Virus record (IMG/VR): IMGVR_UViG_3300046660_000219
Location: 62,001-126,000 of that record
Length of the DNA stretch: 64,000 nt
Strand: one strand, 5' to 3'
Part shown: positions 1 to 64,000 of the stretch, piece after piece
Layout: each line of letters starts with the position of its first letter
Numbering within the stretch: the first letter of the stretch is position 1
Translations under genes and position numbers: made by a program
The notes under the pieces: generated by a model
Told to the model about the DNA's origin: nothing
Databases searched by the model: none
The model's input: only the letters and a program-made list of their open reading frames with translations

Positions 1-2
1 CC

Positions 3-689
3 AGCCCGGTGACTGACAAGTCGCTCAGTGGTTCCATCGCTAATGGCCTTGGTGCTAGCTTCACGCCTACTCTTATTCTGGGTGTTCCTGTAAACCCATT
101 GGCGCGCTCTGTTGCGATCATTGGCGACAGTATTCCCACGGGTACGGGCGACACGGCTGACGCCAGTACTGGCGCTATCGGTTATATCGAACGCGGCCTG
201 ACCATGGCTGTACCTGCGTCTAAGTTTACTCGCGGTTCCGATCGCTTGAGTTATTGGGCGGTGCGTCGCTATTGCCGCATGTCTTTGATCACGAAGTATT
301 TTACGGACGTGATCATCGAACTCGGTGTTAACGACTACCAATTGACGTTGTCTACCGCTTCGCAAATGCAGACCAACTTTATGGCTCTGCGTGATGAATT
401 GCTTAGCGCCGGTATACGTGTTTGGGCGTGTACCGTTACGCCCGTTACCACGGGTACGGCTGGAGCCCAAACGCCAAGCACTTATGTGGCTGTACAGCAA
501 GCCTATAACACTTGGTTACGCGCTGGTGTGGCTGGTGTAAGCGGGCTTATCGATGCTGCGCTTATAGCTGAAGGCGGTCTCAATACGGGTGTATGGGTGC
601 AAGCTTATTTCGGTGATGGTACTCACCCTAATCAAGCTGGTTCTATTGCTATGTCGGCTGCACTTAACCCGGCTATGTTTGGATACTAA
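3..689 (+). CDS. SGNH/GDSL hydrolase domain protein, 5' truncated by window edge
   Basis: Blocks IIGDSI, ELGVND and DGTHPN; frame is open to position 3. Confidence 0.85.
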   Translation, partial: SPVTDKSLSGSIANGLGASFTPTLILGVPVNPLARSVAIIGDSIPTGTGDTADASTGAIGYIERGLTMAVPASKFTRGSDRLSYWAVRRYCRMSLITKYFTDVIIELGVNDYQLTLSTASQMQTNFMALRDELLSAGIRVWACTVTPVTTGTAGAQTPSTYVAVQQAYNTWLRAGVAGVSGLIDAALIAEGGLNTGVWVQAYFGDGTHPNQAGSIAMSAALNPAMFGY

Positions 690-706
690 ACGCTAACTTT
701 GGATTT

Positions 707-740
707 AAGCCCGTCAGGCCTCGTGCTTGGCGGGCTTTTT
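707..740 (+). terminator. Rho-independent terminator
   Basis: aagcccgtcaggc-ctcgt-gcttggcgggctt followed by ttt. Confidence 0.85.
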
Positions 741-795
741 AGTGCCTATACCGTAAGCTATAACGCAATTATGCCGAAAAGCTAACCGTATAAGT

Positions 796-806
796 CTAAT
801 TCAATA
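796..806 (+). promoter_or_regulatory. Candidate late-promoter motif variant (ctaattcaata)
   Basis: Resembles recurring CTAATTTA motif; lies between a terminator and the head gene block. Confidence 0.4.
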
Positions 807-862
807 TAGCAAAGAACGCTAGCGGTATAGCTAGCCCGGTTAAACTCGCAAGGAGGCGGCTA

Positions 863-2746
863 ATGCCTAAGCCGAATAGCCTGCGTGGGAACGTGAACGC
901 GGCCAATGGTCCCGCAGGCGCGCCGATGATCATTGGCGTCGCTTCGGGGGCTCGACCGCGAACCATTTCCACCGCCACCTATCAAGACGCAGTGGAAAAT
1001 CCTACTATTTCCCTGCGCACCAACCATTTCGGTATCGGCCAAGAGGTCGCTTCTCCGGTGGATGGTACGCCACTAACCCGCGTCGAAGAGCCGCAAGACG
1101 TCTCGGCCGCCGACCTTTTCGCCACTACGGCGAAAGTCGGTAGCTGTGAATTCTGCGCTACCGATCTTTACGCTGACAAACAAGTCGCGTCGCTGATCGA
1201 CGGCCATCAAGGCCACTGTGTGATGTGCGGTCACGGCGTCGCGTTCAAGGCGGAAACCAATCCGGTTACTGCTGAAACCCCTGCCGCCAATGTTGAAGCT
1301 ATCGAAACGGTACCCGGTGTTGCTCTCGCGAGCGATAACACTAACCGTTTCGCTTTCGACGACATGACCTTCGTTAACGAAGAGGGCGGCGAACCTAACC
1401 AAGAGGAAGCTGCCATGACGGATCGCGATAAGGACCGCGACGCTATCGTTTCGGCTCTTCGGCCGACTGTGATCGCATCCGATGCGAAGACCATGGACGG
1501 CGAGCCGGAAGGCGACGAAGACGAAGACGACACCGAAGAAGAGGACGAAGAACCGGAAGGCGAATCGTCTGAAGGTGGCGAAGAGAACACCGATGACGCT
1601 GCTGGCGATGCTTTCGCTGACGACGTTGAGAACGATGAAGAATCGGAAGGTGACGACGAAGGCGAAGACGACGATGACGAGGAAGAAAACGACGAGGAAG
1701 CTAATGCTAACCTCGACGCTCCTCCGGTTGTTGAACCTGTAGAACCTAGCGTTGACACGCCGCCTGCTGAAGTGGCTACCACGGAAGAGGCTCCGGCTCC
1801 TGTCGTGCCTACGGAAGTCATTGCGCAGCCTCCCGAGGCTGTTGCGGAACCTGTTACCGTTGTTGCTAACACGGAAGAACAGACGCCACCGGTTGAAGAG
1901 GCTCCTACGCCTACGCCGGATGCTACTGTTACGGCTGCTGACGTCGCCATCGATGATTATCAAGCCGTTGACATCAATACCGTTGATCTGACGAGCGCGG
2001 TTATTGTTCCCGCTAGCGAAACCGCTGCTTACGTCATGATCGGCGCGGCTCCGGCGCTGTATTTGGACAAGGTGCAAGCCTCTGTTCAGGTTCAAAATCT
2101 CTGGCACAAGACCGACAGTCTGCGTCATGCCCTTACGGCTGCTATGCAGACCAGTACCGATCGTCAAGCGACCCTAGCGTCGTTCGGCGGTGAAGTTGTT
2201 ACCATTTCGACGTCGATGCGTGACTACGCCAAGCAAAAGCTGGACGGTTTTACCGCCAAGGCTGAAGCTGAAGTCGCCTCGATGTCGCAAGACTACGCTA
2301 CCCGCTTTGATCGCGCTATCGCGGTTGCGGCTATGGGTACCGTGAAGCGGTCGTTTGGTGGTGGCGTTGATCCGCTTACTACCAATTTGGTCGCTGTTCT
2401 AGAGAACAACGGCGTTCGTCAGCCGCAAGCCCTGGTGCTTGCTGCCATGCGTGACGCTATGCCCGCTCTCCTTAAGGTTATTACCGACAAGGCTAGCGAG
2501 CTGGTTCTCGCCTCCGACGATGTTCTGTCCAACACCGCAGAAATGGTTGGAAACGCGGCGTTCCCCGTCGAGCTTCCTGAACCTGCTCCTATCGTCGAGC
2601 AACCGACTACCGTTACTCCGGAAGTGGCTAAGCCGCTCGCGGTGAAACCTAACCCGGTTGCTGTCATCGAAACGGCCCGCGTGCGTGAAGTGGCTTCGCC
2701 CGAACGCGTTAAAATGCTGGTCTCCTCTCTCGGTACCCGGCGCTAG
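863..2746 (+). CDS. Putative prohead scaffold/core protein
   Basis: Strong SD aaggagg; CEFC/CVMC pair, long Asp/Glu tract and Pro/Ala/Glu linker; upstream of capsid genes. Confidence 0.55.
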   Translation: MPKPNSLRGNVNAANGPAGAPMIIGVASGARPRTISTATYQDAVENPTISLRTNHFGIGQEVASPVDGTPLTRVEEPQDVSAADLFATTAKVGSCEFCATDLYADKQVASLIDGHQGHCVMCGHGVAFKAETNPVTAETPAANVEAIETVPGVALASDNTNRFAFDDMTFVNEEGGEPNQEEAAMTDRDKDRDAIVSALRPTVIASDAKTMDGEPEGDEDEDDTEEEDEEPEGESSEGGEENTDDAAGDAFADDVENDEESEGDDEGEDDDDEEENDEEANANLDAPPVVEPVEPSVDTPPAEVATTEEAPAPVVPTEVIAQPPEAVAEPVTVVANTEEQTPPVEEAPTPTPDATVTAADVAIDDYQAVDINTVDLTSAVIVPASETAAYVMIGAAPALYLDKVQASVQVQNLWHKTDSLRHALTAAMQTSTDRQATLASFGGEVVTISTSMRDYAKQKLDGFTAKAEAEVASMSQDYATRFDRAIAVAAMGTVKRSFGGGVDPLTTNLVAVLENNGVRQPQALVLAAMRDAMPALLKVITDKASELVLASDDVLSNTAEMVGNAAFPVELPEPAPIVEQPTTVTPEVAKPLAVKPNPVAVIETARVREVASPERVKMLVSSLGTRR

Positions 2747-2749
2747 GAC

Positions 2750-2771
2750 ACGGTAGGAAATAACCTACCGT
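2750..2771 (+). other. Intergenic hairpin
   Basis: acggtagg-aaataa-cctaccgt. Confidence 0.6.
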
Positions 2772-2809
2772 TCCGCCCGTAACCCAACCTCTCGAAGGAA
2801 AACAGTACC

Positions 2810-3535
2810 ATGATCGACTTCGCGAATTCGAAGATCGTCCGTCGTGCGATGGAAAATGTCGCGCTCGCCACCACTGGTCTTGAAGAGGGCGTCGCTCTCC
2901 TGGGTCTGATGGAAGACGGCGAATATGTCGTCAAGCTGTCGGACGGCACTACTAATCTGTCGTTCGCTGGCTTCGCCCAATCGGAACGTCAAACGCCTAC
3001 CCTTCTGCCGGTTTGCCGTCAATACAAGGCGCTTAACCTGACCGGCGGCGGCGTTGGTTTCGTCCTGCCGCGTGCGAACGTCGGCGGCGTCGTGGTTCGC
3101 TACACCGATGGTAATGGTACCAAGCTGACGCTTGGCTCCAGCACCCCGTCGGCTGGCGAATACTACATCAGCGGCACTACTGTTACGGTTAACGTTGCTG
3201 ATCTAAACAAGCTCATCCAAATGACTTGGATGTTCTCGCCGACTCAGGCTGACATCCTGGCTGGCGTTGGTGGTGACAACACCCCGACGACTGTCGGTAC
3301 CCTTGTTGGTCAATATCGCACCACCAACGTGATCAAGGAAGCCGATGACCTGCGCATCAGCAACTTCGATCCGGCCATCGATTGGGACGCCTGGGTTCCG
3401 GCTACCGGTCTGAAGGTTGCTGCTAACGGTATCGTCACCACTGCGGCTGGTACCGGTGTCGCTATCACTGGCGCTCGCGTTGTCCACGCTCCGGACACCG
3501 ACAGCGAATACCTGGGCATTGCGTTCCGCGTCTAA
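2810..3535 (+). CDS. Virion head protein (decoration/minor capsid-like)
   Basis: Strongly biased codons like the MCP, Gly/Thr-rich, immediately upstream of MCP. Confidence 0.55.
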   Translation: MIDFANSKIVRRAMENVALATTGLEEGVALLGLMEDGEYVVKLSDGTTNLSFAGFAQSERQTPTLLPVCRQYKALNLTGGGVGFVLPRANVGGVVVRYTDGNGTKLTLGSSTPSAGEYYISGTTVTVNVADLNKLIQMTWMFSPTQADILAGVGGDNTPTTVGTLVGQYRTTNVIKEADDLRISNFDPAIDWDAWVPATGLKVAANGIVTTAAGTGVAITGARVVHAPDTDSEYLGIAFRV

Positions 3536-3538
3536 GCC

Positions 3539-3623
3539 CACGGCCACATCGACGGGAATGGTAGTAACAGCCTAGGCTAACATATCATTCCCGTCGCTCT
3601 CCGGTTTCTCCACTATGGCCGTG
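3539..3623 (+). promoter_or_regulatory. Nested stem-loop in MCP 5' leader
   Basis: cacggcca 3539-3546 pairs tggccgtg 3616-3623; gacgggaatg 3551-3560 pairs cattcccgtc 3586-3595. Confidence 0.65.
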
Positions 3624-3651
3624 TGGCCGTACGCAAAGAAAGTGTATCGAA

Positions 3652-4731
3652 ATGATCCCCCAACTCCTGAATCCCAAGGCGAAGCACATCGCTGTCGCTA
3701 GCGTCGGTGGTTCGCGTCTGTTCAACGAACAAGGCGAACTGAACGCTACCACTAAGAAGGATGCGCTGATCCGCATTCTGGCCACGCTGGAACAACTCGG
3801 CGAAGGCAATATCACTACCGACGCGCAAGAAGAGTCGGCTACCCTTACGCCTGCTGAAAAGCGTGAAATCCTGACTGCTGCCTACCACGACGCCAGTGGT
3901 GAAGCGTGGCGCGAAATCGGCGCGCAAATCGCCGGCCGCCTGACGGAAACCAACAACCGTGAAGGCTTCGCCCGTCGTTTCATGATCAAGGGCGATCTGC
4001 AACAAGGCAACCGTCCGCGTTTCGAAGTTGACGTGAAAAACGTTACGGCCGTTAAGGCTGTCGGTACTGCGCAAGTGCACCCGATCTTCGTCCGTGACAA
4101 GTACATCGAAGTCGACGAAATCCAATTCGTCGCCAACCCGTACATCACGGAAAACGACCTGAACCAAGGTTCGGCTGACCAACTGGACAAGGCTTACCTT
4201 AACGCGCTGGAGCAAATCCAGCGCCAAGAGGATATCCTTTTCCGTTATCAACTGCTGGCCGCCGCCGGTGCGTTGAACGCTAACCCGCAACTATATATGA
4301 CGGGCGCGTTCTCTTCGGCCTATCTGACCGAAATGCACGAAACGCTAGGCTCGTGGGGTCTGACCGCCGCGTCGCTGCTGATGACGACCGACATCATCGG
4401 CGACATCATCGGCCAATCGGGCTTCACCGATTGGTTCGATCCGGTGTCCAAGTACGAGATGATCCAAACCGGCAAGATCGCTACCGTTCTTGGTATGGAT
4501 CTCGTCTCGGATGGCTATCGTCACAAGAAGATGCGCGTGCTTACGCGCGGTGAAGTCTTCGCGCTGGCGTCGCCGGAACAACTGGGCGGCTATACCGATC
4601 GTGGTCCGGTGCAATCGGCCCCGACCGGCCCGCAGCACACCCAAACCATCGGTAAGGGTTGGATCATGCACGAGTCGTACTCGTCGGTCCTGGCCAACGC
4701 CGCCGCCGTGGTTTCGGCTCGCAAGATCTAA
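3652..4731 (+). CDS. Major capsid protein
   Basis: 359 aa, strongest codon bias in window, position between head genes and neck/sheath, flanked by structured UTRs. Confidence 0.8.
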   Translation: MIPQLLNPKAKHIAVASVGGSRLFNEQGELNATTKKDALIRILATLEQLGEGNITTDAQEESATLTPAEKREILTAAYHDASGEAWREIGAQIAGRLTETNNREGFARRFMIKGDLQQGNRPRFEVDVKNVTAVKAVGTAQVHPIFVRDKYIEVDEIQFVANPYITENDLNQGSADQLDKAYLNALEQIQRQEDILFRYQLLAAAGALNANPQLYMTGAFSSAYLTEMHETLGSWGLTAASLLMTTDIIGDIIGQSGFTDWFDPVSKYEMIQTGKIATVLGMDLVSDGYRHKKMRVLTRGEVFALASPEQLGGYTDRGPVQSAPTGPQHTQTIGKGWIMHESYSSVLANAAAVVSARKI

Positions 4732-4738
4732 CTGCAAC

Positions 4739-4893
4739 GGAGACGGTGGGGAGTTTACTTTTTCACCGTCTCCAACAGCTAGAACATACAGTTTTCTCGC
4801 TACGTATTAGAGACACTTCGGCCCGGTAACGGGGTCTCACTACGAATGCGAAACCGCTTACTACGTGTGTCCTTCTCGGACTTGGTCACACGT
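4739..4893 (+). ncRNA. Candidate structured RNA downstream of MCP
   Basis: Stems ggagacggtg/caccgtctcc, gagac/gtctc enclosing UUCG and GUAA tetraloops, acgtgtg/cacacgt. Confidence 0.45.
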
Positions 4894-4902
4894 TAGCCAA
4901 TG

Positions 4903-4940
4903 AAAGGGTGGGTGATTCGTCTCACCCACCCTTTTTTGTT
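4903..4940 (+). terminator. Rho-independent terminator
   Basis: aaagggtgggtga-ttcgtc-tcacccacccttt followed by T-run. Confidence 0.9.
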
Positions 4941-4956
4941 GTCTAGGAACTCCCGC

Positions 4957-5646
4957 ATGGTTAGTTCGGCTAACATCGATAGTCTGCGCGAAATCTCCAC
5001 TATCGAAGCCGCTCTTGGCTACGGCGCTAACGCGCTTGGGCGTATTCCGCGCTATCGTCGTAATCGTCCGCCAGTAGTGTCGCTGCTACGTCCTACTGAT
5101 ACGTACACAATGGAAGCTGAGCTGCGTAAAATCAATAACGGCAACATTCCTGATACCTTTATTCTATCCACGTATGGCGGTATGTTGCCACCCCCAGCCG
5201 CACGCTCTAATACGCATGCCGCACGACAAGGTCGCCCTGTTGGTTTTGGCGATAAAGGACAGAACTTCAAGGCCCGTGAAACTGACGTACAAATCACACT
5301 GAATAGTACGCTGTTCTCCAACAATCTTGCGACCATCTACAACTACAACGTCATGGTGTTAGAGTACAATGTCGTTGTCGGTGTGATGAACTTGGACGCC
5401 ATGGCTATTCCGGTATCTGTTACTATTTCTGAACAGATGCAAACTATCTTACCGATCCCGGGCATAGCTAGTTCAGTCTTTCTCGATCAACTATTTAGCC
5501 TGTCGTTCACCGCAACGATCGATACGCGAGCTGTAACACTGGAGCGCACGCCGCTGCTGCGCACCGTGGAGTTCGCGACGCAACTCAACGACGTGATCGA
5601 TATCAGCGTCAAAACAATAACCAATGACACCGAGTGGGGGCTATAA
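4957..5646 (+). CDS. Putative head-completion/neck protein
   Basis: ATG 4957 after SD aggaa (ORF-track start 4900 runs through the terminator); synteny between MCP and sheath. Confidence 0.5.
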   Translation: MVSSANIDSLREISTIEAALGYGANALGRIPRYRRNRPPVVSLLRPTDTYTMEAELRKINNGNIPDTFILSTYGGMLPPPAARSNTHAARQGRPVGFGDKGQNFKARETDVQITLNSTLFSNNLATIYNYNVMVLEYNVVVGVMNLDAMAIPVSVTISEQMQTILPIPGIASSVFLDQLFSLSFTATIDTRAVTLERTPLLRTVEFATQLNDVIDISVKTITNDTEWGL

Positions 5647-6116
5647 TGGTAGCACGTGTAACTAGCACCCTTGGTTTTGACGTCCGTTTGTACTCTGCGT
5701 CCTCGTCCATACGTCGCTCTGTTGTCGAAACCCGCGTCGGCTACAACGTCGCGAACGGCTACAATAAATGCGAAAACGTACTGTCGACAGACTCGCAGTT
5801 GATCACGGTCGATGTGTCCAAGCTACTGTATATCCAAGCAAAACAGCCGTTCACTATCACGGTGACGCGCGGTCCTAAGTTGCAGGAATATGTGTACCTG
5901 ACACGTCCTGACGGTACCTTTTTGACGCGCCTGGACGGAACGTATTTCATACGGCTAATCGAGCCTATCGTTACTGATGTGGAAGTGACCTCGTACACTG
6001 AGACGCATTCGTCGTTGTGCTTGATCACGCCATCCGCCGGCGAAGGGGAGACTATAACGGTAGTAGTTTCCCGCGCCTCCAATGTTGATACCCCTATCGT
6101 CGTGGTGTCAGCCTAA
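5646..6116 (+). CDS. Virion structural protein with inserted LTRPDG module
   Basis: TAATG overlap with upstream stop; beta-rich; contains LTRPDGTFLTRLDGTYFIR. Confidence 0.6.
   Translation: MVARVTSTLGFDVRLYSASSSIRRSVVETRVGYNVANGYNKCENVLSTDSQLITVDVSKLLYIQAKQPFTITVTRGPKLQEYVYLTRPDGTFLTRLDGTYFIRLIEPIVTDVEVTSYTETHSSLCLITPSAGEGETITVVVSRASNVDTPIVVVSA
5898..5954 (+). repeat. LTRPDG double peptide motif, copy A
   Basis: LTRPDGTFLTRLDGTYFIR. Confidence 0.9.
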
Positions 6117-6145
6117 CCCGAGCTTTGCTCCTACTGGAGATGTCA

Positions 6146-6481
6146 ATGTCTTCGAACTGCAAGGTTACCAATAAGCTCGCCACCGCGTTGATCCTTAACA
6201 ACGCCGAAGGTGACACCATCCAACTTCCGCCGAGCCGCGACGCGCATAATGTCCCGCGCTCCTACATCCACTTCCAAGCGCCTAGTATCGCTGTCGCTGA
6301 TATCGAAGGTTACGATTACAGCATTGGACGGTTCGCCGATGATGCTAAAGCGGAACCCGTAGTGGTTGAAGCGCAAGACGAAGTTCTGGAACCGGCCGCT
6401 CCGCCTGCCACGACGCAACCTGTGTCTAATGGTAACAGTGGTGGTCAGCGCCCGAACTCCAACAATCCCCGTAACCCGTAA
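6146..6481 (+). CDS. Hypothetical structural-block protein
   Basis: SD ggaga; biased codons; directly upstream of sheath. Confidence 0.6.
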   Translation: MSSNCKVTNKLATALILNNAEGDTIQLPPSRDAHNVPRSYIHFQAPSIAVADIEGYDYSIGRFADDAKAEPVVVEAQDEVLEPAAPPATTQPVSNGNSGGQRPNSNNPRNP

Positions 6482-6496
6482 GGAAAGTAAGCGACC

Positions 6497-8731
6497 ATGG
6501 CCGATAACCTTGGCGTTACGGTTGAGCGCGACGACGAGAGCGGTTTCATCACTGCTGACGGTGCTACCGTTACGGTGGTGGGCTTCTACTCGACGCGCGG
6601 TTCGACCAAGCCCTACTACACTTCCGACCCTGGCGCGTGGACCGCTGAATACGGCAACCCCGACGCTTCTATTTCTTACGCCGGTTACAGTGTGCGCAAG
6701 CCGCTAGAGCAAGGCGACGGTGTCTGGAATCTGCGCATTACGGATAGCGCTACCTATGGCGGTGCGTTCGTTACCGCTGGTACGACGTCCGTGTCTAAGC
6801 TCCCGTTCCTGGCGGCTGGTTGGCCGTACTCGATTGACGATGTTGATACGGCTATCAATCCGACCCGTCCGCTGCTTATCCAGCTCAAGTTCTCAGCGGC
6901 CCTGATTACGGCCAACTCGTTCACGTGTACCCTTGTTGGTGAGAGCGCTCAGGTGTCTACGACGCCGGTAGTATTCGCCACTGACAGCGATACGACGATG
7001 GGCGCTATCGTTGCTGCCATTCAATCGAGCATGGACGCGACGTTCGGTGCTGGCGGTACGGTTTCGGCCGGCGAAACGACGCTTATTCGTACCATTAACG
7101 TGATCCCTCCGGCCGGTAAGACGATCTCGATCACGGGTGCGGCTGTCACGCTTGGTGCTTCGCAAGCTACCGTTACTCAAGGTAGCCCGTTACTGATCTT
7201 CCAACATGCCAACCCTGGTTCGACTTCGGACGAACTCGGCTACTTTTTGTCCAACCCGGACTTGGGGCAGCGCGAAGTCGTTACCTTGACGTTCCCGTCC
7301 GCGCTTAGCACGGGACACGGTACTCTTGTTACCGTTAATGGTGCGGCTACGTCGTCGATCGTCTACGCGACGTCCAGCGATGCTACTATGCAGGCCATCG
7401 CTGACGCTGTCGCAGCGCTAGCCACGGTCAAATCGGCTACGGTTACCAAGGTAGCGTCTGGTGCAAGCAACGACCGCACCATTACCATTATCTTGAAGAC
7501 GGCTACAGCTACGGCTGCTACTGTTAGCACGACGCAAGCTGGTGGCGCTCCGGTTCCGGTGATCAAGTCCACCAAGCCCGGCGTTGATCCGGATGGTAGC
7601 TTTACGCTGGCGATTTTCGACCGCCGTAACCCGGCTGTCACGGTCGATAGCTGGCGCGTCAATCTCACCGAACGCTTGGACGGTGACGGCGTGCAACAGC
7701 ACATCGAAGAAGTGATCAATAAGGGTGATGCTAAATCGCGCCTGTTGCGGGTGATTTCGCTGGCTCCAAAGGATGGTTCGGTTCGTATTCCGTTCGATCC
7801 GGACACTGGCGTGATCATGACGCAGATTGCGTACCTTTCTGCCGGCAATAACGGTGTCATCCCTTCGGCCGCCAAAATGGCTGACGCTATGTTGGTCTTC
7901 CAAGATCCTTACCGTTATCCGGCTGATCTGATGATCAGTGCTGGTTACACGTCCATTGCCTATCAGCAAGCGTTGAAGAACATCGCTAAGCTGCGTGGTG
8001 ACGGTACGTTCGCCATCCTGGACATTCCGAGCACGCAACAGTCGTTCGACAACCTGATTAACTACCGTTTGTCCACGCTAGCTATCGACGATTCGTCGGC
8101 TGGCGCGTACTACCCCGACGTGGAAATGCAAGATCCGGTTACGCAGCGCAAGCTGTTTGTGCCGCCGTCTGGCCATATCGCGGCGGTGTTTGGTGTTAAC
8201 GACCGCGTGCGTGGCTTCGGTAAGGCTCCGGCCGGTCGTAAGGTTGGTGTGGTCGATACCACGGCGCTGCGTTATGAATATACGCAGGCGCAAGTAACGC
8301 TTCTGGCGGAGAACTACCAGCTTAATGGTATTCTCAAGAAGGGCGTTTCGTGGTGTGTGTGGGGTGATTTCACCCTACAAGTCATGAAGTCTGCGTTACA
8401 GTTTACGGGCATCAGCCGTCTGGTTGGTAAGCTTGAATTCGCCATCGCCGACATGCTTGACTTCGACACGTTCGATCCGTTCAATGACGCGCAAGCGTTC
8501 TCGATGCGTGAGAAGATCAACCGCTTCCTGGCGCCGTACATCAAATCGGAAGACCTTCGCGGTTACACGGTCAATACTGGATCTACCGCCGGCAATACGG
8601 CGGCTCTGGAGGACCAAGGCGCACGCATCGTGGAAATGAAACTCAATCCGACGCGATCGACCCGCAAGATCAAACTGCGATCGATCATTACGGCGGCTGG
8701 GGTTGAAACTACCGTTACGGAAGTCGCCTAG
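6497..8731 (+). CDS. Tail sheath protein
   Basis: 744 aa; C-terminal sheath-like motifs (YYPDV, VPPSGHIAAVF, WGDFTL, ISRL); precedes tube genes. Confidence 0.9.
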   Translation: MADNLGVTVERDDESGFITADGATVTVVGFYSTRGSTKPYYTSDPGAWTAEYGNPDASISYAGYSVRKPLEQGDGVWNLRITDSATYGGAFVTAGTTSVSKLPFLAAGWPYSIDDVDTAINPTRPLLIQLKFSAALITANSFTCTLVGESAQVSTTPVVFATDSDTTMGAIVAAIQSSMDATFGAGGTVSAGETTLIRTINVIPPAGKTISITGAAVTLGASQATVTQGSPLLIFQHANPGSTSDELGYFLSNPDLGQREVVTLTFPSALSTGHGTLVTVNGAATSSIVYATSSDATMQAIADAVAALATVKSATVTKVASGASNDRTITIILKTATATAATVSTTQAGGAPVPVIKSTKPGVDPDGSFTLAIFDRRNPAVTVDSWRVNLTERLDGDGVQQHIEEVINKGDAKSRLLRVISLAPKDGSVRIPFDPDTGVIMTQIAYLSAGNNGVIPSAAKMADAMLVFQDPYRYPADLMISAGYTSIAYQQALKNIAKLRGDGTFAILDIPSTQQSFDNLINYRLSTLAIDDSSAGAYYPDVEMQDPVTQRKLFVPPSGHIAAVFGVNDRVRGFGKAPAGRKVGVVDTTALRYEYTQAQVTLLAENYQLNGILKKGVSWCVWGDFTLQVMKSALQFTGISRLVGKLEFAIADMLDFDTFDPFNDAQAFSMREKINRFLAPYIKSEDLRGYTVNTGSTAGNTAALEDQGARIVEMKLNPTRSTRKIKLRSIITAAGVETTVTEVA

Positions 8732-8740
8732 CACCCTTGA

Positions 8741-8775
8741 GGAGCTGTTACCATTTAGGTGGTAACAGCTCCTTT
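8741..8775 (+). terminator. Rho-independent terminator
   Basis: ggagctgttacca-tttagg-tggtaacagctcc followed by ttt. Confidence 0.8.
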
Positions 8776-8805
8776 CTCCAACCTAGTTAGAAGGAGATCG
8801 TCACC

Positions 8806-9348
8806 ATGGGTGTTAAAGCCACCTTTGACGACGTCGATGCACGCCCTGGAGTTATTCAGGCCAACGCATATCGCTACATGTTCGATCGCATTCCCGGTTC
8901 TCCGGAAATCGACATCAACGCCGTGTCCCTAGACTGTCTGGCCTCGACGTGGCCGGGTCGTTCGGTCGGTAAGATCGATCTGAATTTCGCTGGCGGCCAT
9001 ACTATTTCCTACCCTGGAGATCAGGCCTTCACGCGTACTGCTGCTGCCCGGTTCATCGAGCGCAGCGGATTCGAAACCTTTACGTGGCTGCACAAGTGGC
9101 ATGAGCAGATCAAGGGTACGAAGTCCGGCAATGCCGCGACCTACCGTAAACTTGGTCTGGTCGCTGTTAGTCAGCTCGAAATGTATGACGAGACGGGCGC
9201 GGTTGCTAACTCGTGCCGACTGATCAACACGTGGCCGTCCGAGCTGAGCGAAATCAGCCCTGATTCCGACACGCGCGACTCGGCGGTCATCTGGCAAGTT
9301 ACCTTTAGCTTCGACATCGTCGAATACGATAAGTCGCCTGCCCGATAA
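8806..9348 (+). CDS. Tail tube protein (T4 gp19-like)
   Basis: 180 aa after sheath; NTWPSELSEI and WQVTFSFD pattern typical of tube fold. Confidence 0.8.
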   Translation: MGVKATFDDVDARPGVIQANAYRYMFDRIPGSPEIDINAVSLDCLASTWPGRSVGKIDLNFAGGHTISYPGDQAFTRTAAARFIERSGFETFTWLHKWHEQIKGTKSGNAATYRKLGLVAVSQLEMYDETGAVANSCRLINTWPSELSEISPDSDTRDSAVIWQVTFSFDIVEYDKSPAR

Positions 9349-9371
9349 AGGTAATTTATATATCGGAAATG

Positions 9372-9404
9372 AAAGCCATGCGGCCAGTGGTCGTGTGGCT
9401 TTTT
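9372..9404 (+). terminator. Probable terminator after tube gene
   Basis: aaagccatgcggcc-agt-ggtcgtgtggcttt followed by tt (14 bp with G-U pairs). Confidence 0.65.
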
Positions 9405-9433
9405 CCGTATTTCGGCGCGTTCTGGAGACACCT

Positions 9434-10219
9434 ATGTTCAAGCCGACTTTCGACGACGCTGATCAGTTTGATCCGGTGCTGGCGACTAGCTACGCGGTAG
9501 CTTTTCCCGATTTCCCTCTGTTGGGCTATCTAGCTGCTGACGCCGACCTACCCGGTTGGACGGTTGATCGCGTACGCGCTGAACTGTTTGGCCGTTCGCG
9601 AGAGTGGCCGGGGCGTTGTGTTTCGTCACATACGCTAACCATGACCATGCTATACGACGACCGTAGTCGTGCTTTCCGTTCTCTTTACAGTATGCTGCAA
9701 TCGGTCGTTGATAATAGTACTGGTAACCGCAGTGGCCAGCTATTCACGATCATTGTAGAGCAGTACGACAGCATGGGTTTGCTGGTACAACAGCGCTTGT
9801 TCGATGGGTGTTGGGTTGCAGATTTACGCGGTTATCAGGTATCGGCTAGTTCACGCGACACGGCGGTCATGATCCCGGTGGAATTTGGCTATACGCAGCA
9901 GTTCGTAACCTTTGGCGGAAAAGCTATATCCGCGCCACTGATTCCGACCAACGCCACTACTCTTTTGGGTTCTGATCCGCGTGACTTGCTGGAGACCTTC
10001 TCGCAATCGCTCCTCAACGTGCCTGACTCAATCGTCGATATTCTGCGTACAGGCTCTCAAGCTGTCGCTTATGGTAAGGCTATCCTAGGCGCTGCTAATC
10101 AGCTTAGCAGCGTAGCCAAAAACGTCGTGCAGCAAGCCAAGACAAATCCGATAGCCGCTGCAAAAAGTGCGTCGTCGTTGATCAAGCAAACCAAGTCTAC
10201 ACTCAAGTCCTTCTTCTAA
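9434..10219 (+). CDS. Tail tube-like paralog
   Basis: N-terminus KPTFDD resembles KATFDD of 8806 protein; EQYD, FDGCWV, VEFGY pattern. Confidence 0.65.
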   Translation: MFKPTFDDADQFDPVLATSYAVAFPDFPLLGYLAADADLPGWTVDRVRAELFGRSREWPGRCVSSHTLTMTMLYDDRSRAFRSLYSMLQSVVDNSTGNRSGQLFTIIVEQYDSMGLLVQQRLFDGCWVADLRGYQVSASSRDTAVMIPVEFGYTQQFVTFGGKAISAPLIPTNATTLLGSDPRDLLETFSQSLLNVPDSIVDILRTGSQAVAYGKAILGAANQLSSVAKNVVQQAKTNPIAAAKSASSLIKQTKSTLKSFF

Positions 10220-10237
10220 GCAGAAAGGGTATGGGAT

Positions 10238-10792
10238 ATGGCTATCTCGACCTATTTCAATCCCCTTGATCTCTACGCCTTGGCCGATCCTATGCCGTCC
10301 TGGCGGTGGAAGGCGAGGATCATTCCTAACGCATCGGAGGCTGCACAAAAAGTAGACTGGACTCGATTGATCTTCGAAGAAGTCAATCTGCCAAACGGTG
10401 ACAACATCCCCGCCAAGTCTACTTTCGTCAACGGCCACAACGTCTACTTCCCGGATTTTAGCGACGTGCCCTCTGTGAGTGTCACCATTTACGAGGACGA
10501 AAATGGTAGCGCTATTCGAGAATTACAGACGTGGCGCTCACTGGTCAAACGTCGCGTTGGTGCGTACAGTGTTTATGGTCTACCGTTCGAATATAAGCAA
10601 ACTATGCTTATCGATCTCTACGGCTTCGCGGACAACAAGAACCCTGTGCTGTCCAGTCAGGTTGTTGACTTGTGGCCTACCGATCCTGGCACGTGGCGGC
10701 TAGGTTACGACGCGTCTAATCGCCTGTTTCACCAGATTACCATGCAGTGCGATAGCATTATAACCGCTAATCGGGCTGGTGGTCCCGGCTAA
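10238..10792 (+). CDS. Tail tube-like/tube initiator (gp54-like)
   Basis: EEVNLP, SVTIYED, DLWPT pattern of gp19/gp54 fold. Confidence 0.65.
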   Translation: MAISTYFNPLDLYALADPMPSWRWKARIIPNASEAAQKVDWTRLIFEEVNLPNGDNIPAKSTFVNGHNVYFPDFSDVPSVSVTIYEDENGSAIRELQTWRSLVKRRVGAYSVYGLPFEYKQTMLIDLYGFADNKNPVLSSQVVDLWPTDPGTWRLGYDASNRLFHQITMQCDSIITANRAGGPG

Positions 10793-10838
10793 TTTATATG
10801 TAGCGCTGAAGGCGCTACTACTGTTTAAGGGACAAACT

Positions 10839-11942
10839 ATGAGCATCGATCAACCTAATGAGGGCGAAGACATTGTACTGCGTACGCGTACCATTACGCC
10901 ACCGCGCAGGAACCAACACGACGTTACCAGTACGCGTCCGGTAATCGCGGACTTGCCGGAAGATCCTGGCGAGCCGTCACTTGGTGTCGTTATGCCAAAG
11001 GGCGACGACATGGAGTTGGCGCATCCGCAATCGCAACTCGGCCCTGGCTGGCAAGTTATTGGTCTGCCATCAAAAGGTAAGGCTGGTTATCCCGGTGCTC
11101 TGCACATCCGTCGATTTGGTCTGCCTGATCAAGCGCGCTTAACGGCGGCGCGCAACAGCAAGAGCGTTGAGCTTTTGGTGGTTGCTATCGGCGCTACGAT
11201 CGACGTCGATCCTAAGAAACTCACTGTCTCTGATTTCGAACACGTGATGTACTGGCATCGTCAGTTCAGCTTCCCTGCCAACCTGCCGTACAAGATCACG
11301 TGGCGGTCGCGTTATGGTAAGCAAAATGTCACCGACATGTCGAAGACGAAGCTTACCATTACTGACATCGATGAGAATCCTGACTACGACACAGAAACGT
11401 TCAAGGCGCTGTACGACATGGGCTTTGATTTCCCTCGTGTCGGCGCGATGGTCTGGGAAGACAATCACCCAGATCTGACTGAAGAACAACGTGCTATCTT
11501 TGAACAGGCGTCTAACTTCGCGGGCGCGGCCGATCGCTTCAGCATTGAAGCTCGCATGGCCGCCATCAATCCCGAGAAGAGCGAGCCCGATCCTGAGCTG
11601 TTTACCATTTATTACAGCAACATCGGTGAATGGCTAGCCATGTCACGGCATGGAGTACAAGAAACCATTTCGTTGCGCTGCTCACAGTTCGATCCGGCTA
11701 CCGCTCTAGACGATCTGGCGGCCACGCTGCATCGCGCTGGAGCTGATTTGGAGCTTACGGCTTACGACGATGAAACCTCGACCTTCCTGCGTGGTGTCAT
11801 TGAAGAGATGGCGGCTATCCGCACGGCTGTGTCAGAGGAGAAAGAGGTGGTGGCTGTCGAGGAACGTATTACCGTTCCTATCGACATCCACATGTTCTTT
11901 CCCCGTATTGACCGAGTGGCAGCTCCTAAAAATGGTACGTGA
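10839..11942 (+). CDS. Putative tail/baseplate assembly chaperone
   Basis: Position between tube genes and tape-measure-like gene; SD aaggga before ATG 10839. Confidence 0.5.
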   Translation: MSIDQPNEGEDIVLRTRTITPPRRNQHDVTSTRPVIADLPEDPGEPSLGVVMPKGDDMELAHPQSQLGPGWQVIGLPSKGKAGYPGALHIRRFGLPDQARLTAARNSKSVELLVVAIGATIDVDPKKLTVSDFEHVMYWHRQFSFPANLPYKITWRSRYGKQNVTDMSKTKLTITDIDENPDYDTETFKALYDMGFDFPRVGAMVWEDNHPDLTEEQRAIFEQASNFAGAADRFSIEARMAAINPEKSEPDPELFTIYYSNIGEWLAMSRHGVQETISLRCSQFDPATALDDLAATLHRAGADLELTAYDDETSTFLRGVIEEMAAIRTAVSEEKEVVAVEERITVPIDIHMFFPRIDRVAAPKNGT

Positions 11943-12063
11943 GATACCGGTGACGGGCGTGACCATGGACATCAACAGTGTGCCCATGGTCTACATCATC
12001 GATGCGTACCAACAGGAACAGCGTAGGCGTACCCAGTCTGAGCTGGAGTCTGCTGTTCGGTAG
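11932..12063 (+). CDS. Small protein overlapping end of chaperone gene
   Basis: 43 codons filling the gap before 12083. Confidence 0.4.
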   Translation: MVREIPVTGVTMDINSVPMVYIIDAYQQEQRRRTQSELESAVR

Positions 12064-12082
12064 TGTTTCGTGAGGTGAAGTA

Positions 12083-14326
12083 ATGGCCCTGGTAGCTTCA
12101 GGCACGTACGGTCCGCCTAAGCCGCAATATAGATACGCTACGAAGATTTCGGGCTTCCATTCGGAACGGCTTATGGGCGGCCGCTCTCCCGGTAGCGCTA
12201 TGGATCGTCTGGCGCAACGTACCGTTACTAAACCTCTGCCTAGTAAAGATCCACGCGCCGCTAACCCGGTAGATCCTAGGGTGATGTCTGCGATTTCGCA
12301 GATGGCTAAGAATGGTACACGAGCCAACGATAGCGCCAAGGAGGCGGTGACGCAAGATCGTCTGCAATTCCTGACCAGTGAGCGTCGCGCCGATCGCGAA
12401 CGTCTCACTAACACGATGACTAATCGTAAGGTTCTGGAACTCCTTGATCGGATCAACGACAGTATCAAGACCAGTGCTGGTCGCAACAGTGGCGGTCTAC
12501 TGGACTCCGCGCTGGATTTGATCGGTATTGGTGGTCGTGGTCGAGGCAAATATCGCAATCGGGCCGGGCGCTTCATTAAACGTCCCGGTACCTTTTTTGG
12601 TCGTGTTGGCGCTAAGCTAGGTTTACGCGGCGCTGCCACAGAAGCTGAAGCCGTGGCCGGTACTGTCGCTCGCACTGGACGGGCTGGTGGCCTGTTAGGC
12701 AAGCTCTTCGGCGGCGTAGCCGGGCGTGGTGCACTCAAAGTTCTCGGCTTTGGTGGTCGCCTCGCTGGTAAGCTAGCATTACCGGTCGCGGCTGGTTTGG
12801 CTCTAGCTGACGGCGTGAATGGCGTGCGCCACTCGGATGAACTGTTAGGTCGCAAATCTACCAATTTGGACAAGATCGGCGTAGGCGTAACTGAAGCCGT
12901 CAACGGCGCGCTGTTTGGCTTGCCTGATCTGATCAGTAAAAAGGTATTCGGTGTCGGGTTCTCGCGCGGCATCAACGCCTTGCTTTCTGACATTGGCGGC
13001 AACACTCGCAAAGCTATTGCTTTCGGTGCAGCAGGAATGAGTAAACTCTTCAGTTCTGCTTCTCAATCCATCGTGCAATGGTTCAGCAACGTACAGGGCT
13101 CAGTTGACGCCATAATAGACGCGGTAAACCGGCGTGACTGGGGCAAGGTTCCTGGCCTTATCGGTAAGGTTCTGAAATACACCACACCCCTCGGAATAGC
13201 GATCACGGCTGGTAAAGCGGCGGTCAACGAGGTGGAAAAGGTCGCACCGGGAACCAAGGAAGCGGTGCGTACGGTTGCTACCAATGTCGCTACCGCAGCC
13301 GGTAACGCCGCATCGAATGTCGCTGGCTGGTTTGGCCTTGGCAGCACCTCGCGCAAGTACGAGAGCGGACGGGGTGGTGCTGGTACCGTTTCTTCCGGTC
13401 GTGGTGATCCGGGTGGTGCTAGTTACGGCACGTATCAGTTGGCCAGCAAGACCGGAACACTGGCGTCATTCCTTAAGTCTAGTGGCTATGACAAACAGTT
13501 CATGGGTTTAAAAGCTGGCACTAAAGAGTTCAATGATAAATGGAAAGAGATTGCCCGCACCGATCCTAAGTTCGGTGAAGCGCAGCATGACTTCATCAAG
13601 CGCACGCACTACGACCCGGCCGCCCGTTATGCTCAGTCGTTGGGTTTCGACATCAACGATAAAGGTATAGCGGACGCCATTTGGAGTGCTTCGGTACAGC
13701 ACGGCGGCGTCAAAACGATCCTGCGTAAAGCGGCTGCGTCCCCTGGCTGGAACAGCCTCGACAACAAAGGTAAAATCAAGCGTCTATACGAAGTCCGCAC
13801 TGAGTACGCCCGCAACATCTTGGTTAAGAACGGTGCGTCATCAGAGCAAATCTCTAGTGTGCAGAAACGCTATACTAGAGAAGTGAACGACGCTCTTGCC
13901 TTGTCGTCGGACCCTGGCTCTGTGCAACTAGCTGGCGGCAAGCCAGTAGGCCAAGCAATCGCGGTCTCGCAAACCATGGCGCAAGCGAAAGCTACGCCGG
14001 GATCGGTAGCTACTACGCAAGCAACGATTACGGCTGATGCGAACAAGGTTAGTGCGCTAGGTACACAACGTGGTTCGCGTACTGTTTCTACCGAAGCGTT
14101 AATGCCGCCTATGCCGCCACCGAAGAAACCGGAGCCCCCGCCTCCGCCGGTGATCGTGCAACAGGTTGCGCCTGACAAAGGTAGAAACAACGCTGCTAAG
14201 GTGGCTACAAATGCCGCTGCTCCGCAGCCTTCTACGAGCGGGCAATTGCCACCTTTAGCGTCTATCCCGACCGTACCTAGTCTTGAACTACTGGCCATTG
14301 CGTCTCTAGCCTACCATCCTGCGTAA
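12083..14326 (+). CDS. Tape-measure-like tail protein with lysozyme-like domain
   Basis: Gly/Ala-rich helical region then SRKYESG...GDPGGASYGTYQL peptidoglycan hydrolase motif. Confidence 0.7.
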   Translation: MALVASGTYGPPKPQYRYATKISGFHSERLMGGRSPGSAMDRLAQRTVTKPLPSKDPRAANPVDPRVMSAISQMAKNGTRANDSAKEAVTQDRLQFLTSERRADRERLTNTMTNRKVLELLDRINDSIKTSAGRNSGGLLDSALDLIGIGGRGRGKYRNRAGRFIKRPGTFFGRVGAKLGLRGAATEAEAVAGTVARTGRAGGLLGKLFGGVAGRGALKVLGFGGRLAGKLALPVAAGLALADGVNGVRHSDELLGRKSTNLDKIGVGVTEAVNGALFGLPDLISKKVFGVGFSRGINALLSDIGGNTRKAIAFGAAGMSKLFSSASQSIVQWFSNVQGSVDAIIDAVNRRDWGKVPGLIGKVLKYTTPLGIAITAGKAAVNEVEKVAPGTKEAVRTVATNVATAAGNAASNVAGWFGLGSTSRKYESGRGGAGTVSSGRGDPGGASYGTYQLASKTGTLASFLKSSGYDKQFMGLKAGTKEFNDKWKEIARTDPKFGEAQHDFIKRTHYDPAARYAQSLGFDINDKGIADAIWSASVQHGGVKTILRKAAASPGWNSLDNKGKIKRLYEVRTEYARNILVKNGASSEQISSVQKRYTREVNDALALSSDPGSVQLAGGKPVGQAIAVSQTMAQAKATPGSVATTQATITADANKVSALGTQRGSRTVSTEALMPPMPPPKKPEPPPPPVIVQQVAPDKGRNNAAKVATNAAAPQPSTSGQLPPLASIPTVPSLELLAIASLAYHPA

Positions 14327-14337
14327 AAGGTAATCCA

Positions 14338-15093
14338 ATGGTTGATACACCGCAGTCGCCTAGCATTTATCAGTACATGCTCTCCGTGCCTAACAAGGTT
14401 TCGGTGATTGGCAACTTGCCCCAAGAGTGGGCTCTTGGTGTGACGGCCAATTGGGAAGGAAATAGTACCGGCACGACGATAGGCGAGATCGCGCAATCGC
14501 GATTTGGTTCTGTAGGCGCTGCTGTAACAGCGGCGTCCGGTACGTCTTCGGTGGGGTCTGACCTGTTGGCTAATCGCCAATGGGCCGGTACCTCACCGAT
14601 TACCTTTAATCTGTTGGCTGAATTCAACGCTGTAGAAGACGCGGCCAAGGATGTGATGTCGCCTATCTTGCGCCTGATGTCCCTGTGCATGCCGACGCAA
14701 TTGGTAGCGCTAGAGGCTGGCAAGTTCAGTCTCGGCAACATCTACGGCGCGCCATACTTCGACACGGCGGCTAGCGGACAGCTCGGCGGGCGTTCGCAGA
14801 TAGAATTGCACTTGGGTTCGCTATTTGTGTTCGAAGACGTGGTGGTGGAAAACGTCACGCCTACCTATACGACGCGAAACACAGAGACCGGTTTACCTAT
14901 CCACGCGCAAGTGGAAATTCAAGTTGGTACGCGCCACCTGTTCACTTTTGAAGACCTTCTAGCATCCATCGTAAATCCCGCGATCATCGATGCTGATCCG
15001 TACCTTTCTTCCGCAAAATCTGCTGGCTCTGGTTCAAGGGCGGGGTTCGGTATCTCAGGGGCGAAAGAGACCAAGCCTGTCAGTAACGGTTAG
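14338..15093 (+). CDS. Baseplate/tube-cap-like protein (gp48-like)
   Basis: Synteny; tube-like beta pattern (FEDVVVENVTPTY). Confidence 0.5.
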   Translation: MVDTPQSPSIYQYMLSVPNKVSVIGNLPQEWALGVTANWEGNSTGTTIGEIAQSRFGSVGAAVTAASGTSSVGSDLLANRQWAGTSPITFNLLAEFNAVEDAAKDVMSPILRLMSLCMPTQLVALEAGKFSLGNIYGAPYFDTAASGQLGGRSQIELHLGSLFVFEDVVVENVTPTYTTRNTETGLPIHAQVEIQVGTRHLFTFEDLLASIVNPAIIDADPYLSSAKSAGSGSRAGFGISGAKETKPVSNG

Positions 15094-15110
15094 TGTTTAA
15101 GGAGTATGGC

Positions 15111-15482
15111 ATGGCTGTTCTAACGCAACAGGACATTGCGTCCACGACGACTACGCAAGCTAACGCCTGCCGGGTCGCGGTCTTCCCAGAAATTGTATAT
15201 GAAGACGGTGAGCTGGTGCTGGATTTCATGGACAGTACTACTATTAGACTGATCCACGATTTACCAGTACTAACCGCCATTGAGTGGCGCAAGGGTCTAT
15301 CGCTACCGGCCGTCTCCCTCGACTTCTACAACACCATTTCGTGGGCATGGATTCTGCTGCTATACAACGGTTTCACGCATCCGTCCAACATCCCAGCCGG
15401 GGCTACCGTAAACCTGCCTGACGTGACGTCGCTGCGTAAGCGTGCCCGTCGAGATAAGAACGGTAGTGTCGTGACGATCTAG
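15111..15482 (+). CDS. Baseplate wedge protein (gp53/LysM-like)
   Basis: YNTISWAWILLLYNG...IPAGATVNLP. Confidence 0.7.
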   Translation: MAVLTQQDIASTTTTQANACRVAVFPEIVYEDGELVLDFMDSTTIRLIHDLPVLTAIEWRKGLSLPAVSLDFYNTISWAWILLLYNGFTHPSNIPAGATVNLPDVTSLRKRARRDKNGSVVTI

Positions 15483-15492
15483 GAGGCCGTCT

Positions 15493-16662
15493 ATGGCCAA
15501 CATTGAAGGCAAGGCTCACGTCTACATCAGCTTTGATGGTCGCGACCCTAACGTCACGTCGCCGCAAGGGGTTGAATACCTCTGGGCCATCGAAAATAGT
15601 ATGTTGATCGCCCCGGTCTTGATGCTATCGCTCTACGACGATGGTGTGATCACTAACCCGTCACCCGGTGATGGTTCGCTGATTGAAGTGCAGCTCGGTA
15701 AGCAAGCAGACCGACTCAACAGTTATCGTTTCCGCATGATTGGCGCGCCGTACGCTGCGCTCGCCGCTAACGGTAAAACAGTAATCCGCTACAACGCGGT
15801 TTTCGACTCCCCTCGCTTGTTTCACGAGACGGCTAACTTCGCACTCAAGGCTTCTAGTAGTGACGTCGTCAGCGCCGTTGCTAGCGAGTTAGGCCTGACT
15901 GCGGACGTTGACTCGTCGATTAGCGATAAAATGATATGGCATAGCGGCATTGGTCGCTGGAGCGCTTTCCTTGAGCGTGTAGCTTCGCGTGGCTGGTTTG
16001 GGGATGACAGCGCCGCTACCAATGCCGCTATTGGCCTAGACGGTGTGCTGCGCTACTACAGTCTTGCCCGTCTAGCTAAGGCTCCTGTAGCACATACCTT
16101 TTATCATATGACGCCGCTGCCCGAAGCCGGCTCTACGGAAGCGGAAAACGCGCATCTGGTCTACGCTCTGGATCGCGACGATAGTGTTGCGTTGACCACG
16201 GCGCAAACTGGATACACCGCCACTACCCGTTACTTCGATCGCAGCGGCGCTATCGTGACACACGACAGCGTCAACGTTACTCGCCAAACCAATCAACTGA
16301 ACATGAGTGCGGAACTGCGCGACGCTATCGATATTGGTACGCAGCGCATCCGTCCGTCAGCGTCGCCGAACACTCATGAGAACTGGGATCGTGCGTTGTA
16401 TCAAAACACGCGCTATCGCTCCACATACAACGCTGCAATCAACGTGCTACTGCTAGATACCACGCAGGATCTTACCCTTTATACACCTTGTGCGCTGCGC
16501 TCGACGTTCTTCGCTACCGGTGCGCAAGACGACGCGTTACGCGCCGTACGTGGCCTAGTCAAAGCGCGCTCGGTTGGTATCTGGAACATGAACTACATGG
16601 AAAAGGTATCGATTGGGGTGCAAGGCCTCGATGCTAACGATCCGACCAGTGCACAGATGTAA
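15493..16662 (+). CDS. Baseplate hub protein (gp27-like)
   Basis: 389 aa, between gp53-like and spike genes. Confidence 0.6.
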   Translation: MANIEGKAHVYISFDGRDPNVTSPQGVEYLWAIENSMLIAPVLMLSLYDDGVITNPSPGDGSLIEVQLGKQADRLNSYRFRMIGAPYAALAANGKTVIRYNAVFDSPRLFHETANFALKASSSDVVSAVASELGLTADVDSSISDKMIWHSGIGRWSAFLERVASRGWFGDDSAATNAAIGLDGVLRYYSLARLAKAPVAHTFYHMTPLPEAGSTEAENAHLVYALDRDDSVALTTAQTGYTATTRYFDRSGAIVTHDSVNVTRQTNQLNMSAELRDAIDIGTQRIRPSASPNTHENWDRALYQNTRYRSTYNAAINVLLLDTTQDLTLYTPCALRSTFFATGAQDDALRAVRGLVKARSVGIWNMNYMEKVSIGVQGLDANDPTSAQM

Positions 16663-16674
16663 GGATAACCACCC

Positions 16675-17307
16675 ATGCAGGACTTCGAAGGGCAACGTTC
16701 TGCGCTGCGTACACCACCGATCAACTTCGTTGAAGGCGTAGTTGTTCAGGGTGATGAAGACTTGAGCCCGATCTACGCTAAGGTGCGTTTGCCTGGTTAC
16801 CACACCAAGGTAGACGACGCTGATTTGCCTGTATACCGTTTGTTGTTACCCGTCTTCGGAACAGGTCACAATGTAACAAATGGCTCGCAAATCTTCGCCA
16901 AATTAGCGCCCGGCACTCGTGTTGAGGTGCTGTTGCGAGATGAGACCGGTTACGTTGGCTCGATCTTTGGTGTTTACCCCAACGAGTCTAACGCCGCGCG
17001 CCCTGATGGGCTTGTGCACGGTTGGCGTGATAGTATTGGTAACGCGGTAGAGTTCTACGCTGACGGGCGCACAGTGTTTCAGGACAAAGCTGGAGTGAAG
17101 GTCGAGACGGACGGCGCTGGCAAGATTACTATTAACGCTACAGCGTTCGAGTTGAACACTCAGACCACGACGATCAACACCGTAAACTATGTGCTCAACT
17201 CGGAGACCATGGTGTGCGATGACACTAGCGCACCAGAAGCTCCTGAATTGACTCCGCGTGAAGTCGAACCTCCGCCGGAAACTTCCGATCTGAAGGATAA
17301 ATGGTAG
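16675..17307 (+). CDS. Baseplate central spike (gp5/gpV-like)
   Basis: OB-fold start (GVVVQGDED, AKVRLPG) and beta-helix-like repeats. Confidence 0.7.
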   Translation: MQDFEGQRSALRTPPINFVEGVVVQGDEDLSPIYAKVRLPGYHTKVDDADLPVYRLLLPVFGTGHNVTNGSQIFAKLAPGTRVEVLLRDETGYVGSIFGVYPNESNAARPDGLVHGWRDSIGNAVEFYADGRTVFQDKAGVKVETDGAGKITINATAFELNTQTTTINTVNYVLNSETMVCDDTSAPEAPELTPREVEPPPETSDLKDKW

Positions 17308-17760
17308 ATGGCCGACATTCCCTTCGTCATCGCGCCGCGCTCTGACAGCATGCCGTCCGATGCGCAACTAGGTCGCGTGTACACGCTTACCTATGTTGAT
17401 GTTAATGCGTCGTTGTCGTCTACCAATCCCGCCAAGTTGCTGTTAACGGATGTTGACGCAATCGAAGAGCAAATGCTCAACGTCGTACTGACGCCACTAA
17501 GTTCTGATGAGTTTGAGCCTCTATATGGTACGCAAGTGCCGTTGCTGCTGTTTGATCCGGTAACCAACACCACGGCGCGCGCTCTTCGTTCTACTATTAT
17601 CAATGGCCTCAAGCGCTGGATGGGCAATCGAATCAGTGACCTGTCTGTGTTTGTCGTGGCTAATGACGATCTACAAAGCTACACCGCGACTTTCACCTAC
17701 TTCGTTCCAGGTCTTAGTCGTTCACGTGTTGGCTTCCGTGCTCTGCTTATTAAAAGGTAA
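17308..17760 (+). CDS. Baseplate wedge gp25-like
   Basis: NVVLTPLSSDEFEPLYGTQVPLLLFDP. Confidence 0.8.
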   Translation: MADIPFVIAPRSDSMPSDAQLGRVYTLTYVDVNASLSSTNPAKLLLTDVDAIEEQMLNVVLTPLSSDEFEPLYGTQVPLLLFDPVTNTTARALRSTIINGLKRWMGNRISDLSVFVVANDDLQSYTATFTYFVPGLSRSRVGFRALLIKR

Positions 17761-17766
17761 CAGTCC

Positions 17767-19377
17767 ATGACCACTGCTTCTGAGAAGCTTAGCACGTTGG
17801 TTGATGCGTTGATCGCCACAGCCACCAACGCGGGCGTCACCTTTACCGACACGCAACGTACTGCGCTGTATGACTCGGCGGCGTCCTGGTTGGACGGTCA
17901 AGATACTGTTTCTATCCAGTTGGCCGCCAACAAGCCGGAGTTTCAGCAACTCCTCATGCAAATGCAGTACGCACTGGAGACCAGCGATTCTTGGCGCGAC
18001 GCCAATACTGCGTCCACCGGACGTACCTTTTTGCGTTTTATGGCCGCTTCCATCAAGTGGGCTGGGTTTGCAGCGGAGCGTACGGCGCAAGAGCGCTTCC
18101 CGTACACCGCTCGTATGCCTAGCGCCATCCTGGCAAGCACTATGTCGCTTGGCGTGCGCATCACGCGCCGTGTTCCGGCTAACGTCACTGGCACGATCAT
18201 CCGCAACGGTACGGGCTTCCTACAGATCCCAAAATACACCGCCTTCGTGATCAATGATCAGCGGTTCTTCAATCGCGACATTATCATTTTTCCTGATGGT
18301 GATGCATCAGCGGTTTCTATTACTCTTTATCAAGGTACGATCTTCAAGGACAACTACACGGCTTCCGGCGCTACGTTCTCGCGTTATGAGCTGGGCTCTG
18401 GTGACTGGTCACTGTCTGAGGATGATGTAGCATTGACGGTTGACGGCGTTGAGTGGAAGCGCACTACAAACGGTATGTACACTGTCGCACCAACAGACCG
18501 TACCTTCGCTGAGCGTACGCTGCCTAATGGTAACATTGAGACGCAGACGGGTTCCGGTACGTATGGTGTGCTTCCCAGCACTGGTGCGGTTCTGGAATTC
18601 ACCTATGTCTCTACGCTGGGAGCGCAAGCCTCCAACAACGCTACCGATTTGCCAATCAATTGCGCGGACATTGGCGGTGTCACCGGTGTGACCACTAGTG
18701 TGATCACGGGCGGTATCGATCCGGAGACGCCTACCTTTTACAAGAACAACGGCCCGGCTATCGCCGCTCGCCGCGAGCGTGCAGTGCGGCGCTCTGACTA
18801 TGAGGCTACGGCCTTGGAGTACAAGGGCGGCGTAAAGATACTAGATGCGCGGTTCCTTGGTCAGCAAGAAGTCGATCCTACCCGCAAGGCGCTCACCAAT
18901 ATTGTACAGGTAGCGCTACTGACGCCAAACTCGCTAACAGGTCCACCGGTTAGCGCGTCGCAGTGGGCCAACTTCCAACGCTACATCGTGCAAAATGGTA
19001 TCGATCGCGTCACTTTGGTGCGGGTTGATCCTACAGCCGTAGACATCAGCTTCGACCTAGACGTCGGCGTGATCCCTGAGAGCAATCTAGAGACGATCGA
19101 GAGCGCCTTGATAACTCTTTACCGTTCTTTTTACGGCCCTCGCTATGGCGCTCTAGGTCGCGCGTTCTACAGTCAAGACTTGATGTCGTTGATCCGTGAC
19201 AAAGACTTCTTTGACCAGACCATTGCTGCCCAAATCAACTACGTCAAACCCATTGGTGCAACACCTGACGCCGTGGAAATCGATCGTCTTGAATGGCTGC
19301 GTCTGCAAAGCCTCAACCTGAATGTCTTCTACACTAACCGCGACTACTCCAGCCGCGAAACCGGGCTGTCTGGGTAG
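17767..19377 (+). CDS. Baseplate wedge gp6/J-like
   Basis: RRERAVRRSDYE motif, size and synteny. Confidence 0.8.
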   Translation: MTTASEKLSTLVDALIATATNAGVTFTDTQRTALYDSAASWLDGQDTVSIQLAANKPEFQQLLMQMQYALETSDSWRDANTASTGRTFLRFMAASIKWAGFAAERTAQERFPYTARMPSAILASTMSLGVRITRRVPANVTGTIIRNGTGFLQIPKYTAFVINDQRFFNRDIIIFPDGDASAVSITLYQGTIFKDNYTASGATFSRYELGSGDWSLSEDDVALTVDGVEWKRTTNGMYTVAPTDRTFAERTLPNGNIETQTGSGTYGVLPSTGAVLEFTYVSTLGAQASNNATDLPINCADIGGVTGVTTSVITGGIDPETPTFYKNNGPAIAARRERAVRRSDYEATALEYKGGVKILDARFLGQQEVDPTRKALTNIVQVALLTPNSLTGPPVSASQWANFQRYIVQNGIDRVTLVRVDPTAVDISFDLDVGVIPESNLETIESALITLYRSFYGPRYGALGRAFYSQDLMSLIRDKDFFDQTIAAQINYVKPIGATPDAVEIDRLEWLRLQSLNLNVFYTNRDYSSRETGLSG

Positions 19378-19395
19378 CAAGAAAGGTAACGCCAC

Positions 19396-20535
19396 ATGTT
19401 TGACGTGGTTTCAACGCTCAATGAGCGTTTGGCGGAATCTGATTTTTGGCTACACGCAGCGCAAGTGTTCGAGGATACTCTTAACCGGCAGGTGGCCGAT
19501 CCGTTGGCTGAAGCGGCTCGCGCCAACCTGTCTCAGCGCTACCTGCGCGGCGACATAGTTGATCCGCGCACCTTCCCGTTGCTACAACCTGTCGATCCGA
19601 CTGAAGGTAAAACTATAGATCAGTTGATCGCCGAGCGTGTGCGAGAGGCTACCGTTTATGTGGTGTTCTCTCTACCCGCCGGCCACGCGGATCTTACGCC
19701 AACTACAAATGCTATCCTGTACCTGACCATCGACGGGATCATGTATTGGACGCCGATCGATCGCTACACATCGCGCCCTCTGCTGATTCAAGAAGCACGC
19801 TATCAAGGTCTTGATTACTTCTCTGATACTATTTCTACGGCTGATTACGGACGGTTGGTTGACACCATCGGCCAATACATGGCTGAGTCAGGTAGCAACA
19901 AAGCGTTCAGCAAATATCTGGGATTCCTAAAAGATATTCGTCTGCTGGTAGATCAGTTGTGGACGCCGGAAGACGACAACGAGTTCTTCACAGAATTGCG
20001 ATCACTAGACTACAGCATGGATACCATTCTAACCGGTGGTACGTGGTATCCAACATCGCACGTGGACTTGCTGTACGACGTGCTGCGCGACACGAACCTC
20101 AACGATTTGAAGAGCCTGTTCTTCCTGCTAGCGCCGATCAACTTGGTGCTGCACCGTCTTGTTCCTACTATTTTTGCCGACATCCAGATAGCCTTCATTG
20201 GCGGTAGTATGCTCACGATCTTTGATCGGGGCGATTTGGATATTGATACCATTATCAGCGAAGGGGAGTCCTCATTCGTGTACCTTACGCGCCCTGACGG
20301 TACATTCTTGACCAGACCTGACGGTACCTTCTTGATAAGGCTTGTTGGTACTCCGCCTGGAGAAGACGAAGGTGACATTTTCCTTACTCGTCCGGACGGC
20401 TACCTGCTGACGCGTCCTGATGGTACGTATCTCATTCGTGACGTGGAAGGCACTACCACGGAAACGCTGTTGACGCGTCCCGATGGTGCTTTCCTGCTTC
20501 TGCCTAACGGTAGCTACATCATCCGAGATGAATAG
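19396..20535 (+). CDS. Baseplate wedge gp7/I-like with C-terminal LTRPDG repeats
   Basis: Follows gp6-like gene; WYPTSHVDL; three double motifs at C-terminus. Confidence 0.6.
   Translation: MFDVVSTLNERLAESDFWLHAAQVFEDTLNRQVADPLAEAARANLSQRYLRGDIVDPRTFPLLQPVDPTEGKTIDQLIAERVREATVYVVFSLPAGHADLTPTTNAILYLTIDGIMYWTPIDRYTSRPLLIQEARYQGLDYFSDTISTADYGRLVDTIGQYMAESGSNKAFSKYLGFLKDIRLLVDQLWTPEDDNEFFTELRSLDYSMDTILTGGTWYPTSHVDLLYDVLRDTNLNDLKSLFFLLAPINLVLHRLVPTIFADIQIAFIGGSMLTIFDRGDLDIDTIISEGESSFVYLTRPDGTFLTRPDGTFLIRLVGTPPGEDEGDIFLTRPDGYLLTRPDGTYLIRDVEGTTTETLLTRPDGAFLLLPNGSYIIRDE
20284..20532 (+). repeat. LTRPDG double peptide motif, copies B-D
   Basis: LTRPDGTFLTRPDGTFLIR; LTRPDGYLLTRPDGTYLIR; LTRPDGAFLLLPNGSYIIR separated by short acidic or Thr-rich linkers. 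Confidence 0.9.
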
Positions 20536-20579
20536 CGATCGCTTATTTTTTAATCAACCTGTTTGTCTAGGAGGCTACC

Positions 20580-21254
20580 TTGGCTGATCCTTCCATTCCT
20601 ACCGTTTTTGATCTAAGCGCTGAAGTTGGCCAGACGCAGCTCGCCATCATTGAGCTTCAGATCACCGGCAAACTCGCTTACGGTGAAACCCTAACCGCCA
20701 ATGTCGGTGCGTGGTCTAACACCCCTGTGACCATGTCGTATCAATGGTACCGCAACGCCGTCGCCATCTCCGGTGCAACGCGTTCGACTCACCTTGTCCG
20801 CCACACCGATGTCAATACGACCATCTCGTGCATTGCGACCGTGGTTAATGCCACGCAAACGCAGTCGGCCACGTCAAACCTGCTCACCACGTCTATTGGC
20901 AGCGCGCAGGCTCCCGCCAATACGGTCCAACCTGTGCTAACCGGTACGGCGGTCTCTGGTAATACTCTTTCTGTCACTGATGGTACGTGGCTCTACAATC
21001 CCACGAACTACTATTACCGTTGGTATCGCAATAACGTGTTGATCGCTGGCGCGTCGGCTAACACCTATGTCGTTACTGACTCAGAAGTGGCTACGCTAAT
21101 CACCTGTATAGTTATGGCGAAGAACGCTGTCGGCTATACGGAAATCACTAGTAACGCTGTTGGCCCAGTGGAAGAAGCCGGGACCTTCTTGACGCGACCG
21201 GATGGTGTGTTCCTGACGCGTCTCGACGGCACGTTCTTGTTGCGCGCGGCATAA
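20580..21254 (+). CDS. Tandem Ig-like domain virion protein with C-terminal LTRPDG module
   Basis: Two repeats of G.TL...G.W...Y.WYRN...I.GA...T..V. Confidence 0.75.
   Translation: MADPSIPTVFDLSAEVGQTQLAIIELQITGKLAYGETLTANVGAWSNTPVTMSYQWYRNAVAISGATRSTHLVRHTDVNTTISCIATVVNATQTQSATSNLLTTSIGSAQAPANTVQPVLTGTAVSGNTLSVTDGTWLYNPTNYYYRWYRNNVLIAGASANTYVVTDSEVATLITCIVMAKNAVGYTEITSNAVGPVEEAGTFLTRPDGVFLTRLDGTFLLRAA
21189..21251 (+). repeat. LTRPDG double peptide motif, copy E
   Basis: LTRPDGVFLTRLDGTFLLRAA. Confidence 0.9.
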
Positions 21255-21280
21255 CTACAAAGTCGTAAGGAAATAGTAAC

Positions 21281-22516
21281 ATGGTAACTGCGGTCCTTGC
21301 TTCTACGGACATTGCTACGGCTGGTGGTGCGCTAGCTACAGACGTTGCCGCGACCGGACGTGTTATTTCGCAAAGTGGGCGCACTGGGTGGCTGTATGGT
21401 CACGCTAGCGCGTTTGATATCGTGTATCGGGATGTGCTCCCGGCTAACGCCATCTACCCTGGTTCGACGCTAACCTTAGCAGGACTGATCTCTAAGTACT
21501 CTCCATACAATGGTGGTCACGGTATTAGGATAAGCTTAGCGCAAGGCGCTAACAAAATTACCATTGGTCAAAATGATATCGCAGCTACACTGGGCTCGTA
21601 CTCTTTTGAACATACGATCCATTTCAGCTATGATCGCAAATGGGCGTGGTCCGACGTTCTTACCATTAATATCTTCAACATCGCGTCTATCAGCGGTGCT
21701 TCAACTACTGATCAGACCGTGGCTGGTCGCATTCTGACTCCGCAACAAGCCATTGCTAATGGTTCTCCAGCCAGCAAGTCACCGCGCCAAAAATCTAACT
21801 CAAGTGCGTTTGCTTCGTATAGTGCACCACCCACGGTCGAGACGATTCTAATCGATTTCGCGCAACCTGTTATACTTACAGTTGAACTGAAAGGTGTAGC
21901 TAACGATAGCTTTGAACTTCTCAACTTCCGTGCAGTAAACTTCGCCCCGTCTGCTACCGGTGCGTCGAAGGCGTATAAAGCTACTCTTTGTGCGGGCGAT
22001 AGTCTCACGGAAGGTACTGGGTCCACCACGGGCAACGATTGGGTTAACGCTCTCGCAAAAATGACCTCTCGGCAAGGTCGTACCTTTCTAGGTGATGGTC
22101 TTGGTGGGCAGTTGATAACCTCAATTGCCGATCGTGTTATAGCCGATCAGGTGGCAGGCAAATACTGGGATCTACTGTTGTGGGCCGGCATCAATGATGT
22201 TCAGACGGACCAAGCGGCGTGGTGGAGCGTTGTTACTACGCAAATAGATCGGATCAAGGCCTTTCGTGCACCCGGTACGAAGATGTTGATCATGAACTAT
22301 CACAACAGTACGGCATGGACGGGTGGGCAGCAATCTGCTGCTGCCTACGTCAACGCGCAACTGTTGTCCAAGTATGGTGCGGACGTGGTGGATTTGGCGA
22401 CGCTGATCAATGGTAATGCTGGTTACTATTCCGACGCTATTCACTTGAACGACTCCGGTTACGCTGTGGTCGCTACCGCCGTCGATGCTAAAATGACGGC
22501 ACGTAGCTTCACCTAA
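21281..22516 (+). CDS. Virion-associated SGNH hydrolase
   Basis: CAGDSLTEG, WAGIND and DAIHLN in C-terminal half. Confidence 0.85.
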   Translation: MVTAVLASTDIATAGGALATDVAATGRVISQSGRTGWLYGHASAFDIVYRDVLPANAIYPGSTLTLAGLISKYSPYNGGHGIRISLAQGANKITIGQNDIAATLGSYSFEHTIHFSYDRKWAWSDVLTINIFNIASISGASTTDQTVAGRILTPQQAIANGSPASKSPRQKSNSSAFASYSAPPTVETILIDFAQPVILTVELKGVANDSFELLNFRAVNFAPSATGASKAYKATLCAGDSLTEGTGSTTGNDWVNALAKMTSRQGRTFLGDGLGGQLITSIADRVIADQVAGKYWDLLLWAGINDVQTDQAAWWSVVTTQIDRIKAFRAPGTKMLIMNYHNSTAWTGGQQSAAAYVNAQLLSKYGADVVDLATLINGNAGYYSDAIHLNDSGYAVVATAVDAKMTARSFT

Positions 22517-22537
22517 ACCAAACTACTATTTATACAT

Positions 22538-22588
22538 CAGTGATCGTGTCCGCTAATTTACTGTGTGACCAAACGGGCACGATCACTG
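22538..22588 (+). promoter_or_regulatory. 15-bp hairpin with CTAATTTA motif in loop
   Basis: cagtgatcgtgtccg / cgggcacgatcactg; loop starts ctaatttac. Confidence 0.65.
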
Positions 22589-22610
22589 TAGAAACAAATA
22601 GTACCGTAGG

Positions 22611-23306
22611 GTGGTAAAGGGACGTCAAATCATGCTTGTGTACATGCCCACGGTCGGTAAGGATAAGCTGGCCGCGTCACTAGACGACCCCGTCGCTCCT
22701 AAGATTATCCTGAACAGCTTTCAGGTCGGCGAAGACATCGGTTTCACGCCTAACCTGTCTATGGGCGCACCTGAGCCGCTTGCCATCTACACGGGAGGCG
22801 CGGACAAAATGGCCGCGTGGTACGTGTCGCCGTACTTCCTGGCTATCCGTATCTTTTTGCCACACGCCGTCGGACCTTTTGACGTCGGCAATATCATGAT
22901 CTTCGACGACACCGGAACACCGATCGTTGGAGGCATTGCGCGTACCGTTTACAAGAAGTACATCACGATAAGTGATATGCGCGCGGGCAACCACCTTGTG
23001 TTGACCTTGGGTCTGCGTAGTGCTTCGCAGCGCGATCTGTCGAGTTCTATACTGCTAGATAATGTTGGCGACGCGCTCGCAACCATTTCGTCTGTAGAGA
23101 CGGAACTACTGCTGAAGCCCGCCCCGTCGTCGCGTATTGGTATCGCCAACATCGACGCGCACACCAATGACGGCAAACCCGTCGCTGCTTACAAGATTCC
23201 GAGCGCAACCGGCCCCGATATTTGGATGGGTATGGCTCTGTATGACATTGCCGAAGTCGCTAGCAATACTGTTAGTGGTGGGACAATGGGTGATGGCTAT
23301 GCTTAA
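22611..23306 (+). CDS. Tail-fibre adaptor (P2 gpH N-terminus-like); start may be ATG 22632
   Basis: VGPFDVGNIMIFDD; paralog of next gene. Confidence 0.6.
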   Translation: MVKGRQIMLVYMPTVGKDKLAASLDDPVAPKIILNSFQVGEDIGFTPNLSMGAPEPLAIYTGGADKMAAWYVSPYFLAIRIFLPHAVGPFDVGNIMIFDDTGTPIVGGIARTVYKKYITISDMRAGNHLVLTLGLRSASQRDLSSSILLDNVGDALATISSVETELLLKPAPSSRIGIANIDAHTNDGKPVAAYKIPSATGPDIWMGMALYDIAEVASNTVSGGTMGDGYA

Positions 23307-23320
23307 CGAGGCGAATAGAT

Positions 23321-24142
23321 ATGAGTAACATTACCCAAATCGAGACGCGCCTCAACGAGGAAGCTGGTCTTAACTTTCTACGCGCCGCGATAGTCAATGA
23401 GACGCCGATTTCGGTGTCAACGTTTCACATTGGTACGGCGGTAGATTTTTACCCTGATCCAACGGCTTCCGAAGTTTCCGGCACGCTGGTCTACACGGGC
23501 AACGCCAATCAAATTTCTACGTCGCAGGACGCGGACAACAATCTGATTTATACCATTACCTTGAACGAAAACATCGGATCGTTCTCGGTTGGAAACATCA
23601 TGGTCTTCGCTAACGTTGCCGGTGATGGCGGGGCGGGTTTTCCGCTATGGCAAACGGTACTACCATACGCAACTCAAAAACTTGCTACGGTTGGTGAAGA
23701 TCTGGGTAACGTGTTGGTCATTCGCACGACGATCAATATCGTTGATGGTTCGGCGTTAACTACCATTACTATCAACCCAGTCAACGAATTGTACGGGATT
23801 ATCCCGTCCGTGGCGACTGAGGTAGATCTACCTGCACCTAGCCCTTCTGCCAATCCTCAGTACATTATCCAAAACGTTACTGGCTCTGGCGTTCCTGCCA
23901 TCGCAACCCTACGTGCATCGGATAATCTGTGGTATGCCAACGGTTTCCTGCAACGCCTAGATGATCACCGTCTAGGTTGGATTAGTGGCGGCTGGTACGG
24001 TGATGGCTACTACGTGATCCGCAACGTCTCTACAGTTTTTGGTGGATTTTTCGAAACCGCTAATGGTAGTTTCACCGGTTCATATAACGGCGGCGACAAC
24101 TGGGCTGTGGCTACGAACACGCTCGACGGAGGTATTTGGTAA
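23321..24142 (+). CDS. Tail-fibre adaptor paralog
   Basis: IGSFSVGNIMVFAN; ends TLDGGIW. Confidence 0.6.
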   Translation: MSNITQIETRLNEEAGLNFLRAAIVNETPISVSTFHIGTAVDFYPDPTASEVSGTLVYTGNANQISTSQDADNNLIYTITLNENIGSFSVGNIMVFANVAGDGGAGFPLWQTVLPYATQKLATVGEDLGNVLVIRTTINIVDGSALTTITINPVNELYGIIPSVATEVDLPAPSPSANPQYIIQNVTGSGVPAIATLRASDNLWYANGFLQRLDDHRLGWISGGWYGDGYYVIRNVSTVFGGFFETANGSFTGSYNGGDNWAVATNTLDGGIW

Positions 24143-24816
24143 TGCGCACCACTTTCCGTATTGGTACGGGCTCCGCGCCTAGCACAGAGCACCTAGAGCC
24201 AGGTGAAGGTGTGTTCGATCCAAACCTTCGGCGTTTTGGTATCGGCATTGGTGGACAAACACCGGCTTGGTATCCAGCCATTGACATCAATGGCCATCTG
24301 TCCTTGCTCTCTGGTCAGCGCATAACGGCGCAAGACAATGACAGTAGCATCGCGCTAGGATCGTCAGGTCCCGTGGTCGCGTACAAAGGCTACAACATCA
24401 CCACCTTTGTTGGTGTTGACGCTTCGGTGAACGGCGTTAGCATTGCTAACGCGATCACTTCTGAAGCTCCTACAATTTCGGCTGTTGGTAGTGACACCAA
24501 CATCGAGCTGCGCCTAGCATCACAAGGTAGCTCTGGCGTTGCCCTGGCGACAGCTACCAACAAGGTTCAAGCCAAAGCCGTCCACAATGCGGCGGCTGTC
24601 AATTATGTTACCTTTAAAGGTAGCGCCGCCAATACCGCTGTCACGCTCAGTGCCGACGGCGCTAGCAGCACGATCGATCTAAAGCTTGAGCCCAAAGGTC
24701 CTGGCTACGTGCAGCTTGCTTCAGCGTTCAGCGCGTCGGCTGACGCTGCTGTTACAGGTTACATCCGCATCAAAGACGCAAGCGGCACTATCCGCAAATT
24801 GGCCATCATCTCGTAA
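24142..24816 (+). CDS. Short tail fibre protein
   Basis: N-terminal LEPGEGVFD head-binding-like motif; internal repeats of IELRLASQG/IDLKLEPKG type. Confidence 0.6.
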   Translation: MRTTFRIGTGSAPSTEHLEPGEGVFDPNLRRFGIGIGGQTPAWYPAIDINGHLSLLSGQRITAQDNDSSIALGSSGPVVAYKGYNITTFVGVDASVNGVSIANAITSEAPTISAVGSDTNIELRLASQGSSGVALATATNKVQAKAVHNAAAVNYVTFKGSAANTAVTLSADGASSTIDLKLEPKGPGYVQLASAFSASADAAVTGYIRIKDASGTIRKLAIIS

Positions 24817-24840
24817 CGCCCGCTAAGGGAGCATAATAGT

Positions 24841-27800
24841 ATGACCGACAAAATCCTTATCCGTCGCGGTGCGTCTACGGCCATGCCTACGCTTGATCTC
24901 GGCGAGATCGCGTACCAATCCGACACCAAGGCGGGCGTTATTGGGGATAACACCCCCGAAGGCGCTAAGTTCGTCACTGAGAAATCTACCGGTACCTTTG
25001 ATTTCACGCTATCGCAGCGTTGGAAGTTGCCGCGAGTTCACGCACTGGCTGGTGCTGTGGCCACACCGACCATTACCTTTCCTAACGGCACTAATGTCTA
25101 CGACACGGGCTTCTATGGTCCCGCCGCTGGGCAGATTGGTGTGTCGCTAAGTGGGGTGTCTGTTGCTACCTTTGCTAGCGACAAATTCACGTTTGCTAAG
25201 CGTCTCGTGTTCACCAACACGGACGGTCTGAAGCTACCGGCCGGTACGAATATACAACGCACCGGTACGCCGGGGATTGGTGAAATCCGCCTCAACACGT
25301 CGGTCGGTACCGGCGTGGTGGAATTCTACAATTCGGCTGGCGCCTGGGTTACCCTTTCTATCGCCAGTGGCGTTTACTTCAACAACTACGGCCTCTCTAC
25401 GGGTAGTTCGACGGCGATTAGTGTTACGACCGACGATGGCGCGACCACCTTGACTGATGGGATGCACGCCTACGTCAAGATGCACACGTCGTTGAACGCT
25501 GGGGCTACGCTAAACAAAAACGGTACGGGTGACATCGCGATTCAGCATAACAGTGGTGATGCTATCGCTAACGGCGACGTTGAGCAAGGTATCGTCGCGC
25601 ACTTCGTCTACGACTTGGCGTTGAATGTTTGGCGTTTTCTCAATCCTGCTACTGTTAGTGGCGGGGGCGGTGGTAACGATACATCGTCGGGTGGTGTCGT
25701 TACGGCGTTTTCGACTATGGTTGCGGGTGAAAATCTGGCGGCCAAAGACGTCGTTACGATGTGGCCGGATGGTAAGCTGCGCTACGCTATTTCTAGGACA
25801 AATGACACCTACAACGACTATCGTTTGCGCCCCGTGCTTCTGAACAGCACGGCGTACAATAGTTTCGGTACTATTAGTGAAACCGGTGCCAGCTATACCA
25901 CGCGCATTGACAGTTCGCTTGAAGTTGCGCAGCGCGGTGATCGCTTCGCTACAGCTATCGGTGCGTATGTCGTGACTGCCGTAATCACATCCAACCTACG
26001 AGTTGGTTATGTTGTTACGCAATCCAATGGCGCGCCTGTATCTAGTGCGGAAATCACTACACAAGCGTTCTCCGCCGCATCGACCACCAAGCGCTCCGCA
26101 CCACAAGTGGTACGTCTTGGCACGAACCGTTTCTGTATCGTTTGGTGGGGGCCTAGCGGTTCAGCGGACACCGGAACTAATACCGTTCACTTTGCTGTCT
26201 ATTCGGTCAGCTCTACCGGCGTCGTTGCTCAGATTACTGCACCGACTTTGATCACTACTGTTGCTACCGGTATGCACGATTACGACATCGTGCGTCTGTC
26301 GGACGGCTCAGTGGCGGTGGCTTGGGTCGTCGGTGAAGACGGCGGTGGACCTACTGTTTATGCTTTGGGTTCCGCCGTCATAGGTCTCGCTGGAACTATC
26401 AGTTTTGCGGCGGCTACGCATACACGTACAGGAACTAACGCAGCCAAAGACGAAGCTTTAGTACAGCCGTGGCAGTTCCAAAAATCTATACAACTCTGCG
26501 CGTTTGGTGATGGTTCATTCGTTGTTGGGTTGGCCTCCTCGCTATATACGCTGGGTACTTCAGTCTCCTTCCAATTACACCGTATTAGTAGCGGCAACTC
26601 ATATCTGGGTCGTCAATCTTACAATGACGTCACTGATGGGACCGATACCTTTACAAATTCGGCCAACTTCCACCTGCATTCGCTTCCTAACGGTGATGTT
26701 GGCTTTGTCCACTGTATCACTCAAACCACCACTGGCAGTGGTGGTCCGGCTGGGCAGCGTGTTGGTGTAATGGCGGCGGACGGTACGCTACGGTTTACGC
26801 TGCTTCAGGACGTAAGTACGGTGTTTTATATCACTGGCGGCGGTACCACGTTTGGTCACGAAGGTGGCTGTGTTCGTATCTATCCGCTCGCTGACAACAG
26901 CGTTGTACTGATCAAATATCGACGCATGAATAGCGTTGGTGGTATTCCTGGTTCTACGCTGGAAATCAATTCGTATCTAATCCCATTAGTTAGCGGGACT
27001 TATGGTGCGGGGGTTAACAGACCCTACATTATGCCAGCTTACAGTTACACTACCTTAAATGCGGATAGTTTGCGCTTCAGCCTGGAGATTCCTTCGACGG
27101 CTGATGGCCTATTCACAGTTGTCAGCGGTGTTGACACGTTGGCCAGCCCGTCTACACCTGCGCGTCAGGATGTGTTGCTGCGTTTCGATCCAAATAACGC
27201 TACACTAACGCGATATACGATTCTGACTGAGAATGGTAGTCGCTATACTAACACTATGCTACTTGATGCGACGCATCCCGAGTATAGTGACGCTGGTATT
27301 CACATGTCTATCGCATATCAGATGGATGTCACTGCAGGTGCGCAGGCCGCTCGCGCAGCGACACGACTTAAGGTAGCTTCGTTAGCCTCGCAAATCACTC
27401 GACGCGTGCCTATTGGTGTTACGTCGTCATCGGCGCTAGCTAACAATAACGTTGTGACTCAGATCAGCGGTTATGTAGAGACTCGTCTCACGTTTGCGCC
27501 GGGCTTAGCAGCGGATGGTCGTCTAGGTGTAAATGGTATGCCTGGGCAGAAAATCTCAGTGCTCGGTAACAAGGCGCTGTTGATTGGTTACACAGATGCG
27601 ACCAGCTCTACACCGATCCTCAACAATGTCTTGCTATCGGTTACCTCCGGTATATCCGCTTCGTATACCGTGCCTCTCGGTTTTTACTTTAAATTCCAAC
27701 CACGTGGTTTTGGTAGCAGCAGTAGCAGCACGCCGGTTTTCGTATATATAAATGGTTCACCGTTATCGATAGCCACCACCCCCGGCGGTGTCGATGAAAC

Positions 27801-27906
27801 CGACGACAACACGACATACGCCGCCGCTGGAGATGTGATTACCGTTAGCACGAACTATGGTGGTATTGCTCTCATTACCCTCATGGGTTTCCTAATAGCT
27901 GCTTAA
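24841..27906 (+). CDS. Long tail fibre/receptor-binding protein
   Basis: 1021 aa; N-terminal ILIRRG...LDLGEIAY; Thr/Ser/Gly beta-rich. Confidence 0.8.
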   Translation: MTDKILIRRGASTAMPTLDLGEIAYQSDTKAGVIGDNTPEGAKFVTEKSTGTFDFTLSQRWKLPRVHALAGAVATPTITFPNGTNVYDTGFYGPAAGQIGVSLSGVSVATFASDKFTFAKRLVFTNTDGLKLPAGTNIQRTGTPGIGEIRLNTSVGTGVVEFYNSAGAWVTLSIASGVYFNNYGLSTGSSTAISVTTDDGATTLTDGMHAYVKMHTSLNAGATLNKNGTGDIAIQHNSGDAIANGDVEQGIVAHFVYDLALNVWRFLNPATVSGGGGGNDTSSGGVVTAFSTMVAGENLAAKDVVTMWPDGKLRYAISRTNDTYNDYRLRPVLLNSTAYNSFGTISETGASYTTRIDSSLEVAQRGDRFATAIGAYVVTAVITSNLRVGYVVTQSNGAPVSSAEITTQAFSAASTTKRSAPQVVRLGTNRFCIVWWGPSGSADTGTNTVHFAVYSVSSTGVVAQITAPTLITTVATGMHDYDIVRLSDGSVAVAWVVGEDGGGPTVYALGSAVIGLAGTISFAAATHTRTGTNAAKDEALVQPWQFQKSIQLCAFGDGSFVVGLASSLYTLGTSVSFQLHRISSGNSYLGRQSYNDVTDGTDTFTNSANFHLHSLPNGDVGFVHCITQTTTGSGGPAGQRVGVMAADGTLRFTLLQDVSTVFYITGGGTTFGHEGGCVRIYPLADNSVVLIKYRRMNSVGGIPGSTLEINSYLIPLVSGTYGAGVNRPYIMPAYSYTTLNADSLRFSLEIPSTADGLFTVVSGVDTLASPSTPARQDVLLRFDPNNATLTRYTILTENGSRYTNTMLLDATHPEYSDAGIHMSIAYQMDVTAGAQAARAATRLKVASLASQITRRVPIGVTSSSALANNNVVTQISGYVETRLTFAPGLAADGRLGVNGMPGQKISVLGNKALLIGYTDATSSTPILNNVLLSVTSGISASYTVPLGFYFKFQPRGFGSSSSSTPVFVYINGSPLSIATTPGGVDETDDNTTYAAAGDVITVSTNYGGIALITLMGFLIAA

Positions 27907-27945
27907 GCGTCATTAACACTTCTCAGTCTATAAGGAATCACAGTT

Positions 27946-28464
27946 ATGACGGTACGTTACATTTCAGTGTTCAACGACATCGTGATTGGTGTTATCACAC
28001 TAGAGCAATATGATGAAGTTGACGAAAGTGTAAAATTCAAGTGGACACCAACTGATCGCACTGACATTCGCTTTGGTTGGTTGCGTAAAGGTAATGATTT
28101 TGTCGCACCGGTTATCGACGAGACAACGGGTGAAGCCGCTAGTGACGACTACTTCACTAAGGTAGACAAGAACATTTTCTACATGCTGTTCACGCCGCAA
28201 GAAGAGGCAGCTATCCGCACGATCGCCAAGACTAATCCCTTGATTGACGTGTTGGTCAACCGTCTCGACAAAGCGGAAAACGTTAACTTGACACTACCGA
28301 CCGTGCAGCAAAGTCTACAATTATTGCAGACCACGCCCGGCACGTTACTGACAGCGCAGCGCGTTGCTCATATAAAGGAACGGAAGTTCCCGACCAACGA
28401 TGAGCTTATGGCCTCTGAGGTAGCACGTCTGCAATGGTTGGAAGATCATCCGCCGGAAGAATAA
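27946..28464 (+). CDS. Tail fibre assembly chaperone-like
   Basis: Directly after fibre; GWLRKGNDFVAP and LFTPQEEAAI patterns. Confidence 0.6.
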   Translation: MTVRYISVFNDIVIGVITLEQYDEVDESVKFKWTPTDRTDIRFGWLRKGNDFVAPVIDETTGEAASDDYFTKVDKNIFYMLFTPQEEAAIRTIAKTNPLIDVLVNRLDKAENVNLTLPTVQQSLQLLQTTPGTLLTAQRVAHIKERKFPTNDELMASEVARLQWLEDHPPEE

Positions 28465-28520
28465 ATAGCAGGAGAGGTCGTGGATACGCTGCGACCTCTC
28501 CTGCCAACGAAAGCGCATCA

Positions 28521-28772
28521 ATGGAAAAGGTAAGTGTAGGAATTACTGTTCGCCAAGCCTTGAATGACGGTTATGCGCGCAAGAGTGACGGCGGTATTGA
28601 AGTTTCTTCTGTTCCTGCCATGCAGTTCTACCTACAAGAACAACAAAGGGTAATTCAAGAACAAGCTGATCAAATACTGTTGCTTCGCGCTCAACTAGCG
28701 CACGCATTGTCGGTTGCGGATTCTGTCATGGTGACAGTTACTAAGGCGACCATTATTCACGAAGAAGAGTAG
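28521..28772 (+). CDS. Small coiled-coil protein
   Basis: Heptad-like QQRVIQEQADQILLLRAQL; fills gap before endolysin. Confidence 0.5.
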   Translation: MEKVSVGITVRQALNDGYARKSDGGIEVSSVPAMQFYLQEQQRVIQEQADQILLLRAQLAHALSVADSVMVTVTKATIIHEEE

Positions 28773-28784
28773 GGGGCTATCGCC

Positions 28785-29729
28785 ATGTTCACTGAACAGC
28801 AACGCACGACTATCCAGTCGATCATTCAGATTTTTGAGACTGGCGGCTTATCTAAAAAAGGGTATGGCATCATCACCAACCTGCGTGATGATCGCGGCGG
28901 TCTTACCTATGGTAAGCATCAAGCCTCGCTCAATTCCGGTTCGCTCTTTGGGATGCTGAAAGGGTATAGCGAGAACCCGCAAGCCCAGTACGGGCGCGCT
29001 TTCCTGCCTTATCTGCAACGACTAGCCAACGCTGACGCTTCGCTGTCTACCGACCAAGCATTCATGCAACTGTTACGCAACGCCGGTATCGATCCTATCA
29101 TGGCGTACGAGCAAGATAAGTTCTTTGCACAACGGTATTTTCAACCGGCCGAAGCTTGGTTGGCGTCGCGTGGCTACGTGCACGCGCTGACGTTGGCTAT
29201 CGTTTACGACAGCTTCATTCACGGGTCGTTCAAGCGGATCAACGCGAATATTCCGCTAGGTTCCGAGAACATGTGGGCTTACAATTACGTCAACGCTCGA
29301 CGTAATTGGCTAGCCAATTCGCGCAACCCCTTGCTGCGAAACTGCGTCTATCGACCCGATACCTTTAGCTCGATGATCAAAGCCAATCGCTGGGATCTTG
29401 AGCTGCCGCTGACGATCCGTGGCGTTACGATCCGTGCTGGGCTAGATACGGTAGCACCAGTACCTAACCCGTCTGTTCTTTTCAACAACGTTTCAGCGCA
29501 ACCGCTGTTGCGGCAAGGCATGCGCGATCCCGCGCCCGGCGGCGACGTCAGCTATCTACAAGACTTGCTGAACAAGAACGGTTATCCGATCCATATCGAT
29601 GGTGACTACGGTCAACGTACCTTTATGGCGGTCACCGCTTTCCAAGGCTCGCATGGTCTCACGGCTGATGGTATTGTTGGGCCGCGCACTTGGGATGTCC
29701 TTGACGACATCCTCCCGCGACATGCATAA
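28785..29729 (+). CDS. Endolysin, GH46 chitosanase-like catalytic domain plus C-terminal peptidoglycan-binding domain
   Basis: IFETG...DDRGGLTYG; C-terminal LRQG...VSYLQDLL...DGDYG...FQ...GLTADGIVGPRTW. Confidence 0.85.
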   Translation: MFTEQQRTTIQSIIQIFETGGLSKKGYGIITNLRDDRGGLTYGKHQASLNSGSLFGMLKGYSENPQAQYGRAFLPYLQRLANADASLSTDQAFMQLLRNAGIDPIMAYEQDKFFAQRYFQPAEAWLASRGYVHALTLAIVYDSFIHGSFKRINANIPLGSENMWAYNYVNARRNWLANSRNPLLRNCVYRPDTFSSMIKANRWDLELPLTIRGVTIRAGLDTVAPVPNPSVLFNNVSAQPLLRQGMRDPAPGGDVSYLQDLLNKNGYPIHIDGDYGQRTFMAVTAFQGSHGLTADGIVGPRTWDVLDDILPRHA

Positions 29730-29794
29730 CAGTAGAGATAACAACTTTTGCCCCGTTGGGCACCCTAAGCACAGGTCAGAAGTTACAGGCTCGC

Positions 29795-29828
29795 TAGACG
29801 TACGCAAACACTCATTTGCGTACGTCTA
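29795..29828. other. Perfect 14-bp hairpin between endolysin and holin-like gene
   Basis: tagacgtacgcaaa-cactca-tttgcgtacgtcta. Confidence 0.75.
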
Positions 29829-29870
29829 CGGCTAAAACAACTCACATATTTTCGAAGTAGGGGTGGGCCT

Positions 29871-30503
29871 ATGGCCGAAGCTGCAATCCGTGAAGTGCTA
29901 GATCGTGATAGCAATGGCGACGGTGTGCCGGATATTTTCGACAAGCTTTTGAGTACGGACGCGTTTGGTCAGGGAAAAGATAACTGGCGCAACCGCCGCA
30001 TCCTATTCGTGGTCTTCATCATCGTCATGATGCTTATTGTTTTTTCGATCGGCATGGCCTGGGTTATTTGTGCGTTAGCTGGTATCAAGTTGGACAACAA
30101 CACGGCTGATCTTGGCGCAGCCATTTTCTGGGGTGCTAGCATTAATGCTACGGGCGCACTTGGCACTTACGCCGGGGTGGCGACCTGGGATCATGCGTCG
30201 CAGCGCCGAGCCATGACCACGGCGGCCGACAAGCTAAGCACCAGGGCCTCTCAACCAGCGCCCGGCGCTGGGTACCCGCCGCCAAACAATCCTACCCCGT
30301 ACGGGCCGGAAAATGGCCCGTACGTAGATCCTTATCCCGGTGGTGCACCCTACCAGTTCAACACGGCGGCTCCCGTGAGCCCGACGTACCCGCCGCCGTC
30401 CACGTCGGCCGCTCCGCGCGATGTCATACAGCCACCGTTGCCTGGACTACCTGTGCCTCCTACAGTTACAGGTGTTGCCGGTGATCCGCCCGGCGGGTTC
30501 TAG
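29871..30503 (+). CDS. Holin-like two-TM membrane protein
   Basis: Two hydrophobic segments, Pro-rich C-terminus, follows endolysin. Confidence 0.55.
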   Translation: MAEAAIREVLDRDSNGDGVPDIFDKLLSTDAFGQGKDNWRNRRILFVVFIIVMMLIVFSIGMAWVICALAGIKLDNNTADLGAAIFWGASINATGALGTYAGVATWDHASQRRAMTTAADKLSTRASQPAPGAGYPPPNNPTPYGPENGPYVDPYPGGAPYQFNTAAPVSPTYPPPSTSAAPRDVIQPPLPGLPVPPTVTGVAGDPPGGF

Positions 30504-30534
30504 TTACTATTATTTGTCAATGTACCGACCAAAG

Positions 30535-30570
30535 AAAAAAGGCCCCAGCGGGAAATCGCTGGGGCCTTTT
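30535..30570. terminator. Bidirectional terminator at convergence of the two gene blocks
   Basis: aaaaaaggccccagcg-ggaaat-cgctggggcctttt. Confidence 0.9.
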
Positions 30571-30590
30571 GTCGTTTCGACGTCTGTATG

Positions 30591-31262
30591 TTAGACGCGC
30601 GGATTCAGACTCTTGCAGTGAGAAATACTAGTGTCTGTGAGCGCAGCGAACTCGCGGATCATTTCGTGAGTGTCACCAGTTGTCGTTTCCATCTCCACGA
30701 TCAGGTAGCTACCTGCACCGTGAAGCTCCGACCGCAGCGAGACGTTCTTGTACGTGTACGGCATGTTTATACCTTTACCGTAACCAACGGACACGTCTGT
30801 ATCCGGTTCTTTCATTTTAGCCTTATTGTCGTACATCCATTGCTCAAAACGATGCGCAACATGCAGCACGGCCATAGCGTGTGTTTTATTTCGCAGACAA
30901 TCACGGTAGCCCAAAATGCCCGTCACGGTATGGTTGTCGCGTGCACGGAAAAGGAAGATCGGCTCGTCTAGTGGGATTACATCACCGCTAGCACGATTGA
31001 CAACACGACCCCTCTCGAAACGGTATTTGGTATCTTGTTGCGCTACCGCAGCTTCACGCTCTTCCGCGTCTCTTCGGTTATTGGCCGTGTCGTACCCAGC
31101 CATGATCGCGTTGGCGAACCAACCTTGTACTGTTTCGCGATCATTCCAGCCACCGTTACCCAAGATTTGATAGAAGGCATCGGTCCATTTCACGGCGTCG
31201 ATACCGACAGCTTGGGCAAAGTCGCCGGCTGTCATCGAGCGGTAGTCAGTTTGGTTCTTCAT
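30591..31262 (-). CDS. Hypothetical protein (modular)
   Basis: SD aaaggta; GWFANAIMAG and DEPIFLFRARD segments recur in phage small proteins. Confidence 0.7.
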   Translation of the reverse strand: MKNQTDYRSMTAGDFAQAVGIDAVKWTDAFYQILGNGGWNDRETVQGWFANAIMAGYDTANNRRDAEEREAAVAQQDTKYRFERGRVVNRASGDVIPLDEPIFLFRARDNHTVTGILGYRDCLRNKTHAMAVLHVAHRFEQWMYDNKAKMKEPDTDVSVGYGKGINMPYTYKNVSLRSELHGAGSYLIVEMETTTGDTHEMIREFAALTDTSISHCKSLNPRV

Positions 31263-31268
31263 GTTCTC

Positions 31269-31712
31269 TTACCTTTGTGTTAGCGTCGCCTTCATGGCGC
31301 GATCGTACAGAACGACGTTGACCGTCGCGGCTAGGTTCATACAGCCGTTGGTAGGGATAAACACCCGATGCACACAGCGATCCATGTGGCGCTTACCTAG
31401 CGTCCCGTCCTCTGGACCGAAAATGTAGAACGCGTGCTCCGGATGCGCGAACGCAAACAACGACGTTGCATCAGCCACCAAATCTACTGCAACAGGAATA
31501 GTACCGACAGGATGAGCGGTGAACAAATCATCGACCATAACTGTAGGCACGCGTCTGTACGCGTGCTCAGTGTCCGTGGCATTGTTAGCGACCTCGCCGT
31601 GTGCTCGCGATTTCTCGATGGCCACTATATCGGCGTCGTAACATCCGGCAGCGCGCAACACACTACCAATATTCTCACGAGACTTTGGACGCACTAGGCC
31701 GATTGCAATCAT
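31269..31712 (-). CDS. SpoU/TrmH-family RNA 2'-O-methyltransferase
   Basis: PKSRENIGSVLRAA, FGPEDG, CMNLAATVNVVLYDR; ATGA overlap start 31712. Confidence 0.9.
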   Translation of the reverse strand: MIAIGLVRPKSRENIGSVLRAAGCYDADIVAIEKSRAHGEVANNATDTEHAYRRVPTVMVDDLFTAHPVGTIPVAVDLVADATSLFAFAHPEHAFYIFGPEDGTLGKRHMDRCVHRVFIPTNGCMNLAATVNVVLYDRAMKATLTQR

Positions 31713-31969
31713 GGTGCTCTCGTCTCCGCATGATCCGTCAAATCTACTTCGCGTAGGTGCTCCAGACGGTTCCAATCCCGCCGCAATTTCACCAATTGCT
31801 TGTGGATGCGTGCGTACTGTTTCTTGGCTTTAAGTGTACTGGCATGTGGCAAGGTCGCGTGCAAAGCTTCCGCCGCTCTCCGCATGGACACTTGCGCCTG
31901 TTTGTACTCCTCTAAGAAGATGTTGCTGGGCAGCTCTCCGGCCTCTTTGACGTTGCAGACGATGCACAT
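31709..31969 (-). CDS. Hypothetical protein
   Basis: SD aaaggta directly before MCIVC; helical. Confidence 0.65.
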   Translation of the reverse strand: MCIVCNVKEAGELPSNIFLEEYKQAQVSMRRAAEALHATLPHASTLKAKKQYARIHKQLVKLRRDWNRLEHLREVDLTDHAETRAP

Positions 31970-31974
31970 TACCT

Positions 31975-32664
31975 TTATCTTTTCTTTCCGTTGAAGATGC
32001 GCTGAAGCGCAGTTGCTATGTTGGGATAGACCTTGTCCCACCACGTCGTGCGTTTTGCGCTGTAGCGAAGCGCCAACCAACGCCGTATTGCTTCATGATG
32101 CTGATGTCTGCGCCAGCGTCCCCATGGTCCGAAATAGGTATAACTTTGGTTCAAGCCGGGCTCATACATATAAGGTGTGCCATAACGCATAGCAAAGGTG
32201 CCGTGACGTTGCAAAGCGCGGACGTGCTCGGTAGTTAAAACGCCTGACGGCATTGCTGGCTCTCCAAAATACTTACGGTATAATTCGTTCTCCATTTCGA
32301 TCATACGTTTGCCTAAAATCTTGGTCACGAAGTCAGCCATTTCATCAGAGATGGCGTCGCCGTAGATGTTAGGCGCTGACCAATAGTAACGTATGTCTTC
32401 TATGGGTGTTATGGTTTCTCTTACTTCTCGATACAGTGTATCAATTCGATTTGAAAGTCCTGCTGGTGCTGAAATAGTAAAAAGCTTGTTCTTTTGCTGT
32501 TCGGTAAGCAGACGACGAAATGCACCCTGTCTTTGTACCTTTTCCCAAACAGTTGGGTGATGCTGTAGACTCAACTGAGAGAAGCCTTCTAGGCTTTTGA
32601 CGTAGGCTTCCTGCGCTAGATGCTCATCTACAGAGCGCGTCGGCGGCTTCGTGTCGTCGGTCAT
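31975..32664 (-). CDS. Hypothetical protein
   Basis: Operon-like spacing, SD gagga. Confidence 0.7.
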   Translation of the reverse strand: MTDDTKPPTRSVDEHLAQEAYVKSLEGFSQLSLQHHPTVWEKVQRQGAFRRLLTEQQKNKLFTISAPAGLSNRIDTLYREVRETITPIEDIRYYWSAPNIYGDAISDEMADFVTKILGKRMIEMENELYRKYFGEPAMPSGVLTTEHVRALQRHGTFAMRYGTPYMYEPGLNQSYTYFGPWGRWRRHQHHEAIRRWLALRYSAKRTTWWDKVYPNIATALQRIFNGKKR

Positions 32665-32694
32665 GCGATCCTCGTAATGGTAATAGAGATCTAC

Positions 32695-33078
32695 TCAGCT
32701 TGGCCAGTAGCGTGGCTCAAGCGTGATCACTAGCAAACAACTCTTGAACGGTGACCACCCTCTTTCAGCAATTATCTTGTTGCTGTCGGCCGACGAATAG
32801 CCCGCACTTTTGTCTAGAGACCATGTGACATGAAAAACACTACCATCAGGTCGTTTCGTCGTGCCACCTATCCGGAGGATTAGCGCCTCCACACCCTTGT
32901 CGTCTGAAGCATAACCGCAAATGGTACCAGATAGCTCCGCTGGTAGCGGATGTTCTGGTCCTACTCCGAAGGTATGTGTGACGTGGTGTCCACGCACGTC
33001 CGGAAATTTCGGGATGTGCATGTGCCGACGTAGTGCAGACATCTCAACTTCGTTGAGTGCCCAGCCTGTGTAACCCAT
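32695..33078 (-). CDS. 2H phosphoesterase-superfamily protein
   Basis: Two HxT motifs (GHHVTH, FHVTWS) about 50 aa apart in 127 aa. Confidence 0.65.
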   Translation of the reverse strand: MGYTGWALNEVEMSALRRHMHIPKFPDVRGHHVTHTFGVGPEHPLPAELSGTICGYASDDKGVEALILRIGGTTKRPDGSVFHVTWSLDKSAGYSSADSNKIIAERGWSPFKSCLLVITLEPRYWPS

Positions 33079-33138
33079 GTGATCACCCCCGTAAAATAGT
33101 AAACGGGGTGCCCCGCTAAGGACACCCCGTCGAATTGT

Positions 33139-34002
33139 TTAGCTGAAGTAGCCGTGCTGGGCCAGATAGACGATGACGCAAACGACAGCCGCCACAGCAA
33201 ACAGTACTGCACCGACACGCGCCGCGCTGTTCGTTTGCTTCTTAAGAACACTAGATTCGTCTCGAACCAGCAGTCTATAGTCTTCGGACGGTACCTTTTC
33301 TTTCAGTGCGGCATACGACGTGCCGTGTACGGTCGATCCAGCTTCTTGCGTGGTGTTAATAGTAGATGCCTCACAGAGGGGCGTCGGCTCTACGGGTGGA
33401 TGGTACAGGTTTGTGAAGAAATCCAACAAAGTAGTGAATTCCATCTCTAGAGTAAGCTGGAAAGCGGCTTTGAACTTGTGGAAATCCCAATCTCCCGGCC
33501 GATCCGCTTGTGTCAATCGTACCATTGCCGCGAACGCGTCGTACAGTTCTTCTGTTTGTTCCGCTAGGTATGAGCGTTGGTTTTTCAACCACAATAGAGC
33601 ATCGACCAATGAAATATTAGCAGCATGGTAACCAGTGGACTGAAGAATAGAGTCGATCAACAGATAGTTACGATCGTTACTCTTACGCTCGCCAACCATG
33701 CGCAGCGTCGTGGTGGCGGATTGCTTGTCGAGTTTTTCGAGCAGCGTAGTATTGCCAGCCAGCGTGAGATATTCTCTCGCCAGACTGAGCGTTTGCATGT
33801 CAGCGTTGTTTTCTTGCTTACGCACCAAACTGCGCCGCGCCCACGCGAAGGTGATGATGAGAATCACCCGCTCCAGTGAAGAGAACTGCACCTTGCGGCG
33901 CGTCTCGTTTTCCGTGTACGTACCTACATTGATTAGCAGGCTATTGAAAAGATCCGGGTTAGCCATGTTAGTGTTTCCTGTTTTTGCGTGGTTTCCTGCC
34001 AC
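33139..34002 (-). CDS. Hypothetical protein with C-terminal TM anchor
   Basis: VGAVLFAVAAVVCVIVYL at C-terminus. Confidence 0.7.
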   Translation of the reverse strand: MAGNHAKTGNTNMANPDLFNSLLINVGTYTENETRRKVQFSSLERVILIITFAWARRSLVRKQENNADMQTLSLAREYLTLAGNTTLLEKLDKQSATTTLRMVGERKSNDRNYLLIDSILQSTGYHAANISLVDALLWLKNQRSYLAEQTEELYDAFAAMVRLTQADRPGDWDFHKFKAAFQLTLEMEFTTLLDFFTNLYHPPVEPTPLCEASTINTTQEAGSTVHGTSYAALKEKVPSEDYRLLVRDESSVLKKQTNSAARVGAVLFAVAAVVCVIVYLAQHGYFS

Positions 34003-34029
34003 GACGTTGATGCGTTGTAAGCTTACTGT

Positions 34030-34737
34030 TTATACGATGACTTCGATTATCTCGATCGGTCCGCCACCAGCGTCGCGATCAAAGACGCCAATGCACAGGC
34101 GATCATACAGATACGCGCCTACGTCGAGGCCTGTAGAGTGCTTGCGCAGGTTCGGCTCTTCGTGAATGGTATGGCCGTAGACGATGTGCTTACCGAAGTC
34201 ATGATCGACCTCAAGGAATTCGTCGCGGATCCACATCAGATCCCAGGCACTCTGACCAGACACACCCGGCCGACTGCGATTAGGATTCATGCCTGCGTGT
34301 ACAAAGGTATGGTGTTCGAAGTCGGCGGCTTCCGGTAGATTGTAAATCCACTCTTGGTGTGAAGCAGGGACCGCCCTACGTACCTTTTCATTGAAGAACG
34401 CACTGTTCGCAGGCAACAGATCCTCTTCTGTGAGGCCGTACGAAATTAGCGTCTCCTTGCCGCCCCAAGTCAGCCAATGCTCTGTACGCAGCTTCTCGAT
34501 ACCACGGAACGCTGCCATCAAGCACCACTCGTGGTTCCCCATGATGGCGTGGGCGCGCTCGTTACCTTTAGTGAAGTTGACCAACCGTTCGATCACTTCC
34601 TTGGAGTGCGGACCACGGTCAATGTAGTCACCCAGGAAAACGATCTCCCCATCCATGTGCTCAACGCGCTCTAGCGCGGCGTTCAGGATGTCAAGCCTGC
34701 CGTGGATATCCGGGATGGCGATGATGCGGTTAGTCAT
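34030..34737 (-). CDS. Metallophosphoesterase (NinI-like Ser/Thr phosphatase)
   Basis: DIHG, GDYIDRG, GNHE, FVHAG motifs. Confidence 0.92.
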   Translation of the reverse strand: MTNRIIAIPDIHGRLDILNAALERVEHMDGEIVFLGDYIDRGPHSKEVIERLVNFTKGNERAHAIMGNHEWCLMAAFRGIEKLRTEHWLTWGGKETLISYGLTEEDLLPANSAFFNEKVRRAVPASHQEWIYNLPEAADFEHHTFVHAGMNPNRSRPGVSGQSAWDLMWIRDEFLEVDHDFGKHIVYGHTIHEEPNLRKHSTGLDVGAYLYDRLCIGVFDRDAGGGPIEIIEVIV

Positions 34738-34753
34738 TGTACTATTTCCTGTG

Positions 34754-34894
34754 TCAGTGTGGTAGCAAGCTCCCGGCCACTATGGGGTCGCTGAAGAAAA
34801 CGTAGATGAGATAGACAAAGGCGGCTGCGTCCAGCACTAGAAACAGCTTGAATGGCAACGGCCAATCGTTTGCTTTCTTGCGTCTTGTCTTCAT
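34754..34894 (-). CDS. Small membrane peptide (46 aa, below ORF-track cutoff)
   Basis: ATGA overlap; MKTRRKK followed by LFLVLDAAAFVYLIYVFF. Confidence 0.6.
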   Translation of the reverse strand: MKTRRKKANDWPLPFKLFLVLDAAAFVYLIYVFFSDPIVAGSLLPH

Positions 34895-35274
34895 GGCGCG
34901 ACGTCCTGTTGTGTGTGCGGCTTTTCGCAATCTTGCACACCAAGCTGCATGACCAAATTGATGATCAATTCAGCGGCTGCATTGTGATTCGACTGCGCAG
35001 CACGCAGAATGGTTTTGATTTGGAACATGAATTCCAGGCGAGCGGCTGGCGTGAAGGCAGCAATTGGACGCGGCGTGTAATCGGTTGTAACAGGGAAACT
35101 GGTTCGCTTCGCGTATAATTGTACTATTTCGATGAGGCGATCAATGCGCTCATTAAGCTCGTATCGCCCCTTGCGGTCAAATGATCCCTCCCCACATGAA
35201 CCACTACTATTATCTTTCAAGCTACGCAGCCAGCGCATGTCTTCTTGCGGAGTCGCCGTGGTAAGAGCAACCAT
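34891..35274 (-). CDS. Hypothetical protein
   Basis: Tiled in operon. Confidence 0.6.
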   Translation of the reverse strand: MVALTTATPQEDMRWLRSLKDNSSGSCGEGSFDRKGRYELNERIDRLIEIVQLYAKRTSFPVTTDYTPRPIAAFTPAARLEFMFQIKTILRAAQSNHNAAAELIINLVMQLGVQDCEKPHTQQDVAP

Positions 35275-35286
35275 GGTGGTTCTTCC

Positions 35287-35928
35287 CTAAGTCAGCTTGA
35301 CGTTATAGTCGTTGAACACGTCCATGAGATCGCGAGCAAATCTGGCTTGGCTCTCCACGTCGAGATTGTCGCGCAGCAAGACTACGCCGCTTGCGTTATG
35401 TGCGTCTCCAATCTCGATCGCTTCTCGGCACAGCGCGGTGAAATCGAAGGCGTCCAAAAAGAAGCCCTCATCAGCGGCTCTGTCAGCACCTACCTTTTCT
35501 AACTGGCGCACCAAGCGTACGAAATGCGAGTACGGGACGGCTTCACCGTCTACCGCTAGCTGGACACTAATGGTACGTTCAGCCGGGCGTCGCCGCGCCT
35601 CGACATGATAATCGCGCACGACCACATCAATTCGTCCTGGTTTAACCGTGGGCGTATTGGTCGCGCTAATCAGGCGCTCCGCAGCTTGCTTGGCTAGTAC
35701 GTCGCTCACGTATTCAGAGAACCGTCCAGCTTTGATTCGCAAGTTAGTTGGGACGCTTTTGACGAAGCTGTCGTAGTAGCCCTGCATGGCCAGACGGGTA
35801 TCAATACCATTGCCTGGGTGTAGTGCGTCAAACAACTGCCATAGTGCAGATGAAAGGGTAACGTGCACTACCTGATCGTTGATCGTGAAGCGACGAAATG
35901 CAGGACTTGAAATCACACCAACGCCCAT
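35287..35928 (-). CDS. Hypothetical protein, weak ribbon-helix-helix-like N-terminus
   Basis: RRFTIND...VTLSSALWQLF resembles RHH_4 pattern (weak). Confidence 0.55.
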   Translation of the reverse strand: MGVGVISSPAFRRFTINDQVVHVTLSSALWQLFDALHPGNGIDTRLAMQGYYDSFVKSVPTNLRIKAGRFSEYVSDVLAKQAAERLISATNTPTVKPGRIDVVVRDYHVEARRRPAERTISVQLAVDGEAVPYSHFVRLVRQLEKVGADRAADEGFFLDAFDFTALCREAIEIGDAHNASGVVLLRDNLDVESQARFARDLMDVFNDYNVKLT

Positions 35929-35945
35929 GGCTCTTTCCCCTTGAG

Positions 35946-36236
35946 TTATTCCGCGATGCGCCGTACGGCGAACAGGCGGTATTCGTGAAAGTCGATTTGG
36001 TATTGCGCCTCGCCGACCGTAACCAGAAGGCGTCGCAAGTTAGTGATAGTCAAATCGTTCGTGTACTTGCGATCCTTAAGACGACGCTGAATCTGTCGAG
36101 TTACTTCACGACGATGCGGCGTACCTTTATCCAGTGACGGATGATTGTTGGTGGCCTTACGTAGGCGATGCATAGCGTCACTGACCGCGTCGTCGATGGT
36201 GTTGGTAGCGATACGGTCGTCAAGCATGTGTTCCAT
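35946..36236 (-). CDS. Hypothetical protein
   Basis: SD aaaggta. Confidence 0.65.
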   Translation of the reverse strand: MEHMLDDRIATNTIDDAVSDAMHRLRKATNNHPSLDKGTPHRREVTRQIQRRLKDRKYTNDLTITNLRRLLVTVGEAQYQIDFHEYRLFAVRRIAE

Positions 36237-36255
36237 AGTCTCGTCTTTACCTTTC

Positions 36256-36612
36256 TTAGCTGCGCTCGTCTTGTAGCAGCTTGATCAAGTTCTTGATGTC
36301 GGCCTTGAGTTCTTCTTGCTCTTGATGCGTGAACTCGTTTGCATCCTTGATGCCGCGAGAACAGATCTGCCCGATGATCAATGGCAGGATTAATAGTAGT
36401 GTGACGTGCATCAACACCACGCCAATAATTCTGCCTGGCAGTGTCACCGGGTACATGTCACCATAGCCAACAATGGTGGCTGTTACGCAGGCCCACCACA
36501 GGCTGTCGAGAAAAGGTTTTCCCTCGAAGTGCGCGAACATGGCTGCGCTAACGATCAGAAGCACGAGGTAGTAGAATAGTAACTCTTTGATGGTGTCGAA
36601 GTACTTGTGCAT
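36256..36612 (-). CDS. Minimal two-TM potassium channel
   Basis: [26 protein letters not shown] between two TM helices; C-terminal coiled coil. Confidence 0.92.
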
Positions 36613-36624
36613 TGGTTGTGCTCT

Positions 36625-37038
36625 CTACTTCAGGAACCACTCGAACCAACGGGTGCGTGGCCTGCTGATCTGCTTAGCCACTTCTGAAGCTTTGAGCGTC
36701 TTACCAATACCGTAGGGCGCGATACACGCGTCACCAATGGCCTTGGCTAGCGCTGTGGCTGGGTGGCCTGCGCACATGGTATGGCTCGATAGAATAGATG
36801 CGACATGATCGCCCGAGCACACGATAACGATACGTGCTGCCGCGTTAGTTGGTTCCCAACGATCGACGACCTTGTGTTGTTTAACCAAGGCACGCACGTC
36901 CACTACCATTTCACCGAACTCATCACCCTCCGGAGCTTGTAGCGTCATATAGTCGCCTGTGCTCTCGATGACAGTCCAGCCTAGAGCAATCCGCTCTAGT
37001 ATTTCGGTGGCGTGATATTCAGCATACTCGGCGTTCAT
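36625..37038 (-). CDS. Hypothetical protein
   Basis: Tiled in operon. Confidence 0.65.
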   Translation of the reverse strand: MNAEYAEYHATEILERIALGWTVIESTGDYMTLQAPEGDEFGEMVVDVRALVKQHKVVDRWEPTNAAARIVIVCSGDHVASILSSHTMCAGHPATALAKAIGDACIAPYGIGKTLKASEVAKQISRPRTRWFEWFLK

Positions 37039-37041
37039 GCT

Positions 37042-37377
37042 TTAATCCTCCGCCTTGGGTGCGCTGCCCCAAATCACCGACATCTTCATACCGTTTTGCA
37101 GCACGTGCACGGAGGGCCGACCTGGATTTGCACGTGCTTTCGCTATCATTTGAGCGACGTCGTTTTGCTCTGCACGCTTGTTGAAGTACGTCAGAACGCC
37201 GCTAGTAAAGAAGCCGCTAAGCATCAACCCGATTGCTACCCAGCTTTTCCACGTGCGCCCGCCATCAGCTCCTACAATGTAGGAGGCTAACACCCACGTG
37301 TATACGTCTAAACGTGTAGAGTACGACTGTACCAACCACCGGGAAATCTTTCCGCAGATGCTAGTTACTTTTTTCAT
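37042..37377 (-). CDS. Hypothetical membrane protein
   Basis: Hydrophobic WVAIGLMLSGFFTSGVL. Confidence 0.6.
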   Translation of the reverse strand: MKKVTSICGKISRWLVQSYSTRLDVYTWVLASYIVGADGGRTWKSWVAIGLMLSGFFTSGVLTYFNKRAEQNDVAQMIAKARANPGRPSVHVLQNGMKMSVIWGSAPKAED

Positions 37378-37652
37378 GGTGTAGTACCCCTCATAGTATT
37401 TGTTTCGTGTGATGGTAGCGCCAAGTTCTTTTGAATGGCCTCGGCGATATGCTCGACAGTGTAGCCACGACGCATAGCGTTGGCGATAGCCGTACCCAGC
37501 TCTCTACCTTTGTTGTCGATGCGCGCCTTTTTGTCTCTCCCTTCGTAGCCCGCTCGTATGGCTACGCCCATGACACGGCCACGGCGCACGCGAACCGTGA
37601 TCACGTCATCTTCGTTCATCACGTTGTTCAGTATCACGGTTCCTGGCGTCAT
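37374..37652 (-). CDS. Hypothetical protein
   Basis: Overlapping start/stop with neighbours. Confidence 0.65.
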   Translation of the reverse strand: MTPGTVILNNVMNEDDVITVRVRRGRVMGVAIRAGYEGRDKKARIDNKGRELGTAIANAMRRGYTVEHIAEAIQKNLALPSHETNTMRGTTP

Positions 37653-37664
37653 CTACCTATTCTC

Positions 37665-38069
37665 CTAGAACAGCCCGAAACGCTTCTTCGGTTTCGGCTG
37701 CGGTTTGGTGTCCGAAACAGTAGGCTGCGTGGTAGGGGTGGGGGCGTTGACTTTATCGAGACAGTCATTCGTGACCTTGGCTCGATTTTGCCACTTGTCC
37801 TCACGACGTTTGAACGTCGAATGGTTGGCCAGGATAGCACGAAGGTCTTCCGCCGTCACCCCCGCCACAATATCCCCGACCTTGCCCGCTAGATCGGTCG
37901 GCAGGGCCTTGAACGTCCATAAGGACAGGGGTTCGACAGGCGGAGCCTCGACATGCTGACACATGGCCACGTTGAGAACCAACGGCGGCGCAGTGGGCGG
38001 GCGATTCGTCCCACACGCGGCGAGTGACGCCGATACGAAACATAGGCCTACTAAATTAGGGATGCGCAT
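37665..38069 (-). CDS. o-spanin-like lipoprotein (Rz1-like)
   Basis: Lipobox SLAAC after hydrophobic stretch; Pro-rich; SD aaaggta before ATG 38069. Confidence 0.7.
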   Translation of the reverse strand: MRIPNLVGLCFVSASLAACGTNRPPTAPPLVLNVAMCQHVEAPPVEPLSLWTFKALPTDLAGKVGDIVAGVTAEDLRAILANHSTFKRREDKWQNRAKVTNDCLDKVNAPTPTTQPTVSDTKPQPKPKKRFGLF

Positions 38070-38080
38070 GACGTATACCT

Positions 38081-38227
38081 TTATGGGTGAGGATATTCTG
38101 TGCAGAGTGAATAGGTATGACCGCACTTGTCGCACATACGATGTTCCATGTAGTACGAGGGCCAGCTAATCACTCGGTGATACTTGCTGTGAAACAGGCG
38201 ACACCATATGCGCGCCCAGATATTCAT
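38081..38227 (-). CDS. Small Cys/His protein (48 aa) between spanin genes
   Basis: ATGA overlap; WCRLFH...MCDKCGH. Confidence 0.6.
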   Translation of the reverse strand: MNIWARIWCRLFHSKYHRVISWPSYYMEHRMCDKCGHTYSLCTEYPHP

Positions 38228-38655
38228 CGTGGTGCCACAGCGGGTTGCGGAATGGTAGGCGTAGCAGCGTTGGCGTCGTAGAACGACGTGTTGATAGAGT
38301 CGATCAACCAGTTGGCCGTCGTCAGATCGCGCTCACGCACTACCTTTTCAATGATCTTACCACGATCGATGTAGCGAATATCCGTCTTGCTGTCGGCCGA
38401 TGCTAGGTTAGCGTTTTGGTCCAAGAGAGACTTATTGGCCTTCTCTAGTGTTTTGGCTCCGGCCTCCGCGCCGTCTGCCCGCTTCTTCTCGTCGTTGGCG
38501 CGATGCTGCTCTTCGTCGCGCTGTTTCTTCAGGTTCGAAACCTCTTTGACGTGGTTGAGTTGCGTGATCGAGAAACCTGCCGCACCTAAGCTGCCGCCGA
38601 CCAGAAGTAGAGCCGACAAGCCGATGATGATGTATTCTTTGATACCTAATACCAT
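38224..38655 (-). CDS. i-spanin-like protein (Rz-like)
   Basis: N-terminal TM then coiled coil; upstream of lipoprotein gene. Confidence 0.7.
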   Translation of the reverse strand: MVLGIKEYIIIGLSALLLVGGSLGAAGFSITQLNHVKEVSNLKKQRDEEQHRANDEKKRADGAEAGAKTLEKANKSLLDQNANLASADSKTDIRYIDRGKIIEKVVRERDLTTANWLIDSINTSFYDANAATPTIPQPAVAPR

Positions 38656-38665
38656 TTCACTCTCC

Positions 38666-38893
38666 CTAGGCTTGGTGGTTGGCGCGCTGGAGGACCGTGC
38701 GGTGATCAGTGTTGACGCGAGCGTTCGAATCCGCGATCCGTTCCTCGCCACCGATTTCATTCAGAACAATGGTACCATCGGGTTCATACATGCGGAACAC
38801 GTCACCGGCTTCTATCTGCCCGAATTGAGCATCAACGAAGCTACCATTTTTATCTTTTATCTGCACTCGGCGCAGGTTTTCGGGAGTTACCAT
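38666..38893 (-). CDS. Hypothetical protein
   Basis: SD aagga before ATG 38893. Confidence 0.65.
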   Translation of the reverse strand: MVTPENLRRVQIKDKNGSFVDAQFGQIEAGDVFRMYEPDGTIVLNEIGGEERIADSNARVNTDHRTVLQRANHQA

Positions 38894-38942
38894 GGTGTCT
38901 AATCCTTGCATCTGAGACAACCTCGCGATTGTCAGGTTCAGA

Positions 38943-38982
38943 TACAAATTAAGGGCGTGGAACAATCAAGTTCCACGCCCTT
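38943..38982 (-). terminator. Terminator overlapping TAATTT motif
   Basis: 13-bp stem aagggcgtggaac/gttccacgccctt then ttaatttgta on minus strand. Confidence 0.75.
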
Positions 38983-39027
38983 CGTAGTACGGTCTCAGTA
39001 TAGGGCTGCCCCGGTACCCTGGTCATG

Positions 39028-39291
39028 TCATCCCCCAACCGCCCTAAGTAGTGGCCGGGTAACAACGATCCCCTCACGATAAAGGGTAAGGCCTAGAGCT
39101 AGTTTGGCCGCCTCATTACGTGAGGGTTGACCAATGCCCGTTACTAGGACGATGACCTTTGGATTGAGGGTCGTATAGACGTCCATGATCGTACCGGGCG
39201 GCACGACTTCGGCGAGTGTCCTTCGCCTTCGATCAATAAAGGTATCAACCTCCTGATCACCAATGTGATAAGCGGAGAACCGCATGTTCAC
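39028..39291 (-). CDS. Hypothetical protein
   Basis: Overlap with upstream stop; SD gaagga. Confidence 0.65.
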   Translation of the reverse strand: MNMRFSAYHIGDQEVDTFIDRRRRTLAEVVPPGTIMDVYTTLNPKVIVLVTGIGQPSRNEAAKLALGLTLYREGIVVTRPLLRAVGG

Positions 39292-39632
39292 TCCTTCCAG
39301 TTATCAGCTTGTTCGTTGACCCAGTACAAGCGCCTACGCGGGTTGTCGGGCGTTGGTTCTGGTGTCTCCCACTCGCTAATGACCTTTCCGTCTTTTTCCA
39401 GACGCATAAGGGTAGGGTAGAGAATACTTGCACCCATAGCGCAGCTCTGGGATAGCTCTGTGCCTGACTGCCTAGGGTTATCCATGAGCGATGCCAGCAC
39501 ACGGTCATCGTGCCGACTACGACGCTCCAGCAAAGTTGTGACCGCGTTTTTTGATCGCGTGTTCTTTAGTACCATTATAAGAATGGCCGCAAGTAACAAC
39601 AGACCAAGCCCATCCAGAATAAGTATTGTCAT
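39288..39632 (-). CDS. PadR-like winged HTH with N-terminal TM segment
   Basis: GASILYPTLMRLEKDGKVISEWE...PRRRLY; ILILDGLGLLLLAAILIMVL. Confidence 0.75.
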   Translation of the reverse strand: MTILILDGLGLLLLAAILIMVLKNTRSKNAVTTLLERRSRHDDRVLASLMDNPRQSGTELSQSCAMGASILYPTLMRLEKDGKVISEWETPEPTPDNPRRRLYWVNEQADNWKE

Positions 39633-40063
39633 TTTGCGCCCTCTGGTTCTTCCGTGTCACGTAGTTCTAGCATCGCTAGAATTGAATCCTCCCACCACAG
39701 GTCTTCAGAGAACAGACGATGCGGCAATCGCGTGCAGGAGATTTGCCCGCTTGCCAACGCGATAGTACGCCCCTCTTCTCTATCGACGAAGCGTCCGTGA
39801 CTGGTCACAAAACCTTGCTCGCCACCACCCGTTTCAACGTTACCCGTGATGCGGCCAGCAGCCGAGATGATGTTGCCATGACGGTTTGGTCTATCTACCA
39901 TTAATGTAACAGGTGCAAGACCTTCCCACAACGTGACTTGAATGGCCGCCGCAACAATGCACTCGACATGCTGTTCAATCACAGCCTTACACTTATAATG
40001 CTCTGCCGCCGAAAGAATGTGCGGATAGGGTGGCTGAGATGTCGTAACGTTCTGTGTAGTCAT
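39629..40063 (-). CDS. Hypothetical phage protein
   Basis: SD gaggaag before MTTQ; QGFVTSHGRFVDREEG...LFSEDLW. Confidence 0.7.
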   Translation of the reverse strand: MTTQNVTTSQPPYPHILSAAEHYKCKAVIEQHVECIVAAAIQVTLWEGLAPVTLMVDRPNRHGNIISAAGRITGNVETGGGEQGFVTSHGRFVDREEGRTIALASGQISCTRLPHRLFSEDLWWEDSILAMLELRDTEEPEGAK

Positions 40064-40262
40064 GGTCTTCCTCGTCCAGTGCGGCGTAGTAGCGCCGCAC
40101 GGTCTTGCTGATCTGCCGCTTGATCCACCGGCGCGCCTTATGGCCGCAATAGCCTTCGTAGGCATAGCCGTACGACGCCGCCTTGTGGATTGGGTAGACG
40201 TTCTGCGACCGGCCCTTAGACTGGTAGCGCCGGCCGTTGCGCTTGTAGTTGACTTCGGTCAT
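39993..40262 (-). CDS. Small basic hypothetical protein
   Basis: SD ggaga; GC3-rich codons. Confidence 0.55.
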   Translation of the reverse strand: MTEVNYKRNGRRYQSKGRSQNVYPIHKAASYGYAYEGYCGHKARRWIKRQISKTVRRYYAALDEEDHDYTERYDISATLSAHSFGGRAL

Positions 40263-40332
40263 GTGTGTCTCCACGGCTAGCGGAAATGCTAGCTGAGAGG
40301 CTGTGCATGACATGTTGCGGTTTGCGTACCAT

Positions 40333-41079
40333 TTATTCCATCCGTAACCACGACAGGAACGAGTCCCACGTCTTGTGCCAGAAGCCCTTGGGTTTAGGCT
40401 GCGCTGGCAGCGTCCATTCGACCGTCAACAATTGCGAAGGTAGCGCAGCAGCCCCGTTGTAGGTGACGTACGCACGTGTGCCGAATAGATCCACAGTGTT
40501 TACTATATCCGATCGACGGGCTGCCATACTGGCTAGCGACGTGACGTGCATCGCATGTGGTATCCACAACGTGATTGGCTCATCAGGCTTGTCAACGTCA
40601 ACAACGAATAACCGCAATGGGAATTGCTCGCTACCGTTTTCATTGTCTTCCGCGCGCACTACTTCAAGCACGCAATTATCTCGTGCGCTATCTCGAATAT
40701 GTTTTATCAACAAAAGCGGACGTTCGCCTTCTTTGTAACCTAGATCGCGATGATACTGTTGCATCACAGCCATCGAGTCTTGCCTGACACGACTGTAGCG
40801 ACTGATCTGTACAAGCAACTTGTCACGTCCGCCACGTTCAGGACCACCCGGCACTGTGCGCAGTTGTATTCTACCTTTTTGTGATAAACGCTGTACCGCG
40901 ATGTGCAGCAAGCCGACACTAGGTTCTTTACCGTCCTTCGCGGCTAACGCATGGCGCAAATCGGTAGTGGCGATCCATATGCCCGGCGTGCGTAGCAGAA
41001 CTGACATTAGCCGCTCATCGAAGGTCTGTTTCGCTACCGGAGATTTCACCGGAATGTCAAAGGCGTCGCTTTCGTGCAT
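40333..41079 (-). CDS. Hypothetical protein with N-terminal wHTH-like region
   Basis: ATTDLRHAL...VQRLSQKGRI. Confidence 0.65.
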   Translation of the reverse strand: MHESDAFDIPVKSPVAKQTFDERLMSVLLRTPGIWIATTDLRHALAAKDGKEPSVGLLHIAVQRLSQKGRIQLRTVPGGPERGGRDKLLVQISRYSRVRQDSMAVMQQYHRDLGYKEGERPLLLIKHIRDSARDNCVLEVVRAEDNENGSEQFPLRLFVVDVDKPDEPITLWIPHAMHVTSLASMAARRSDIVNTVDLFGTRAYVTYNGAAALPSQLLTVEWTLPAQPKPKGFWHKTWDSFLSWLRME

Positions 41080-41164
41080 ACTATTTTCCTCTCAGCACTG
41101 TCCGTAGATGCATCGTTCAGTCAACAGTGTACCACAAACGGCAATAGCCGCCAAATGGCGGCCA

Positions 41165-41596
41165 CTACACGTCGTTTTCCGGTGCTTTAGCGGCCTTGTG
41201 TAGGCTCCAATCCTTGCGGATACGTAAGGAACCTTCACGGGCCTTCCACATCTGTTTTTGCATACGGTCAATCTTATTGCGCGCCAGCGCGATCTGACGC
41301 TCGTAGTCACGCGCCTGCGCCTGCATGGCTCTAGAAATAGTAGCGTGCCATGGCTGACGGGTTTTGCCGTACGTAGAGAACTCCACGCGCTCCCCGAAGA
41401 ACTCTGCGACGTATACGCTGTGGCCAGTTAACCGGCTGCGCCCATCATCGTAGTATTTCGGTACCGGAGTGCTCTCATTTTTCAGATAGCGTACTGTGCC
41501 TTGGGCGTCCAAGTACACACGCTTGGCCATGACCACGCGACCCTCTTGTATGAAGTTCTCGTGGTAGCGGTAGACCAGTTGTCCTACATGGAACAT
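41165..41596 (-). CDS. Hypothetical protein
   Basis: Likely start MFHVGQ. Confidence 0.6.
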   Translation of the reverse strand: MFHVGQLVYRYHENFIQEGRVVMAKRVYLDAQGTVRYLKNESTPVPKYYDDGRSRLTGHSVYVAEFFGERVEFSTYGKTRQPWHATISRAMQAQARDYERQIALARNKIDRMQKQMWKAREGSLRIRKDWSLHKAAKAPENDV

Positions 41597-41658
41597 CGAC
41601 GTTGTACGTGGTTGAGTAGGTATAGGCAAACCGTACCTCACAAACAGGTAGCGTACCT

Positions 41659-42000
41659 TTATATCACTAGCACATGCTGTTGCAGTTGCATGCGCGATAG
41701 GTCCAACATGGATCGTATCCACATACGGCGATCTAATGCGCGTCTGCGCATTTCCGCGCGCCGCAACATTGGATTGGTAGGCAGTGCTGGCTTGTACGTA
41801 AAAGTCACCGTCAAGATATCGCCTTTATTCAGTGGCGGATCTACTATTACAGAACCTGTGCTGCCGTACAATACCTTAAATGGTGTAGTACCATTCCATT
41901 TTTCATTACGAACAACCCCAGGATGGTACAAACGCTCGGCGTAACGCTCAGCATGCGCACGCTCGTAAATGGAACGCACTACGTCGCTAATTCGGCGCAT
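41659..42000 (-). CDS. Hypothetical protein
   Basis: SD aaaggta before ATG 42000. Confidence 0.55.
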   Translation of the reverse strand: MRRISDVVRSIYERAHAERYAERLYHPGVVRNEKWNGTTPFKVLYGSTGSVIVDPPLNKGDILTVTFTYKPALPTNPMLRRAEMRRRALDRRMWIRSMLDLSRMQLQQHVLVI

Positions 42001-42232
42001 CTGTGATACCTTTTTCGTCAACCATCGGCGGAATCATGGGGCCGATAACATAATCAGCCGCGTCCTCGTACGTACTAAGGTCGCTCTCCACGACAGGTAC
42101 GTCGAAACCGACGAAGTACCACACCGGCTCCGCGTGCGTGTGACCGTTCATTTCCACGCCGTAGTACGCCACGAACCATTCCGGTCTTTGCCAAGCCGGT
42201 ACCTTTATCCAATAGTAACCATACGGTCTCAT
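41987..42232 (-). CDS. Hypothetical protein
   Basis: GYYWIK...WFVAYY pattern; overlap with neighbours. Confidence 0.65.
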   Translation of the reverse strand: MRPYGYYWIKVPAWQRPEWFVAYYGVEMNGHTHAEPVWYFVGFDVPVVESDLSTYEDAADYVIGPMIPPMVDEKGITDAPN

Positions 42233-42465
42233 TTTGCTATACCCAACGCTGTTTGAATGATCAGTTGTTGCTCACGACGTCCGCGCTCGTAAGCTTCTTG
42301 CATTAATTGCGCGATGCGCTCTGCGGAGAGCGGCACGTTCGGGTGCATTGACTGCTGTTGATCGACTGGATTAACCCAGCCCTGATCATTATGCAGGCGG
42401 CGGTATAGGACACCGTCCTTTTCGTAGTATTTCGTGTGACCTGGGCCGCGTGGTACGTCAGACAT
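42229..42465 (-). CDS. Hypothetical protein
   Basis: Tiled in operon. Confidence 0.65.
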   Translation of the reverse strand: MSDVPRGPGHTKYYEKDGVLYRRLHNDQGWVNPVDQQQSMHPNVPLSAERIAQLMQEAYERGRREQQLIIQTALGIAK

Positions 42466-42904
42466 TGGTAAGCGTGCTCCTCTTTTTGGTCCTCACTGTT
42501 ACCGCACAATAAATCGATGCGATGACGATCGTCAGGCATTCCAACGTGTAATTCACGTCAACGATCACAAAATACAGCAAGTGTGAAAACAGCTCTAGGG
42601 CTCGTGCCAAACTCACCAGCATTTCTAACAAAAACAAATAGTACAGTACGCTGAGCCACATCGCGCGATGGTCGATGTTCAGCAGATACACCGCCACGTA
42701 GCAGATACCCGGCACCATAAGGTACTGTTCTAAATCATTCAGCTCATGGTAATTGGCTATGATCACGTTGGACACTAGACAGTTAGTAAGCATAAGTACA
42801 CCAGCTAACTGTAATCGCTTGTCTTTGGTGAGCAGGTAAGCACTGGCGATGGCAAACAGAGCCATCGCCAGGAAGCCCGCTATTATGAGGACTTCGCTAG
42901 TCAC
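42458..42904 (-). CDS. Multi-pass membrane protein
   Basis: About five hydrophobic helices in 148 aa. Confidence 0.75.
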   Translation of the reverse strand: MTSEVLIIAGFLAMALFAIASAYLLTKDKRLQLAGVLMLTNCLVSNVIIANYHELNDLEQYLMVPGICYVAVYLLNIDHRAMWLSVLYYLFLLEMLVSLARALELFSHLLYFVIVDVNYTLECLTIVIASIYCAVTVRTKKRSTLTNV

Positions 42905-42907
42905 CGA

Positions 42908-43147
42908 CTAGCCTTTCGTGTCGCCGTCGTCTGGCGTAGGAGTGCCGCCAAACGTAGTCACGTCACCCGACTGACCAGCTTCGGTCGCCAGATGGTGCTT
43001 AAGGGTACGCGCCGAGGCGTGCGTACGCCTGTAGAGTGACAGACCTTCCTGATCACCCGTAGCGATCAAGTGCGCCTTTAACAAAGCGGCGTCAGCGCTG
43101 ACGCGACCAACTAGTGCGCGTTGTTCGTCAACCGTTAGAATAGTCAT
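42908..43147 (-). CDS. Small protein with flexible GG-containing C-terminus
   Basis: SD gggac; ends DVTTFGGTPTPDDGDTKG. Confidence 0.7.
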   Translation of the reverse strand: MTILTVDEQRALVGRVSADAALLKAHLIATGDQEGLSLYRRTHASARTLKHHLATEAGQSGDVTTFGGTPTPDDGDTKG

Positions 43148-43251
43148 TATAGGTAGTCCCTCTTAAACGTGCCACAGAGTGGAGCACTGCACTCCGAAAG
43201 ACCCACGCCGTAGCATGGGCTAGTCGTAAAGCAGTACGTACCTTTATTATG

Positions 43252-43590
43252 TTATAGCAGATTGGCCTTTACTAGATCAGCCATACTTAGAAGGCGGTTG
43301 CGTAGGTGTTCAGGTGGTACGTGCTCCGGCGGAATCTCCACACCGTTTACCTCACCGCCAGGATTAATCCCCCGCTGATTACAGTCGCTTAGTGCGCCGA
43401 GAAATGATCCGGCTTGAACGATCGCAACGCCCAAGAACTGCGTACCTTTTGGAAGGTCTGGATCGGCAAACGACAGCCAATGCCATGGGCTGTCCTGTCC
43501 CGAGGGTCGCATAGCCATCATATCTTCGAGCGAGTCGAATTTAATTGTATCGCCGTCAATGACGGTAGTCGAAGGTTTATTATCGGCCAT
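43252..43590 (-). CDS. Hypothetical protein
   Basis: SD aaaggta; WHWLSFAD...FLGVAIV...GINPGGEV. Confidence 0.7.
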   Translation of the reverse strand: MADNKPSTTVIDGDTIKFDSLEDMMAMRPSGQDSPWHWLSFADPDLPKGTQFLGVAIVQAGSFLGALSDCNQRGINPGGEVNGVEIPPEHVPPEHLRNRLLSMADLVKANLL

Positions 43591-43600
43591 GCTATTACCT

Positions 43601-44020
43601 TTACGGCAAATACGGGTTGCGAATACCCCGAATGTTGTGATCGAACCAGTGACGCGCACGTGTCCCCACGCGCACAAAAGCGTAGCCGATAGTCGGTAGG
43701 ATTTGCTTCCATTTGATACGGAGCTTACGGCGCATCGTAGTGACATCCGTAACCATGCGCACTGGCCCGCCGTCGATCGACGCGGCGGTGACTGGGTAGG
43801 CGTAGTGGTTAGCAGACCACATGAACGCTAGAAACGCCTTGGCGCGCTCATCCGGCGAAAGGGTAGAGGCTTTATCACCCCACGTTCCGCCCGACATGTT
43901 GACCATGCCTTGTTCGATCCGCGTGCGTATCCAAACACGAAGCTCTTCGACATGCGGTCCTTCTGAGTCTACGGGAACGCCAAGACGCTCCATGTACGTG
44001 TTGACACGTTGTTCGGTCAT
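43601..44020 (-). CDS. Hypothetical protein
   Basis: SD aaaggta. Confidence 0.65.
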   Translation of the reverse strand: MTEQRVNTYMERLGVPVDSEGPHVEELRVWIRTRIEQGMVNMSGGTWGDKASTLSPDERAKAFLAFMWSANHYAYPVTAASIDGGPVRMVTDVTTMRRKLRIKWKQILPTIGYAFVRVGTRARHWFDHNIRGIRNPYLP

Positions 44021-44025
44021 TGTCG

Positions 44026-44484
44026 TTACCTTTGCTTAGCAGCTCTCTTGATGTGGTAAAGACCGCGCAGCTCCATCAAGAGCAAGCCTAGCACGTTATG
44101 ACCTTCACCAACAGGACATTGCCCCCAGAACTTGTCGCCCCAAGAATTGCCTTCGACGAGATAGGCGTCACCGGTCGCCATTAACTGTACATATAGCTTC
44201 GGGTGCGTGTCGAATTTACGACGCAGGATGCGCCGCATCATCTCTACCTTTACGTCCTCCCAATCTTCGCGTAACGTGACACGACGCCCCATGTGCTTAG
44301 CCGCACTGGGCGTATTAGCGTTCGCGATGGCTTCCCGTTCTTTCTGGCTACGCGTCTTCATCGCCTGAAAACTGTGTTCGGTAGTCGGGTACTCGATACC
44401 CGCGAACATATGTGGCGCGTCGTAGAAGTTACTTAGGAAATAGTAGTTTCCTTCGAAGAACTCGATGCGGGTAGGTGTTGGCAT
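44026..44484 (-). CDS. NADAR (YbiA-like) family protein
   Basis: FLSNFY, TEHSFQAMK, RRKF, LVEGNSWGDKFWG, GHNVLGLLLMELR. Confidence 0.92.
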   Translation of the reverse strand: MPTPTRIEFFEGNYYFLSNFYDAPHMFAGIEYPTTEHSFQAMKTRSQKEREAIANANTPSAAKHMGRRVTLREDWEDVKVEMMRRILRRKFDTHPKLYVQLMATGDAYLVEGNSWGDKFWGQCPVGEGHNVLGLLLMELRGLYHIKRAAKQR

Positions 44485-44511
44485 TGTTTAAGACTTTCTG
44501 AAGGGATCGGC

Positions 44512-44554
44512 TTCTACGAAGCCCGTACATTTTACATACGGGCTTGCTAGAAAA
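44512..44554. terminator. Probable terminator hairpin
   Basis: aagcccgta/tacgggctt stem with flanking extension. Confidence 0.6.
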
Positions 44555-44559
44555 CGATA

Positions 44560-44838
44560 TTAGCTAGGCTTAATTGGGTGCGTATCTCGCAAACCCTGCC
44601 AGTATTCTCGGACTTGCTTCTTGTACTCTTTAATAGTGTTGCTCTTCGCCTCATTAGTTTTTGCCTCGTTCAGTTTGCGTTTTCGTTCTTCTTCGCGATC
44701 TTGCCAAGCATAAGTATGACATCGCCCCTTATGTTTGGCCGTCTTACGCAGAAATGATTGTTTAGCCAGACGTTCACGACCATCTGTATCACGATGTCGG
44801 CGTAAGGGTAGTGGTTGTAATGATTTCCAATCGATCAT
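44560..44838 (-). CDS. Small basic hypothetical protein
   Basis: TAATG overlap. Confidence 0.6.
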   Translation of the reverse strand: MIDWKSLQPLPLRRHRDTDGRERLAKQSFLRKTAKHKGRCHTYAWQDREEERKRKLNEAKTNEAKSNTIKEYKKQVREYWQGLRDTHPIKPS

Positions 44839-45047
44839 TATTTACCTTTCTTATGACGATTACGGAACGCCACGCGGAAAGCCTTCCGCAGATAGGCAGC
44901 CTCACCCTCCCAGTCTACGCCGTCTTTGCGCAGACGTTTTACAGCACGATGCACGCGCTCGGTGGGTAAGTCGAAATGCACAGCAACCGCACTGATCAGG
45001 CGGCGGGGTTCTGCGATCCTGTGCGGTAGCAGTTGATAGGTGATCAT
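44838..45047 (-). CDS. Small basic protein, HTH-like
   Basis: Start MITYQ (ORF-track start 45188 runs through tRNA-Leu). Confidence 0.5.
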   Translation of the reverse strand: MITYQLLPHRIAEPRRLISAVAVHFDLPTERVHRAVKRLRKDGVDWEGEAAYLRKAFRVAFRNRHKKGK

Positions 45048-45081
45048 ACCTTTATCCCAATTTGGTGTGTGCTTAACGCAC

Positions 45082-45113
45082 GAGAGCCGAAGATCGTGGG
45101 ATCTTCGGCTCTC
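45082..45113. other. Perfect 14-bp hairpin just 3' of tRNA-Leu(TAG)
   Basis: gagagccgaagatc-gtgg-gatcttcggctctc; no U-tract. Confidence 0.7.
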
Positions 45114-45118
45114 TAGTG

Positions 45119-45202
45119 TGGTGCGGATGAGAGGACTCGAACCTCCACGTCTCTCAACATTGGTACCTAAAACCAACGCGTCTACCATTTCGCCACATCC
45201 GC
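45119..45202 (-). tRNA. trnL: tRNA-Leu(TAG)
   Basis: Cloverleaf gcggatg...catccgc-a-cca, anticodon arm ttggt-tttaggt-accaa, long variable arm. Confidence 0.92.
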
Positions 45203-45205
45203 TAG

Positions 45206-45274
45206 GATAGATACAGCCGGAAACTGAATAGCCCCACTCACCAGACGCTAGGCGACTAGCTAGCTGTACCTATC
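45206..45274 (-). ncRNA. Candidate small structured RNA between tRNAs
   Basis: 12-bp closing stem gataggtacagc/gctgtatctatc; internal gctag-tcgc-ctagc hairpin. Confidence 0.45.
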
Positions 45275-45282
45275 TTAGAGGA

Positions 45283-45315
45283 TGGTAGACCCTACTGGAC
45301 TCGAACCAGTAACCG
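45283..45315 (-). pseudogene. 3' fragment of disrupted tRNA(CAT)
   Basis: cggtt-actgg-ttcgagt-ccagt-agggtct-a-cca: variable region, T arm, acceptor 3' strand and CCA only. Confidence 0.85.
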
Positions 45316-45330
45316 GTGCAAGTCCCTCTC

Positions 45331-45894
45331 TCATCGTAATGCTTTTGGATCGAGACCATAATTACGTGCCCATTTGCGAACAGCGTTGTCACTAACTTTG
45401 TATTTACGTCCCAGTGCTGACCACGACGTAGTTCGTAGCAATCTAACCAATTCGCGCTTACTAGGACGACTAGCGCGGCGGGTGGCAAACTTGCAGCAAG
45501 CAGTAGAACAATAGTAGTCTTGCGTGATAAACAACGGGAAGTCACAGATCGCGCAGCGACGAATAGTAATCAACTTGGTTGATGAACGCTGATTACATTC
45601 AGAATTTATCAGCCGCTTGCCGCGCAAAGGTGCACCGCGATCCAACCACGCATGAATTTGCTTATGTGTAGATACACTGCACACCAGTAGGTTTTCAGGT
45701 GCGTTGTTAGCGCGTCTAAGGTCCAAATGATGCACTTCTTCTGAACGTCGCAGAGGACGTTCAATTTTACGTTCAGCTACTAACAAGTGCTCATAGACCC
45801 AACCTTTATAACCACCTTGTAGCGCGCGTGGATGGTCAGGCATAAAAACAAGTATGTAGCCCAGTTCTATTTGCTTGCGCTTAAGTTTCTTCAT
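45331..45894 (-). CDS. HNH homing endonuclease with Zn-finger and C-terminal HTH
   Basis: YEHLLVAE...EVHHLD...NNAPENL...H; CAIC...CSTAC; LGRKYKVSDNAVRKW. Confidence 0.92.
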   Translation of the reverse strand: MKKLKRKQIELGYILVFMPDHPRALQGGYKGWVYEHLLVAERKIERPLRRSEEVHHLDLRRANNAPENLLVCSVSTHKQIHAWLDRGAPLRGKRLINSECNQRSSTKLITIRRCAICDFPLFITQDYYCSTACCKFATRRASRPSKRELVRLLRTTSWSALGRKYKVSDNAVRKWARNYGLDPKALR

Positions 45895-45936
45895 AACTCG
45901 AACCTCCGTTGCTAAATAAATTAGCAGGTTCGAGTT
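45895..45936 (-). promoter_or_regulatory. RBS-sequestering hairpin containing CTAATTTAT
   Basis: aactcgaacct / aggttcgagtt stem ends at ATG and covers SD ggaggt; motif lies within the loop. Confidence 0.8.
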
Positions 45937-45939
45937 TGC

Positions 45940-46018
45940 TGGTACACCGGGTGGGATTCGAACCCACGAAATAAGTCCGTTATGAGCGGACGGCCTTAAA
46001 CCACTTGGCGACCGGTGC
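45940..46018 (-). tRNA. tRNA with CAT anticodon (probably Ile2; Met not excluded)
   Basis: gcaccgg/ccggtgt-a-cca; gtccg-ctcataa-cggac; gtggg-ttcgaat-cccac. Confidence 0.9.
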
Positions 46019-46034
46019 CTTTAGCAAGAGCTTA

Positions 46035-46075
46035 GTTATAGGAGCGATCGGCTCTAACCATTGAGCTAAGGGTCC
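46035..46075 (-). pseudogene. 5' fragment of disrupted tRNA(CAT)
   Basis: ggaccct-ta-gctc-aatggtta-gagc-c-gatcg-ctc[ct]ataac; ggaccct pairs with agggtct of the 3' fragment. Confidence 0.85.
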
Positions 46076-46099
46076 GCCTAGAGTTTGGATTTAGTTAGT

Positions 46100-46190
46100 T
46101 GGTACCGGGGAAGGGACTCGAACCCTCAAGGCCATTACTAGCCCAACGGTTTTTAAGACCGTCGCGTATCACCATTTCCGCCACCCCGGC
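46100..46190 (-). tRNA. trnL: tRNA-Leu(TAA)
   Basis: gccgggg/ccccggt-a-cca; acggt-cttaaaa-accgt; long variable arm. Confidence 0.92.
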
Positions 46191-46204
46191 ACATTACTAA
46201 CACA

Positions 46205-46406
46205 CCCCAAAGCTTCCGAAAGATACACAAAACGTCCAGCCGGTGCAGCGACTCTCGCCCTTTTAATCGGGCTCTCAGAATCATCTACACCTTAAGATCA
46301 TTCCATCTAAAACTGTACGCACACCTTTCAACTCACTTATTTAGCGCGAGTGTTAATAGGTGTCAGGCCGCGTATCCTGTTTGTGTACCTGTCGCAAACT
46401 TTGGCC
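46205..46406 (-). ncRNA. Candidate ~200-nt structured ncRNA
   Basis: 5'/3' end pairing ccaaagttt/aagctttgg and aggtacacaaa/tttgtgtatct, plus internal stems. Confidence 0.55.
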
Positions 46407-46422
46407 TTTAAAGTAGGTGGCG

Positions 46423-46496
46423 CGAACCCTGTTGGATTTGAACCAACAACCCCGCACTTAGAAGGCGCGTGCTCTATCCTGGTGAGCTAAGGGTTC
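46423..46496 (-). tRNA. trnR: tRNA-Arg(TCT)
   Basis: gaaccct/agggttc; cgcgc-cttctaa-gtgcg; followed by cgcca rather than cca. Confidence 0.9.
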
Positions 46497-46503
46497 TCAC
46501 CTT

Positions 46504-46680
46504 GTATGTGCGAGCCGCCGAACACTCTGGGCGGTGGGGTGCTTTGAGTGTTCGGCTAGCTCTAACCGCCTTACATAAACACAGGCAGGCGGCTTTTCGG
46601 AGGCAATGCCTCTCATCAAAACGGCGTTTAGGCGGGTGCTCATACCGTTTCGAAGATCACCCGGTATTCGCCGTGAGCTT
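46504..46680. ncRNA. Candidate pseudoknotted RNA(s) between terminase and tRNA cluster
   Basis: 11-bp stem gccgaacactc/gagtgttcggc with loop ggcggt complementary to accgcc; further stems acggcg/cgccgt and ataccg/cggtat. Confidence 0.5.
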
Positions 46681-46753
46681 GCAACACGACTACTGAGCGG
46701 GTGAGCCCGTAGAATAAGCACCATAGACAAACAAGTCAAGATCCCTGTCTAGA

Positions 46754-49174
46754 CTAGGCCGCCGCACGACGAACCATGCCTAGAGACCCGCCGCCCTGGC
46801 TGGACGAGGAAGAGCCACCAGTGCCGTATGAGCGCTTCGCACCCATGGCATTACTGACTACGCCAGTGCTACCTTCGCGCCCTCTAGCGACTACACCTAG
46901 GATAGCTCTACGTGTTCCTTGTGAGTACGTCGCGAAGTGTTCGGCAAGTTCCGGGTCCGTAGTGATGTGCCAACCAAGAACGATAGCGCGGAACAAATCA
47001 TCAGTTGCGCCTTCTGGCTTGCTTACCGTTACGCCGGGCAAGTCCTGCACACCGACAAGCTGATAAAGCAAGTGCGCAATCGGCTTGCCAGCAAAAGGTA
47101 TAGGATAGCCCGGTTGTCGCGCCAGTCGCATCGCTTCTTTGGGCTTCACCTCAAGCGCGGGTAGGCGCATGAAGTTGTCGTAGATCGCTGACTGTCGAAA
47201 TTGTTCAAACTCCGGATATTTCAACGAATGGGTAAGAGGTGTGATACCTTCCTCTTCTTCCATTTGTTGTAATAGTTGGATCGATTGCCAACGGTCGGCG
47301 CACAACACAGAGGCGCTGTAGTGTTGGATTAGTGGCTGTACGACGTTGCGGATAATCGACGGGAAGTGGGCCGGAGCATCTTTCGACAAGATCAACTCGG
47401 CGGCGAACCGCACACGCGCTTTGTTACCTTTTTCACCACACTTCTCGACGACAGCCACCGCGAAGCTGTTGTTCACAGAGCCCGCGTCGATGAACACACC
47501 ACAGGGTCCACCGTTGTACTCGCGATGGAACTTTACCTTTCCGGTGGTTTGTAACCCGCCCGATTTGTTTTTGAACACGCGGGTTTCTAGTGTCGCGTCG
47601 TTACCGGTTTTGCCATGGAAAGTGTTCTTGAGCGCTGACAGCATCAGGAATGGCGAACCAGACACCGGCGGAATGGCTGCGTAGTCGCGTGCAGCGGTAA
47701 CTGGGTTCTTGCGGTAGGCTTCGACGATGATCGGGCTGTCTCGCGAAATAGTAGGATTGATCTCCCACGTAGCCGCACGGTAACCGTACATGGTCTTGGA
47801 GCCACGCGATTGCTCGTGCAGCTTCATGATCATATCTTTTTGCGACGCCGGGCTCGAAATATTGTAGAAGTAGCCCATTGGGATGTTATTGTTCCCGGCG
47901 ATCAAGGCCTTGTACGCCGCGTCACGTACCGTGGTTAGTGAGCGCTCTAGCGAGATGTACACTTCTTCCGCATCCATGCGGTCGTAAGCCTTACCGCCTT
48001 TGGTTAGGCCCATGTTCATGTGGCCGATTTCGTCCACCGCCGCCGAGACACGCGTACGACCACGTGACGTCTTCTTGTTAGGTCCGCTAGGTGTGTACAG
48101 AAGGTTGCGGTGACGGTACCGCAAATAGGTATCTTTGAGATTGTACAGCTCGACGCCAATTCGTCTACCGGTCTGGTCCAACATCGCGTGGTACTGTTGA
48201 AACCACGGGAAGTCATTCAGCATATTGGTAAGCGGGTCCCAGAGGTTTTCTTTGGCCTGGGCGAACGTTAGAGCGACAAAGGTAGCTTGTAGTTGTTGTG
48301 ACCCGGCGATGTTAAACATCGCTTGCGGGTTCTGCGACTTGAGCAGGCGGTGCAAGTCGTATGTGACTTGCAGCATGACTTGGAAGGTCTTCGACGCCCG
48401 CTGGCCCGCCAGACCAGCCAGTTCATTGTATGGATTGAACGTCTCTTCCGCGACTAGTTCTGACTTCGTCGTGTGACAACGCGGGCAGACGCCAAACTCC
48501 AAAAAGGTAACGCGATCTTGAAAGTCTTCAATGCTTGCGTCAACCGGAACATTGGCCCACCATTTGCGATCGGTGCACTTTGGGTTAGGGCACCATTCGT
48601 TGAACAGTCGCGTCGGGTGTTCGATCTGCTTAGCCCACGGCGTGAATGACGGCGTGCGCGCGAACGCCGTATCAGTCACCCACGTGAAATAGTTAGGCGC
48701 AGTAGGAATGTCGCGATCGTCAATGCGCGAGTCTTGCGCAACGACACCTGACGATTGCAGCACTTGCTCGATCATTCGCTCAAGCGCACGCTCCTTGGAG
48801 CGTGCCTGTCCCGGTGTCCACTCCATACCCTTTCGCATGAGCATATCAGTGGCGACAGGTTTAGTGCGGGGCGGTACGTCGTGCCCGAAGCTTTCAACCT
48901 CCGTAACAGTAAGCAATCGCTTGGAGTAACTGGTGCACAGATAGTTGTAGTTCTTGGCCGGATCTAGACACTGCGAGAACTTACTACAGCCCATGCACGA
49001 GTTGTGTTTACTGGCAACCAGTCTTTGGCCTAGCTTACCTTTTTCTACCTTAGATTGTACCTCGGGCTCGTGTTTCGGCGCGGGGCGCACAGGCCGCACA
49101 GGCTTAGTCATTTTTGGCGCAGGCTTACTAGACTTGAGCGTCGGGCGTTTCTTTACAGAGAACAGCGAAGCCAT
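46754..49174 (-). CDS. terL: Terminase large subunit
   Basis: AGQRASKT Walker A, AAVDEIGH Walker B, ISSP, nuclease FIDAG...ADRWQ...TDDL. Confidence 0.9.
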   Translation of the reverse strand: MASLFSVKKRPTLKSSKPAPKMTKPVRPVRPAPKHEPEVQSKVEKGKLGQRLVASKHNSCMGCSKFSQCLDPAKNYNYLCTSYSKRLLTVTEVESFGHDVPPRTKPVATDMLMRKGMEWTPGQARSKERALERMIEQVLQSSGVVAQDSRIDDRDIPTAPNYFTWVTDTAFARTPSFTPWAKQIEHPTRLFNEWCPNPKCTDRKWWANVPVDASIEDFQDRVTFLEFGVCPRCHTTKSELVAEETFNPYNELAGLAGQRASKTFQVMLQVTYDLHRLLKSQNPQAMFNIAGSQQLQATFVALTFAQAKENLWDPLTNMLNDFPWFQQYHAMLDQTGRRIGVELYNLKDTYLRYRHRNLLYTPSGPNKKTSRGRTRVSAAVDEIGHMNMGLTKGGKAYDRMDAEEVYISLERSLTTVRDAAYKALIAGNNNIPMGYFYNISSPASQKDMIMKLHEQSRGSKTMYGYRAATWEINPTISRDSPIIVEAYRKNPVTAARDYAAIPPVSGSPFLMLSALKNTFHGKTGNDATLETRVFKNKSGGLQTTGKVKFHREYNGGPCGVFIDAGSVNNSFAVAVVEKCGEKGNKARVRFAAELILSKDAPAHFPSIIRNVVQPLIQHYSASVLCADRWQSIQLLQQMEEEEGITPLTHSLKYPEFEQFRQSAIYDNFMRLPALEVKPKEAMRLARQPGYPIPFAGKPIAHLLYQLVGVQDLPGVTVSKPEGATDDLFRAIVLGWHITTDPELAEHFATYSQGTRRAILGVVARGREGSTGVVSNAMGAKRSYGTGGSSSSSQGGGSLGMVRRAAA

Positions 49175-49195
49175 GGAAAGCTTACCTTGAAATGG

Positions 49196-49846
49196 TTACG
49201 ACTTGGTCAGGTAGTTAAGTGTATTCATCAACTGGGTACGTTCGTCATCTTCCGGCGTACGCTTATTGCGCTTGTTTGGATCTACGTCGCCACCAAACTT
49301 TCGCGCCAAGAACGCATCGACGATTTTTGCCCGCAACGCAGAGTCGTCAATCATCTCGCGCACGTTACTCACAAACAGCGCGATATCCATCAGCATCGTT
49401 ACACTTTTTGTGACCGATTGATGCGCCCGATTATCGAGTTGAATGCTCGGCAGCGCAGCGTCTTCAAACTGTGCATTGGCTTCTTCGATGGCTTCAACCA
49501 AAGCAAGTGCACGCAAGGTCAGATCGACGTAACGATCGGCATACTTTTTCGTGACACCTTGCTTGCGCAAAATGTATGGCATGCCGGGATCAGCATAGAG
49601 GCGCTGTTCCATTTGAATTCGACGGTGACGCGCCAAGATTGCCTCCGGACCGTTAGGCTCGGAGGCAATCTTCCGGCTAGCGTGCAAAGAGCGTAGCGCT
49701 GCCTTGTAGTCTACCTTTTCACTGATAGACTTGACGGGCTTCGCGTTGCTCTGGAACGGTTCTGTAAGCTTCGACACGTTCACAGTGACGCCGCGTGCTT
49801 TCGGCGACGGCTTCGCGACTGATACGTCGCGCCTGCGCTTGCTCAT
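49196..49846 (-). CDS. Hypothetical protein upstream of terL (small terminase candidate)
   Basis: Basic N-terminus, helical; adjacent to terL. Confidence 0.5.
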   Translation of the reverse strand: MSKRRRDVSVAKPSPKARGVTVNVSKLTEPFQSNAKPVKSISEKVDYKAALRSLHASRKIASEPNGPEAILARHRRIQMEQRLYADPGMPYILRKQGVTKKYADRYVDLTLRALALVEAIEEANAQFEDAALPSIQLDNRAHQSVTKSVTMLMDIALFVSNVREMIDDSALRAKIVDAFLARKFGGDVDPNKRNKRTPEDDERTQLMNTLNYLTKS

Positions 49847-52616
49847 TCTTATCAACCTTTTCACGCGATCCGATATTGTACTTGGTCTTCAAGGCTTCGA
49901 ATTGCTCGTGCGACAAACGCACAGCTCCGTTGCCTTTAGACTTACGCGCCGGGCTGACCAAAGCCAACCAAACAGATAGGTCTCTCTTGTAACGATGATC
50001 ACTTACTGTTTCGGCTACAGGCACGCCGCGCCAGCGGTTAGTCAGGGTGACCATGTGCTCTAGTTGCGCGTCACTCAAATAGGTAAGCTTGTTTTCAGCC
50101 GGCCATTCCATGCGAACCAGTCGGCCGTGATCGCCCTTAGCGAAGCGTAATACGCGACGATTACCGTCTTCTAGACGACGCTGATCTAGCTTCCATCGCC
50201 GATTTACCGGCTTGGCGAAGTTAGGCAGGTTGACGCCCTGACGATCTTCGAATAGCACCGCATTGGTTTCCCACGAATTGGTAGCCGCTGACGGATCAAC
50301 GACGTCCGAGATTTGCTGAGTGCCGTCGTGTTCTTCCGAGTAGCGTTTGACCAACGATAGATCTTGGATACGTAGCTTCTCGCGCTTGCCTTTGGCTTCC
50401 ATTACTTTTTTGATGGCAGCTTGTACGAAGGCAATACGTTTTTGATGCGCAGCACGCTCGCTAGGCGTAGCGCGTCGCTTGAACGATTTGTCACGCTCGT
50501 TGTTAAGCACGCTCGCCAGTTCCGGAGCCTTTTGCGAATCCACGGTGCTACGCAGCCCAGCCAACGAGCTTTGCATTTTGATGATGTCTTCGGCAAGCAC
50601 GTCAAAACCGTAAGTAGTCTCTGCCTTGATCGTATCATACAGTTTCAACACAGCCTTGGCTTGCTCCGCCATTTGCTCGCGGTTCAGCCCAGCAACCTTA
50701 TTTTCCACCAGGGCGTCGAGCGCTTGGCGGCGCGCGAACGCCCCCTTACCGTATTTAGTGCGCTGTTCATTGACAGCGGCTTGAGCCAAGGCCAATTCCG
50801 ATACAGAGTTGGCGACCACATCTTGTGTTCTCTTGGCTTTGGTGTGGTCGGTATCCCACGGCGCATCGTCTGACGCGGAGACATCGACCGAATGAACTCC
50901 TCCCGCGAATCCGCCTCCAGTAACCGCGACGCTCGTCCCCTTCGGCCGATCAGGGTCTTCCATTGATCGTCTACCATTAGGGCCATTTACGTTGACCTCT
51001 TTGTAACGAGCTTGCGGATCTTTGTAGGCTTCCATATCAGCGATTGCGTTGTTGACCATCTCTTCGATAGTCTTATCGCGCAAGTCCACATCGATGATCT
51101 TGGAGAACTTTGGAACGACCTCCATCACGAACTTGAAGCGACGGCCACCGCGCGCCTTGTCCACGTGGATACATAGGTAGGTGCGACCATCATAAACAAG
51201 GGTAGACCACGCCCAAACCAAGTCAGCATGATCCTTCATCGCCGTAGCGTACTTGAGTTCCGGCCGACCTTCGGTGAAGCGCATTTGCGCCGCCAGAACG
51301 ACAGTGCGACCCGAGACATTGGCATACACTTTCGCATCACGCGTAAGACCGTCCAGGGCTTGCCATTGCGCGGTATTACCCTCGCCACGCGCGCCAGCCA
51401 ACAGGCCGATATAGTCAACGTAGAGAACTTCCGCGTCGATCGACTCGGCGTGCGCGACAATCCAATCCCACGTCACACTTTGCGCCGGGGAAATCAGGGT
51501 CCAGTTGGCCCAGATCTCCTTTACGGTTTCGACGATGCGTGCGACGTTCTTCTCTAGGTTAGCCGCTCGCGTGTTCTCTACAATTTCTCGTAGGACGTCG
51601 ATGCTAGCGAGATTGGCAAAGAAGCGCTGATAGCACTGGTCTTCGTCCATCTCCAAAGAGTAGAACGCTACGCGCTTACCTTCAGCCGCTTGATTAATGG
51701 CGTGCTGAAGCATCATCACGGATTTATAGTTACTGGTGTCCGCACCGAACATGATCAGTGACTTGGGCTTAGACCCGCCGTTCACTCGATCGTAGGCTTT
51801 CATGCCCGTGGCATTGAGAACTTCTTGTCGCGACATCACCCGCATGGCGACGCTGAACAGATCTGTGTTTTCTGGGCCGGAGTCCGACGCGCCGCCGCTA
51901 ACAGAAATAGTACTAGAGTCGAAGCCCTGCGACAGGTTGGCGGCTTCACGTTGGAAGGTAGACAACGCCGTGTCTACATCCATACCGTCTTGACGCACCA
52001 TGTCACCGACGCGGTTCAACGCTTCGTACAGTTTCCGCTTCTTGGCGTAGTCATCCATGGTGCGGAACAGCGCGCGATACTGCTGATCCTTGCGGCACGG
52101 CTTGATGTGGTGCGCAACAATAGTAGCACTGATACGCTCACGCGACGCAACGCTGATAGACGGCTCGTTGAGCAACGTCTGGAAATCAGGAATAGTACCT
52201 GTGCGTTGATGTAGGAACTTGACGCGCTTAAAAGCGATTTTCACTTCCTGCGTGTGGAAGTGCTGTTCAGTCAAGTTACCCAGCATGGCAACGCTGGACG
52301 TCGTACTTTGACAGATCGACATCAGCGCCTTGATTTCAAGGGCGACGTTCTCACCCTTGGTGTCACGCGACGTGATGACTACTGTTTCTTCTTCGGGGAT
52401 AGCCGCACCCGCGCCGTCTTCTTCGAGAATGGTATCGCGAGCGATCTTACGCTTAGGACGGGCGACGTCGCGTTGCAGCGTACGCCGGCGCTTATCCCTA
52501 CGGTTTTCGTCCACTTCTCGGCGCAAACGGCTCTTACCCGCGCGCGGCTGCGTCGTATCGCGCCGCTTGATAGGCTTTTCGTCGTTGCTGTTTAGTTGGG
52601 CGTTAGCTAGCTTCAT
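49719..52616 (-). CDS. dnaB: DnaB-like replicative helicase with long extensions
   Basis: VAFYSLEM, LYVDYIGLL, VVLAAQ, DHADLVW, HVDKARGG. Confidence 0.85.
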   Translation of the reverse strand: MKLANAQLNSNDEKPIKRRDTTQPRAGKSRLRREVDENRRDKRRRTLQRDVARPKRKIARDTILEEDGAGAAIPEEETVVITSRDTKGENVALEIKALMSICQSTTSSVAMLGNLTEQHFHTQEVKIAFKRVKFLHQRTGTIPDFQTLLNEPSISVASRERISATIVAHHIKPCRKDQQYRALFRTMDDYAKKRKLYEALNRVGDMVRQDGMDVDTALSTFQREAANLSQGFDSSTISVSGGASDSGPENTDLFSVAMRVMSRQEVLNATGMKAYDRVNGGSKPKSLIMFGADTSNYKSVMMLQHAINQAAEGKRVAFYSLEMDEDQCYQRFFANLASIDVLREIVENTRAANLEKNVARIVETVKEIWANWTLISPAQSVTWDWIVAHAESIDAEVLYVDYIGLLAGARGEGNTAQWQALDGLTRDAKVYANVSGRTVVLAAQMRFTEGRPELKYATAMKDHADLVWAWSTLVYDGRTYLCIHVDKARGGRRFKFVMEVVPKFSKIIDVDLRDKTIEEMVNNAIADMEAYKDPQARYKEVNVNGPNGRRSMEDPDRPKGTSVAVTGGGFAGGVHSVDVSASDDAPWDTDHTKAKRTQDVVANSVSELALAQAAVNEQRTKYGKGAFARRQALDALVENKVAGLNREQMAEQAKAVLKLYDTIKAETTYGFDVLAEDIIKMQSSLAGLRSTVDSQKAPELASVLNNERDKSFKRRATPSERAAHQKRIAFVQAAIKKVMEAKGKREKLRIQDLSLVKRYSEEHDGTQQISDVVDPSAATNSWETNAVLFEDRQGVNLPNFAKPVNRRWKLDQRRLEDGNRRVLRFAKGDHGRLVRMEWPAENKLTYLSDAQLEHMVTLTNRWRGVPVAETVSDHRYKRDLSVWLALVSPARKSKGNGAVRLSHEQFEALKTKYNIGSREKVDKNEQAQARRISREAVAESTRRHCERVEAYRTVPEQREARQVYQ

Positions 52617-52635
52617 ACGCGGTTACCCCTGTAGA

Positions 52636-52686
52636 GATAAATTAGACCGCAAAAGGCCCCGTGCCGGGTTAGCAGCGACGGGGCCT
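52636..52686 (-). terminator. Terminator followed by CTAATTTAT motif
   Basis: aggccccgt...acggggcctttt then gcggtctaatttatc upstream of dnaB SD. Confidence 0.75.
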
Positions 52687-52778
52687 CGTGGTTAGCGGCT
52701 ATAGGCGGTATTTCGTCTAAGACGGTACAAAGTACAGGTCGGAAGTTGAGGACTAAATGGAATATGTCTAGAGCCTAT

Positions 52779-53171
52779 TTAATCGCTTCTAGCTTGGTTT
52801 TTACGCACCATTTTTACTGTGTAATCTAGCTTCAACTTGGCGTCCAGCAGATCCATAAACCTACAACCACTAGATAAAAGGTATACTAAGATAGACATGC
52901 TAGAGAATAATGGATTACGCGTCCGCACATAATCACTAACTGGTGAGGTCGTAAGTGAATTAGCAACGACCTCCCGCGCACACCGTGTTAGATGATCGAA
53001 TAATTCGATACGCTCCCAGGTATCTCGCGACAGATTCGGAAGCTCCTTATCGCGGATCTCGTAGTACGTAGAGCGCGACATGCCGCCCAGAAGCTTTAGT
53101 CGCTCTGGTACTGACAGTTTCCATTCATTCGCAGCGCGAACGAAGGTTGAAAAGGTTACCGCAGGGCTCAT
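52779..53171 (-). CDS. Xre/MbcA-like antitoxin homolog (orphan)
   Basis: FVRAANEWKLSVPERLKLLGGMSRSTY...LSRDTWERIE...RNPLF pattern; visibly AT-rich. Confidence 0.65.
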   Translation of the reverse strand: MSPAVTFSTFVRAANEWKLSVPERLKLLGGMSRSTYYEIRDKELPNLSRDTWERIELFDHLTRCAREVVANSLTTSPVSDYVRTRNPLFSSMSILVYLLSSGCRFMDLLDAKLKLDYTVKMVRKNQARSD

Positions 53172-53177
53172 CTACCA

Positions 53178-53546
53178 TTACTCACGACGTACGCGGGGCT
53201 CGACAGGATCAGACACGAAAACAAAGGTGGAGTACAGGAAACAGTCACCCGTGTAAGGTTCATCGTGAATGGTACACACGCGCAAGTGTGGACCTAGCTT
53301 CGGAAAGTCGTTGTTCACGTCACCGGTGAATTTGACAATGGTATCAACTCGTGGCCCTTGCAGCGGATCATGTGCAACCCGCTTGTCTTCCGCCCACGGT
53401 CCTTCGATGTAAAAGCGAAGCAAAGTACCCGGCGCTAGATGCTGTACAGCGTCCGAGGTCAAGCGAACACCGAAACGTTTAGCGGGTGGAATGTGATGCC
53501 ACGCCGATACGTGGTTGTGCGGAATTATCGGATATACGTCTTGCAT
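53178..53546 (-). CDS. Hypothetical protein
   Basis: SD aaaggta before MQDVY. Confidence 0.65.
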   Translation of the reverse strand: MQDVYPIIPHNHVSAWHHIPPAKRFGVRLTSDAVQHLAPGTLLRFYIEGPWAEDKRVAHDPLQGPRVDTIVKFTGDVNNDFPKLGPHLRVCTIHDEPYTGDCFLYSTFVFVSDPVEPRVRRE

Positions 53547-53556
53547 GTCGTTACCT

Positions 53557-55164
53557 TTATTTACCGTCACGGGCCTCACGTTTCAGCTTAGAGCCAAACG
53601 CGCCAAGGTAATCGTGACATGAGGGATCGATTTTGTAGACGCAATTCTTGGGACCAAGCTTGACGTCGGAGCGCGGCATGATCTCGCTTCGTAGCAGACC
53701 CTCAACCATGTTGGTATTGAACGGTAGATCATCCGCCATGATGATCACTTCCGGCTGTCGCTTACCATTTACTGGTGTAGATGCACGATAGGATAGTTGC
53801 GAGAACAACGGCCCGCCGTTCTCGCCACGAGCTGACATCGGGATCGGACAAAGCACCGCGCTAGGCCGTGCAACGTCGATCCCTTGCTTGATGATCGAAC
53901 GCATGCAAACCAACACTTGGATCGGTGAGTCGTCCTTATCAAACTCTTTTAGAACCTCGTCACGCTTCTTGGTCTTACCGTAGAACGGGATGGCAATGAT
54001 CTCCGATCCCGTACCATTCTTGAGCATGCGATTGCGCGCAACCAAGTTAATGCGGGCTACGACGTCGTCGATGTGTGCAACCTGATCTAACGGTACGATT
54101 ATCGCCGAGTGACCAGCGTCGAGCAGCGTGTAGACGAGCCGGGTAATTTGGCGATTACGATCAGCGTCGTTAGCCATCAACTTGCTAATCGCGTGCCACG
54201 CCTTGACCCGCATATTACCATAAAGGCCAGTCTTGTGAATCTTGATCAGTGGCTTGAGTCCGACGTTCTTGGTCTTAACCACCACTGGACCAAGGATGGT
54301 ATCAGCTAAACGGTAGCGGCCATCCTTGCGGCGCGGCGTAGCGCTCAAACCTAGACGGTACGGCATGTCTAACCGAGACAGAAAACGACTGTACGCGTCC
54401 GCCCCGGCCATATGGCATTCGTCTACGATGAGTAGACCGTATTTACCTTTTACGAAACGAACGACGTTGTCCGCGCCATCTTCACGGATCATCTTCTGGT
54501 ACGCCAACAGCGCGACATCGTGTGGCTTCAGGAAGTCGCTCATCTTGTCGATGATGATGATGCGCTCCGGTTTGGCGTCGGTCATGCGTACGCGCCGCTC
54601 GCCGCCAATGTACGTCTCACGAAACTGTTTGAGTAGATCGATACGATCGGTAACGATCAACGTGCGTAAACCAACGTGGCAACTGATCGCTGCGGCCATT
54701 ACCGTTTTGCCGCTACGCGCGCTGGCCCATATCACCCCCATGAGATGATCTAACCATTTGTCCACCACGGCGATCTGATCGACACGGGTTGTACCATCTG
54801 GCGCGGGGCTGCCGTCGTACAGATCGCGGATCAATTTGAGTGGTCGTTTAAGGGTACGACCAGCGAAATCTCGATCATCGCGTAAACGCAAATCAACGTC
54901 CAGACGACGTTCTATTTCTGCCTTGGCTCCCAAGGGGAACGACAGGTGTGTGATACGGCCACGCTTGTCCTTTATTTTTTTAGCCAAGAAGGCACGACCG
55001 TTGTAGTTCTCACAAGTCTCGCAGTCTACGACCGGCCGCTTCTTGACCAGCGGGCACTTCATACAGTTATAGTCGTTGAAACTATCTACCGAAAAGCCAT
55101 CCACGATGTCTTTAGGATCAAAACCGTCGAATTCCGTAACCGGAATGACAATTTTGTCTCGCAT
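53557..55164 (-). CDS. Superfamily II DExH helicase (UvsW-like)
   Basis: ARSGKT, IVDECH, LSATP, QGID; N-terminal CxxC pairs. Confidence 0.9.
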   Translation of the reverse strand: MRDKIVIPVTEFDGFDPKDIVDGFSVDSFNDYNCMKCPLVKKRPVVDCETCENYNGRAFLAKKIKDKRGRITHLSFPLGAKAEIERRLDVDLRLRDDRDFAGRTLKRPLKLIRDLYDGSPAPDGTTRVDQIAVVDKWLDHLMGVIWASARSGKTVMAAAISCHVGLRTLIVTDRIDLLKQFRETYIGGERRVRMTDAKPERIIIIDKMSDFLKPHDVALLAYQKMIREDGADNVVRFVKGKYGLLIVDECHMAGADAYSRFLSRLDMPYRLGLSATPRRKDGRYRLADTILGPVVVKTKNVGLKPLIKIHKTGLYGNMRVKAWHAISKLMANDADRNRQITRLVYTLLDAGHSAIIVPLDQVAHIDDVVARINLVARNRMLKNGTGSEIIAIPFYGKTKKRDEVLKEFDKDDSPIQVLVCMRSIIKQGIDVARPSAVLCPIPMSARGENGGPLFSQLSYRASTPVNGKRQPEVIIMADDLPFNTNMVEGLLRSEIMPRSDVKLGPKNCVYKIDPSCHDYLGAFGSKLKREARDGK

Positions 55165-55192
55165 AACGCCGCGCACACGCATCAGGCACTAC

Positions 55193-55396
55193 TCATTTGA
55201 ACAAGAAAAGATGGGAAGTCGTTAGGACCTTGGCGGCGCGCTCTTCGTTAGCTCGAATTTCAGCACGAGCTTCTTCAGAAACACGGCCCGTCCATGCCGG
55301 GCACAACTCCTTTAAATTATAACTTCTGGTGTTAGGTGATACACCGCCAATATTTAGCACTCGCCACCCGTCTTCTACCTTTTTCTCGTCCGACAT
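55193..55396 (-). CDS. Hypothetical protein
   Basis: Tiled in operon. Confidence 0.6.
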   Translation of the reverse strand: MSDEKKVEDGWRVLNIGGVSPNTRSYNLKELCPAWTGRVSEEARAEIRANEERAAKVLTTSHLFLFK

Positions 55397-55408
55397 GTGA
55401 TGCTCCGG

Positions 55409-56092
55409 TTAGACTTGTCGGGCGCGAGGTCCCAGCACGAGGTTGGCAGTCTTGATCAGGCGATCGTAAGTGAAAGCGCCCTGGTCGATGTCTTTGATGA
55501 CGTCGTTGGCGATGTCGATGAACCGTTCGGCGGCCTTGGTGGCTTCGACTGCTTTGTCAAAGTGCGATTCGATCGCCGCATCGACGTTAGTCAGAGCACC
55601 GTACAGTTTCTTGAACTCCGCCGCGTGCTGTGACTTGAGGTGACGACGCAACAGAGACAGACCATCAGTCAGTGCTGCTGAACCTTCCTTCACCTTCATT
55701 ACCATTTCCGTGATGTTGGAGCGCTCACGGAAATCCCGGATTTGCGATTCAGTGACCGGGCGCATCTGGCCGTCGTTCAGGTTCTCGTATGATAGTTTAC
55801 TGTTTCGGATGATGCGCTTGCGTTGGATGTCGAACACTCGCTGCATCTGCTCCTGATACCCTTCTCCAACCAAGCGCTCAACTTGACGCGAGAAATCCAG
55901 GCAGCGTGGGTCACGCATCCAAGCATGTATAGGCTCGGGTAGGTTCTCGACTAACGACTTACGGGAGGTTAAATCCAGAGCGCGCCGCTCATCATCGCGC
56001 TTGTTCGGTCGCACGGGCCGTTGTTTGCGCTCTACAGGTAGAGCCCTGCCGTTACTCTTACTAAGAACAGGTTTAATGGATACTTTAGCCAT
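55409..56092 (-). CDS. Coiled-coil protein (possible recombination mediator)
   Basis: Long amphipathic helices; location in replication/recombination module. Confidence 0.55.
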   Translation of the reverse strand: MAKVSIKPVLSKSNGRALPVERKQRPVRPNKRDDERRALDLTSRKSLVENLPEPIHAWMRDPRCLDFSRQVERLVGEGYQEQMQRVFDIQRKRIIRNSKLSYENLNDGQMRPVTESQIRDFRERSNITEMVMKVKEGSAALTDGLSLLRRHLKSQHAAEFKKLYGALTNVDAAIESHFDKAVEATKAAERFIDIANDVIKDIDQGAFTYDRLIKTANLVLGPRARQV

Positions 56093-56502
56093 TAACGGTT
56101 ACTCCGTTTGTCAACCCGGATCGCCACCAAGGCGTTGCGGGAGTCGAACTCGTAAAGGATAAGATCGGGAAGGGCACGCATGAGCGGGCGTGCTAATCCT
56201 ACGTCCAGACCTTTGCGCGCACTTTCTGTAGAAATAGTAGCAGTTGTAGCGGTGATTTCGCACGTCATACCAAGCGGGTAGTAGACCACCAGACCAACTT
56301 GTGTCGAACCGGACATGACAGCTGTTAAAGTAAAAGGTACTGCCTTGGAGACGTACGCTGTTTCCGTCAGTGACATCTTGGCGCGGAACGGCTGGCGCGT
56401 GCGGAACAGTAACGCGCGCTCCTTTATCCGATGTTGCTGTAGATCGAAGAACGAGGCTGGCGCGATTTGCTCCAGTAGGACGAAATGCTCTGGTGCTAGC
56501 AT
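56092..56502 (-). CDS. Hypothetical protein
   Basis: TAATG overlap; SD ggagt. Confidence 0.65.
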   Translation of the reverse strand: MLAPEHFVLLEQIAPASFFDLQQHRIKERALLFRTRQPFRAKMSLTETAYVSKAVPFTLTAVMSGSTQVGLVVYYPLGMTCEITATTATISTESARKGLDVGLARPLMRALPDLILYEFDSRNALVAIRVDKRSNR

Positions 56503-56507
56503 CGCGC

Positions 56508-57605
56508 CTACTCCCGAACCGAGTCGCCAGCAACCATGACGACCGTGGCAAGCTTCTCGTAGGTTTTGTCTTTACCTTTACCTACTTCATCCGTGATATC
56601 GATGCGCAGATTGTCGGCGTTGTGCGTGATCTTGGCTACGGCGTGTTTGCTCAGCGAAATACCTTTTAACGCCGTCGCGAACATCTTGGTGTGTAGCAGA
56701 ACGTCTCCGTCGTGTTCGGTCGTGGCTTGGATCGTCTCACTGAACACACCGTTGACGTTGCTAACAGTAACCGACAGTGCGCTGTTGTTGGGGGCTTGTG
56801 GGTTCTTCTTGTAGCGCAAGCGCAGCGACGTGGTCTCTTCCGGCATGAGTTTTGTTACAGCCGTAACGACGTCACGCAAATCGGTAGCCTGCACTGAGAA
56901 TGAGTTGCCGGTAATGGCGCGAGTGTTGTCAAGCAACTCACTCAGCACTGGGAAGTCTACCGGCGGCATAGCCATGCTAACGGTCACGGGAATCTTGGTA
57001 ACCGCCGTCGCCTGGAACTCACCAGTAATACTAAACATATCGTCATTTGAACGCAGGCGGATGTTCATCAAACCCTTTGTCGCCGGGAGCATCTTGGCCG
57101 GGAACGTACCACGCTCACTGACCTCTTGTCCGTAGATAAAGGTATTGACGTAATCACTGATTAGACCAACCACCCCACCAGACTTGCGACGGCTGAACGC
57201 CACCCACACATCCGCACCAAACGCATCGGTAGTGTTGACGTTCAGGAAATCCGGCGGTACCAGCCCGTCACCCGGCAACGCCTTCACACCAGCCGCCAAC
57301 TCACTGTCTAATACATCGCACGGCAGTTGTACTTTCCACCGTGGCCCGTAAACACTAAACAGTGACCCGTCCACAGCCATCATCGCATCGTCACGTAGAG
57401 CGTTCTTCAGTGGTTGTGTTTGAACGGAAACGGTACCACGATGAGGCCACAGAGTGTCTAGGTTTTCCATAGTCATTAGCGCCTTGACGTGAGTCACACC
57501 GTCCGTGCAACTCACTTCAAGTTTATCACCGCCGCGCCGGATGAACGTGACGATCTCCGGCTTGGTTAAGTCTGTCATGTACTTGAACAGCTTCGTCAGT
57601 TTCAT
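56508..57605 (-). CDS. Putative sliding clamp (DnaN-like)
   Basis: 365 aa alternating beta/alpha, CTDG motif, adjacent to polymerase. Confidence 0.6.
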   Translation of the reverse strand: MKLTKLFKYMTDLTKPEIVTFIRRGGDKLEVSCTDGVTHVKALMTMENLDTLWPHRGTVSVQTQPLKNALRDDAMMAVDGSLFSVYGPRWKVQLPCDVLDSELAAGVKALPGDGLVPPDFLNVNTTDAFGADVWVAFSRRKSGGVVGLISDYVNTFIYGQEVSERGTFPAKMLPATKGLMNIRLRSNDDMFSITGEFQATAVTKIPVTVSMAMPPVDFPVLSELLDNTRAITGNSFSVQATDLRDVVTAVTKLMPEETTSLRLRYKKNPQAPNNSALSVTVSNVNGVFSETIQATTEHDGDVLLHTKMFATALKGISLSKHAVAKITHNADNLRIDITDEVGKGKDKTYEKLATVVMVAGDSVRE

Positions 57606-57623
57606 ACTATTTGTCCCTTGTGG

Positions 57624-60600
57624 TTAGGCGGCCCGACGAACATGGCGACGACGATTGCTAGGGCGTTTGGTGCGGCGTGCGTCACGTTGTGCCGTGTCAC
57701 GATTAGGCCGCTCGACTTGCTGTTCAGTACGATTTCCAGTCGAACGGTTAGTGGCGTTGGTTTCTAGATCACGCCAATCCGGCATACGTAGTTGTGCAAT
57801 ATCAGACGCGCGCAGCAGCATCCTAGTAGAGGGTTTCGGCAGTTCCCCCTTGTCTCTGGCTACCTTTCTGTCGTCCAAATCGCGTTGCAGTTCAGTCTTA
57901 CGCAGACGCCACATGATGTCGATGTTGTGTAGCAAGTCCTTGCGATCTTTTGGGGTGTCGCACAATGGTAGAAGATGCTCACGCCACGACTGTACCGAAC
58001 CATCAAGCGTCGTCATCTCTGCCATGTTCTTACCGACCTCTTGTTCGATCTCAAAATCGACGTTGAGGTCTAGCCCGTAGTTGTTGAAGTAACGCGCAAT
58101 GGCTGAAGTCGCTGCGTGCTCGGCGAGATACGACGTCAGCGGAGCAAGAATGGTAGGTGTCTCTTGCTCTTGGCTGTCGTGCACCGCATTCATCGTACCG
58201 ATGTGCTGGCACAGAGGCGCAATGATTCGGTGATCCTTGGCTAGCTCACGTTCGAAGTTAAACAACATGCGCTCGAAACGGTTGATGGCGATGTAACCGA
58301 CTTGCGACAGCGGGCCTTGGATTAGGCTGTTTGGACCGCGCCGATCCATGGCCTTGTGTACCCTTTTGGCCGCATGCCGATAACCATCAAGGTGACGCCG
58401 CCCGCCAAAGATATTGACCGCGTAGAAGTTATCCATACCGTCTTTGTGGACTTTAGCGATCCACGCAGCCCCGGTGGGGAATTTCTTGAAGAACAGTTGT
58501 TGCAGGGCTTCGGCTTCTTCGACCGTGATCCCCAATTCCTGTGCTAGCGACGGTCCCGCGCGTCCATAAATAGTACCGAAGATGACACCCTTGATCTGGT
58601 GACGTAGTGGGTCGCTTTTATCTACCTTTTTTTGGAAAAACAGCTCGACGTTCTGAATGTGAATATCTGCTTCGGCTTTCCATTTTGCCATCGCAGCTTC
58701 ACGCATGTTAGCGCCAGCAACGCGGAACTCCTTGTGCAGTTGGATGGAGTTATGGAAGCGCTCGGCTAGCACCATATCGTTAGGGATGATCGCGTAGCCG
58801 CGAACTTCGTTGGCGTTGAAATCCTGTTTGATGATAATCTTACCATATTCGGCCGAGAACTGACGCTTGACCAACTTGGCGAGCTTACCACGTTGTGGAA
58901 TGTTCTGAAGGTTCGGTTCTGACGAAGACGATCGACCCGTCAGAACGTTAATGAACCCGTAGCTAGAACGAATACGCTTGGTCGCAATAGCATCCGGATT
59001 ACGCGTCATAATCTTGGCGAACGCGTCAACGAAGCCGGTCTTTACCTTTTTGGCTTCGTTGTAGGCCATGAAGTCAGCGACTTCTTGCACCATCGAGTTG
59101 GCCTTAAGGAAGGCCTTGCCGACAGAGGGCTTGCCACTCTTGGTAATGACGCTGGCCTGAAGGCCAAGAACGTCGAAAAACAGTATGGATTGAGCATCCT
59201 GTTTGTCGATGTCGAAGACTTGCGCCGTACCTGTAGACCACAGCGTTTTGGTAGGTGCGCCGCGTTTGCGCAGCAGGATTTGGTTGGCGCGTTGTGCTGC
59301 TTCTGACGCTTGCAGCTTTTGCTTGTTCTCGCGTAGCGCCGTACGCAGAGGTCCGTCACCTAGACGTAGTGATAAAAGGTACGGAATATCAACAGGGATA
59401 CCGCGCTTTTCCATCGATGCGAATACGTGCGGCATTTCGCCCGCGTGGATCACGTATCGTTCGAAATCAGTATACCCCGTGTCGCGCGCCCGTTGCAACT
59501 GCAACTCGTGGATCCACCACGGCGTGAACACGTCGAGCACACCGTACGGAGCGATGCGCTCTAGCGGCTGCGACGCCATCGTTGAACGCTGGTCCTTGGC
59601 CAGCATGTCTTCGGGGCGCGTATAACCGTGGTCGCGTTCGAGGCGTTCAAGCGCCCAGGCCGACAGACCGGTTGCGCTGTAGAACTTACGGTTTTCGTTG
59701 TGCGCCCACGCACCAACCGCAACGTCGTACATCCTAAATGGTAGATGGCGACAACCGATGACGCTACGTAGAATGATGCACTCGTACTTCAGGTGCGCGC
59801 CGATAACCTTGCCTTTGAAGTTCTCAAAGAAGTCCTTGAGCATAGCGCGAATTTCGTCGCGCTCCTTCTCTAGCCACGGAGACTCAAAGTGCACAAAGGG
59901 TAGAAAGTACGCCTTGCTGCGCGAGACAGCAATCTGCACCGAGATCAGGTTGTTGACGATGCGGTTCAGGTTGTCGCCTTCGGTGTCGAGTGCGATGGTT
60001 TTGACCTTGGCAAGGGCCGCGAACATCTCGCGTACCTTGGGCATGGTATCTACCATTACAAATGATGTTTCCGGCGGTACGATGGTGTATCGGTTCTTGC
60101 CGCGTCGCAGCGTACGCGCGTGCTCGACGACCTCACCTAGCAGCGACGACGTAGTTTCGTCATTAACGGTAAAGTGCGTGGCGCACGTCGTCCAAATAGA
60201 CTTGATACCTTTGAACTCAAACATGCGGCCGATCATCGGCTTATCGCGATGTAGAGCTTGCGCACCCAAGAACAGGATGCGCTCAGGTTTAATGGAATCA
60301 ATCCACTTCTCAAGGCGACGATCAAACGCGGCTAGCGCTACCGCGCGCTGCGTCGGCGTAAGGCTCTTGACCCGGTGGATTGGATAACCAATAGCTACTG
60401 TTTCCCAATCGTCATAGCCGGCCAGATCAAGCATGCGATCGACAGTTTGCGATGGCGTGTTGATTGGTTGGCCCCAATCGTTGAGATCAGCCTTGTATGT
60501 GTGTAGTTCGTTCTTGCTGATGTCGTGATTGGTTACAAAACCATAGACGATTAACAGACGCTTGTGTTCGCCTCTCGCGAAGGTGCGCAACTCGACCGGT

Positions 60601-60722
60601 GGGAAATTGTAGATTTCTCCGGCACCAGTCGGCGGAAAATAATCTCGGCCAAATAACCGGACACGGCGGGAGTTGGTGACGTTGTTATCGTCCTGATCGT
60701 TGCTCAAGATCGCCGTTTGCAT
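57624..60722 (-). CDS. polA: Family A DNA polymerase with 3'-5' exonuclease and N-terminal UDG-like domain
   Basis: LDTEG exo I; QDFNANEVR motif A; RHQIKGVIFGTIYG motif B; VHDS motif C. Confidence 0.95.
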   Translation of the reverse strand: MQTAILSNDQDDNNVTNSRRVRLFGRDYFPPTGAGEIYNFPPVELRTFARGEHKRLLIVYGFVTNHDISKNELHTYKADLNDWGQPINTPSQTVDRMLDLAGYDDWETVAIGYPIHRVKSLTPTQRAVALAAFDRRLEKWIDSIKPERILFLGAQALHRDKPMIGRMFEFKGIKSIWTTCATHFTVNDETTSSLLGEVVEHARTLRRGKNRYTIVPPETSFVMVDTMPKVREMFAALAKVKTIALDTEGDNLNRIVNNLISVQIAVSRSKAYFLPFVHFESPWLEKERDEIRAMLKDFFENFKGKVIGAHLKYECIILRSVIGCRHLPFRMYDVAVGAWAHNENRKFYSATGLSAWALERLERDHGYTRPEDMLAKDQRSTMASQPLERIAPYGVLDVFTPWWIHELQLQRARDTGYTDFERYVIHAGEMPHVFASMEKRGIPVDIPYLLSLRLGDGPLRTALRENKQKLQASEAAQRANQILLRKRGAPTKTLWSTGTAQVFDIDKQDAQSILFFDVLGLQASVITKSGKPSVGKAFLKANSMVQEVADFMAYNEAKKVKTGFVDAFAKIMTRNPDAIATKRIRSSYGFINVLTGRSSSSEPNLQNIPQRGKLAKLVKRQFSAEYGKIIIKQDFNANEVRGYAIIPNDMVLAERFHNSIQLHKEFRVAGANMREAAMAKWKAEADIHIQNVELFFQKKVDKSDPLRHQIKGVIFGTIYGRAGPSLAQELGITVEEAEALQQLFFKKFPTGAAWIAKVHKDGMDNFYAVNIFGGRRHLDGYRHAAKRVHKAMDRRGPNSLIQGPLSQVGYIAINRFERMLFNFERELAKDHRIIAPLCQHIGTMNAVHDSQEQETPTILAPLTSYLAEHAATSAIARYFNNYGLDLNVDFEIEQEVGKNMAEMTTLDGSVQSWREHLLPLCDTPKDRKDLLHNIDIMWRLRKTELQRDLDDRKVARDKGELPKPSTRMLLRASDIAQLRMPDWRDLETNATNRSTGNRTEQQVERPNRDTAQRDARRTKRPSNRRRHVRRAA

Positions 60723-60778
60723 AGGACAGCACGCCCCGAAACTGTAGTGGTTATGTGGGTCCGTTGTGGACCAGACGC

Positions 60779-60816
60779 AAAGAAGGCCCCGCTACATTTT
60801 CAGCAACGGGGCCTTC
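60779..60816 (-). terminator. Rho-independent terminator
   Basis: gaaggccccg...cggggccttc followed by ttt on minus strand. Confidence 0.75.
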
Positions 60817-60843
60817 GTAGTTACTCGCGAGTGCTAGAAAAGA

Positions 60844-61314
60844 CTAGCGACGACCACGCTTGGCCGGAGCCTTAGCAGCAGGCTTCGCGGCCGGCTTCTT
60901 AGCAGCCGGCTTTTTAGCGGGTTTAGCCGGAGCTGCACGACCGCGACCACGCGCCGGAGGAGCCTCATCCTCGTCTTCGTCGTCAGCATCGTAGTCTTCT
61001 TCATCGTCTTCCACGTCATCATCGTCGTCGTAGTCTTCTTCATCGCGCGGAGCAGCGCGACGACCACGACCACGCGCGGGCGGCTCGTCTTCTTCCTCTT
61101 CCTCTTCGTCGTCATACTCGCTGTCTTCCGCATCGTCAGCGTCGTCTTCATACCCTTCTTCATCGGCATCGTCGAGGCTGTCAGGACCTTCTTCATTGAA
61201 GCGATCGACAACCTGAGAAACGATAGTCAGATCATTCTCGGAAAGGGTTTCTAGACCAGCAATGATCGAAGCGATCAGGGCTTCGGTCGGCGACAGTTTC
61301 TTAGCTTTAGCCAT
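60844..61314 (-). CDS. Acidic/basic low-complexity protein with H1-like tail
   Basis: D/E tracts, two PPARGRGR repeats, KKPAAK repeats. Confidence 0.8.
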   Translation of the reverse strand: MAKAKKLSPTEALIASIIAGLETLSENDLTIVSQVVDRFNEEGPDSLDDADEEGYEDDADDAEDSEYDDEEEEEEDEPPARGRGRRAAPRDEEDYDDDDDVEDDEEDYDADDEDEDEAPPARGRGRAAPAKPAKKPAAKKPAAKPAAKAPAKRGRR

Positions 61315-61416
61315 TAGTATAGTCCCTTGTTGACTACTTGTTGTAGTCTGTTGCGAAGAGGGTTGATCACAGTACCCGAAGGTCAAAATCAAGTCAAGAC
61401 CCTGGGGTACCGAGAT

Positions 61417-62967
61417 TTATTCGTCGGATAGATCGTCTGAAGTCTGCCCAACCTTCTTTTGGCGAGCAGCAGCCATCAGTTCTATCGTTTCTCGACGTTG
61501 TAGTTGCGAGAAGGCTTCCGCGCGCATACGAGGAATACGATCGAAACCATTTTCCTTGAGCGCTTTGGCGTACTTACCGCCAAATTTCTCAGCCAGCACG
61601 AAGGTTTTGAACTGCATCCACGTCATCAGTTCAAGGTGCTTGTGTTTAGGCAGCGTTACCTTAAATTTGAGGTGTCGCTTACCTTCAACTTGACCCGTAA
61701 CAACGAGGTAGCGCCACAGATCGAAGACTGGATCAATGCCACGGCCAAGACCGTCAGGATCGCCCGTCCAGATACGGCACCAATCTTTCAGAAACGGCTG
61801 ACCCGCCTTGTTCTTGACGTTGGTCAGGCCTTTGAAAGAATAGTAGTCATTACCACCGAGCGGATTAGGCTCGATGTTCAACGCACTACTTACCTTATCT
61901 TTCGCGAAGCTACCGGGAGCCCCGTCAACAGCACGTGTCCTAATCCATGTACGCTGCACAGATGATAGCTTGAGGACGTTGCCGCACGCTTCATATTCCG
62001 TGGGGCCGTGGGTGACACCCGGCTTGTCACGCAATGAATTAGCACTCACCAGCACCACGCCTTTACGACGGAAGCGACCGGCCACTAACGGTAGCATTTC
62101 TGCTAGCTTACGCGCCTTCTCCGACATACCTCCGCTGGAACCCAACTCACGCTCGTCAGCAGCGTCAGTGATCAACGCTGGCCACGAGTCCAAAGCCAAG
62201 CACAACTGCGGTTTGGTGTCTTCCGTCAAAAAGATAGCGTAGTCACGGTTAGACAACTTGGCGTCGGGCTTCACGCCACCTTTGCTCATGCCTTCAATTA
62301 GAGCTAGATGGTTCTTGTTACTCTTATCAAACCGGAGAACGAACGATTGAGCTACATCGTCCCAGATTTTGTCAGGCAACACCCGCATGGTGGCGCGCAG
62401 GAAGTTGAAATAGTTCTCCAGGATATTTTGGTCGTGGTAACGCAGACGCGACATGAGGGCGGCGTCGAAATCCTTCCCCATGGATTGCATCATTAGTTCG
62501 TGAGCAAGACTGTTCTCCGCGTCGTTGATACCGCTGCGGATGTTCTGCATGAGGGCTTCACCCAACGTGTGAGTGATAGTGGTCGTCTTGCCCGAACCTT
62601 CTGGCCCTACCATTTGGCAGATACCCAAAGGAACCCAACCGCCGCCGTGCAGGATGTCGATCATCAACGAGCCTGACGAGATACGGTCGAGAGTATGGAC
62701 GCCACCAACCATTTCGTACTTCTTGGCGGCGGTGTCGAATTCGAGATCCAACAAGTAGGCTAGATCATACTCGTTAGCGATGACAATAGAACTACCCTTG
62801 CCTGCCTTGGCGCTCACGTCATGCGCAACGACAGCGGGTAGATTACTACCCTTGTTAGCACGTCCGCGTGCGGTCTTGACCGGCGCAGCACGAGCCTTTG
62901 TAGGAGCCGGCTTGACCGGCTTAGCGGGTGCGGCCTTTTGGACCGCTTTGGTGGCTCTGCTAACCAT
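61417..62967 (-). CDS. recA: RecA/UvsX-like recombinase
   Basis: SSGSLMIDIL, GPEGSGKTT, ALDSW, ANSLRDKPG, CGNVLKL. Confidence 0.92.
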   Translation of the reverse strand: MVSRATKAVQKAAPAKPVKPAPTKARAAPVKTARGRANKGSNLPAVVAHDVSAKAGKGSSIVIANEYDLAYLLDLEFDTAAKKYEMVGGVHTLDRISSGSLMIDILHGGGWVPLGICQMVGPEGSGKTTTITHTLGEALMQNIRSGINDAENSLAHELMMQSMGKDFDAALMSRLRYHDQNILENYFNFLRATMRVLPDKIWDDVAQSFVLRFDKSNKNHLALIEGMSKGGVKPDAKLSNRDYAIFLTEDTKPQLCLALDSWPALITDAADERELGSSGGMSEKARKLAEMLPLVAGRFRRKGVVLVSANSLRDKPGVTHGPTEYEACGNVLKLSSVQRTWIRTRAVDGAPGSFAKDKVSSALNIEPNPLGGNDYYSFKGLTNVKNKAGQPFLKDWCRIWTGDPDGLGRGIDPVFDLWRYLVVTGQVEGKRHLKFKVTLPKHKHLELMTWMQFKTFVLAEKFGGKYAKALKENGFDRIPRMRAEAFSQLQRRETIELMAAARQKKVGQTSDDLSDE

Positions 62968-62998
62968 GCACTATGATCCCCGAAAACAGTAAGAAGTA

Positions 62999-63023
62999 CC
63001 CGGAGGGCGTTGCGCCCTCCGGG
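62999..63023 (-). terminator. Probable terminator hairpin
   Basis: ccggagggcg-ttg-cgccctccgg; weak U-tract. Confidence 0.55.
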
Positions 63024-63040
63024 CGGCGTCACTCACTCAA

Positions 63041-64000
63041 TTAGCGAGGGCGGCGCTTCTTCTGTTCCTCGCGACCAGCCGGACGCGTGATCGGTCGGCG
63101 CTCTTCACGCTCTTCGCGTTCAGGGCGGCGCGCGGGCGGGCGGCGTTCCACACGAGCCGCTACTTTTTCCGGAGGACGCTTGATCGGACGGCGAGCCTCC
63201 TCGCGCACAGGGCGCGTACGACGCGGAATAGTGTCCTCGTCAGTATCGGTATCATTATCGTCATCATCACGACGGCGACGTGCCGTACGCGAAGGGATGG
63301 CGTCGTCATCCGCGTCCGTGTCTTCGTCGTCTTCCGCATCGCGACCACGAATGGAGAACGATTCCTTCTTGGCGCGCTTCGGACGATCGTCGTCTTCGTC
63401 ACTACCTTTACCGAACTTGGCAACGTACGCCTTGTTCTTGGCCAGGGAGTCAGCGTATTCCGACAGGTCCAGATCGTCGAATTCTTTTGCGTTCGGATCG
63501 ATGATCGCGATCAGTTCACGAGCCCGCTTAGCCGCTGCTTTTTCCGAAGGAATAAGGGTAGTCAGCTTCCCTAGATCGTAAGTCAGGAATTGATCTTCAC
63601 CACCCTTGATGCTGAGCTTGCGCCAGAGCTTTTCAGCACGTTGGATAGTCCACATACCAGCAGGAGTACTGGCCTTCGGGTTCTTAGCGACGTCAACTGC
63701 ACGACCAAATACCGGATCGTACAGTTCCTTGATTTCGCCACGTTCGTTCTTGTTACCCTTTGTTAGAGTAGCCAGTGTCTCAGCCGCCATTGGCGGGAAA
63801 GCCCAAACGCGGCACGGCGTCCACGAAGCAGAGGCCATGTCTTTGAAACCGGTGCGTTGTTCTGCACGCGTCATCGGCGGCAGGCGACGCGGTTGCGAGT
63901 TCATCAACTGTTCATCGATGACGTTGCAGTAGAACGTGGCGCGGGCCGTATGGTTGATGTCGCAGAACGGGCAACGAGCCCCCTGGATAAGGGTATTCTC
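63041..64000 (-). CDS. gp32-like single-stranded DNA-binding protein, 5' truncated
   Basis: Frame open to window end: RCPFC...FYCNVIDE; LYDPVFGRAVDV; charged low-complexity tail. Confidence 0.7.
   Translation of the reverse strand, partial: ENTLIQGARCPFCDINHTARATFYCNVIDEQLMNSQPRRLPPMTRAEQRTGFKDMASASWTPCRVWAFPPMAAETLATLTKGNKNERGEIKELYDPVFGRAVDVAKNPKASTPAGMWTIQRAEKLWRKLSIKGGEDQFLTYDLGKLTTLIPSEKAAAKRARELIAIIDPNAKEFDDLDLSEYADSLAKNKAYVAKFGKGSDEDDDRPKRAKKESFSIRGRDAEDDEDTDADDDAIPSRTARRRRDDDDNDTDTDEDTIPRRTRPVREEARRPIKRPPEKVAARVERRPPARRPEREEREERRPITRPAGREEQKKRRPR

What the first reader, a model, noticed from the sequence alone, without database searches (positions are those of the whole stretch)
5898..21251. 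LTRPDG peptide module shared by three unrelated virion proteins
A double motif L-T-R-P/L-D-G-x-F/Y/L-L repeated twice and ending in (I/L)R occurs five times: once inserted mid-protein in a neck/head-region gene (5898-5954), three times at the C-terminus of the gp7-like baseplate protein (20284-20532) and once at the C-terminus of the Ig-like protein (21189-21251). DNA copies differ at wobble positions, so selection acts on the peptide. Inference: a portable beta-hairpin docking tag that attaches accessory fibres or enzymes (Ig protein, SGNH esterases) at several virion positions, a plug-and-socket decoration system.
Basis: partly seen in the sequence, partly recalled or inferred. Interest (0 to 1): 0.72.

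Follow-up and report, generated by a model that had tools for sequence, protein, structure and literature searches.

The report
Portable beta-hairpin tag on phage proteins
A 19-24 residue peptide module (LTRPDGxFLTRPDGxFLIR) really is shared by three otherwise unrelated tail and neck proteins of a 206-kb phage and is kept by strong selection. It belongs to an undescribed family of small add-on modules on phage neck and baseplate proteins, most likely a protein-protein attachment element, though that function is unproven.

Summary
The window lies in a 205,908-bp phage record with terminal repeats. Across all six frames of that genome there are exactly five double "LTRPDG" modules:
- one inside a 156-aa protein encoded between the capsid and sheath genes;
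- three in tandem at the C-end of the wedge protein that follows the gp25-like and gp6-like genes;
- one at the C-end of a two-domain Ig-like protein.

Synonymous sites between the copies are saturated, so only the peptide is conserved.

What the searches add:
- The nearest relative of the wedge protein (67% identity) ends just before the modules. Its contig lacks the adjacent Ig-like and SGNH-esterase genes, so these three features form one 2.4-kb, window-specific cassette.
- Related "acidic" modules (LTDxDGxxLTDxDG) occur on head-completion, SU10-adaptor-like, Pam3-plug-like and other virion proteins of unrelated phages.
- No Pfam family, solved structure or paper covers the module.

AlphaFold2 gives only a low-confidence strand-turn-strand-turn-strand unit, and the complex prediction gave no verdict.

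Best reading (about 0.45): a portable three-stranded beta-meander that mediates protein-protein attachment at exposed neck and baseplate sites. Rivals are a surface-glycan-binding repeat and an inter-subunit clasp.

The parts
5646..6116 (+). 156-aa protein encoded between the major head protein (3652-4731) and the tail sheath (6497-8731). It is the presumed neck or head-tail joining region protein and carries one internal module.
   Evidence: ORF; the ATG start and 156-aa product are on record. No Pfam, PHROG, PDB or Atlas assignment. Its position relative to phrog_2522 (major head) and phrog_23 (sheath) comes.
5898..5954 (+). Module copy 1 (LTRPDGTFLTRLDGTYFIR), at residues 85-103 of the 156-aa protein
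   Evidence: HMM 39.9 bits
17308..19377 (+). Context genes: gp25-like (17308-17760) and gp6/J-like wedge subunit (17767-19377), directly upstream of the module-bearing wedge protein
   Evidence: PF04965 GPW_gp25, E 3.9e-5 and below the curated cut-off; phrog_219 baseplate wedge subunit, E 5e-41
19396..20535 (+). 379-aa wedge protein in the P2 gpI / T4 gp7 gene position: a core of about 288 aa plus a 91-aa C-terminal tail with three modules
   Evidence: phrog_14098 tail protein, E 2e-7. Homologues P0004 (67% identity) and P0005 (48%) are 288 aa and stop before the tail.
20284..20340 (+). Module copy 2 (LTRPDGTFLTRPDGTFLIR)
   Evidence: HMM 41.3 bits
20383..20439 (+). Module copy 3 (LTRPDGYLLTRPDGTYLIR)
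   Evidence: HMM 37.6 bits
20470..20526 (+). Module copy 4 (LTRPDGAFLLLPNGSYIIR; its second half is degenerate)
   Evidence: HMM 38.9 bits
20580..21254 (+). 224-aa protein with two Ig-like domains and a C-terminal module. Apart from about 20 N-terminal residues, the module is its only non-Ig segment.
   Evidence: phrog_26223, phrog_12736 and phrog_4069 (Hoc-like head decoration); weak Pfam Ig_2
21189..21251 (+). Module copy 5 (LTRPDGVFLTRLDGTFLLRAA, then the stop)
   Evidence: HMM 36.2 bits
21281..22516 (+). 411-aa protein: an N-terminal part of about 230 aa of unknown fold plus a C-terminal SGNH/GDSL hydrolase domain. It carries no module and is a candidate partner only by adjacency.
   Evidence: PF13472 Lipase_GDSL_2, E 7e-14, residues 237-396
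20254..22610 (+). Window-specific cassette (module tail, Ig-like gene and SGNH gene) that is absent from the syntenic relative L004
   Evidence: L004 matches window 14338-20253 gene for gene (47-74% aa identity) and then continues at 22632

Best explanation
The LTRPDG unit is a self-contained mini-module of about 24 residues. It consists of three short beta-strands joined by two xxDG turns: (phi-phi-L-T)-(R-P-D-G)-(x-phi-L-T)-(R-P-D-G)-(x-phi-L-phi-R).

It is the basic, genome-specific variant of a wider, so far undescribed family of 'double DG-turn' modules. Phages append these modules, in 1 to 7 copies, to exposed termini or loops of neck and baseplate proteins.

In this phage it most likely works as a protein-protein attachment element. 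The three copies at the periphery of each wedge and the copy on the neck-region protein would provide landing sites. The C-terminal copy on the Ig-like protein would be that protein's anchor.

Shown:
- the module's presence, boundaries, copy number and portability;
- purifying selection on the peptide;
- gain of the module tail together with the Ig-like and SGNH genes.

Inferred:
- the fold;
- that the module binds protein rather than glycan;
- who binds whom. Attachment could be by module-to-module sheet pairing or by a common, co-evolving socket such as the N-terminal half of the SGNH protein.
For: 1. Discreteness and selection: five copies on three proteins that are otherwise unrelated, with saturated synonymous sites.
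2. Add-on nature: the closest wedge homologues end before the tail. The wedge-protein C-terminus is a hot spot for appended domains in 33 relatives.
3. Cassette: the module tail, the Ig-like protein with a module, and the SGNH gene are jointly absent from the syntenic relative L004.
4. Recurrence on assembly proteins of other phages:
   - at the C-end of Phage_HCP / head closure Hc1 proteins directly after the core domain (L014, L015, L016, L018, L022, L025);
   - inside an SU10-adaptor-like protein (L024);
   - after a Pam3_gp18 baseplate-plug domain (P0040);
   - in tandem arrays in P0016, P0022 and P0038.
   Pam3 gp18 is a buried monomer between hub and wedge (PMC9942802), and the head-completion ring lies far from the tail tip. 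These positions fit protein contacts better than host binding.
5. By my own reading of the alignment, hydrophobic residues sit at consecutive strand positions (FL, YL, FLI). Both faces of a three-stranded sheet would then be apolar, which implies burial against another protein surface (reasoned from A3).
6. All ten half-repeats in this genome share the R-P/L signature, while other phages use D-x. This fits co-evolution with one partner or with each other.
7. In the Ig-like protein the module is the only obvious non-Ig segment, so it is the natural anchor.
Against: - No interaction was demonstrated: the complex prediction gave no verdict.
- Both AF2 models are low-confidence (pLDDT 41 and 52), so even the fold is provisional.
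- Tandem arrays of variable copy number with flexible linkers (1 to 7 copies) are also typical of ligand-binding repeats.
- Three of the other phage genomes checked (93-100% complete) hold the module on a single protein. An obligatory pairing between modules on different proteins therefore cannot be the general mechanism.
- The cassette argument rests on one relative.
- 'Neck' and 'wedge' placements rest on gene order and weak PHROG hits.
Confidence: 0.45

Rival explanations
1. The module is a small carbohydrate- or cell-surface-binding hairpin repeat, a lectin-like adhesin. It would be displayed multivalently at the baseplate rim, at the neck and on an Ig-like protein to increase reversible adsorption. 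It would work alongside the Ig domains and the SGNH esterase rather than anchoring them.
For: - Tandem arrays of 1 to 7 copies separated by Pro-rich linkers (P0016, P0022, P0038, wedge tail) resemble the avidity-type repeats of cell-wall-binding domains.
- The module is rich in aromatic residues and DG turns. Its weak sequence matches are to beta-propeller and beta-trefoil folds that are often sugar-binding (PQQ/Scone, Symfoil, Fascin, SGL).
- It sits genomically next to an Ig-like protein and a glycan-type esterase.
- A genome-specific charge (basic here, acidic elsewhere) could reflect host-specific ligands.
Against: - In several phages the module follows the head-completion core without a linker, or sits on a Pam3-plug-like protein that is buried in the solved baseplate. 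These are poor positions for reaching a host surface.
- The Ig-like protein would then lack any recognisable virion anchor.
- There is no match to any curated carbohydrate- or cell-wall-binding family.
Confidence: 0.27
2. The module is an oligomerisation or inter-subunit clasp, in the manner of a foldon or a strand-exchange staple. It would tie neighbouring copies of the same ring or wedge protein together, or trimerise the Ig-like protein. The three tandem copies on the monomeric wedge protein would form an intramolecular pseudo-trimer.
For: - Other phages carry the module on just one ring-forming protein per genome, which suits self-association.
- The wedge protein has exactly three copies, as does P0038, where by my own reading of the sequence they follow a heptad-like stretch.
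- The DG-to-DG spacing of 8 residues is the same as in the T4 fibritin foldon hairpin, read from NC_000866.
- Both sheet faces would be apolar.
Against: - The module HMM scores the real foldon at -1.9 bits, and PDB profile searches do not retrieve foldon-tagged chains.
- Copy numbers of 2, 4 and 6-7 occur.
- AF2 does not pack the three wedge modules together (pTM 0.30), although at low confidence.
- A pure clasp does not explain why the same variant sits on three different proteins.
Confidence: 0.2
3. The module has no specific function. It would be a neutral, recently spread repeat, a low-complexity spacer, or an artefact of DNA repeats.
For: Its short length, the absence of curated family hits and the low-confidence structure predictions.
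Against: - Synonymous sites are saturated while 10 to 16 of 19 residues stay identical between copies.
- There is no DNA-level repeat.
- The pattern has a zero background rate in 683 kb of related DNA.
- Modules recur at equivalent positions in unrelated phages.
Confidence: 0.03

Closest known systems
Conserved docking and adaptor elements of branched phage receptor-binding complexes (from my own knowledge, not tested here): T4 gp10-like attachment domains, N-terminal anchor domains of tailspikes in G7C/CBA120-type phages, and the adenovirus fibre tail peptide on the penton base
   Same: A short, transferable element that lets different accessory proteins be mounted on a structural platform. 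It is found at baseplate positions and is swapped independently of the catalytic or binding domains.
   Different: Those elements are larger folded domains or N-terminal peptides of known structure. The module here is a roughly 24-aa double-turn unit, usually C-terminal or internal, also present on neck proteins, and with no sequence or structural match to them.
N-terminal beta-hairpins that link the beads of the neck fibre of Anabaena myophage A-1(L) (gp81 on gp82C; PMC10966104)
   Same: Beta-hairpin-mediated head-to-tail docking of accessory proteins at a phage neck.
   Different: In A-1(L) the hairpins belong to trimeric bead proteins and were modelled into a 6-angstrom map. No sequence relation to the module was tested or seen, and here nothing is known about the partner.
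T4 fibritin foldon (C-terminal 27-30 residues of gp wac)
   Same: A very small C-terminal beta-hairpin element on a neck-associated accessory protein, with two xDG turns exactly 8 residues apart.
   Different: There is no detectable sequence homology (-1.9 bits). The foldon has one hairpin plus an extended arm and always occurs as a single copy. The module occurs in tandem, internally, and on monomeric or hexameric carriers.
Blades of PQQ/PD40-type beta-propellers and designed symmetric propellers or trefoils (Scone, Symfoil)
   Same: A strand-DG turn-strand periodicity with apolar strands. These are the best, and only weakly significant, PDB sequence matches (E 1e-5 for 7awy).
   Different: Propeller blades are four-stranded units of about 40 residues that close into rings of 6 to 8. 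The wedge tail has three units of about 30 residues and does not fold into a propeller in AF2.

Membership tests
Undescribed 'double DG-turn' module family defined here (alignment A3) | A roughly 24-residue unit phi-x-phi-L-T-x-x-D-G-x-phi-L-x-x-x-D-G-x-phi-L-phi, with the two DG turns 8 residues apart | tested here: met
   All five window copies align without gaps to modules of P0016, P0022, P0038 and P0040 and score 36-42 bits with the profile.
Undescribed 'double DG-turn' module family defined here (alignment A3) | Occurs as a terminal or inserted add-on on phage virion proteins, and is absent from close homologues of the carrier | tested here: met
   The wedge homologues P0004 and P0005 lack it. 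The HCP homologues in cultured phages match only the core, residues 12-98. The carriers are Phage_HCP, SU10_adaptor and Pam3_gp18.
T4 fibritin foldon | Sequence homology to the wac C-terminal trimerisation domain | tested here: not met
   The module HMM scores -1.9 bits against the T4 wac C-terminus. No foldon-tagged chain was found in the PDB searches.
T4 fibritin foldon | Forms a trimer of hairpins | not testable with these tools
The homotrimer was not run.
WW domain | Match to the WW profile or to solved WW domains, with two Trp residues 20-23 apart and a three-stranded meander | tested here: not met
   No PF00397 hit even at E of 10 or less, and no PDB hit for the W...W-containing small protein of L026. 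The likeness is topological only and recalled from memory.
SH2 domain (Pfam PF00017) | A full domain of about 77-100 residues, including the FLVRES-type strand in context | tested here: not met
   P0001 scores 26 bits against a cut-off of 21, but only profile positions 14-32 of 77 are matched, by 'DGTYLIRD'. This is a short-motif coincidence.
Beta-propeller (PQQ/PD40/SGL) or beta-trefoil (fascin) repeats | Repeat units of about 40 residues with four strands that close into a propeller or trefoil | tested here: not met
   Only partial, weak matches. The units are 29-33 residues with three strands, and the AF2 model shows separate units (pTM 0.30).
Curated cell-wall or carbohydrate-binding repeats (CW_binding_1, LysM, SH3b and others) | A profile match in Pfam | tested here: not met
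   No such family appears in any Pfam scan of module regions, even at E of 10 or less. Binding itself was not testable.
P2 gpI / T4 gp7-position wedge protein (carrier 19396-20535) | Encoded directly after the gp25-like and gp6/J-like genes and before the fibre genes | tested here: met
   The gene order is 17308-17760 (GPW_gp25, weak), 17767-19377 (phrog_219), 19396-20535, then fibre-like genes at 22611 and 23321.
P2 gpI / T4 gp7-position wedge protein (carrier 19396-20535) | Sequence or structural similarity to a solved gp7-type wedge subunit | tested here: inconclusive
   No PDB hit with the protein or with profile A2. The AF2 model is too poor for a fold search. Only phrog_14098 'tail protein' matches, at E 2e-7.

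The most novel reading that the evidence does not exclude
The double DG-turn unit is a new class of minimal (about 24-aa) self-recognising assembly module, a virion 'Velcro'. Its turn residues (R-P here, D-x elsewhere) would form a phage-specific code. Any protein given the tag could then be mounted at every structural site that displays the same tag: the neck ring, and three sites per baseplate wedge. On this reading the 2.4-kb cassette (wedge tail, tagged Ig-like protein and esterase) shows how a phage acquires a whole decoration set in one step.
Probability: 0.2. Interest if true: 0.75.

Novelty: new variant of a known kind. Interest (0 to 1): 0.55.

Why it matters
If the module is an attachment element, it would be among the smallest portable assembly tags known in viruses.
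- It would explain how accessory proteins (Ig-like adhesins, depolymerising esterases) are bolted onto conserved neck and baseplate scaffolds without changing the scaffold fold.
- It would give annotators a simple sequence signature for virion-exposed sites.
- It would offer a compact natural tag for displaying cargo on phage particles.

Even if it proves to be a glycan-binding repeat, it is an uncatalogued family that recurs on structural proteins of many uncultured phages.

Tried and rejected
**Predictions that gave nothing usable**
- Complex prediction of the wedge tail (residues 285-379) with the Ig-like protein (100-224): no verdict, score 0.00. This is evidence neither for nor against binding.
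- AF2 of the full wedge protein with a 6-row alignment: pLDDT 41, unusable.
- AF2 of the three-module tail with a 7-row alignment of natural three-module segments: pLDDT 51.6. Only the secondary-structure pattern was used, and no fold search was run on it.

**Searches for the module or its carriers**
- The word-indexed search of 5.8 billion proteins with the tail region found nothing significant. P0010 and P0011 are unrelated TRPDG repeats.
- The neck-region protein has no homologue other than itself, no PDB hit, only sub-threshold Atlas leads, and no relation to Phage_HCP outside the module.
- Nothing was found in cultured-phage records with the region's DNA, with the module tail as protein (tblastn), or with the P0022 N-domain as protein.
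- IMG/VR scans found no relatives of the gp6-like or capsid proteins and no R-type motif.
- A genome-contig scan for the R-type motif gave 98 pattern hits, but none is a true module.
- Motif strings are absent from the searchable literature.

**Family likenesses checked and rejected as membership**
- Foldon, WW, SH2, fascin/trefoil and propeller.

**Other checks**
- Most of the 32 phmmer hits with E below 1e-3 are unrelated DG-turn or low-complexity repeats, for example a KRAB zinc-finger protein.
- GC composition shows no sign that the cassette is recently foreign.
- L038 carries a possible single C-terminal module on a distant wedge homologue, but with 9-residue spacing and only 4.9 bits. 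It was not counted.
Full report
**Setting**

The window is bases 62,001-126,000 of a 205,908-bp IMG/VR virus record with direct terminal repeats, rated 100% complete, with GC 53.8%. No cultured phage resembles the region at the DNA level.

The finding lies in a contractile-tail structural module:

| Coordinates | Assignment |
|---|---|
| 3652-4731 | major head protein (phrog_2522) |
| between 4731 and 6497 | three small unassigned ORFs |
| 6497-8731 | tail sheath |
| 8806-9348, 9395-10219 | two tube-like genes |
| 12083-14326 | 747-aa protein with a VgrG3-like lysozyme domain |
| 17308-17760 | gp25-like |
| 17767-19377 | gp6/J-like wedge subunit (phrog_219, E 5e-41) |
| 19396-20535 | 379-aa 'tail protein' in the P2 gpI / T4 gp7 gene position |
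| 20580-21254 | two-domain Ig-like protein (Hoc-like PHROG hits) |
| 21281-22516 | 411-aa protein with a C-terminal SGNH/GDSL hydrolase domain |
| 22611-23306, 23321-24142 | two paralogous tail-collar-fibre-like genes |

**The observation**

- A six-frame scan of the window and of the whole genome finds exactly five double modules on three proteins and none elsewhere.
- A profile HMM built from 20 modules scores the five copies at 36-42 bits, with no further hit of 8 bits or more in the genome.
- The same relaxed pattern gives zero matches in 683 kb of related metagenomic loci.
- The carriers share nothing outside the module.
- At the DNA level, 47 of 138 same-residue codon positions across the ten copy pairs use the same codon. 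Independent draws from the genome's codon usage would give 49.7.

The copies are therefore as diverged as the peptide allows. This rules out a recent DNA duplication or a DNA-level signal and shows purifying selection on the peptide. An alternative contribution, selection against recombinogenic DNA repeats, cannot be excluded, but it also presupposes that the peptide is needed.

**Add-on nature and the cassette**

The closest homologues of the wedge protein are P0004 (67% identity) and P0005 (48%). Both are 288 aa and stop where the module tail begins.

The 6.9-kb contig carrying P0004 (L004) is syntenic with window 14338-20253 across seven genes at 47-74% amino-acid identity. Its next gene then matches window 22632 onward, the first tail-collar-fibre-like gene. 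Compared with this relative, the window phage has one extra 2.4-kb block, 20254-22610, made up of:
- the 91-residue module tail;
- the Ig-like gene that ends in a module;
- the SGNH gene.

Base composition does not mark the block as recent.

Among 33 more distant wedge homologues from metagenomes, lengths range from about 200 to 925 residues because different domains are appended to the C-terminus. That end is evidently an exposed, evolvable site. None of the 56 related loci has a clear module. One (L038) has a doubtful single unit with 9-residue spacing.

**A wider family**

An exhaustive phmmer search of 1.84 billion representatives with the 83-residue tail returned 32 hits with E below 1e-3. 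Most are unrelated DG-turn repeats. Four carry the same 24-residue unit at their C-termini:
- P0016, with 4 copies;
- P0022, with 6-7 copies, a homologue of P0016;
- P0038, with 3 copies;
- P0040, with 2 copies after a Pam3_gp18 baseplate-plug domain, ending ...YLTRIDGTLLIRPDGTYFVRA.

P0040's contig shares only the module with the window genome.

A degenerate DNA pattern for the acidic variant LTDxDGxxLTDxDG found 21 IMG/VR contigs. In these the unit sits:
- at the extreme C-terminus of Phage_HCP / head closure Hc1 proteins in six contigs;
- inside an SU10-adaptor-like protein;
- in roughly 550-aa virion proteins;
- at the N-terminus of a 1,193-aa YadA-head fibre;
- in a 66-aa ORF next to a portal gene.

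HCP homologues in cultured phages match only the core. The module therefore turns up repeatedly as an extra on different neck and baseplate scaffolds.

Three of the phages with the acidic unit are 93-100% complete, and each carries it on one protein only. The basic R-type motif was found nowhere else in IMG/VR and in no true module among 98 bacterial-genome pattern hits. Sharing one variant across three proteins is therefore special to this genome.

**What is known**

No Pfam family covers the unit. The hits are short-motif coincidences: SH2 over positions 14-32 only, and weak fascin, SGL and Cache matches.
- PDB searches with the tail, with the module profile and with carriers return only weak matches to PQQ-type propeller blades and designed symmetric beta proteins.
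- Motif strings occur in no relevant paper.
- I recalled the T4 fibritin foldon as a look-alike and tested it with the real T4 sequence. The two DG turns have the same 8-residue spacing, but the module HMM scores it at -1.9 bits. This is an analogy, not membership.
- A WW-like reading (a three-stranded meander, with a PxG-aromatic cap in acidic variants) likewise has no profile support.

**Structure**

- AF2 on the full wedge protein failed (pLDDT 41).
- AF2 on the tail, with an alignment of natural three-module segments, reached only pLDDT 51.6. It gave the same pattern for each unit: strand, turn, strand, turn, strand, with disordered linkers and no packing between units.

I reasoned from the alignment, assuming an antiparallel meander with xxDG loops. 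One face would then carry phi3, L12, phi19 and phi21, and the other L4, phi11 and L20. Both faces are apolar, so an isolated unit should need a partner surface. This is inference, not a result.

**Mechanism**

I weigh three readings.

1. *Protein-protein attachment (0.45).* It best fits:
   - the carriers (ring and wedge scaffolds, including positions far from the host surface or buried, as for the Pam3 plug; PMC9942802);
   - the Ig-like protein's lack of any other anchor;
   - the co-acquired cassette;
   - the genome-wide uniformity of the turn residues.

   Beta-hairpin docking of neck-fibre beads in phage A-1(L) is a precedent for the principle (PMC10966104). Whether attachment is module to module or to a common socket is open. 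The SGNH N-terminal half is a candidate socket: three tandem units could serve a three-fold partner. The single test I could run gave no verdict.
2. *Multivalent glycan or surface-binding repeat (0.27).* It fits the variable tandem arrays, the aromatic content and the neighbourhood of Ig and esterase functions. It fits the neck and plug positions poorly.
3. *Self-association clasp or oligomerisation element (0.20).* It fits the one-carrier-per-genome phages and the triple copy. It does not explain three different carriers here.

A non-functional repeat is effectively excluded.

**Verdict**

The carriers are labelled 'neck' and 'gp7-like' by position only.

I rate it a new variant of a known kind (portable attachment or decoration elements of phage particles). 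Interest is moderate to fairly high (0.55), because a simple wet-lab or deeper-modelling test could establish a very small, programmable virion docking tag.

Noticed in passing
window 20254-22610 compared with L004:5535-6873: The module tail, the Ig-like gene and the SGNH gene together form one block that is absent from an otherwise gene-for-gene syntenic relative (7 genes, 47-74% aa identity). It looks like a ready-made decoration cassette inserted between the wedge core and the fibre genes.
   Followed up: yes
L039, L044, L047, L052, L058, L062, L079 (wedge-protein homologues): Many distant homologues of the wedge protein carry a different recurrent C-terminal add-on, ending in ...NPxGW(Y/F)E..PG.F.PYW. 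The C-terminus of this wedge family appears to be a general hot spot for appended domains.
   Followed up: partly
L026:5092-5524 (and L020): A 66-aa ORF that is little more than one acidic module (…PPLGWQFLTDDDGVYLTDDDGNYLIGEWNG) overlaps the end of a 92-aa ORF in another frame, right after a portal gene. It may be a stand-alone mini-protein, or the +1-shifted C-terminus of the upstream gene.
   Followed up: no
window 12083-14326 and 28785-29729: There are two lysozyme-type genes. One is a 747-aa tail-module protein with a T6SS VgrG3-like C-terminal domain (E 3e-52), probably a virion-borne wall hydrolase. The other is a GH46-like plus PG_binding_1 endolysin.
   Followed up: no
window 8806-9348 / 9395-10219, and 22611-23306 / 23321-24142: Two pairs of adjacent paralogues: two tail-tube-like genes (phrog_45) and two tail-collar-fibre-like genes. 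The relative L004 shows one fibre-like gene at this point before its contig ends.
   Followed up: partly
window 6125-6481: The 118-aa ORF between the module-bearing neck-region gene and the sheath gene ends in a Pro/Asn-rich, probably disordered tail (…EPAAPPATTQPVSNGNSGGQRPNSNNPRNP). No family was assigned.
   Followed up: no
P0001 / window 20383-20439: Pfam SH2 scores above its curated cut-off (26 bits against 21) on the module tail, purely through the DGTYLIRD ~ FLVRES-strand likeness. This is a caution for automated annotation of this module.
   Followed up: yes

Follow-up and report, generated by a model that had tools for sequence, protein, structure and literature searches.

Endonucleases in and among tRNA genes

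Homing endonucleases normally avoid harming their host in one of three ways. They hide in self-splicing introns or inteins, sit between genes, or in rare cases split a protein that can reassemble. Four described systems bear on the locus presented here. SegB of phages T4 and T6 is a free-standing GIY-YIG homing endonuclease in the tRNA gene cluster (PMC2330249, PMC13096335). It recognizes the T-arm motif of tRNA genes and spreads itself with neighboring tRNA genes (PMC2330249), while in T6 a 718-bp tRNA(Tyr)-plus-segB unit, formed by microhomology, is amplified (PMC13096335). Group I introns occupy bacterial tRNA anticodon loops, as in the Azoarcus pre-tRNA-Ile(CAU), and an endonuclease-encoding intron is found in cyanobacterial tRNA-fMet genes (reviewed in PMC3984707). 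The Azoarcus intron sits directly after the CAU anticodon. In Aeromonas phage Aeh1, the intron-less HNH gene mobE is inserted inside nrdA and splits it into two pieces whose protein fragments reassemble into an active enzyme (PMC3045599). Finally, I-HmuI of Bacillus phage SPO1 (PDB 1u3e) is an HNH nicking endonuclease encoded in a DNA polymerase gene intron.

The window analyzed here is a stretch of 64,000 nucleotides, positions 62,001 to 126,000 of IMG/VR record IMGVR_UViG_3300046660_000219. An initial annotation, made from sequence alone, described a tRNA gene at 45283-46075 split by an HNH cassette that carries its own replacement tRNA. This observation is correct: every element is present on the minus strand, and a 719-bp insert separates the two ends of a CAT-anticodon tRNA gene. 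The accompanying interpretation, in which a selfish element destroys its target yet remains neutral by supplying a cleavage-resistant copy, is supported only in part.

A comparison with each system shows where the locus differs. Like SegB, the HNH gene lies among tRNA genes, here in a cluster with four intact ones, and is co-inherited with an adjacent tRNA gene, and its tRNA-plus-nuclease unit is of similar size. However, its product is an HNH rather than a GIY-YIG enzyme, it sits inside a tRNA gene rather than between intact ones, leaving two matching halves, and its cleavage and homing are inferred where those of SegB are demonstrated. The target is the same kind of gene, at the same region, as that of the tRNA group I introns, but the window has no detectable ribozyme core, its break is not at 36/37, part of the 3' exon is missing so that splicing cannot restore the tRNA, and the insert holds a whole tRNA gene. 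As with mobE, an intron-less HNH gene splits a phage gene in two, but the split product is an RNA that has lost part of its anticodon arm, and function, if kept at all, is supplied by a second gene within the insert.

Anatomy of the split tRNA(CAT) gene

The features of the locus and its flanks are as follows.

46100..46190 (minus): flanking tRNA-Leu(TAA) of the same cluster, 24 nt upstream of the 5' half
46035..46075 (minus): 5' half of the disrupted outer tRNA(CAT) gene, positions 1-39, from the acceptor 5' strand through C39
46040..46041 (minus): 2-nt CT insertion between C34 and A35 of the outer anticodon, a pseudogene lesion or a repair scar
46019..46034 (minus): left spacer, 16 nt
45940..46018 (minus): intact passenger tRNA(CAT), including CCA
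45895..45939 (minus): 5' UTR hairpin of the HNH gene
45331..45894 (minus): intact gene for a predicted HNH homing endonuclease of 187 aa
45316..45330 (minus): right spacer, 15 nt, between the HNH stop codon and the 3' half
45312..45319 (minus): 8-nt direct repeat GCACCGGT, whose second copy at 46011-46018 is the first 8 nt of the passenger tRNA
45283..45315 (minus): 3' half of the outer tRNA gene, from the probable variable loop through CCA
45119..45202 (minus): flanking tRNA-Leu(TAG) of the same cluster, downstream of the 3' half

The 5' half reads as acceptor strand GGACCCT followed by TA, a D arm of GCTC/AATGGTTA/GAGC, the anticodon-stem 5' strand GATCG, and the loop CTC[CT]ATAA followed by C39. 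The 3' half consists of CGGTT, a T arm of ACTGG/TTCGAGT/CCAGT, and the acceptor strand AGGGTCT followed by A and CCA. The two acceptor strands pair at 7 of 7 positions, one of them G1.U72, and the T stem pairs at 5 of 5. The initial annotation considered the 3' strand of the anticodon stem lost. This requires one correction, as CGGTT could be either the variable loop, which is preferred by analogy with relatives, or the anticodon-stem 3' strand, because it can pair with GATCG. Either way, about five bases of the gene are missing. A hidden anticodon-stem strand inside the end of the ORF was rejected, since the CGATC found 45 nt upstream of the T arm would require a 37-nt variable region.

The identity of the halves rests on exact 25-nt matches to six intact tRNA(CAT) genes. 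Bases 1-25 of the 5' half are identical to genes in two other viral contigs (L002 and L004; comparison loci carry an L number throughout), and bases 10-34 are identical to genes in four metagenome contigs (L096-L099). All four of the latter continue with ATAAC after CTC, and the intact relatives read CTCATAAC at this point, confirming the CT insertion proposed in the initial annotation. By contrast, a generic scan for a T arm, a pairing acceptor strand and a D arm is a weak test on its own: it finds only this pair and one ordinary tRNA in the window, but shuffled windows give 0.47 such candidates. This number, together with the origin of the window in a metagenome-assembled contig, is what favors a chance resemblance or an assembly chimera. 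Such an explanation is very unlikely given the exact identities, the position of the 5' half in a tRNA cluster on the same strand, and the recurrence of the architecture in independent assemblies from other samples (L008, L009 and L010 from three samples, plus L101, L011 and L105). ARAGORN, applied to the joined halves or with introns allowed, was uninformative, as it calls a tRNA for almost any junction and in L101 invents a weak anticodon stem from the end of the HNH coding sequence.

The passenger tRNA was identified by ARAGORN and by the Rfam tRNA model (53.3 bits). Its body is different from that of the outer gene and is unusual, with a 3-bp D stem, an 11-nt D loop, a 7-nt variable loop and a G1.U72 pair. 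The initial annotation considered the outer gene to be of Ile2 type. Both the outer gene and the passenger have C4:G69 and C5:G68 and neither has initiator features; the TilS identity pairs are 4:69 and 5:68 in E. coli but 3:70 and 4:69 in Burkholderia (PMC11947777), and because these rules differ between hosts, sequence alone does not separate Ile2 from elongator Met.

The hairpin preceding the HNH gene has an 11-bp outer stem, a perfect 11-nt inverted repeat, that encloses a small inner hairpin and buries the GGAGG ribosome-binding site in its 3' arm. Its fold energy is -20.1 kcal/mol (z = -4.6), which none of 200 shuffles equals. The HNH assignment is supported by a PHROG HNH endonuclease hit at 4e-24 and by residues H55, H56, N64, N68, H77 and H81, which are invariant across 21 family members including the window's protein; all invariant family residues are present. 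Pfam HNH_3 scores 19.8 bits, below the curated 24.8-bit cut-off, although homologues carry precomputed PF13392. Four invariant cysteines (C114, C117, C129, C133) form a putative zinc motif and are accompanied by a conserved C-terminal motif. An AlphaFold2 model (pLDDT 87.9) shows three helices at 146-178, for which Foldseek matches to helix-turn-helix domains are weak. The best PDB match of the model is I-HmuI, with which it shares the modular plan of an N-terminal HNH domain and a predicted C-terminal helix-turn-helix, but this match is also weak (E = 0.16, 87 aligned columns, 25% identity), and a sequence search returned no hit to any solved structure.

Relatives with and without a ribozyme

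The enzyme belongs to a family of more than 1000 proteins tied to phage tRNA genes; of 65 distinct ORFs examined, 42 have an intact tRNA within 100 nt. As the initial annotation proposed, the locus has no group I core: Rfam finds no Intron_gpI at E<=1 in 44000-47500. None was found at E<=1 in L008, L011, L012, L100, L101, L102, L105 or L107, or at the gathering threshold in L017. The initial annotation missed, however, that the nearest relatives outside this enzyme's clade are encoded in classical group I introns in the same kind of tRNA(CAT) gene. The same model scores 55.8-83.6 bits in L019, L020, L028, L030, L034, L037, L038, L039 and L044, and 61.9 bits in L013-L015. In these loci the intron is placed directly after CAU, the 5' exon ends in CTCAT, and an intact 3' exon follows. 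A 2014 review stated that every phage group I intron known at that time lies in a protein-coding gene, even though phages carry many tRNA genes; the loci found here show many phage tRNA(CAT) genes with endonuclease-bearing group I introns.

In an unrooted tree, ten ribozyme-less enzymes, including that of the window, form one clade (ultrafast bootstrap 96, SH-aLRT 94). Each lies in or beside tRNA-gene pieces, and most are accompanied by a passenger tRNA. All eleven loci labeled intron-borne lie on the other side of that branch; ten have an Rfam hit, while L025 is labeled from its split-tRNA anatomy only. The sub-clades match cassette architecture. The element is therefore best seen as the ribozyme-less counterpart of a tRNA-intron homing endonuclease, although the tree does not say whether this form descends from an intron-borne ancestor or is the free-standing precursor that later invaded an intron. 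Together, the two clades offer a natural system for studying how a mobile intron gains or loses its ribozyme.

The tRNA-hairpin-HNH unit is a conserved block. It recurs in L008 and L101, whose HNH proteins are 63% and 60% identical, with the passenger homologue directly upstream of the HNH gene. The passenger keeps all 20 base pairs in the three copies, 9 of them through compensatory changes, indicating selection, although its body is odd and its Rfam scores in relatives are low (30.6 and 37.3 bits). In L101 the unit again lies inside a different, split tRNA(CAT) gene, whose anticodon loop, CTCATAA, is intact and whose 7/7 acceptor pairs are kept through compensatory differences from the window, which argues, though only indirectly, for spread into live genes. 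Acceptor strands of the outer halves also pair 7/7 in L011, L012, L032, L017, L102 and L105, and 6/7 in L107. An equivalent GAACC...GGTTCG hairpin is present in most clade members.

These relatives suggest a second possibility, that a group I intron decayed in place, leaving its exons as dead halves around an immobile cassette that captured the passenger later. In its favor, the 5' exon of L013 is 96% identical to the window's 5' half over 26 nt, and the GAACC...GGTTC hairpin before the ORF resembles the conserved hairpin at the 5' end of the introns. This is nonetheless improbable. The ribozyme-less clade occupies clearly different tRNA genes, CAT types with different bodies and a Lys(TTT) type, and therefore moved after losing, or without ever having, a ribozyme. 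In addition, the outer stems are intact and differ between loci by compensatory changes, which is unexpected for long-dead exons.

An inferred homing cassette and its alternatives

The explanation held with moderate confidence is that a phage tRNA(CAT) gene was inactivated by a mobile cassette holding a passenger tRNA(CAT), a putative translation-control hairpin, and an I-HmuI-like HNH homing endonuclease. The analysis itself establishes that the halves are the two ends of one tRNA(CAT) gene which, lacking about five bases and having two extra in the anticodon, cannot make a decoding tRNA; that no ribozyme is detectable and the endonuclease gene is intact; that the enzyme falls in the ribozyme-less, tRNA-associated clade; and that passenger, hairpin and HNH gene are inherited as one unit. 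The rest is inference. The enzyme would cut or nick uninterrupted tRNA genes near the anticodon stem and variable loop, and repair would copy the cassette from an occupied genome during co-infection, using the D-arm and T-arm sides of the tRNA gene as homology arms. Without a ribozyme, the target tRNA would be destroyed rather than merely interrupted. In this sub-clade the linked tRNA(CAT), which differs in exactly the anticodon-stem and variable-loop region, probably restores the lost decoding capacity and is spared by the enzyme. The claims of the initial annotation that the enzyme cuts the uninterrupted gene but spares the passenger, that the passenger is isofunctional, that the insertion is neutral, and that swapping tRNA bodies could evade host anticodon nucleases all remain at this inferred level.

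If correct, this would be a fourth way for a homing endonuclease to avoid harming its host, applied to an RNA gene: destroy the target and carry a spare. It would also link the literature on intron-borne and free-standing endonucleases with recent evidence that nuclease-plus-tRNA segments help phages escape tRNA-cleaving defenses. A broader reading is possible but tentative, in which a lineage of ribozyme-less HNH elements lives inside phage tRNA genes, each destroying the resident gene and bringing a cleavage-resistant replacement with a different body. Such elements would be tRNA-swapping cassettes that spread between co-infecting phages and, as a side effect, change the sequence that host tRNA-targeting defenses must recognize.

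Compensation is not general, however. L011 and L105 split a Lys(TTT)-type tRNA and carry no intact passenger, and in four other relatives the passenger has a Thr(TGT) anticodon, with body similarity too noisy to decide whether the outer genes are themselves Thr tRNAs. A related phage with the uninterrupted gene, sought as the initial annotation had proposed, was not found. A megablast of the tRNA region against 50,697 phage records returned nothing, and an exact search for the 3' half in viral contigs returned only the window's own contig, as did an IMG/VR search with the large terminase. Protein relatives of the terminase at 47-62% identity (L005-L007) do not keep the tRNA cluster. The gene order Arg(TCT)-Leu(TAA)-tRNA(CAT) also occurs in L037 and L040, but without sequence similarity, and was not taken as evidence of orthology.

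Some loci instead suggest that the halves are recombination debris. In this view, a free-standing HNH gene makes breaks in a tRNA cluster, and repair between the conserved D and T boxes of different tRNA genes, or collapse of a tandem tRNA-plus-HNH amplification, leaves partial and chimeric copies around it, the passenger being simply the neighboring gene. L008 has two unmatched 5' halves, and its 3' half pairs not with these but with the passenger's own 5' strand, so later rearrangement or a different history is involved. L105 has a chimeric tRNA made of a Lys 5' half and a foreign 3' half, and L017 has a decayed T arm. The 8-nt repeat in the window brackets a 699-bp tRNA-plus-HNH unit that resembles the 718-bp unit of T6. 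However, five 8-nt repeats occur in these 861 nt, so the repeat is at chance level, does not stand as a target-site duplication, and is suggestive only in its position. Furthermore, the outer acceptor strands pair in nine loci despite very different sequences, and the right junction sits at the start of the variable loop in the window, L008, L011, L032, L101 and L105, a regularity that fits a site-specific, inherited insertion better than random debris. The debris explanation is thus doubtful, but the right junction does complicate the insertion model. The block from the HNH 3' end through the 3' half aligns with L008 at 70% over 120 nt, and the spacer motif GACTTG resembles GTCTTG at the same junction in L008 and L101. 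Part of the target therefore travels with the cassette, blurring the line between insertion and co-conversion.

A last alternative, that the halves are functional, is very doubtful. They would pair in the transcript as a tRNA-like clamp that directs RNase P and 3' processing and stabilizes the HNH mRNA, or be rejoined into a working tRNA by an RNA ligase. Against this stand lesions expected of pseudogenes: the anticodon insertion and missing bases in the window, a T-stem mismatch in L100, the decayed T arm of L017, the 6/7 acceptor of L107 and the unmatched halves of L008. Simple ligation cannot restore the window's gene, and processing of the passenger would cut the 5' half away from the mRNA. 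There is also no leader-trailer helix of the archaeal split-tRNA type, as the two spacers are no more complementary than chance (-8.4 kcal/mol, with 137 of 500 shuffles doing as well). On the other hand, the halves fold together in trans into acceptor, D and T arms at -23.6 kcal/mol, and stems are kept in most loci. In L032 and L105 the HNH stop codon overlaps the variable loop, and in L011 it lies directly before it, so that the ORF abuts the T arm directly.

Anatomy of the split tRNA gene

The window is part of a 205,908-bp viral contig. A large terminase gene lies at 46754-49174, and a cluster of four intact tRNA genes follows on the minus strand:

46422-46496 (minus): tRNA-Arg(TCT)
46100-46190 (minus): tRNA-Leu(TAA)
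45940-46018 (minus): a tRNA with a CAT anticodon
45119-45202 (minus): tRNA-Leu(TAG)

Just downstream of the cluster, 44026-44484 on the minus strand encodes a NADAR-domain protein (Pfam 2.6e-27). This family has been linked to reversal of ADP-ribosylation, so the gene may have an anti-defence role.

The CAT-anticodon tRNA lies inside the remains of another tRNA gene. Read on the minus strand, 46075-46035 is the 5' part of a tRNA, with the acceptor strand GGACCCT, TA, a perfect D arm, the anticodon-stem strand GATCG, the loop CTC[CT]ATAA, and C39. The 3' part, 45315-45283, consists of CGGTT, a perfect T arm (ACTGG/TTCGAGT/CCAGT), the acceptor strand AGGGTCT, A and CCA. The two acceptor strands pair at all seven positions. 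The 719 bp between the halves hold, in order, a 16-nt spacer, the intact tRNA(CAT), a 45-nt leader, a 187-codon ORF at 45331-45894, and a 15-nt spacer. The initial annotation, which placed a tRNA gene split by an HNH cassette carrying its own tRNA here, is correct in its coordinates and description, and its observation is confirmed.

A generic scan for a T arm, a pairing acceptor strand and a D arm finds only this pair of halves and one normal tRNA in the window, but shuffled windows give 0.47 such candidates, so this test alone is weak. The decisive evidence is sequence identity. Bases 1-25 of the 5' half are identical to an intact tRNA(CAT) gene in two viral contigs, and bases 10-34 are identical to four intact tRNA(CAT) genes in metagenome contigs. 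All of these continue CTC-ATAAC, followed by the stem 3' strand, TGGTT and the T arm. The 5' half therefore runs to position 39 and carries a 2-nt CT insertion in the anticodon, while about five bases are missing between the halves. CGGTT is most simply the variable loop, by analogy with relatives, although it can also pair with GATCG, in which case the missing piece could be the variable loop instead. Either way, the outer gene cannot yield a decoding tRNA. An assembly artefact is contradicted by independent assemblies with the same layout.

G1.U72 wobble pairs close the acceptor stems of the outer gene (46075/45287), of all three copies of the enclosed, or passenger, tRNA(CAT) (46018/45943 in the window), and of several intact tRNAs in unrelated phage contigs, such as the tRNA genes of metagenome contig L096.

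The HNH gene and its intron-borne relatives

The ORF encodes an HNH endonuclease. It matches the PHROG HNH endonuclease family at 4e-24, whereas its Pfam HNH_3 score of 19.8 bits falls below the 24.8-bit cut-off. All invariant family residues are present, including the His and Asn residues, four cysteines and a C-terminal motif. An AlphaFold2 model has a mean pLDDT of 87.9, and its best PDB match, a weak one, is the intron-encoded HNH enzyme I-HmuI, with probability 0.94 and E = 0.16. The leader is predicted to fold into a strong hairpin that buries the GGAGG ribosome-binding site, with an energy of -20.1 kcal/mol and z = -4.6. Control of this kind is common for phage homing endonuclease genes. 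The 3' arm of the hairpin repeats the T-loop sequence GGTTCGAGT of the 3' half (45299-45307, 45896-45904 and 45927-45935), and a GGTTCGA motif sits just before the start codon in most members of the enzyme's clade. It could be a T-arm relic or a self-recognition site.

An Rfam search at E<=1 finds no group I intron in 44000-47500, in contrast to many relatives of the enzyme. The protein family is large, with 1052 proteins at E<=1e-20, and it is tied to tRNA genes, since 42 of 65 distinct ORFs in viral contigs have an intact tRNA within 100 nt. In many loci the ORF lies inside a tRNA(CAT) gene whose 5' part ends in CTCAT, and about 700-775 nt later come AA, the stem 3' strand and the rest of the tRNA. 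Rfam scores these inserts as group I introns, at 55.8-83.6 bits in loci L019, L020, L028, L030, L034, L037, L038, L039 and L044, and at 61.9 bits in L013-L015. The 5' exon of L013 is 96% identical to the window's 5' half over 26 nt.

Such tRNA(CAT) genes, interrupted directly after the CAU anticodon by group I introns that encode this HNH family, are carried by many large phage contigs (L013-L015, L019-L021, L025-L031, L034-L040 and L044; for example L039 1361-2207 and L013 3953-4724). A 2014 review states that all phage group I introns known at that time lie in protein-coding genes, despite the many phage tRNA genes (PMC3984707), and literature searches found no later report of phage tRNA introns. 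In four of these contigs (L039 1280-2283; L034, L035 and L036 1277-2284) one tRNA gene is nested inside another. An outer tRNA(CAT) is broken after C34 and encloses a complete intron-containing tRNA(CAT), with a 28-nt inverted repeat (79-82% complementary) flanking the inner gene. In L039 the outer pieces are 35/35 and 37/37 identical to the inner exons, while in L034 the outer gene is a different tRNA.

A ribozyme-less clade inside tRNA genes

On a maximum-likelihood tree of 45 family members, the window's enzyme falls in a clade of ten with ultrafast bootstrap 96 and SH-aLRT 94. All eleven loci labelled intron-borne lie on the other side of that branch. Ten of the eleven have an Rfam hit, while L025, which did not reach the Rfam gathering score, is labelled from its split-tRNA anatomy only. 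None of the ten ribozyme-less loci has a group I hit, eight plus the window at E<=1 and L017 at the gathering threshold. All ten sit in or beside tRNA-gene pieces, although L100 shows only a 3' half, because the contig ends just upstream of the ORF, and the pieces in L008 do not match one another.

The sub-clades match the architecture of the loci. In the window, L008, L100 and L101, an unusual tRNA(CAT) is followed by a hairpin, the HNH gene and then a 3' half directly after the stop codon, with L100 cut off upstream. In L011 and L105 the outer gene is a Lys(TTT)-type tRNA and there is no intact passenger; in L105 the stop codon TAG overlaps the variable loop. In L012, L017, L102 and L107 the HNH gene is followed by an unusual long-armed tRNA-Thr(TGT) and then the outer 3' part. 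L032 has the same layout but a more distant enzyme.

The passenger tRNAs, named here by anticodon, have unusual bodies. Those of the window (45940-46018), L008 (1547-1622) and L101 (724-799) keep all 20 base pairs, 9 of them through compensatory changes, and share a 3-bp D stem, a 7-nt variable loop and G1.U72. The Thr(TGT) type, found at L012 4592-4677, L017 2071-2155, L102 2585-2671 and L107 2581-2667, is 85-87 nt long with a long variable arm, like a class II tRNA. The outer 3' part in L012 (about 4700-4710) has the loop CTCTAAA, which would be anticodon CTA, and ARAGORN calls a tRNA with anticodon TTA, which reads a stop codon, at 1101-1190 of L062, another contig of the set. Some of these phages may carry suppressor tRNAs.

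The passenger tRNAs and the outer genes are evidence that the cassette is a unit and has moved. In L101, whose HNH protein is 60% identical to the window's, the outer gene is a different tRNA(CAT). It has an intact CTCATAA loop, and its acceptor strands pair 7/7 but differ from the window's by compensatory changes at 3:70 and 7:66. Such changes, spanning 700 bp, are expected if two live genes were entered separately or if the distal ends come from the recipient during homing, but not for exons that died in a common ancestor. In-place decay of an intron is likewise contradicted by the different outer genes. Outer acceptor strands also pair 7/7 in L011, L012 and L032 and, as read directly from the sequences, in L017, L102 and L105, while they pair 6/7 in L107. 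The right junction is homologous between the window, L008 and L101, so the junction itself is inherited.

Decay is also visible, in the window's CT insertion, a T-stem mismatch in L100, a degenerate T arm in L017, unmatched halves in L008 and a chimeric tRNA in L105. This argues that the halves are pseudogene remnants and not functional RNA. A functional split tRNA or tRNA-like clamp is contradicted by these lesions and by the lack of a leader-trailer helix. The main rival explanation is nuclease-provoked recombination debris, or collapse of a tandem amplification as seen for SegB in phage T6 (PMC13096335), which may be part of the history. The 8-nt repeat GCACCGGT, at 45312-45319 and 46011-46018, brackets a 699-bp tRNA-plus-HNH unit that is reminiscent of the 718-bp tRNA(Tyr)-plus-segB amplification unit of T6, but the repeat that would support this rival is at chance frequency.

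Inferred homing and comparable elements

The best-supported reading is a homing endonuclease cassette that lives in tRNA genes without a ribozyme. While the anatomy of the locus, the missing ribozyme core and the supported clade rest on the sequences themselves, the three steps of the mechanism are inferred and none is shown. In this view, the enzyme breaks uninterrupted tRNA genes near the anticodon stem and variable loop. Repair from an occupied genome would then copy the cassette, with the two sides of the tRNA gene as homology arms. Finally, in the window's sub-clade the linked tRNA(CAT), which differs from the outer gene in exactly the anticodon-stem and variable-loop region, would replace the lost gene. 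The reading offered in the initial annotation, of a selfish element that destroys its target tRNA and supplies a substitute, is partly supported. Both the outer gene and the passenger have C4:G69 and C5:G68, which are TilS identity pairs in E. coli, but these rules differ between hosts (PMC11947777), so the pairs do not tell Ile2 from elongator Met. On the unrooted tree, ribozyme loss and intron invasion by a free-standing gene are both possible, the second route being an accepted pathway for forming mobile introns (PMC3984707).

On this reading the element works like a free-standing homing endonuclease of a phage tRNA cluster such as SegB (PMC2330249), and like the HNH gene mobE that splits nrdA in phage Aeh1 (PMC3045599), while its enzyme lineage is tied to Azoarcus-type tRNA(CAU) introns. 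It is not a group I intron, because it has neither a detectable core nor exons that join into a complete tRNA, and it is not a SegB homologue, because the catalytic family differs. Homing endonucleases of phage tRNA clusters and HNH genes that split a phage gene are thus already known; the window's element differs from SegB in its enzyme and from the introns of its relatives in lacking a ribozyme.

Selfish elements are common in this phage group. Several homologues of the large terminase at 46754-49174 (proteins P0008, P0010, P0034 and P0045) carry inteins with LAGLIDADG domains, and L006, a contig found through the terminase, has an intein in a helicase-like gene. In addition, tmRNA genes lie next to the tRNA clusters of several related phage loci (L008 1-427, L107 891-1346, L006 14703-15101, L033 2273-2668, L034 568-927 and L039 796-1138). 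Those in L008 and L107 are of the two-piece alphaproteobacterial type, which hints at alphaproteobacterial hosts.

What the first reader, a model, noticed from the sequence alone, without database searches (positions are those of the whole stretch)
46205..46406. About 200-nt closed-end structured RNA between tRNA-Arg and tRNA-Leu
The 5' and 3' ends pair through two consecutive helices (9 and 11 bp), with inner stems cggcc/ggctg, acacc/ggtgt, actc/gagt and gccc/gggc; there is no credible ORF. The position implies release by tRNA processing. It could be a 6S-like RNA polymerase decoy, a protein sponge or a new phage ncRNA class (inference).
Basis: partly seen in the sequence, partly recalled or inferred. 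Interest (0 to 1): 0.65.

Follow-up and report, generated by a model that had tools for sequence, protein, structure and literature searches.

The report
Conserved structured RNA beside phage tRNAs
A roughly 200-nucleotide RNA gene, a tightly paired stem closing a four-armed fold, lies between two tRNA genes of an uncultured soil jumbo phage. One related phage keeps it with compensating base changes, it matches no described RNA family, and its job is still unknown.

Summary
Window 46404..46207, on the minus strand like all four tRNAs, folds into a 9+3+11 bp closing rod and a four-way junction. The 231-nt spacer gives -87.3 kcal/mol, z = -5.4; the opposite strand gives z = -2.2. Rfam 15 finds nothing, even at E <= 10.

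One homolog exists, in a related metagenomic phage (TerL 57% identical), directly after a tRNA-Lys. A covariance model built from the window copy alone scores it 67 bits on the sense strand and 26 on the antisense. On the structure-fitted alignment 96% of cells pair. Twelve pairs change on both sides and nine on one side; slid controls give 32-43% paired.

The rod is almost invariant, with conserved G.G and Y.U mismatches. Its core motif recurs in two further closed-end hairpins that also sit next to tRNAs, and nowhere else in the 206-kb genome.

It is single-copy, has no conserved ORF, and is not 6S, Y RNA, tmRNA, pRNA, ROOL or GOLLD.

My reading is a new phage tRNA-island structured RNA, analogous to but not homologous with T4 RNAC/RNAD. 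It would be excised with the tRNAs, with the rod serving as a processing or protein-docking module.

The limits are two sequences, no RNA data and an unknown function.

The parts
46754..49174 (-). Terminase large subunit gene, immediately upstream of the tRNA/ncRNA island
   Evidence: PHROG 17415, E = 1e-160. Homologs carry PF27249.
46711..46739 (-). Promoter-like site (TTGACT, 17-nt spacer, TATTCT) that could start the island transcript
   Evidence: It matches 9 of 12 positions and is no more than chance would give (1 found, 1.7 expected), so it is weak evidence.
46422..46496 (-). tRNA-Arg(tct), 18 nt upstream of the element (counted from the discriminator base at 46423)
   Evidence: ARAGORN; Rfam tRNA 60.6 bits.
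46207..46404 (-). The structured RNA itself, 198 nt: a closing rod and a four-way junction
   Evidence: Fold, z = -5.4. Models R1 and R2. Homology to L003 8884-9059 starts and ends exactly at the ends of the rod.
46380..46404 (-). 5' strand of the rod: P1 (9 nt), unpaired G, 3-bp block, unpaired C, P2 (11 nt)
   Evidence: It differs from the homolog at four positions. Three of them (columns 7, 8, 17) switch between Watson-Crick and G.U pairs. The fourth is the unpaired C/U, which stays a pyrimidine-U mismatch.
46364..46379 (-). P3 hairpin: CAGG/CCUG stem, 8-nt loop holding the palindrome CGCG
   Evidence: The stem is invariant. The homolog's loop holds GCGCGC.
46321..46363 (-). P4 hairpin; the loop motif CUAAAUA is shared with the homolog
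   Evidence: Three pairs change on both sides in the outer stem.
46232..46320 (-). P5 arm: basal helix, small hairpin P5a (46295-46308), long hairpin P5b-d (46242-46291) tipped by GCCC/GGGC
   Evidence: Five of the nine basal pairs change on both sides, and none of the nine is invariant.
46207..46231 (-). 3' strand of the rod
   Evidence: It differs from the homolog at one of 25 positions.
46100..46190 (-). tRNA-Leu(taa), 16 nt downstream. Its 5' end is the expected RNase P site that would set the element's 3' end.
   Evidence: ARAGORN; Rfam 53.4 bits. RNase P cleavage is inferred, not shown.
45197..45285 (-). Second, smaller closed-end hairpin ('C') with the same rod core (AGGUACA/UGUAUCU), abutting the 5' end of tRNA-Leu(tag)
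   Evidence: This and the finding are the only two places in the 205,908-bp genome with this paired core; shuffled genomes give about 0.1.
45331..45894 (-). Free-standing HNH homing-endonuclease gene inside the island
   Evidence: PHROG 15471, E = 4e-24. A syntenic 187-aa HNH_3 gene lies in L003.

Best explanation
This is a real, single-copy gene for a structured non-coding RNA of about 180-200 nt, and it belongs to no described family. It sits in a small tRNA/ncRNA island inserted just downstream of the terminase gene of an uncultured rhizosphere jumbo phage.

Shown: the RNA fold is under selection on the tRNA-sense strand. The fold is a 23-25 bp rod that is almost invariant in sequence and carries two conserved mismatches. 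The rod closes a four-way junction of P3, P4 and a branched P5, whose helices have diverged through compensatory changes.

Inferred: the RNA is co-transcribed with the tRNAs and cut out of the precursor by the tRNA-processing machinery. RNase P would cut at the 5' end of tRNA-Leu, and endo- and exonucleases would act behind tRNA-Arg. Host RNase III may also cut in the rod, which is two helical turns long. The paired ends would then protect the RNA from exonucleases, so that it accumulates like the T4 RNAs RNAC and RNAD.

Also inferred: the invariant rod, with its G.G and Y.U mismatches and its GRUACA/UGUAYC core, is a docking or cleavage site for one specific protein. The same core recurs in other closed-end hairpins next to tRNAs. 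The conserved junction would be the working part that acts in trans. The GC-palindromic P3 loop may allow it to pair with a second copy of itself. The partner and the biological role are unknown.
For: Thermodynamics and strand: z = -5.4 on the sense strand against -2.2 on the antisense.

Homolog: L003 8884-9059 was found by blastn (E = 3e-6). Model R1, built from the window copy alone, scores it 67.3 bits (E about 5e-15) on the sense strand and 25.8 bits on the antisense. A fold of the homolog constrained to the same P3 and P4 costs only 0.1 kcal/mol more than its own minimum.

Covariation: on alignment A6 there are 73 pairs and 96.3% of cells pair. Twelve pairs change on both sides and nine on one side. 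Sliding the partners by 1-3 columns gives 32-43% paired and 0-3 two-sided changes. None of 500 column shuffles reaches the observed values. The structure-blind MAFFT plus RNAalifold run already recovers the rod, the P5 base and the P5 tip, with four two-sided changes.

Rod: all three pair changes in the rod are Watson-Crick to G.U switches that are legal only on the sense strand.

Boundaries: similarity starts and stops exactly at the rod ends, while the neighbouring tRNAs differ, Arg here and Lys there.

Not coding: no conserved ORF, and the alignment carries frame-breaking indels.

Shared rod module: the core motif with at least 8 further outward pairs occurs only at the finding and at hairpin C in the 206-kb genome, against about 0.1 in shuffles. 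In L003 it occurs at the homolog and at RNA A. A's rod aligns in the same 9-1-3-1-11 register, at 21 bits. All four modules lie 0-18 nt from a tRNA.

Precedent: T4 places rnaD and rnaC directly after tRNA-Arg in a tRNA cluster that also holds a homing endonuclease. These RNAs are expressed, and their roles are unknown (PMC3014915, PMC9697503).
Against: Only two sequences exist, so no R-scape-type statistic is possible. Alignment A6 was fitted to a structure derived from one of the two, which inflates the share of paired cells.

No RNA evidence exists. The only run that holds the sequence is the DNA source run. Expression, ends and stability are all unverified.

In L003 no tRNA follows the element. 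There the first three rod nucleotides are the CCA of tRNA-Lys. One transcript therefore cannot yield both a mature tRNA ending in its encoded CCA and an intact rod.

No candidate partner protein was found. The genome has no RNase III, dsRBD or Ro60/TROVE gene. The visible part of L003 shares no island-specific protein with the window phage.

The promoter-like site is within chance expectation.
Confidence: 0.55

Rival explanations
1. A purely cis-acting processing and stabilising module. The rod is a host RNase III or RNase E substrate that separates tRNAs from the terminase and HNH messages. After RNase P cuts at the next tRNA, the rod is left as a protective 3' hairpin on the upstream RNA. 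The interior is a structured spacer with no function in trans.
For: Rods of 23-25 bp with central mismatches lie 0-18 nt from tRNAs in all four cases, and three of the four lie directly upstream of a tRNA 5' end. Their contents range from about 40 to about 150 nt. From general knowledge: RNase III needs about two helical turns of double-stranded RNA, and it excises rRNAs from stems formed by their flanks.
Against: The interior of the finding keeps the same four-way architecture through 12 two-sided changes, which a mere spacer would not need. The rod sequence is conserved far beyond what RNase III requires: five differences in 50 nt, between phages whose terminases are only 57% identical.
Confidence: 0.2
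2. A self-assembling RNA. It would be a small counterpart of ROOL/GOLLD, or a packaging RNA like phi29 pRNA, that pairs with itself through its palindromic P3 loop. Given its place beside the terminase gene, it might act at the packaging motor.
For: The P3 loop holds a GC-only palindrome in both homologs, although the loops differ: CGCG here, GCGCGC there. ROOL and GOLLD are phage RNAs often found near tRNA islands, and they form RNA-only cages through kissing loops, some of them self-interacting (bioRxiv 10.1101/2024.12.08.627333). Paired 5' and 3' ends with a central junction also resemble the outline of pRNA (general knowledge).
Against: No Rfam match to pRNA, ROOL or GOLLD. I found no conserved complementarity between two different loops. 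Linkage to the terminase gene is shared ancestry in two related phages, not independent evidence. More distant relatives place protein genes directly after the terminase gene and lack the RNA. The phage has an ordinary large terminase.
Confidence: 0.08
3. A DNA-level element: a miniature inverted-repeat transposon, an attC-like recombination hairpin, or a pair of inverted protein-binding sites.
For: The arms are imperfect inverted repeats, about 90% conserved, while the interior is much less conserved in sequence. The boundaries are sharp and the neighbouring tRNAs differ between the two phages. Related rods occur nearby.
Against: It is single-copy in the genome and shows no target-site duplication. 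The differences in the arms keep pairing only through G.U on one strand. The interior is multi-branched, with 12 compensatory changes. Among the four rods the inner part is the most conserved, not the termini. The genome has no tyrosine recombinase.
Confidence: 0.05
4. A 6S-like decoy of RNA polymerase, or a CsrB-type protein sponge.
For: Its size of about 200 nt and its paired ends resemble 6S RNA.
Against: No 6S, Y-RNA or Csr/Rsm model matches, even at E <= 10. The centre is a four-way junction rather than an open bubble. There are no repeated GGA-loop motifs (my own count).
Confidence: 0.03
5. A chance fold in a spacer that has no function.
For: Only two sequences exist and there are no expression data.
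Against: z = -5.4. The model hit to the homolog has E about 5e-15. The pairs covary. The rod is under strong purifying selection.
Confidence: 0.03

Closest known systems
Phage T4 small stable RNAs RNAC (species 1) and RNAD (species 2)
   Same: They are encoded on the tRNA strand inside a phage tRNA cluster, directly after tRNA-Arg, and the cluster also holds a free-standing homing endonuclease. They are non-coding and their function is still unknown (PMC3014915). They are expressed late in infection (PMC9697503).
   Different: There is no sequence or structure homology: model R1 gives nothing below E = 0.1 on the T4 region. T4 rnaC is 139 nt and carries a tRNA-like T-arm. The element here has no T-loop and a different architecture of rod plus four-way junction.
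ROOL and GOLLD RNAs
   Same: They are structured RNAs of unknown function in phages and prophages, often beside tRNA islands (PMC5737381). They assemble with themselves through kissing loops, and the palindromic P3 loop here hints at the same.
   Different: They are 581 nt and more than 800 nt long, with many junctions and pseudoknots. No Rfam match was found here. This RNA is 176-198 nt, with no predicted pseudoknot.
RNase III stems that excise rRNAs, and 3' ends defined by RNase P as in MALAT1/mascRNA (general knowledge)
   Same: A long helix formed by the two flanks of a structured RNA inside a polycistronic precursor. A downstream tRNA supplies an RNase P cut that would define the 3' end.
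   Different: This is an analogy of mechanism only. Cleavage was not tested here, and the rod is conserved in sequence far beyond what RNase III needs.
6S RNA
   Same: Length of about 200 nt, paired 5' and 3' ends, not translated.
   Different: No model match. There is no central open-promoter-like bubble; the centre is fully helical and branched.
phi29-family packaging RNA (pRNA)
   Same: Paired ends form a bulged helix that closes a multi-helix junction. The gene lies in a phage and, in this case, next to the packaging ATPase gene.
   Different: No match to the Rfam pRNA model. No conserved complementarity between two different loops was found. The phage has a conventional large terminase and is a jumbo phage, not a phi29-like podovirus.
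Bacterial Y RNAs (YrlA) with Ro60/Rsr
   Same: Paired ends form a conserved bulged stem that docks a protein, with a structured module beyond it.
   Different: No Rfam match. The phage has no TROVE/Ro60 gene. There is no tRNA-like T-loop module in the interior.

Membership tests
6S RNA | Match to the Rfam 6S covariance models | tested here: not met
   cmscan of the window at the gathering scores, and of 44900-47000 at E <= 10, returns only tRNAs and noise.
6S RNA | Large central bubble flanked by long irregular helices | tested here: not met
   The centre is a four-way junction of P3, P4 and P5.
6S RNA | Binds the sigma-70 RNA polymerase holoenzyme and templates product RNA | not testable with these tools
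   This needs biochemistry.
T4 RNAC/RNAD-type stable RNAs of phage tRNA clusters | Encoded inside a phage tRNA cluster on the tRNA strand, next to a tRNA | tested here: met
T4 RNAC/RNAD-type stable RNAs of phage tRNA clusters | Sequence or structure homology to rnaC or rnaD | tested here: not met
   Model R1 with filters off on the T4 region: best E = 0.16, and not at rnaC or rnaD. The folds differ.
T4 RNAC/RNAD-type stable RNAs of phage tRNA clusters | Accumulates as a discrete stable RNA during infection | not testable with these tools
   No RNA run holds the sequence.
ROOL / GOLLD | Match to the Rfam models; length over 500 nt with many junctions and pseudoknots | tested here: not met
   The element is 198 nt.
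ROOL / GOLLD | Located in phages or prophages near tRNA islands | tested here: met
   literature read.
ROOL / GOLLD | Homo-oligomeric assembly through kissing loops | not testable with these tools
   The only hint is a GC palindrome in the P3 loop of both homologs.
Y RNA / YrlA | Rfam match, a Ro60 (TROVE) gene nearby, and a tRNA-like module | tested here: not met
   No match. PF05731 is absent from the whole phage genome while the control genomes ring. No T-loop motif in the sequence.
phi29 pRNA | Rfam match, and two loops complementary to each other for ring formation | tested here: not met
   No match. By inspection of the loops in the folds, no complementarity between two different loops is conserved.
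tmRNA | tRNA-like ends plus a tag reading frame | tested here: not met
   ARAGORN and Rfam find none in the window or in the whole genome. The relative L003 does carry one, elsewhere in its island.
Miniature inverted-repeat transposable element | Several dispersed copies, target-site duplication, strand-symmetric terminal repeats | tested here: not met
   Single copy. No duplication at the ends. Pairing is kept through G.U on one strand only.

The most novel reading that the evidence does not exclude
The RNA founds a new class of phage ribonucleoprotein or self-assembling RNAs. Its sequence-invariant rod, a motif shared by several closed-end modules in the tRNA island, would dock a specific phage or host protein. 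The GC-palindromic P3 loop would join two or more copies. The result would be a small relative, in principle, of ROOL/GOLLD cages or of a packaging RNA acting beside the terminase.
Probability: 0.1. Interest if true: 0.8.

Novelty: new variant of a known kind. Interest (0 to 1): 0.5.

Why it matters
Phage tRNA islands are known to hide structured RNAs whose roles are still open. T4 RNAC and RNAD have had no assigned function for decades, and ROOL and GOLLD were only recently shown to build RNA cages.

This element is a compact new example of 176-198 nt. It has unusually clean boundaries and a rod conserved at the sequence level that is reused by neighbouring hairpins. That points to one specific recognition event, a cleavage or a docking, which can be tested with simple assays.

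If the rod proves to be a portable excision-and-stabilisation module, it would explain how such islands turn one transcript into several stable RNAs. It could also serve as an expression scaffold.

With only two members and no RNA data, it remains a well-supported candidate and not an established class.

Tried and rejected
Rfam. Searches at the gathering scores and at E <= 10 gave only tRNAs.

GenBank phages. Blastn with 901 nt, and with each element alone at E <= 5, gave only tRNA matches and one chance 25-mer.

Exact-pattern scans with the conserved arms:
- IMG/VR, five patterns: nothing, or chance hits that the model rejects.
- JGI metagenomes, two patterns: nothing.
- GTDB genomes, two patterns: two hits. 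Both lie in continuous sequence with no Rfam match, which I read by eye as the inside of a sugar-isomerase-type gene, and they score only about 12 bits. I rejected them as chance.

Contigs reached through proteins:
- Terminase relatives were fetched. Only L003 has the RNA. L002, at 62% terminase identity, ends 229 nt after the terminase gene. The 47-52% relatives have protein genes there.
- Relatives of the HNH gene were fetched. None has the RNA.
- A search with the C-terminal 250 aa of the terminase, meant to catch short contigs, found nothing.

Whole-record model searches of ten IMG/VR relatives found nothing. Records behind Logan, ENA and NCBI loci could not be searched.

Expression. The only run holding the sequence is the DNA source run. 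Laying it confirmed the assembly only.

Partner proteins. TROVE, RNase III, dsRBD and tyrosine recombinase are all absent from the phage genome. The L003 island proteins of 206 aa and 50 aa have no counterpart in the window phage.

T4 rnaC and rnaD are not homologous.

Coding reading. Both copies are open across the 3' strand of the rod in the same frame, giving LCIFRKLW here and LCIFRRLW there. The flanking residues, the starts and the ends are unrelated, and the ORFs run into tRNA or spacer sequence. I rejected this reading.

Full report
Context. The window is bases 62001-126000 of a 205,908-bp IMG/VR virus record. It is a jumbo phage whose only public source run is a rhizosphere metagenome. 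The record's 127-bp terminal repeat looks like an assembler overlap. The whole genome has four tRNA genes, all in one minus-strand cluster.

In the direction of transcription the locus reads as follows.
- Terminase large subunit, 49174..46754.
- A 257-nt leader with a weak promoter-like site.
- tRNA-Arg(tct), 46496..46422.
- The finding.
- tRNA-Leu(taa), 46190..46100.
- An 81-nt remnant of a tRNA 5' half.
- tRNA-Met, 46018..45940.
- An HNH homing-endonuclease gene, 45894..45331.
- tRNA-Leu(tag), 45202..45119.

Terminase relatives at 47-52% identity have protein genes directly after the terminase gene and no such island. The island is therefore an insertion in this lineage.

The observation. 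Read on the tRNA strand, the 231-nt spacer folds at -87.3 kcal/mol (z = -5.4; none of 200 dinucleotide shuffles does as well). The opposite strand reaches only -55.7 kcal/mol (z = -2.2).

The 198-nt core, 46404..46207, has these parts.
- P1, 9 bp, followed by a G.G mismatch.
- A 3-bp block, followed by a C.U mismatch.
- P2, 11 bp.
- A four-way junction carrying P3, P4 and P5.
- P3 is a CAGG/CCUG stem with an 8-nt loop.
- P4 is a 15-bp interrupted hairpin.
- P5 is a branched arm with a 4-bp hairpin and a long hairpin tipped by GCCC/GGGC.

The stem cggcc/ggctg is not. No ORF is credible. A second assembly of the source run gives the identical sequence.

Known families. Rfam 15 reports only the four tRNAs at the gathering scores. 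At E <= 10 on 2.1 kb around the element it adds only noise. ARAGORN finds no tmRNA. The element is therefore none of the following, as far as the models can see: 6S, Y RNA/YrlA, tmRNA, RNase P RNA, pRNA, ROOL, GOLLD, drum, skipping-rope, a known ribozyme or a known riboswitch.

A homolog. Through terminase homologs I fetched neighbouring DNA from metagenomic contigs. One of them, L003 (a Logan contig; terminase 57% identical), has the same layout: terminase gene, an ORF-poor island of about 2.8 kb, an HNH gene, then the start of a tRNA-Leu.

Blastn aligns window 46404..46207 to L003 8884-9059 (E = 3e-6). Similarity begins and ends exactly at the rod ends. The flanks are unrelated, and the upstream tRNA is Lys there rather than Arg.

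Model R1, built from the window copy alone with its minimum-energy structure, scores the L003 copy 67.3 bits (E about 5e-15) on the sense strand and 25.8 bits on the antisense. Folding the L003 copy with the homologous P3 and P4 enforced costs only 0.1 kcal/mol over its own minimum.

Covariation. On the structure-fitted alignment A6, 73 pairs are defined and 96.3% of cells pair. Twelve pairs change on both sides and nine on one side. Five L003 cells are unpaired. Sliding the 3' partners by 1-3 columns drops pairing to 32-43%, with 0-3 two-sided changes. None of 500 column shuffles reaches the observed values.

The base of P5 has five two-sided changes in nine pairs and no invariant pair. The outer part of P4 has three. 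The structure-blind MAFFT plus RNAalifold run already recovers the rod, the P5 base and the P5 tip, with four two-sided changes.

There are caveats. Only two sequences exist, and A6 is fitted to a structure derived from one of them. The numbers show consistency, not a formal test.

The rod. The two rods differ at only five of 50 positions, although the terminase proteins are 57% identical. Three of the differences are Watson-Crick to G.U switches that are legal only on the sense strand. The fourth is the unpaired C/U, which stays a pyrimidine-U mismatch. The fifth is the partner of one of the switches. The G.G mismatch is kept in both copies.

This pattern argues for selection on an RNA helix with a sequence-specific reader. 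It argues against selection on two DNA half-sites.

A search of the whole 206-kb genome for the core G[GA]UACA...UGUA[CU]C with at least 8 further outward pairs finds two places: the finding and a smaller closed-end hairpin, C, at 45285..45197. C abuts the 5' end of tRNA-Leu(tag). Twenty shuffled genomes give about 0.1 such places.

L003 also has two: the homolog, and a 155-nt closed-end RNA, A, at about 8649-8803, which lies 10 nt upstream of tRNA-Lys. A folds with z = -7.5. Its rod aligns to model R2 in the same 9-1-3-1-11 register at 21 bits.

All four rod modules lie 0-18 nt from a tRNA. The rod is thus a reused module with variable contents. Only the contents of the finding are known to be conserved between the two phages.

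What it is not.
- It is single-copy, has no target-site duplication, and the genome has no tyrosine recombinase. A MITE-like or attC-like DNA element is therefore unlikely.
- The genome has no Ro60/TROVE, RNase III or dsRBD gene. Any RNase III would have to be the host's.
- There is no open central bubble and no repeated GGA loops, so neither the 6S-like nor the sponge reading has support.

Mechanism. The following are inferences.
- The RNA is made as part of the tRNA precursor.
- RNase P cutting at tRNA-Leu leaves a 16-nt tail that exonucleases trim back to the rod.
- Nucleases behind tRNA-Arg define the 5' side.
- The rod, two helical turns long, may also be a host RNase III site.
- The closed ends then stabilise the RNA.
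- The invariant rod and its mismatches are the most likely protein-recognition site.
- The conserved junction is the working part.

The P3 loop carries a GC-only palindrome in both copies, CGCG here and GCGCGC there. This would allow a kissing dimer. ROOL and GOLLD, phage RNAs often near tRNA islands, assemble through kissing loops.

One observation complicates simple release by tRNA processing. In L003 the first three rod nucleotides are the CCA of tRNA-Lys, and no tRNA follows the element.

Comparison with what is known. The closest analogue in kind is T4. There rnaD and rnaC follow tRNA-Arg in a tRNA cluster that also holds the segB homing endonuclease. Both RNAs are expressed and still have no assigned function. 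They are not homologs of this element: model R1 finds nothing, and rnaC has a tRNA-like T-arm that this RNA lacks. ROOL and GOLLD share the genomic niche but are three to four times larger.

Verdict. This is a real, conserved, strand-specific structured RNA gene from no described family. It is a new variant of the known kind 'stable structured RNA embedded in a phage tRNA island'.

I put about 0.85 on it being a selected RNA structure. I put about 0.55 on the full explanation, that it is excised with the tRNAs and acts in trans with the rod as a docking or processing site. Function and partner remain unknown.

Noticed in passing
L003 8649-8803 (+): A second closed-end structured RNA, 155 nt, in the related phage. 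A long rod closes three hairpins. It folds at -72 kcal/mol with z = -7.5 (173-nt stretch) and lies 10 nt upstream of tRNA-Lys. Its rod matches model R2 in the same register (21 bits) and shares the GGUACAC/GUGUACC core. No counterpart was found in the window phage.
   Followed up: partly
window 45197-45285 (-): A smaller closed-end hairpin between the HNH gene and tRNA-Leu(tag). Its 13-bp inner helix shares the AGGUACA/UGUAUCU core of the finding. Its outermost pairs would use the first bases of the tRNA.
   Followed up: partly
window 46019-46099 (-): The spacer between tRNA-Leu(taa) and tRNA-Met holds a truncated tRNA: an acceptor 5' strand and a D-arm, most like tRNA-Arg, with no 3' half. 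This is a trace of rearrangement in the island.
   Followed up: partly
window 45082-45113 (-): A perfect 14-bp GC-rich hairpin directly after tRNA-Leu(tag), with no U tract (region z = -5.8). It could be the end of the island transcript or another processing site.
   Followed up: no
window 45897-45934 (-): A hairpin of about -20 kcal/mol pairs the GGAGG ribosome-binding site of the HNH endonuclease gene. This suggests translational restraint of the homing endonuclease.
   Followed up: no
window 46497-46753 (-): The 257-nt leader between the terminase gene and tRNA-Arg is itself structured (z = -3.4). It has an 11-bp hairpin just before the tRNA and a promoter-like site at 46739..46711. It shows no similarity to the corresponding regions of L002 or L003.
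   Followed up: partly
L003 10688-11101 (+): The related phage carries a complete alphaproteobacterial-type (permuted, two-piece) tmRNA gene: Rfam alpha_tmRNA 157 bits, with a tag peptide that ends in AVAA. This points to an alphaproteobacterial host. The window phage has none.
   Followed up: partly
L003 9060-10687 (+): About 1.6 kb has no called gene, no ORF over 86 aa and no Rfam match. Several 150-nt windows fold with z about -3. More unrecognised RNAs may lie here.
   Followed up: no
L020 1008-1670; L021 and L022 about 318-981: Soil-metagenome contigs with the closest HNH homolog (63% identical) have an ORF-free gap of about 660 nt upstream of it. The gap holds no tRNA and no match to the element's model.
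   Followed up: no
window 46754-49174 (-) and its relatives: The terminase has a long Cys-rich N-terminal extension (PF27249; invariant Cys at positions 63, 69, 80, 195, 200, 230, 233 in alignment A5). Several relatives carry inteins with LAGLIDADG domains in the terminase or in the DnaB helicase.
   Followed up: no
G000, both ends: The 'direct terminal repeat' of the record is exactly 127 bp. That is typical of an assembler k-mer overlap on a circular or circularly permuted assembly, not of true terminal redundancy.
   Followed up: partly
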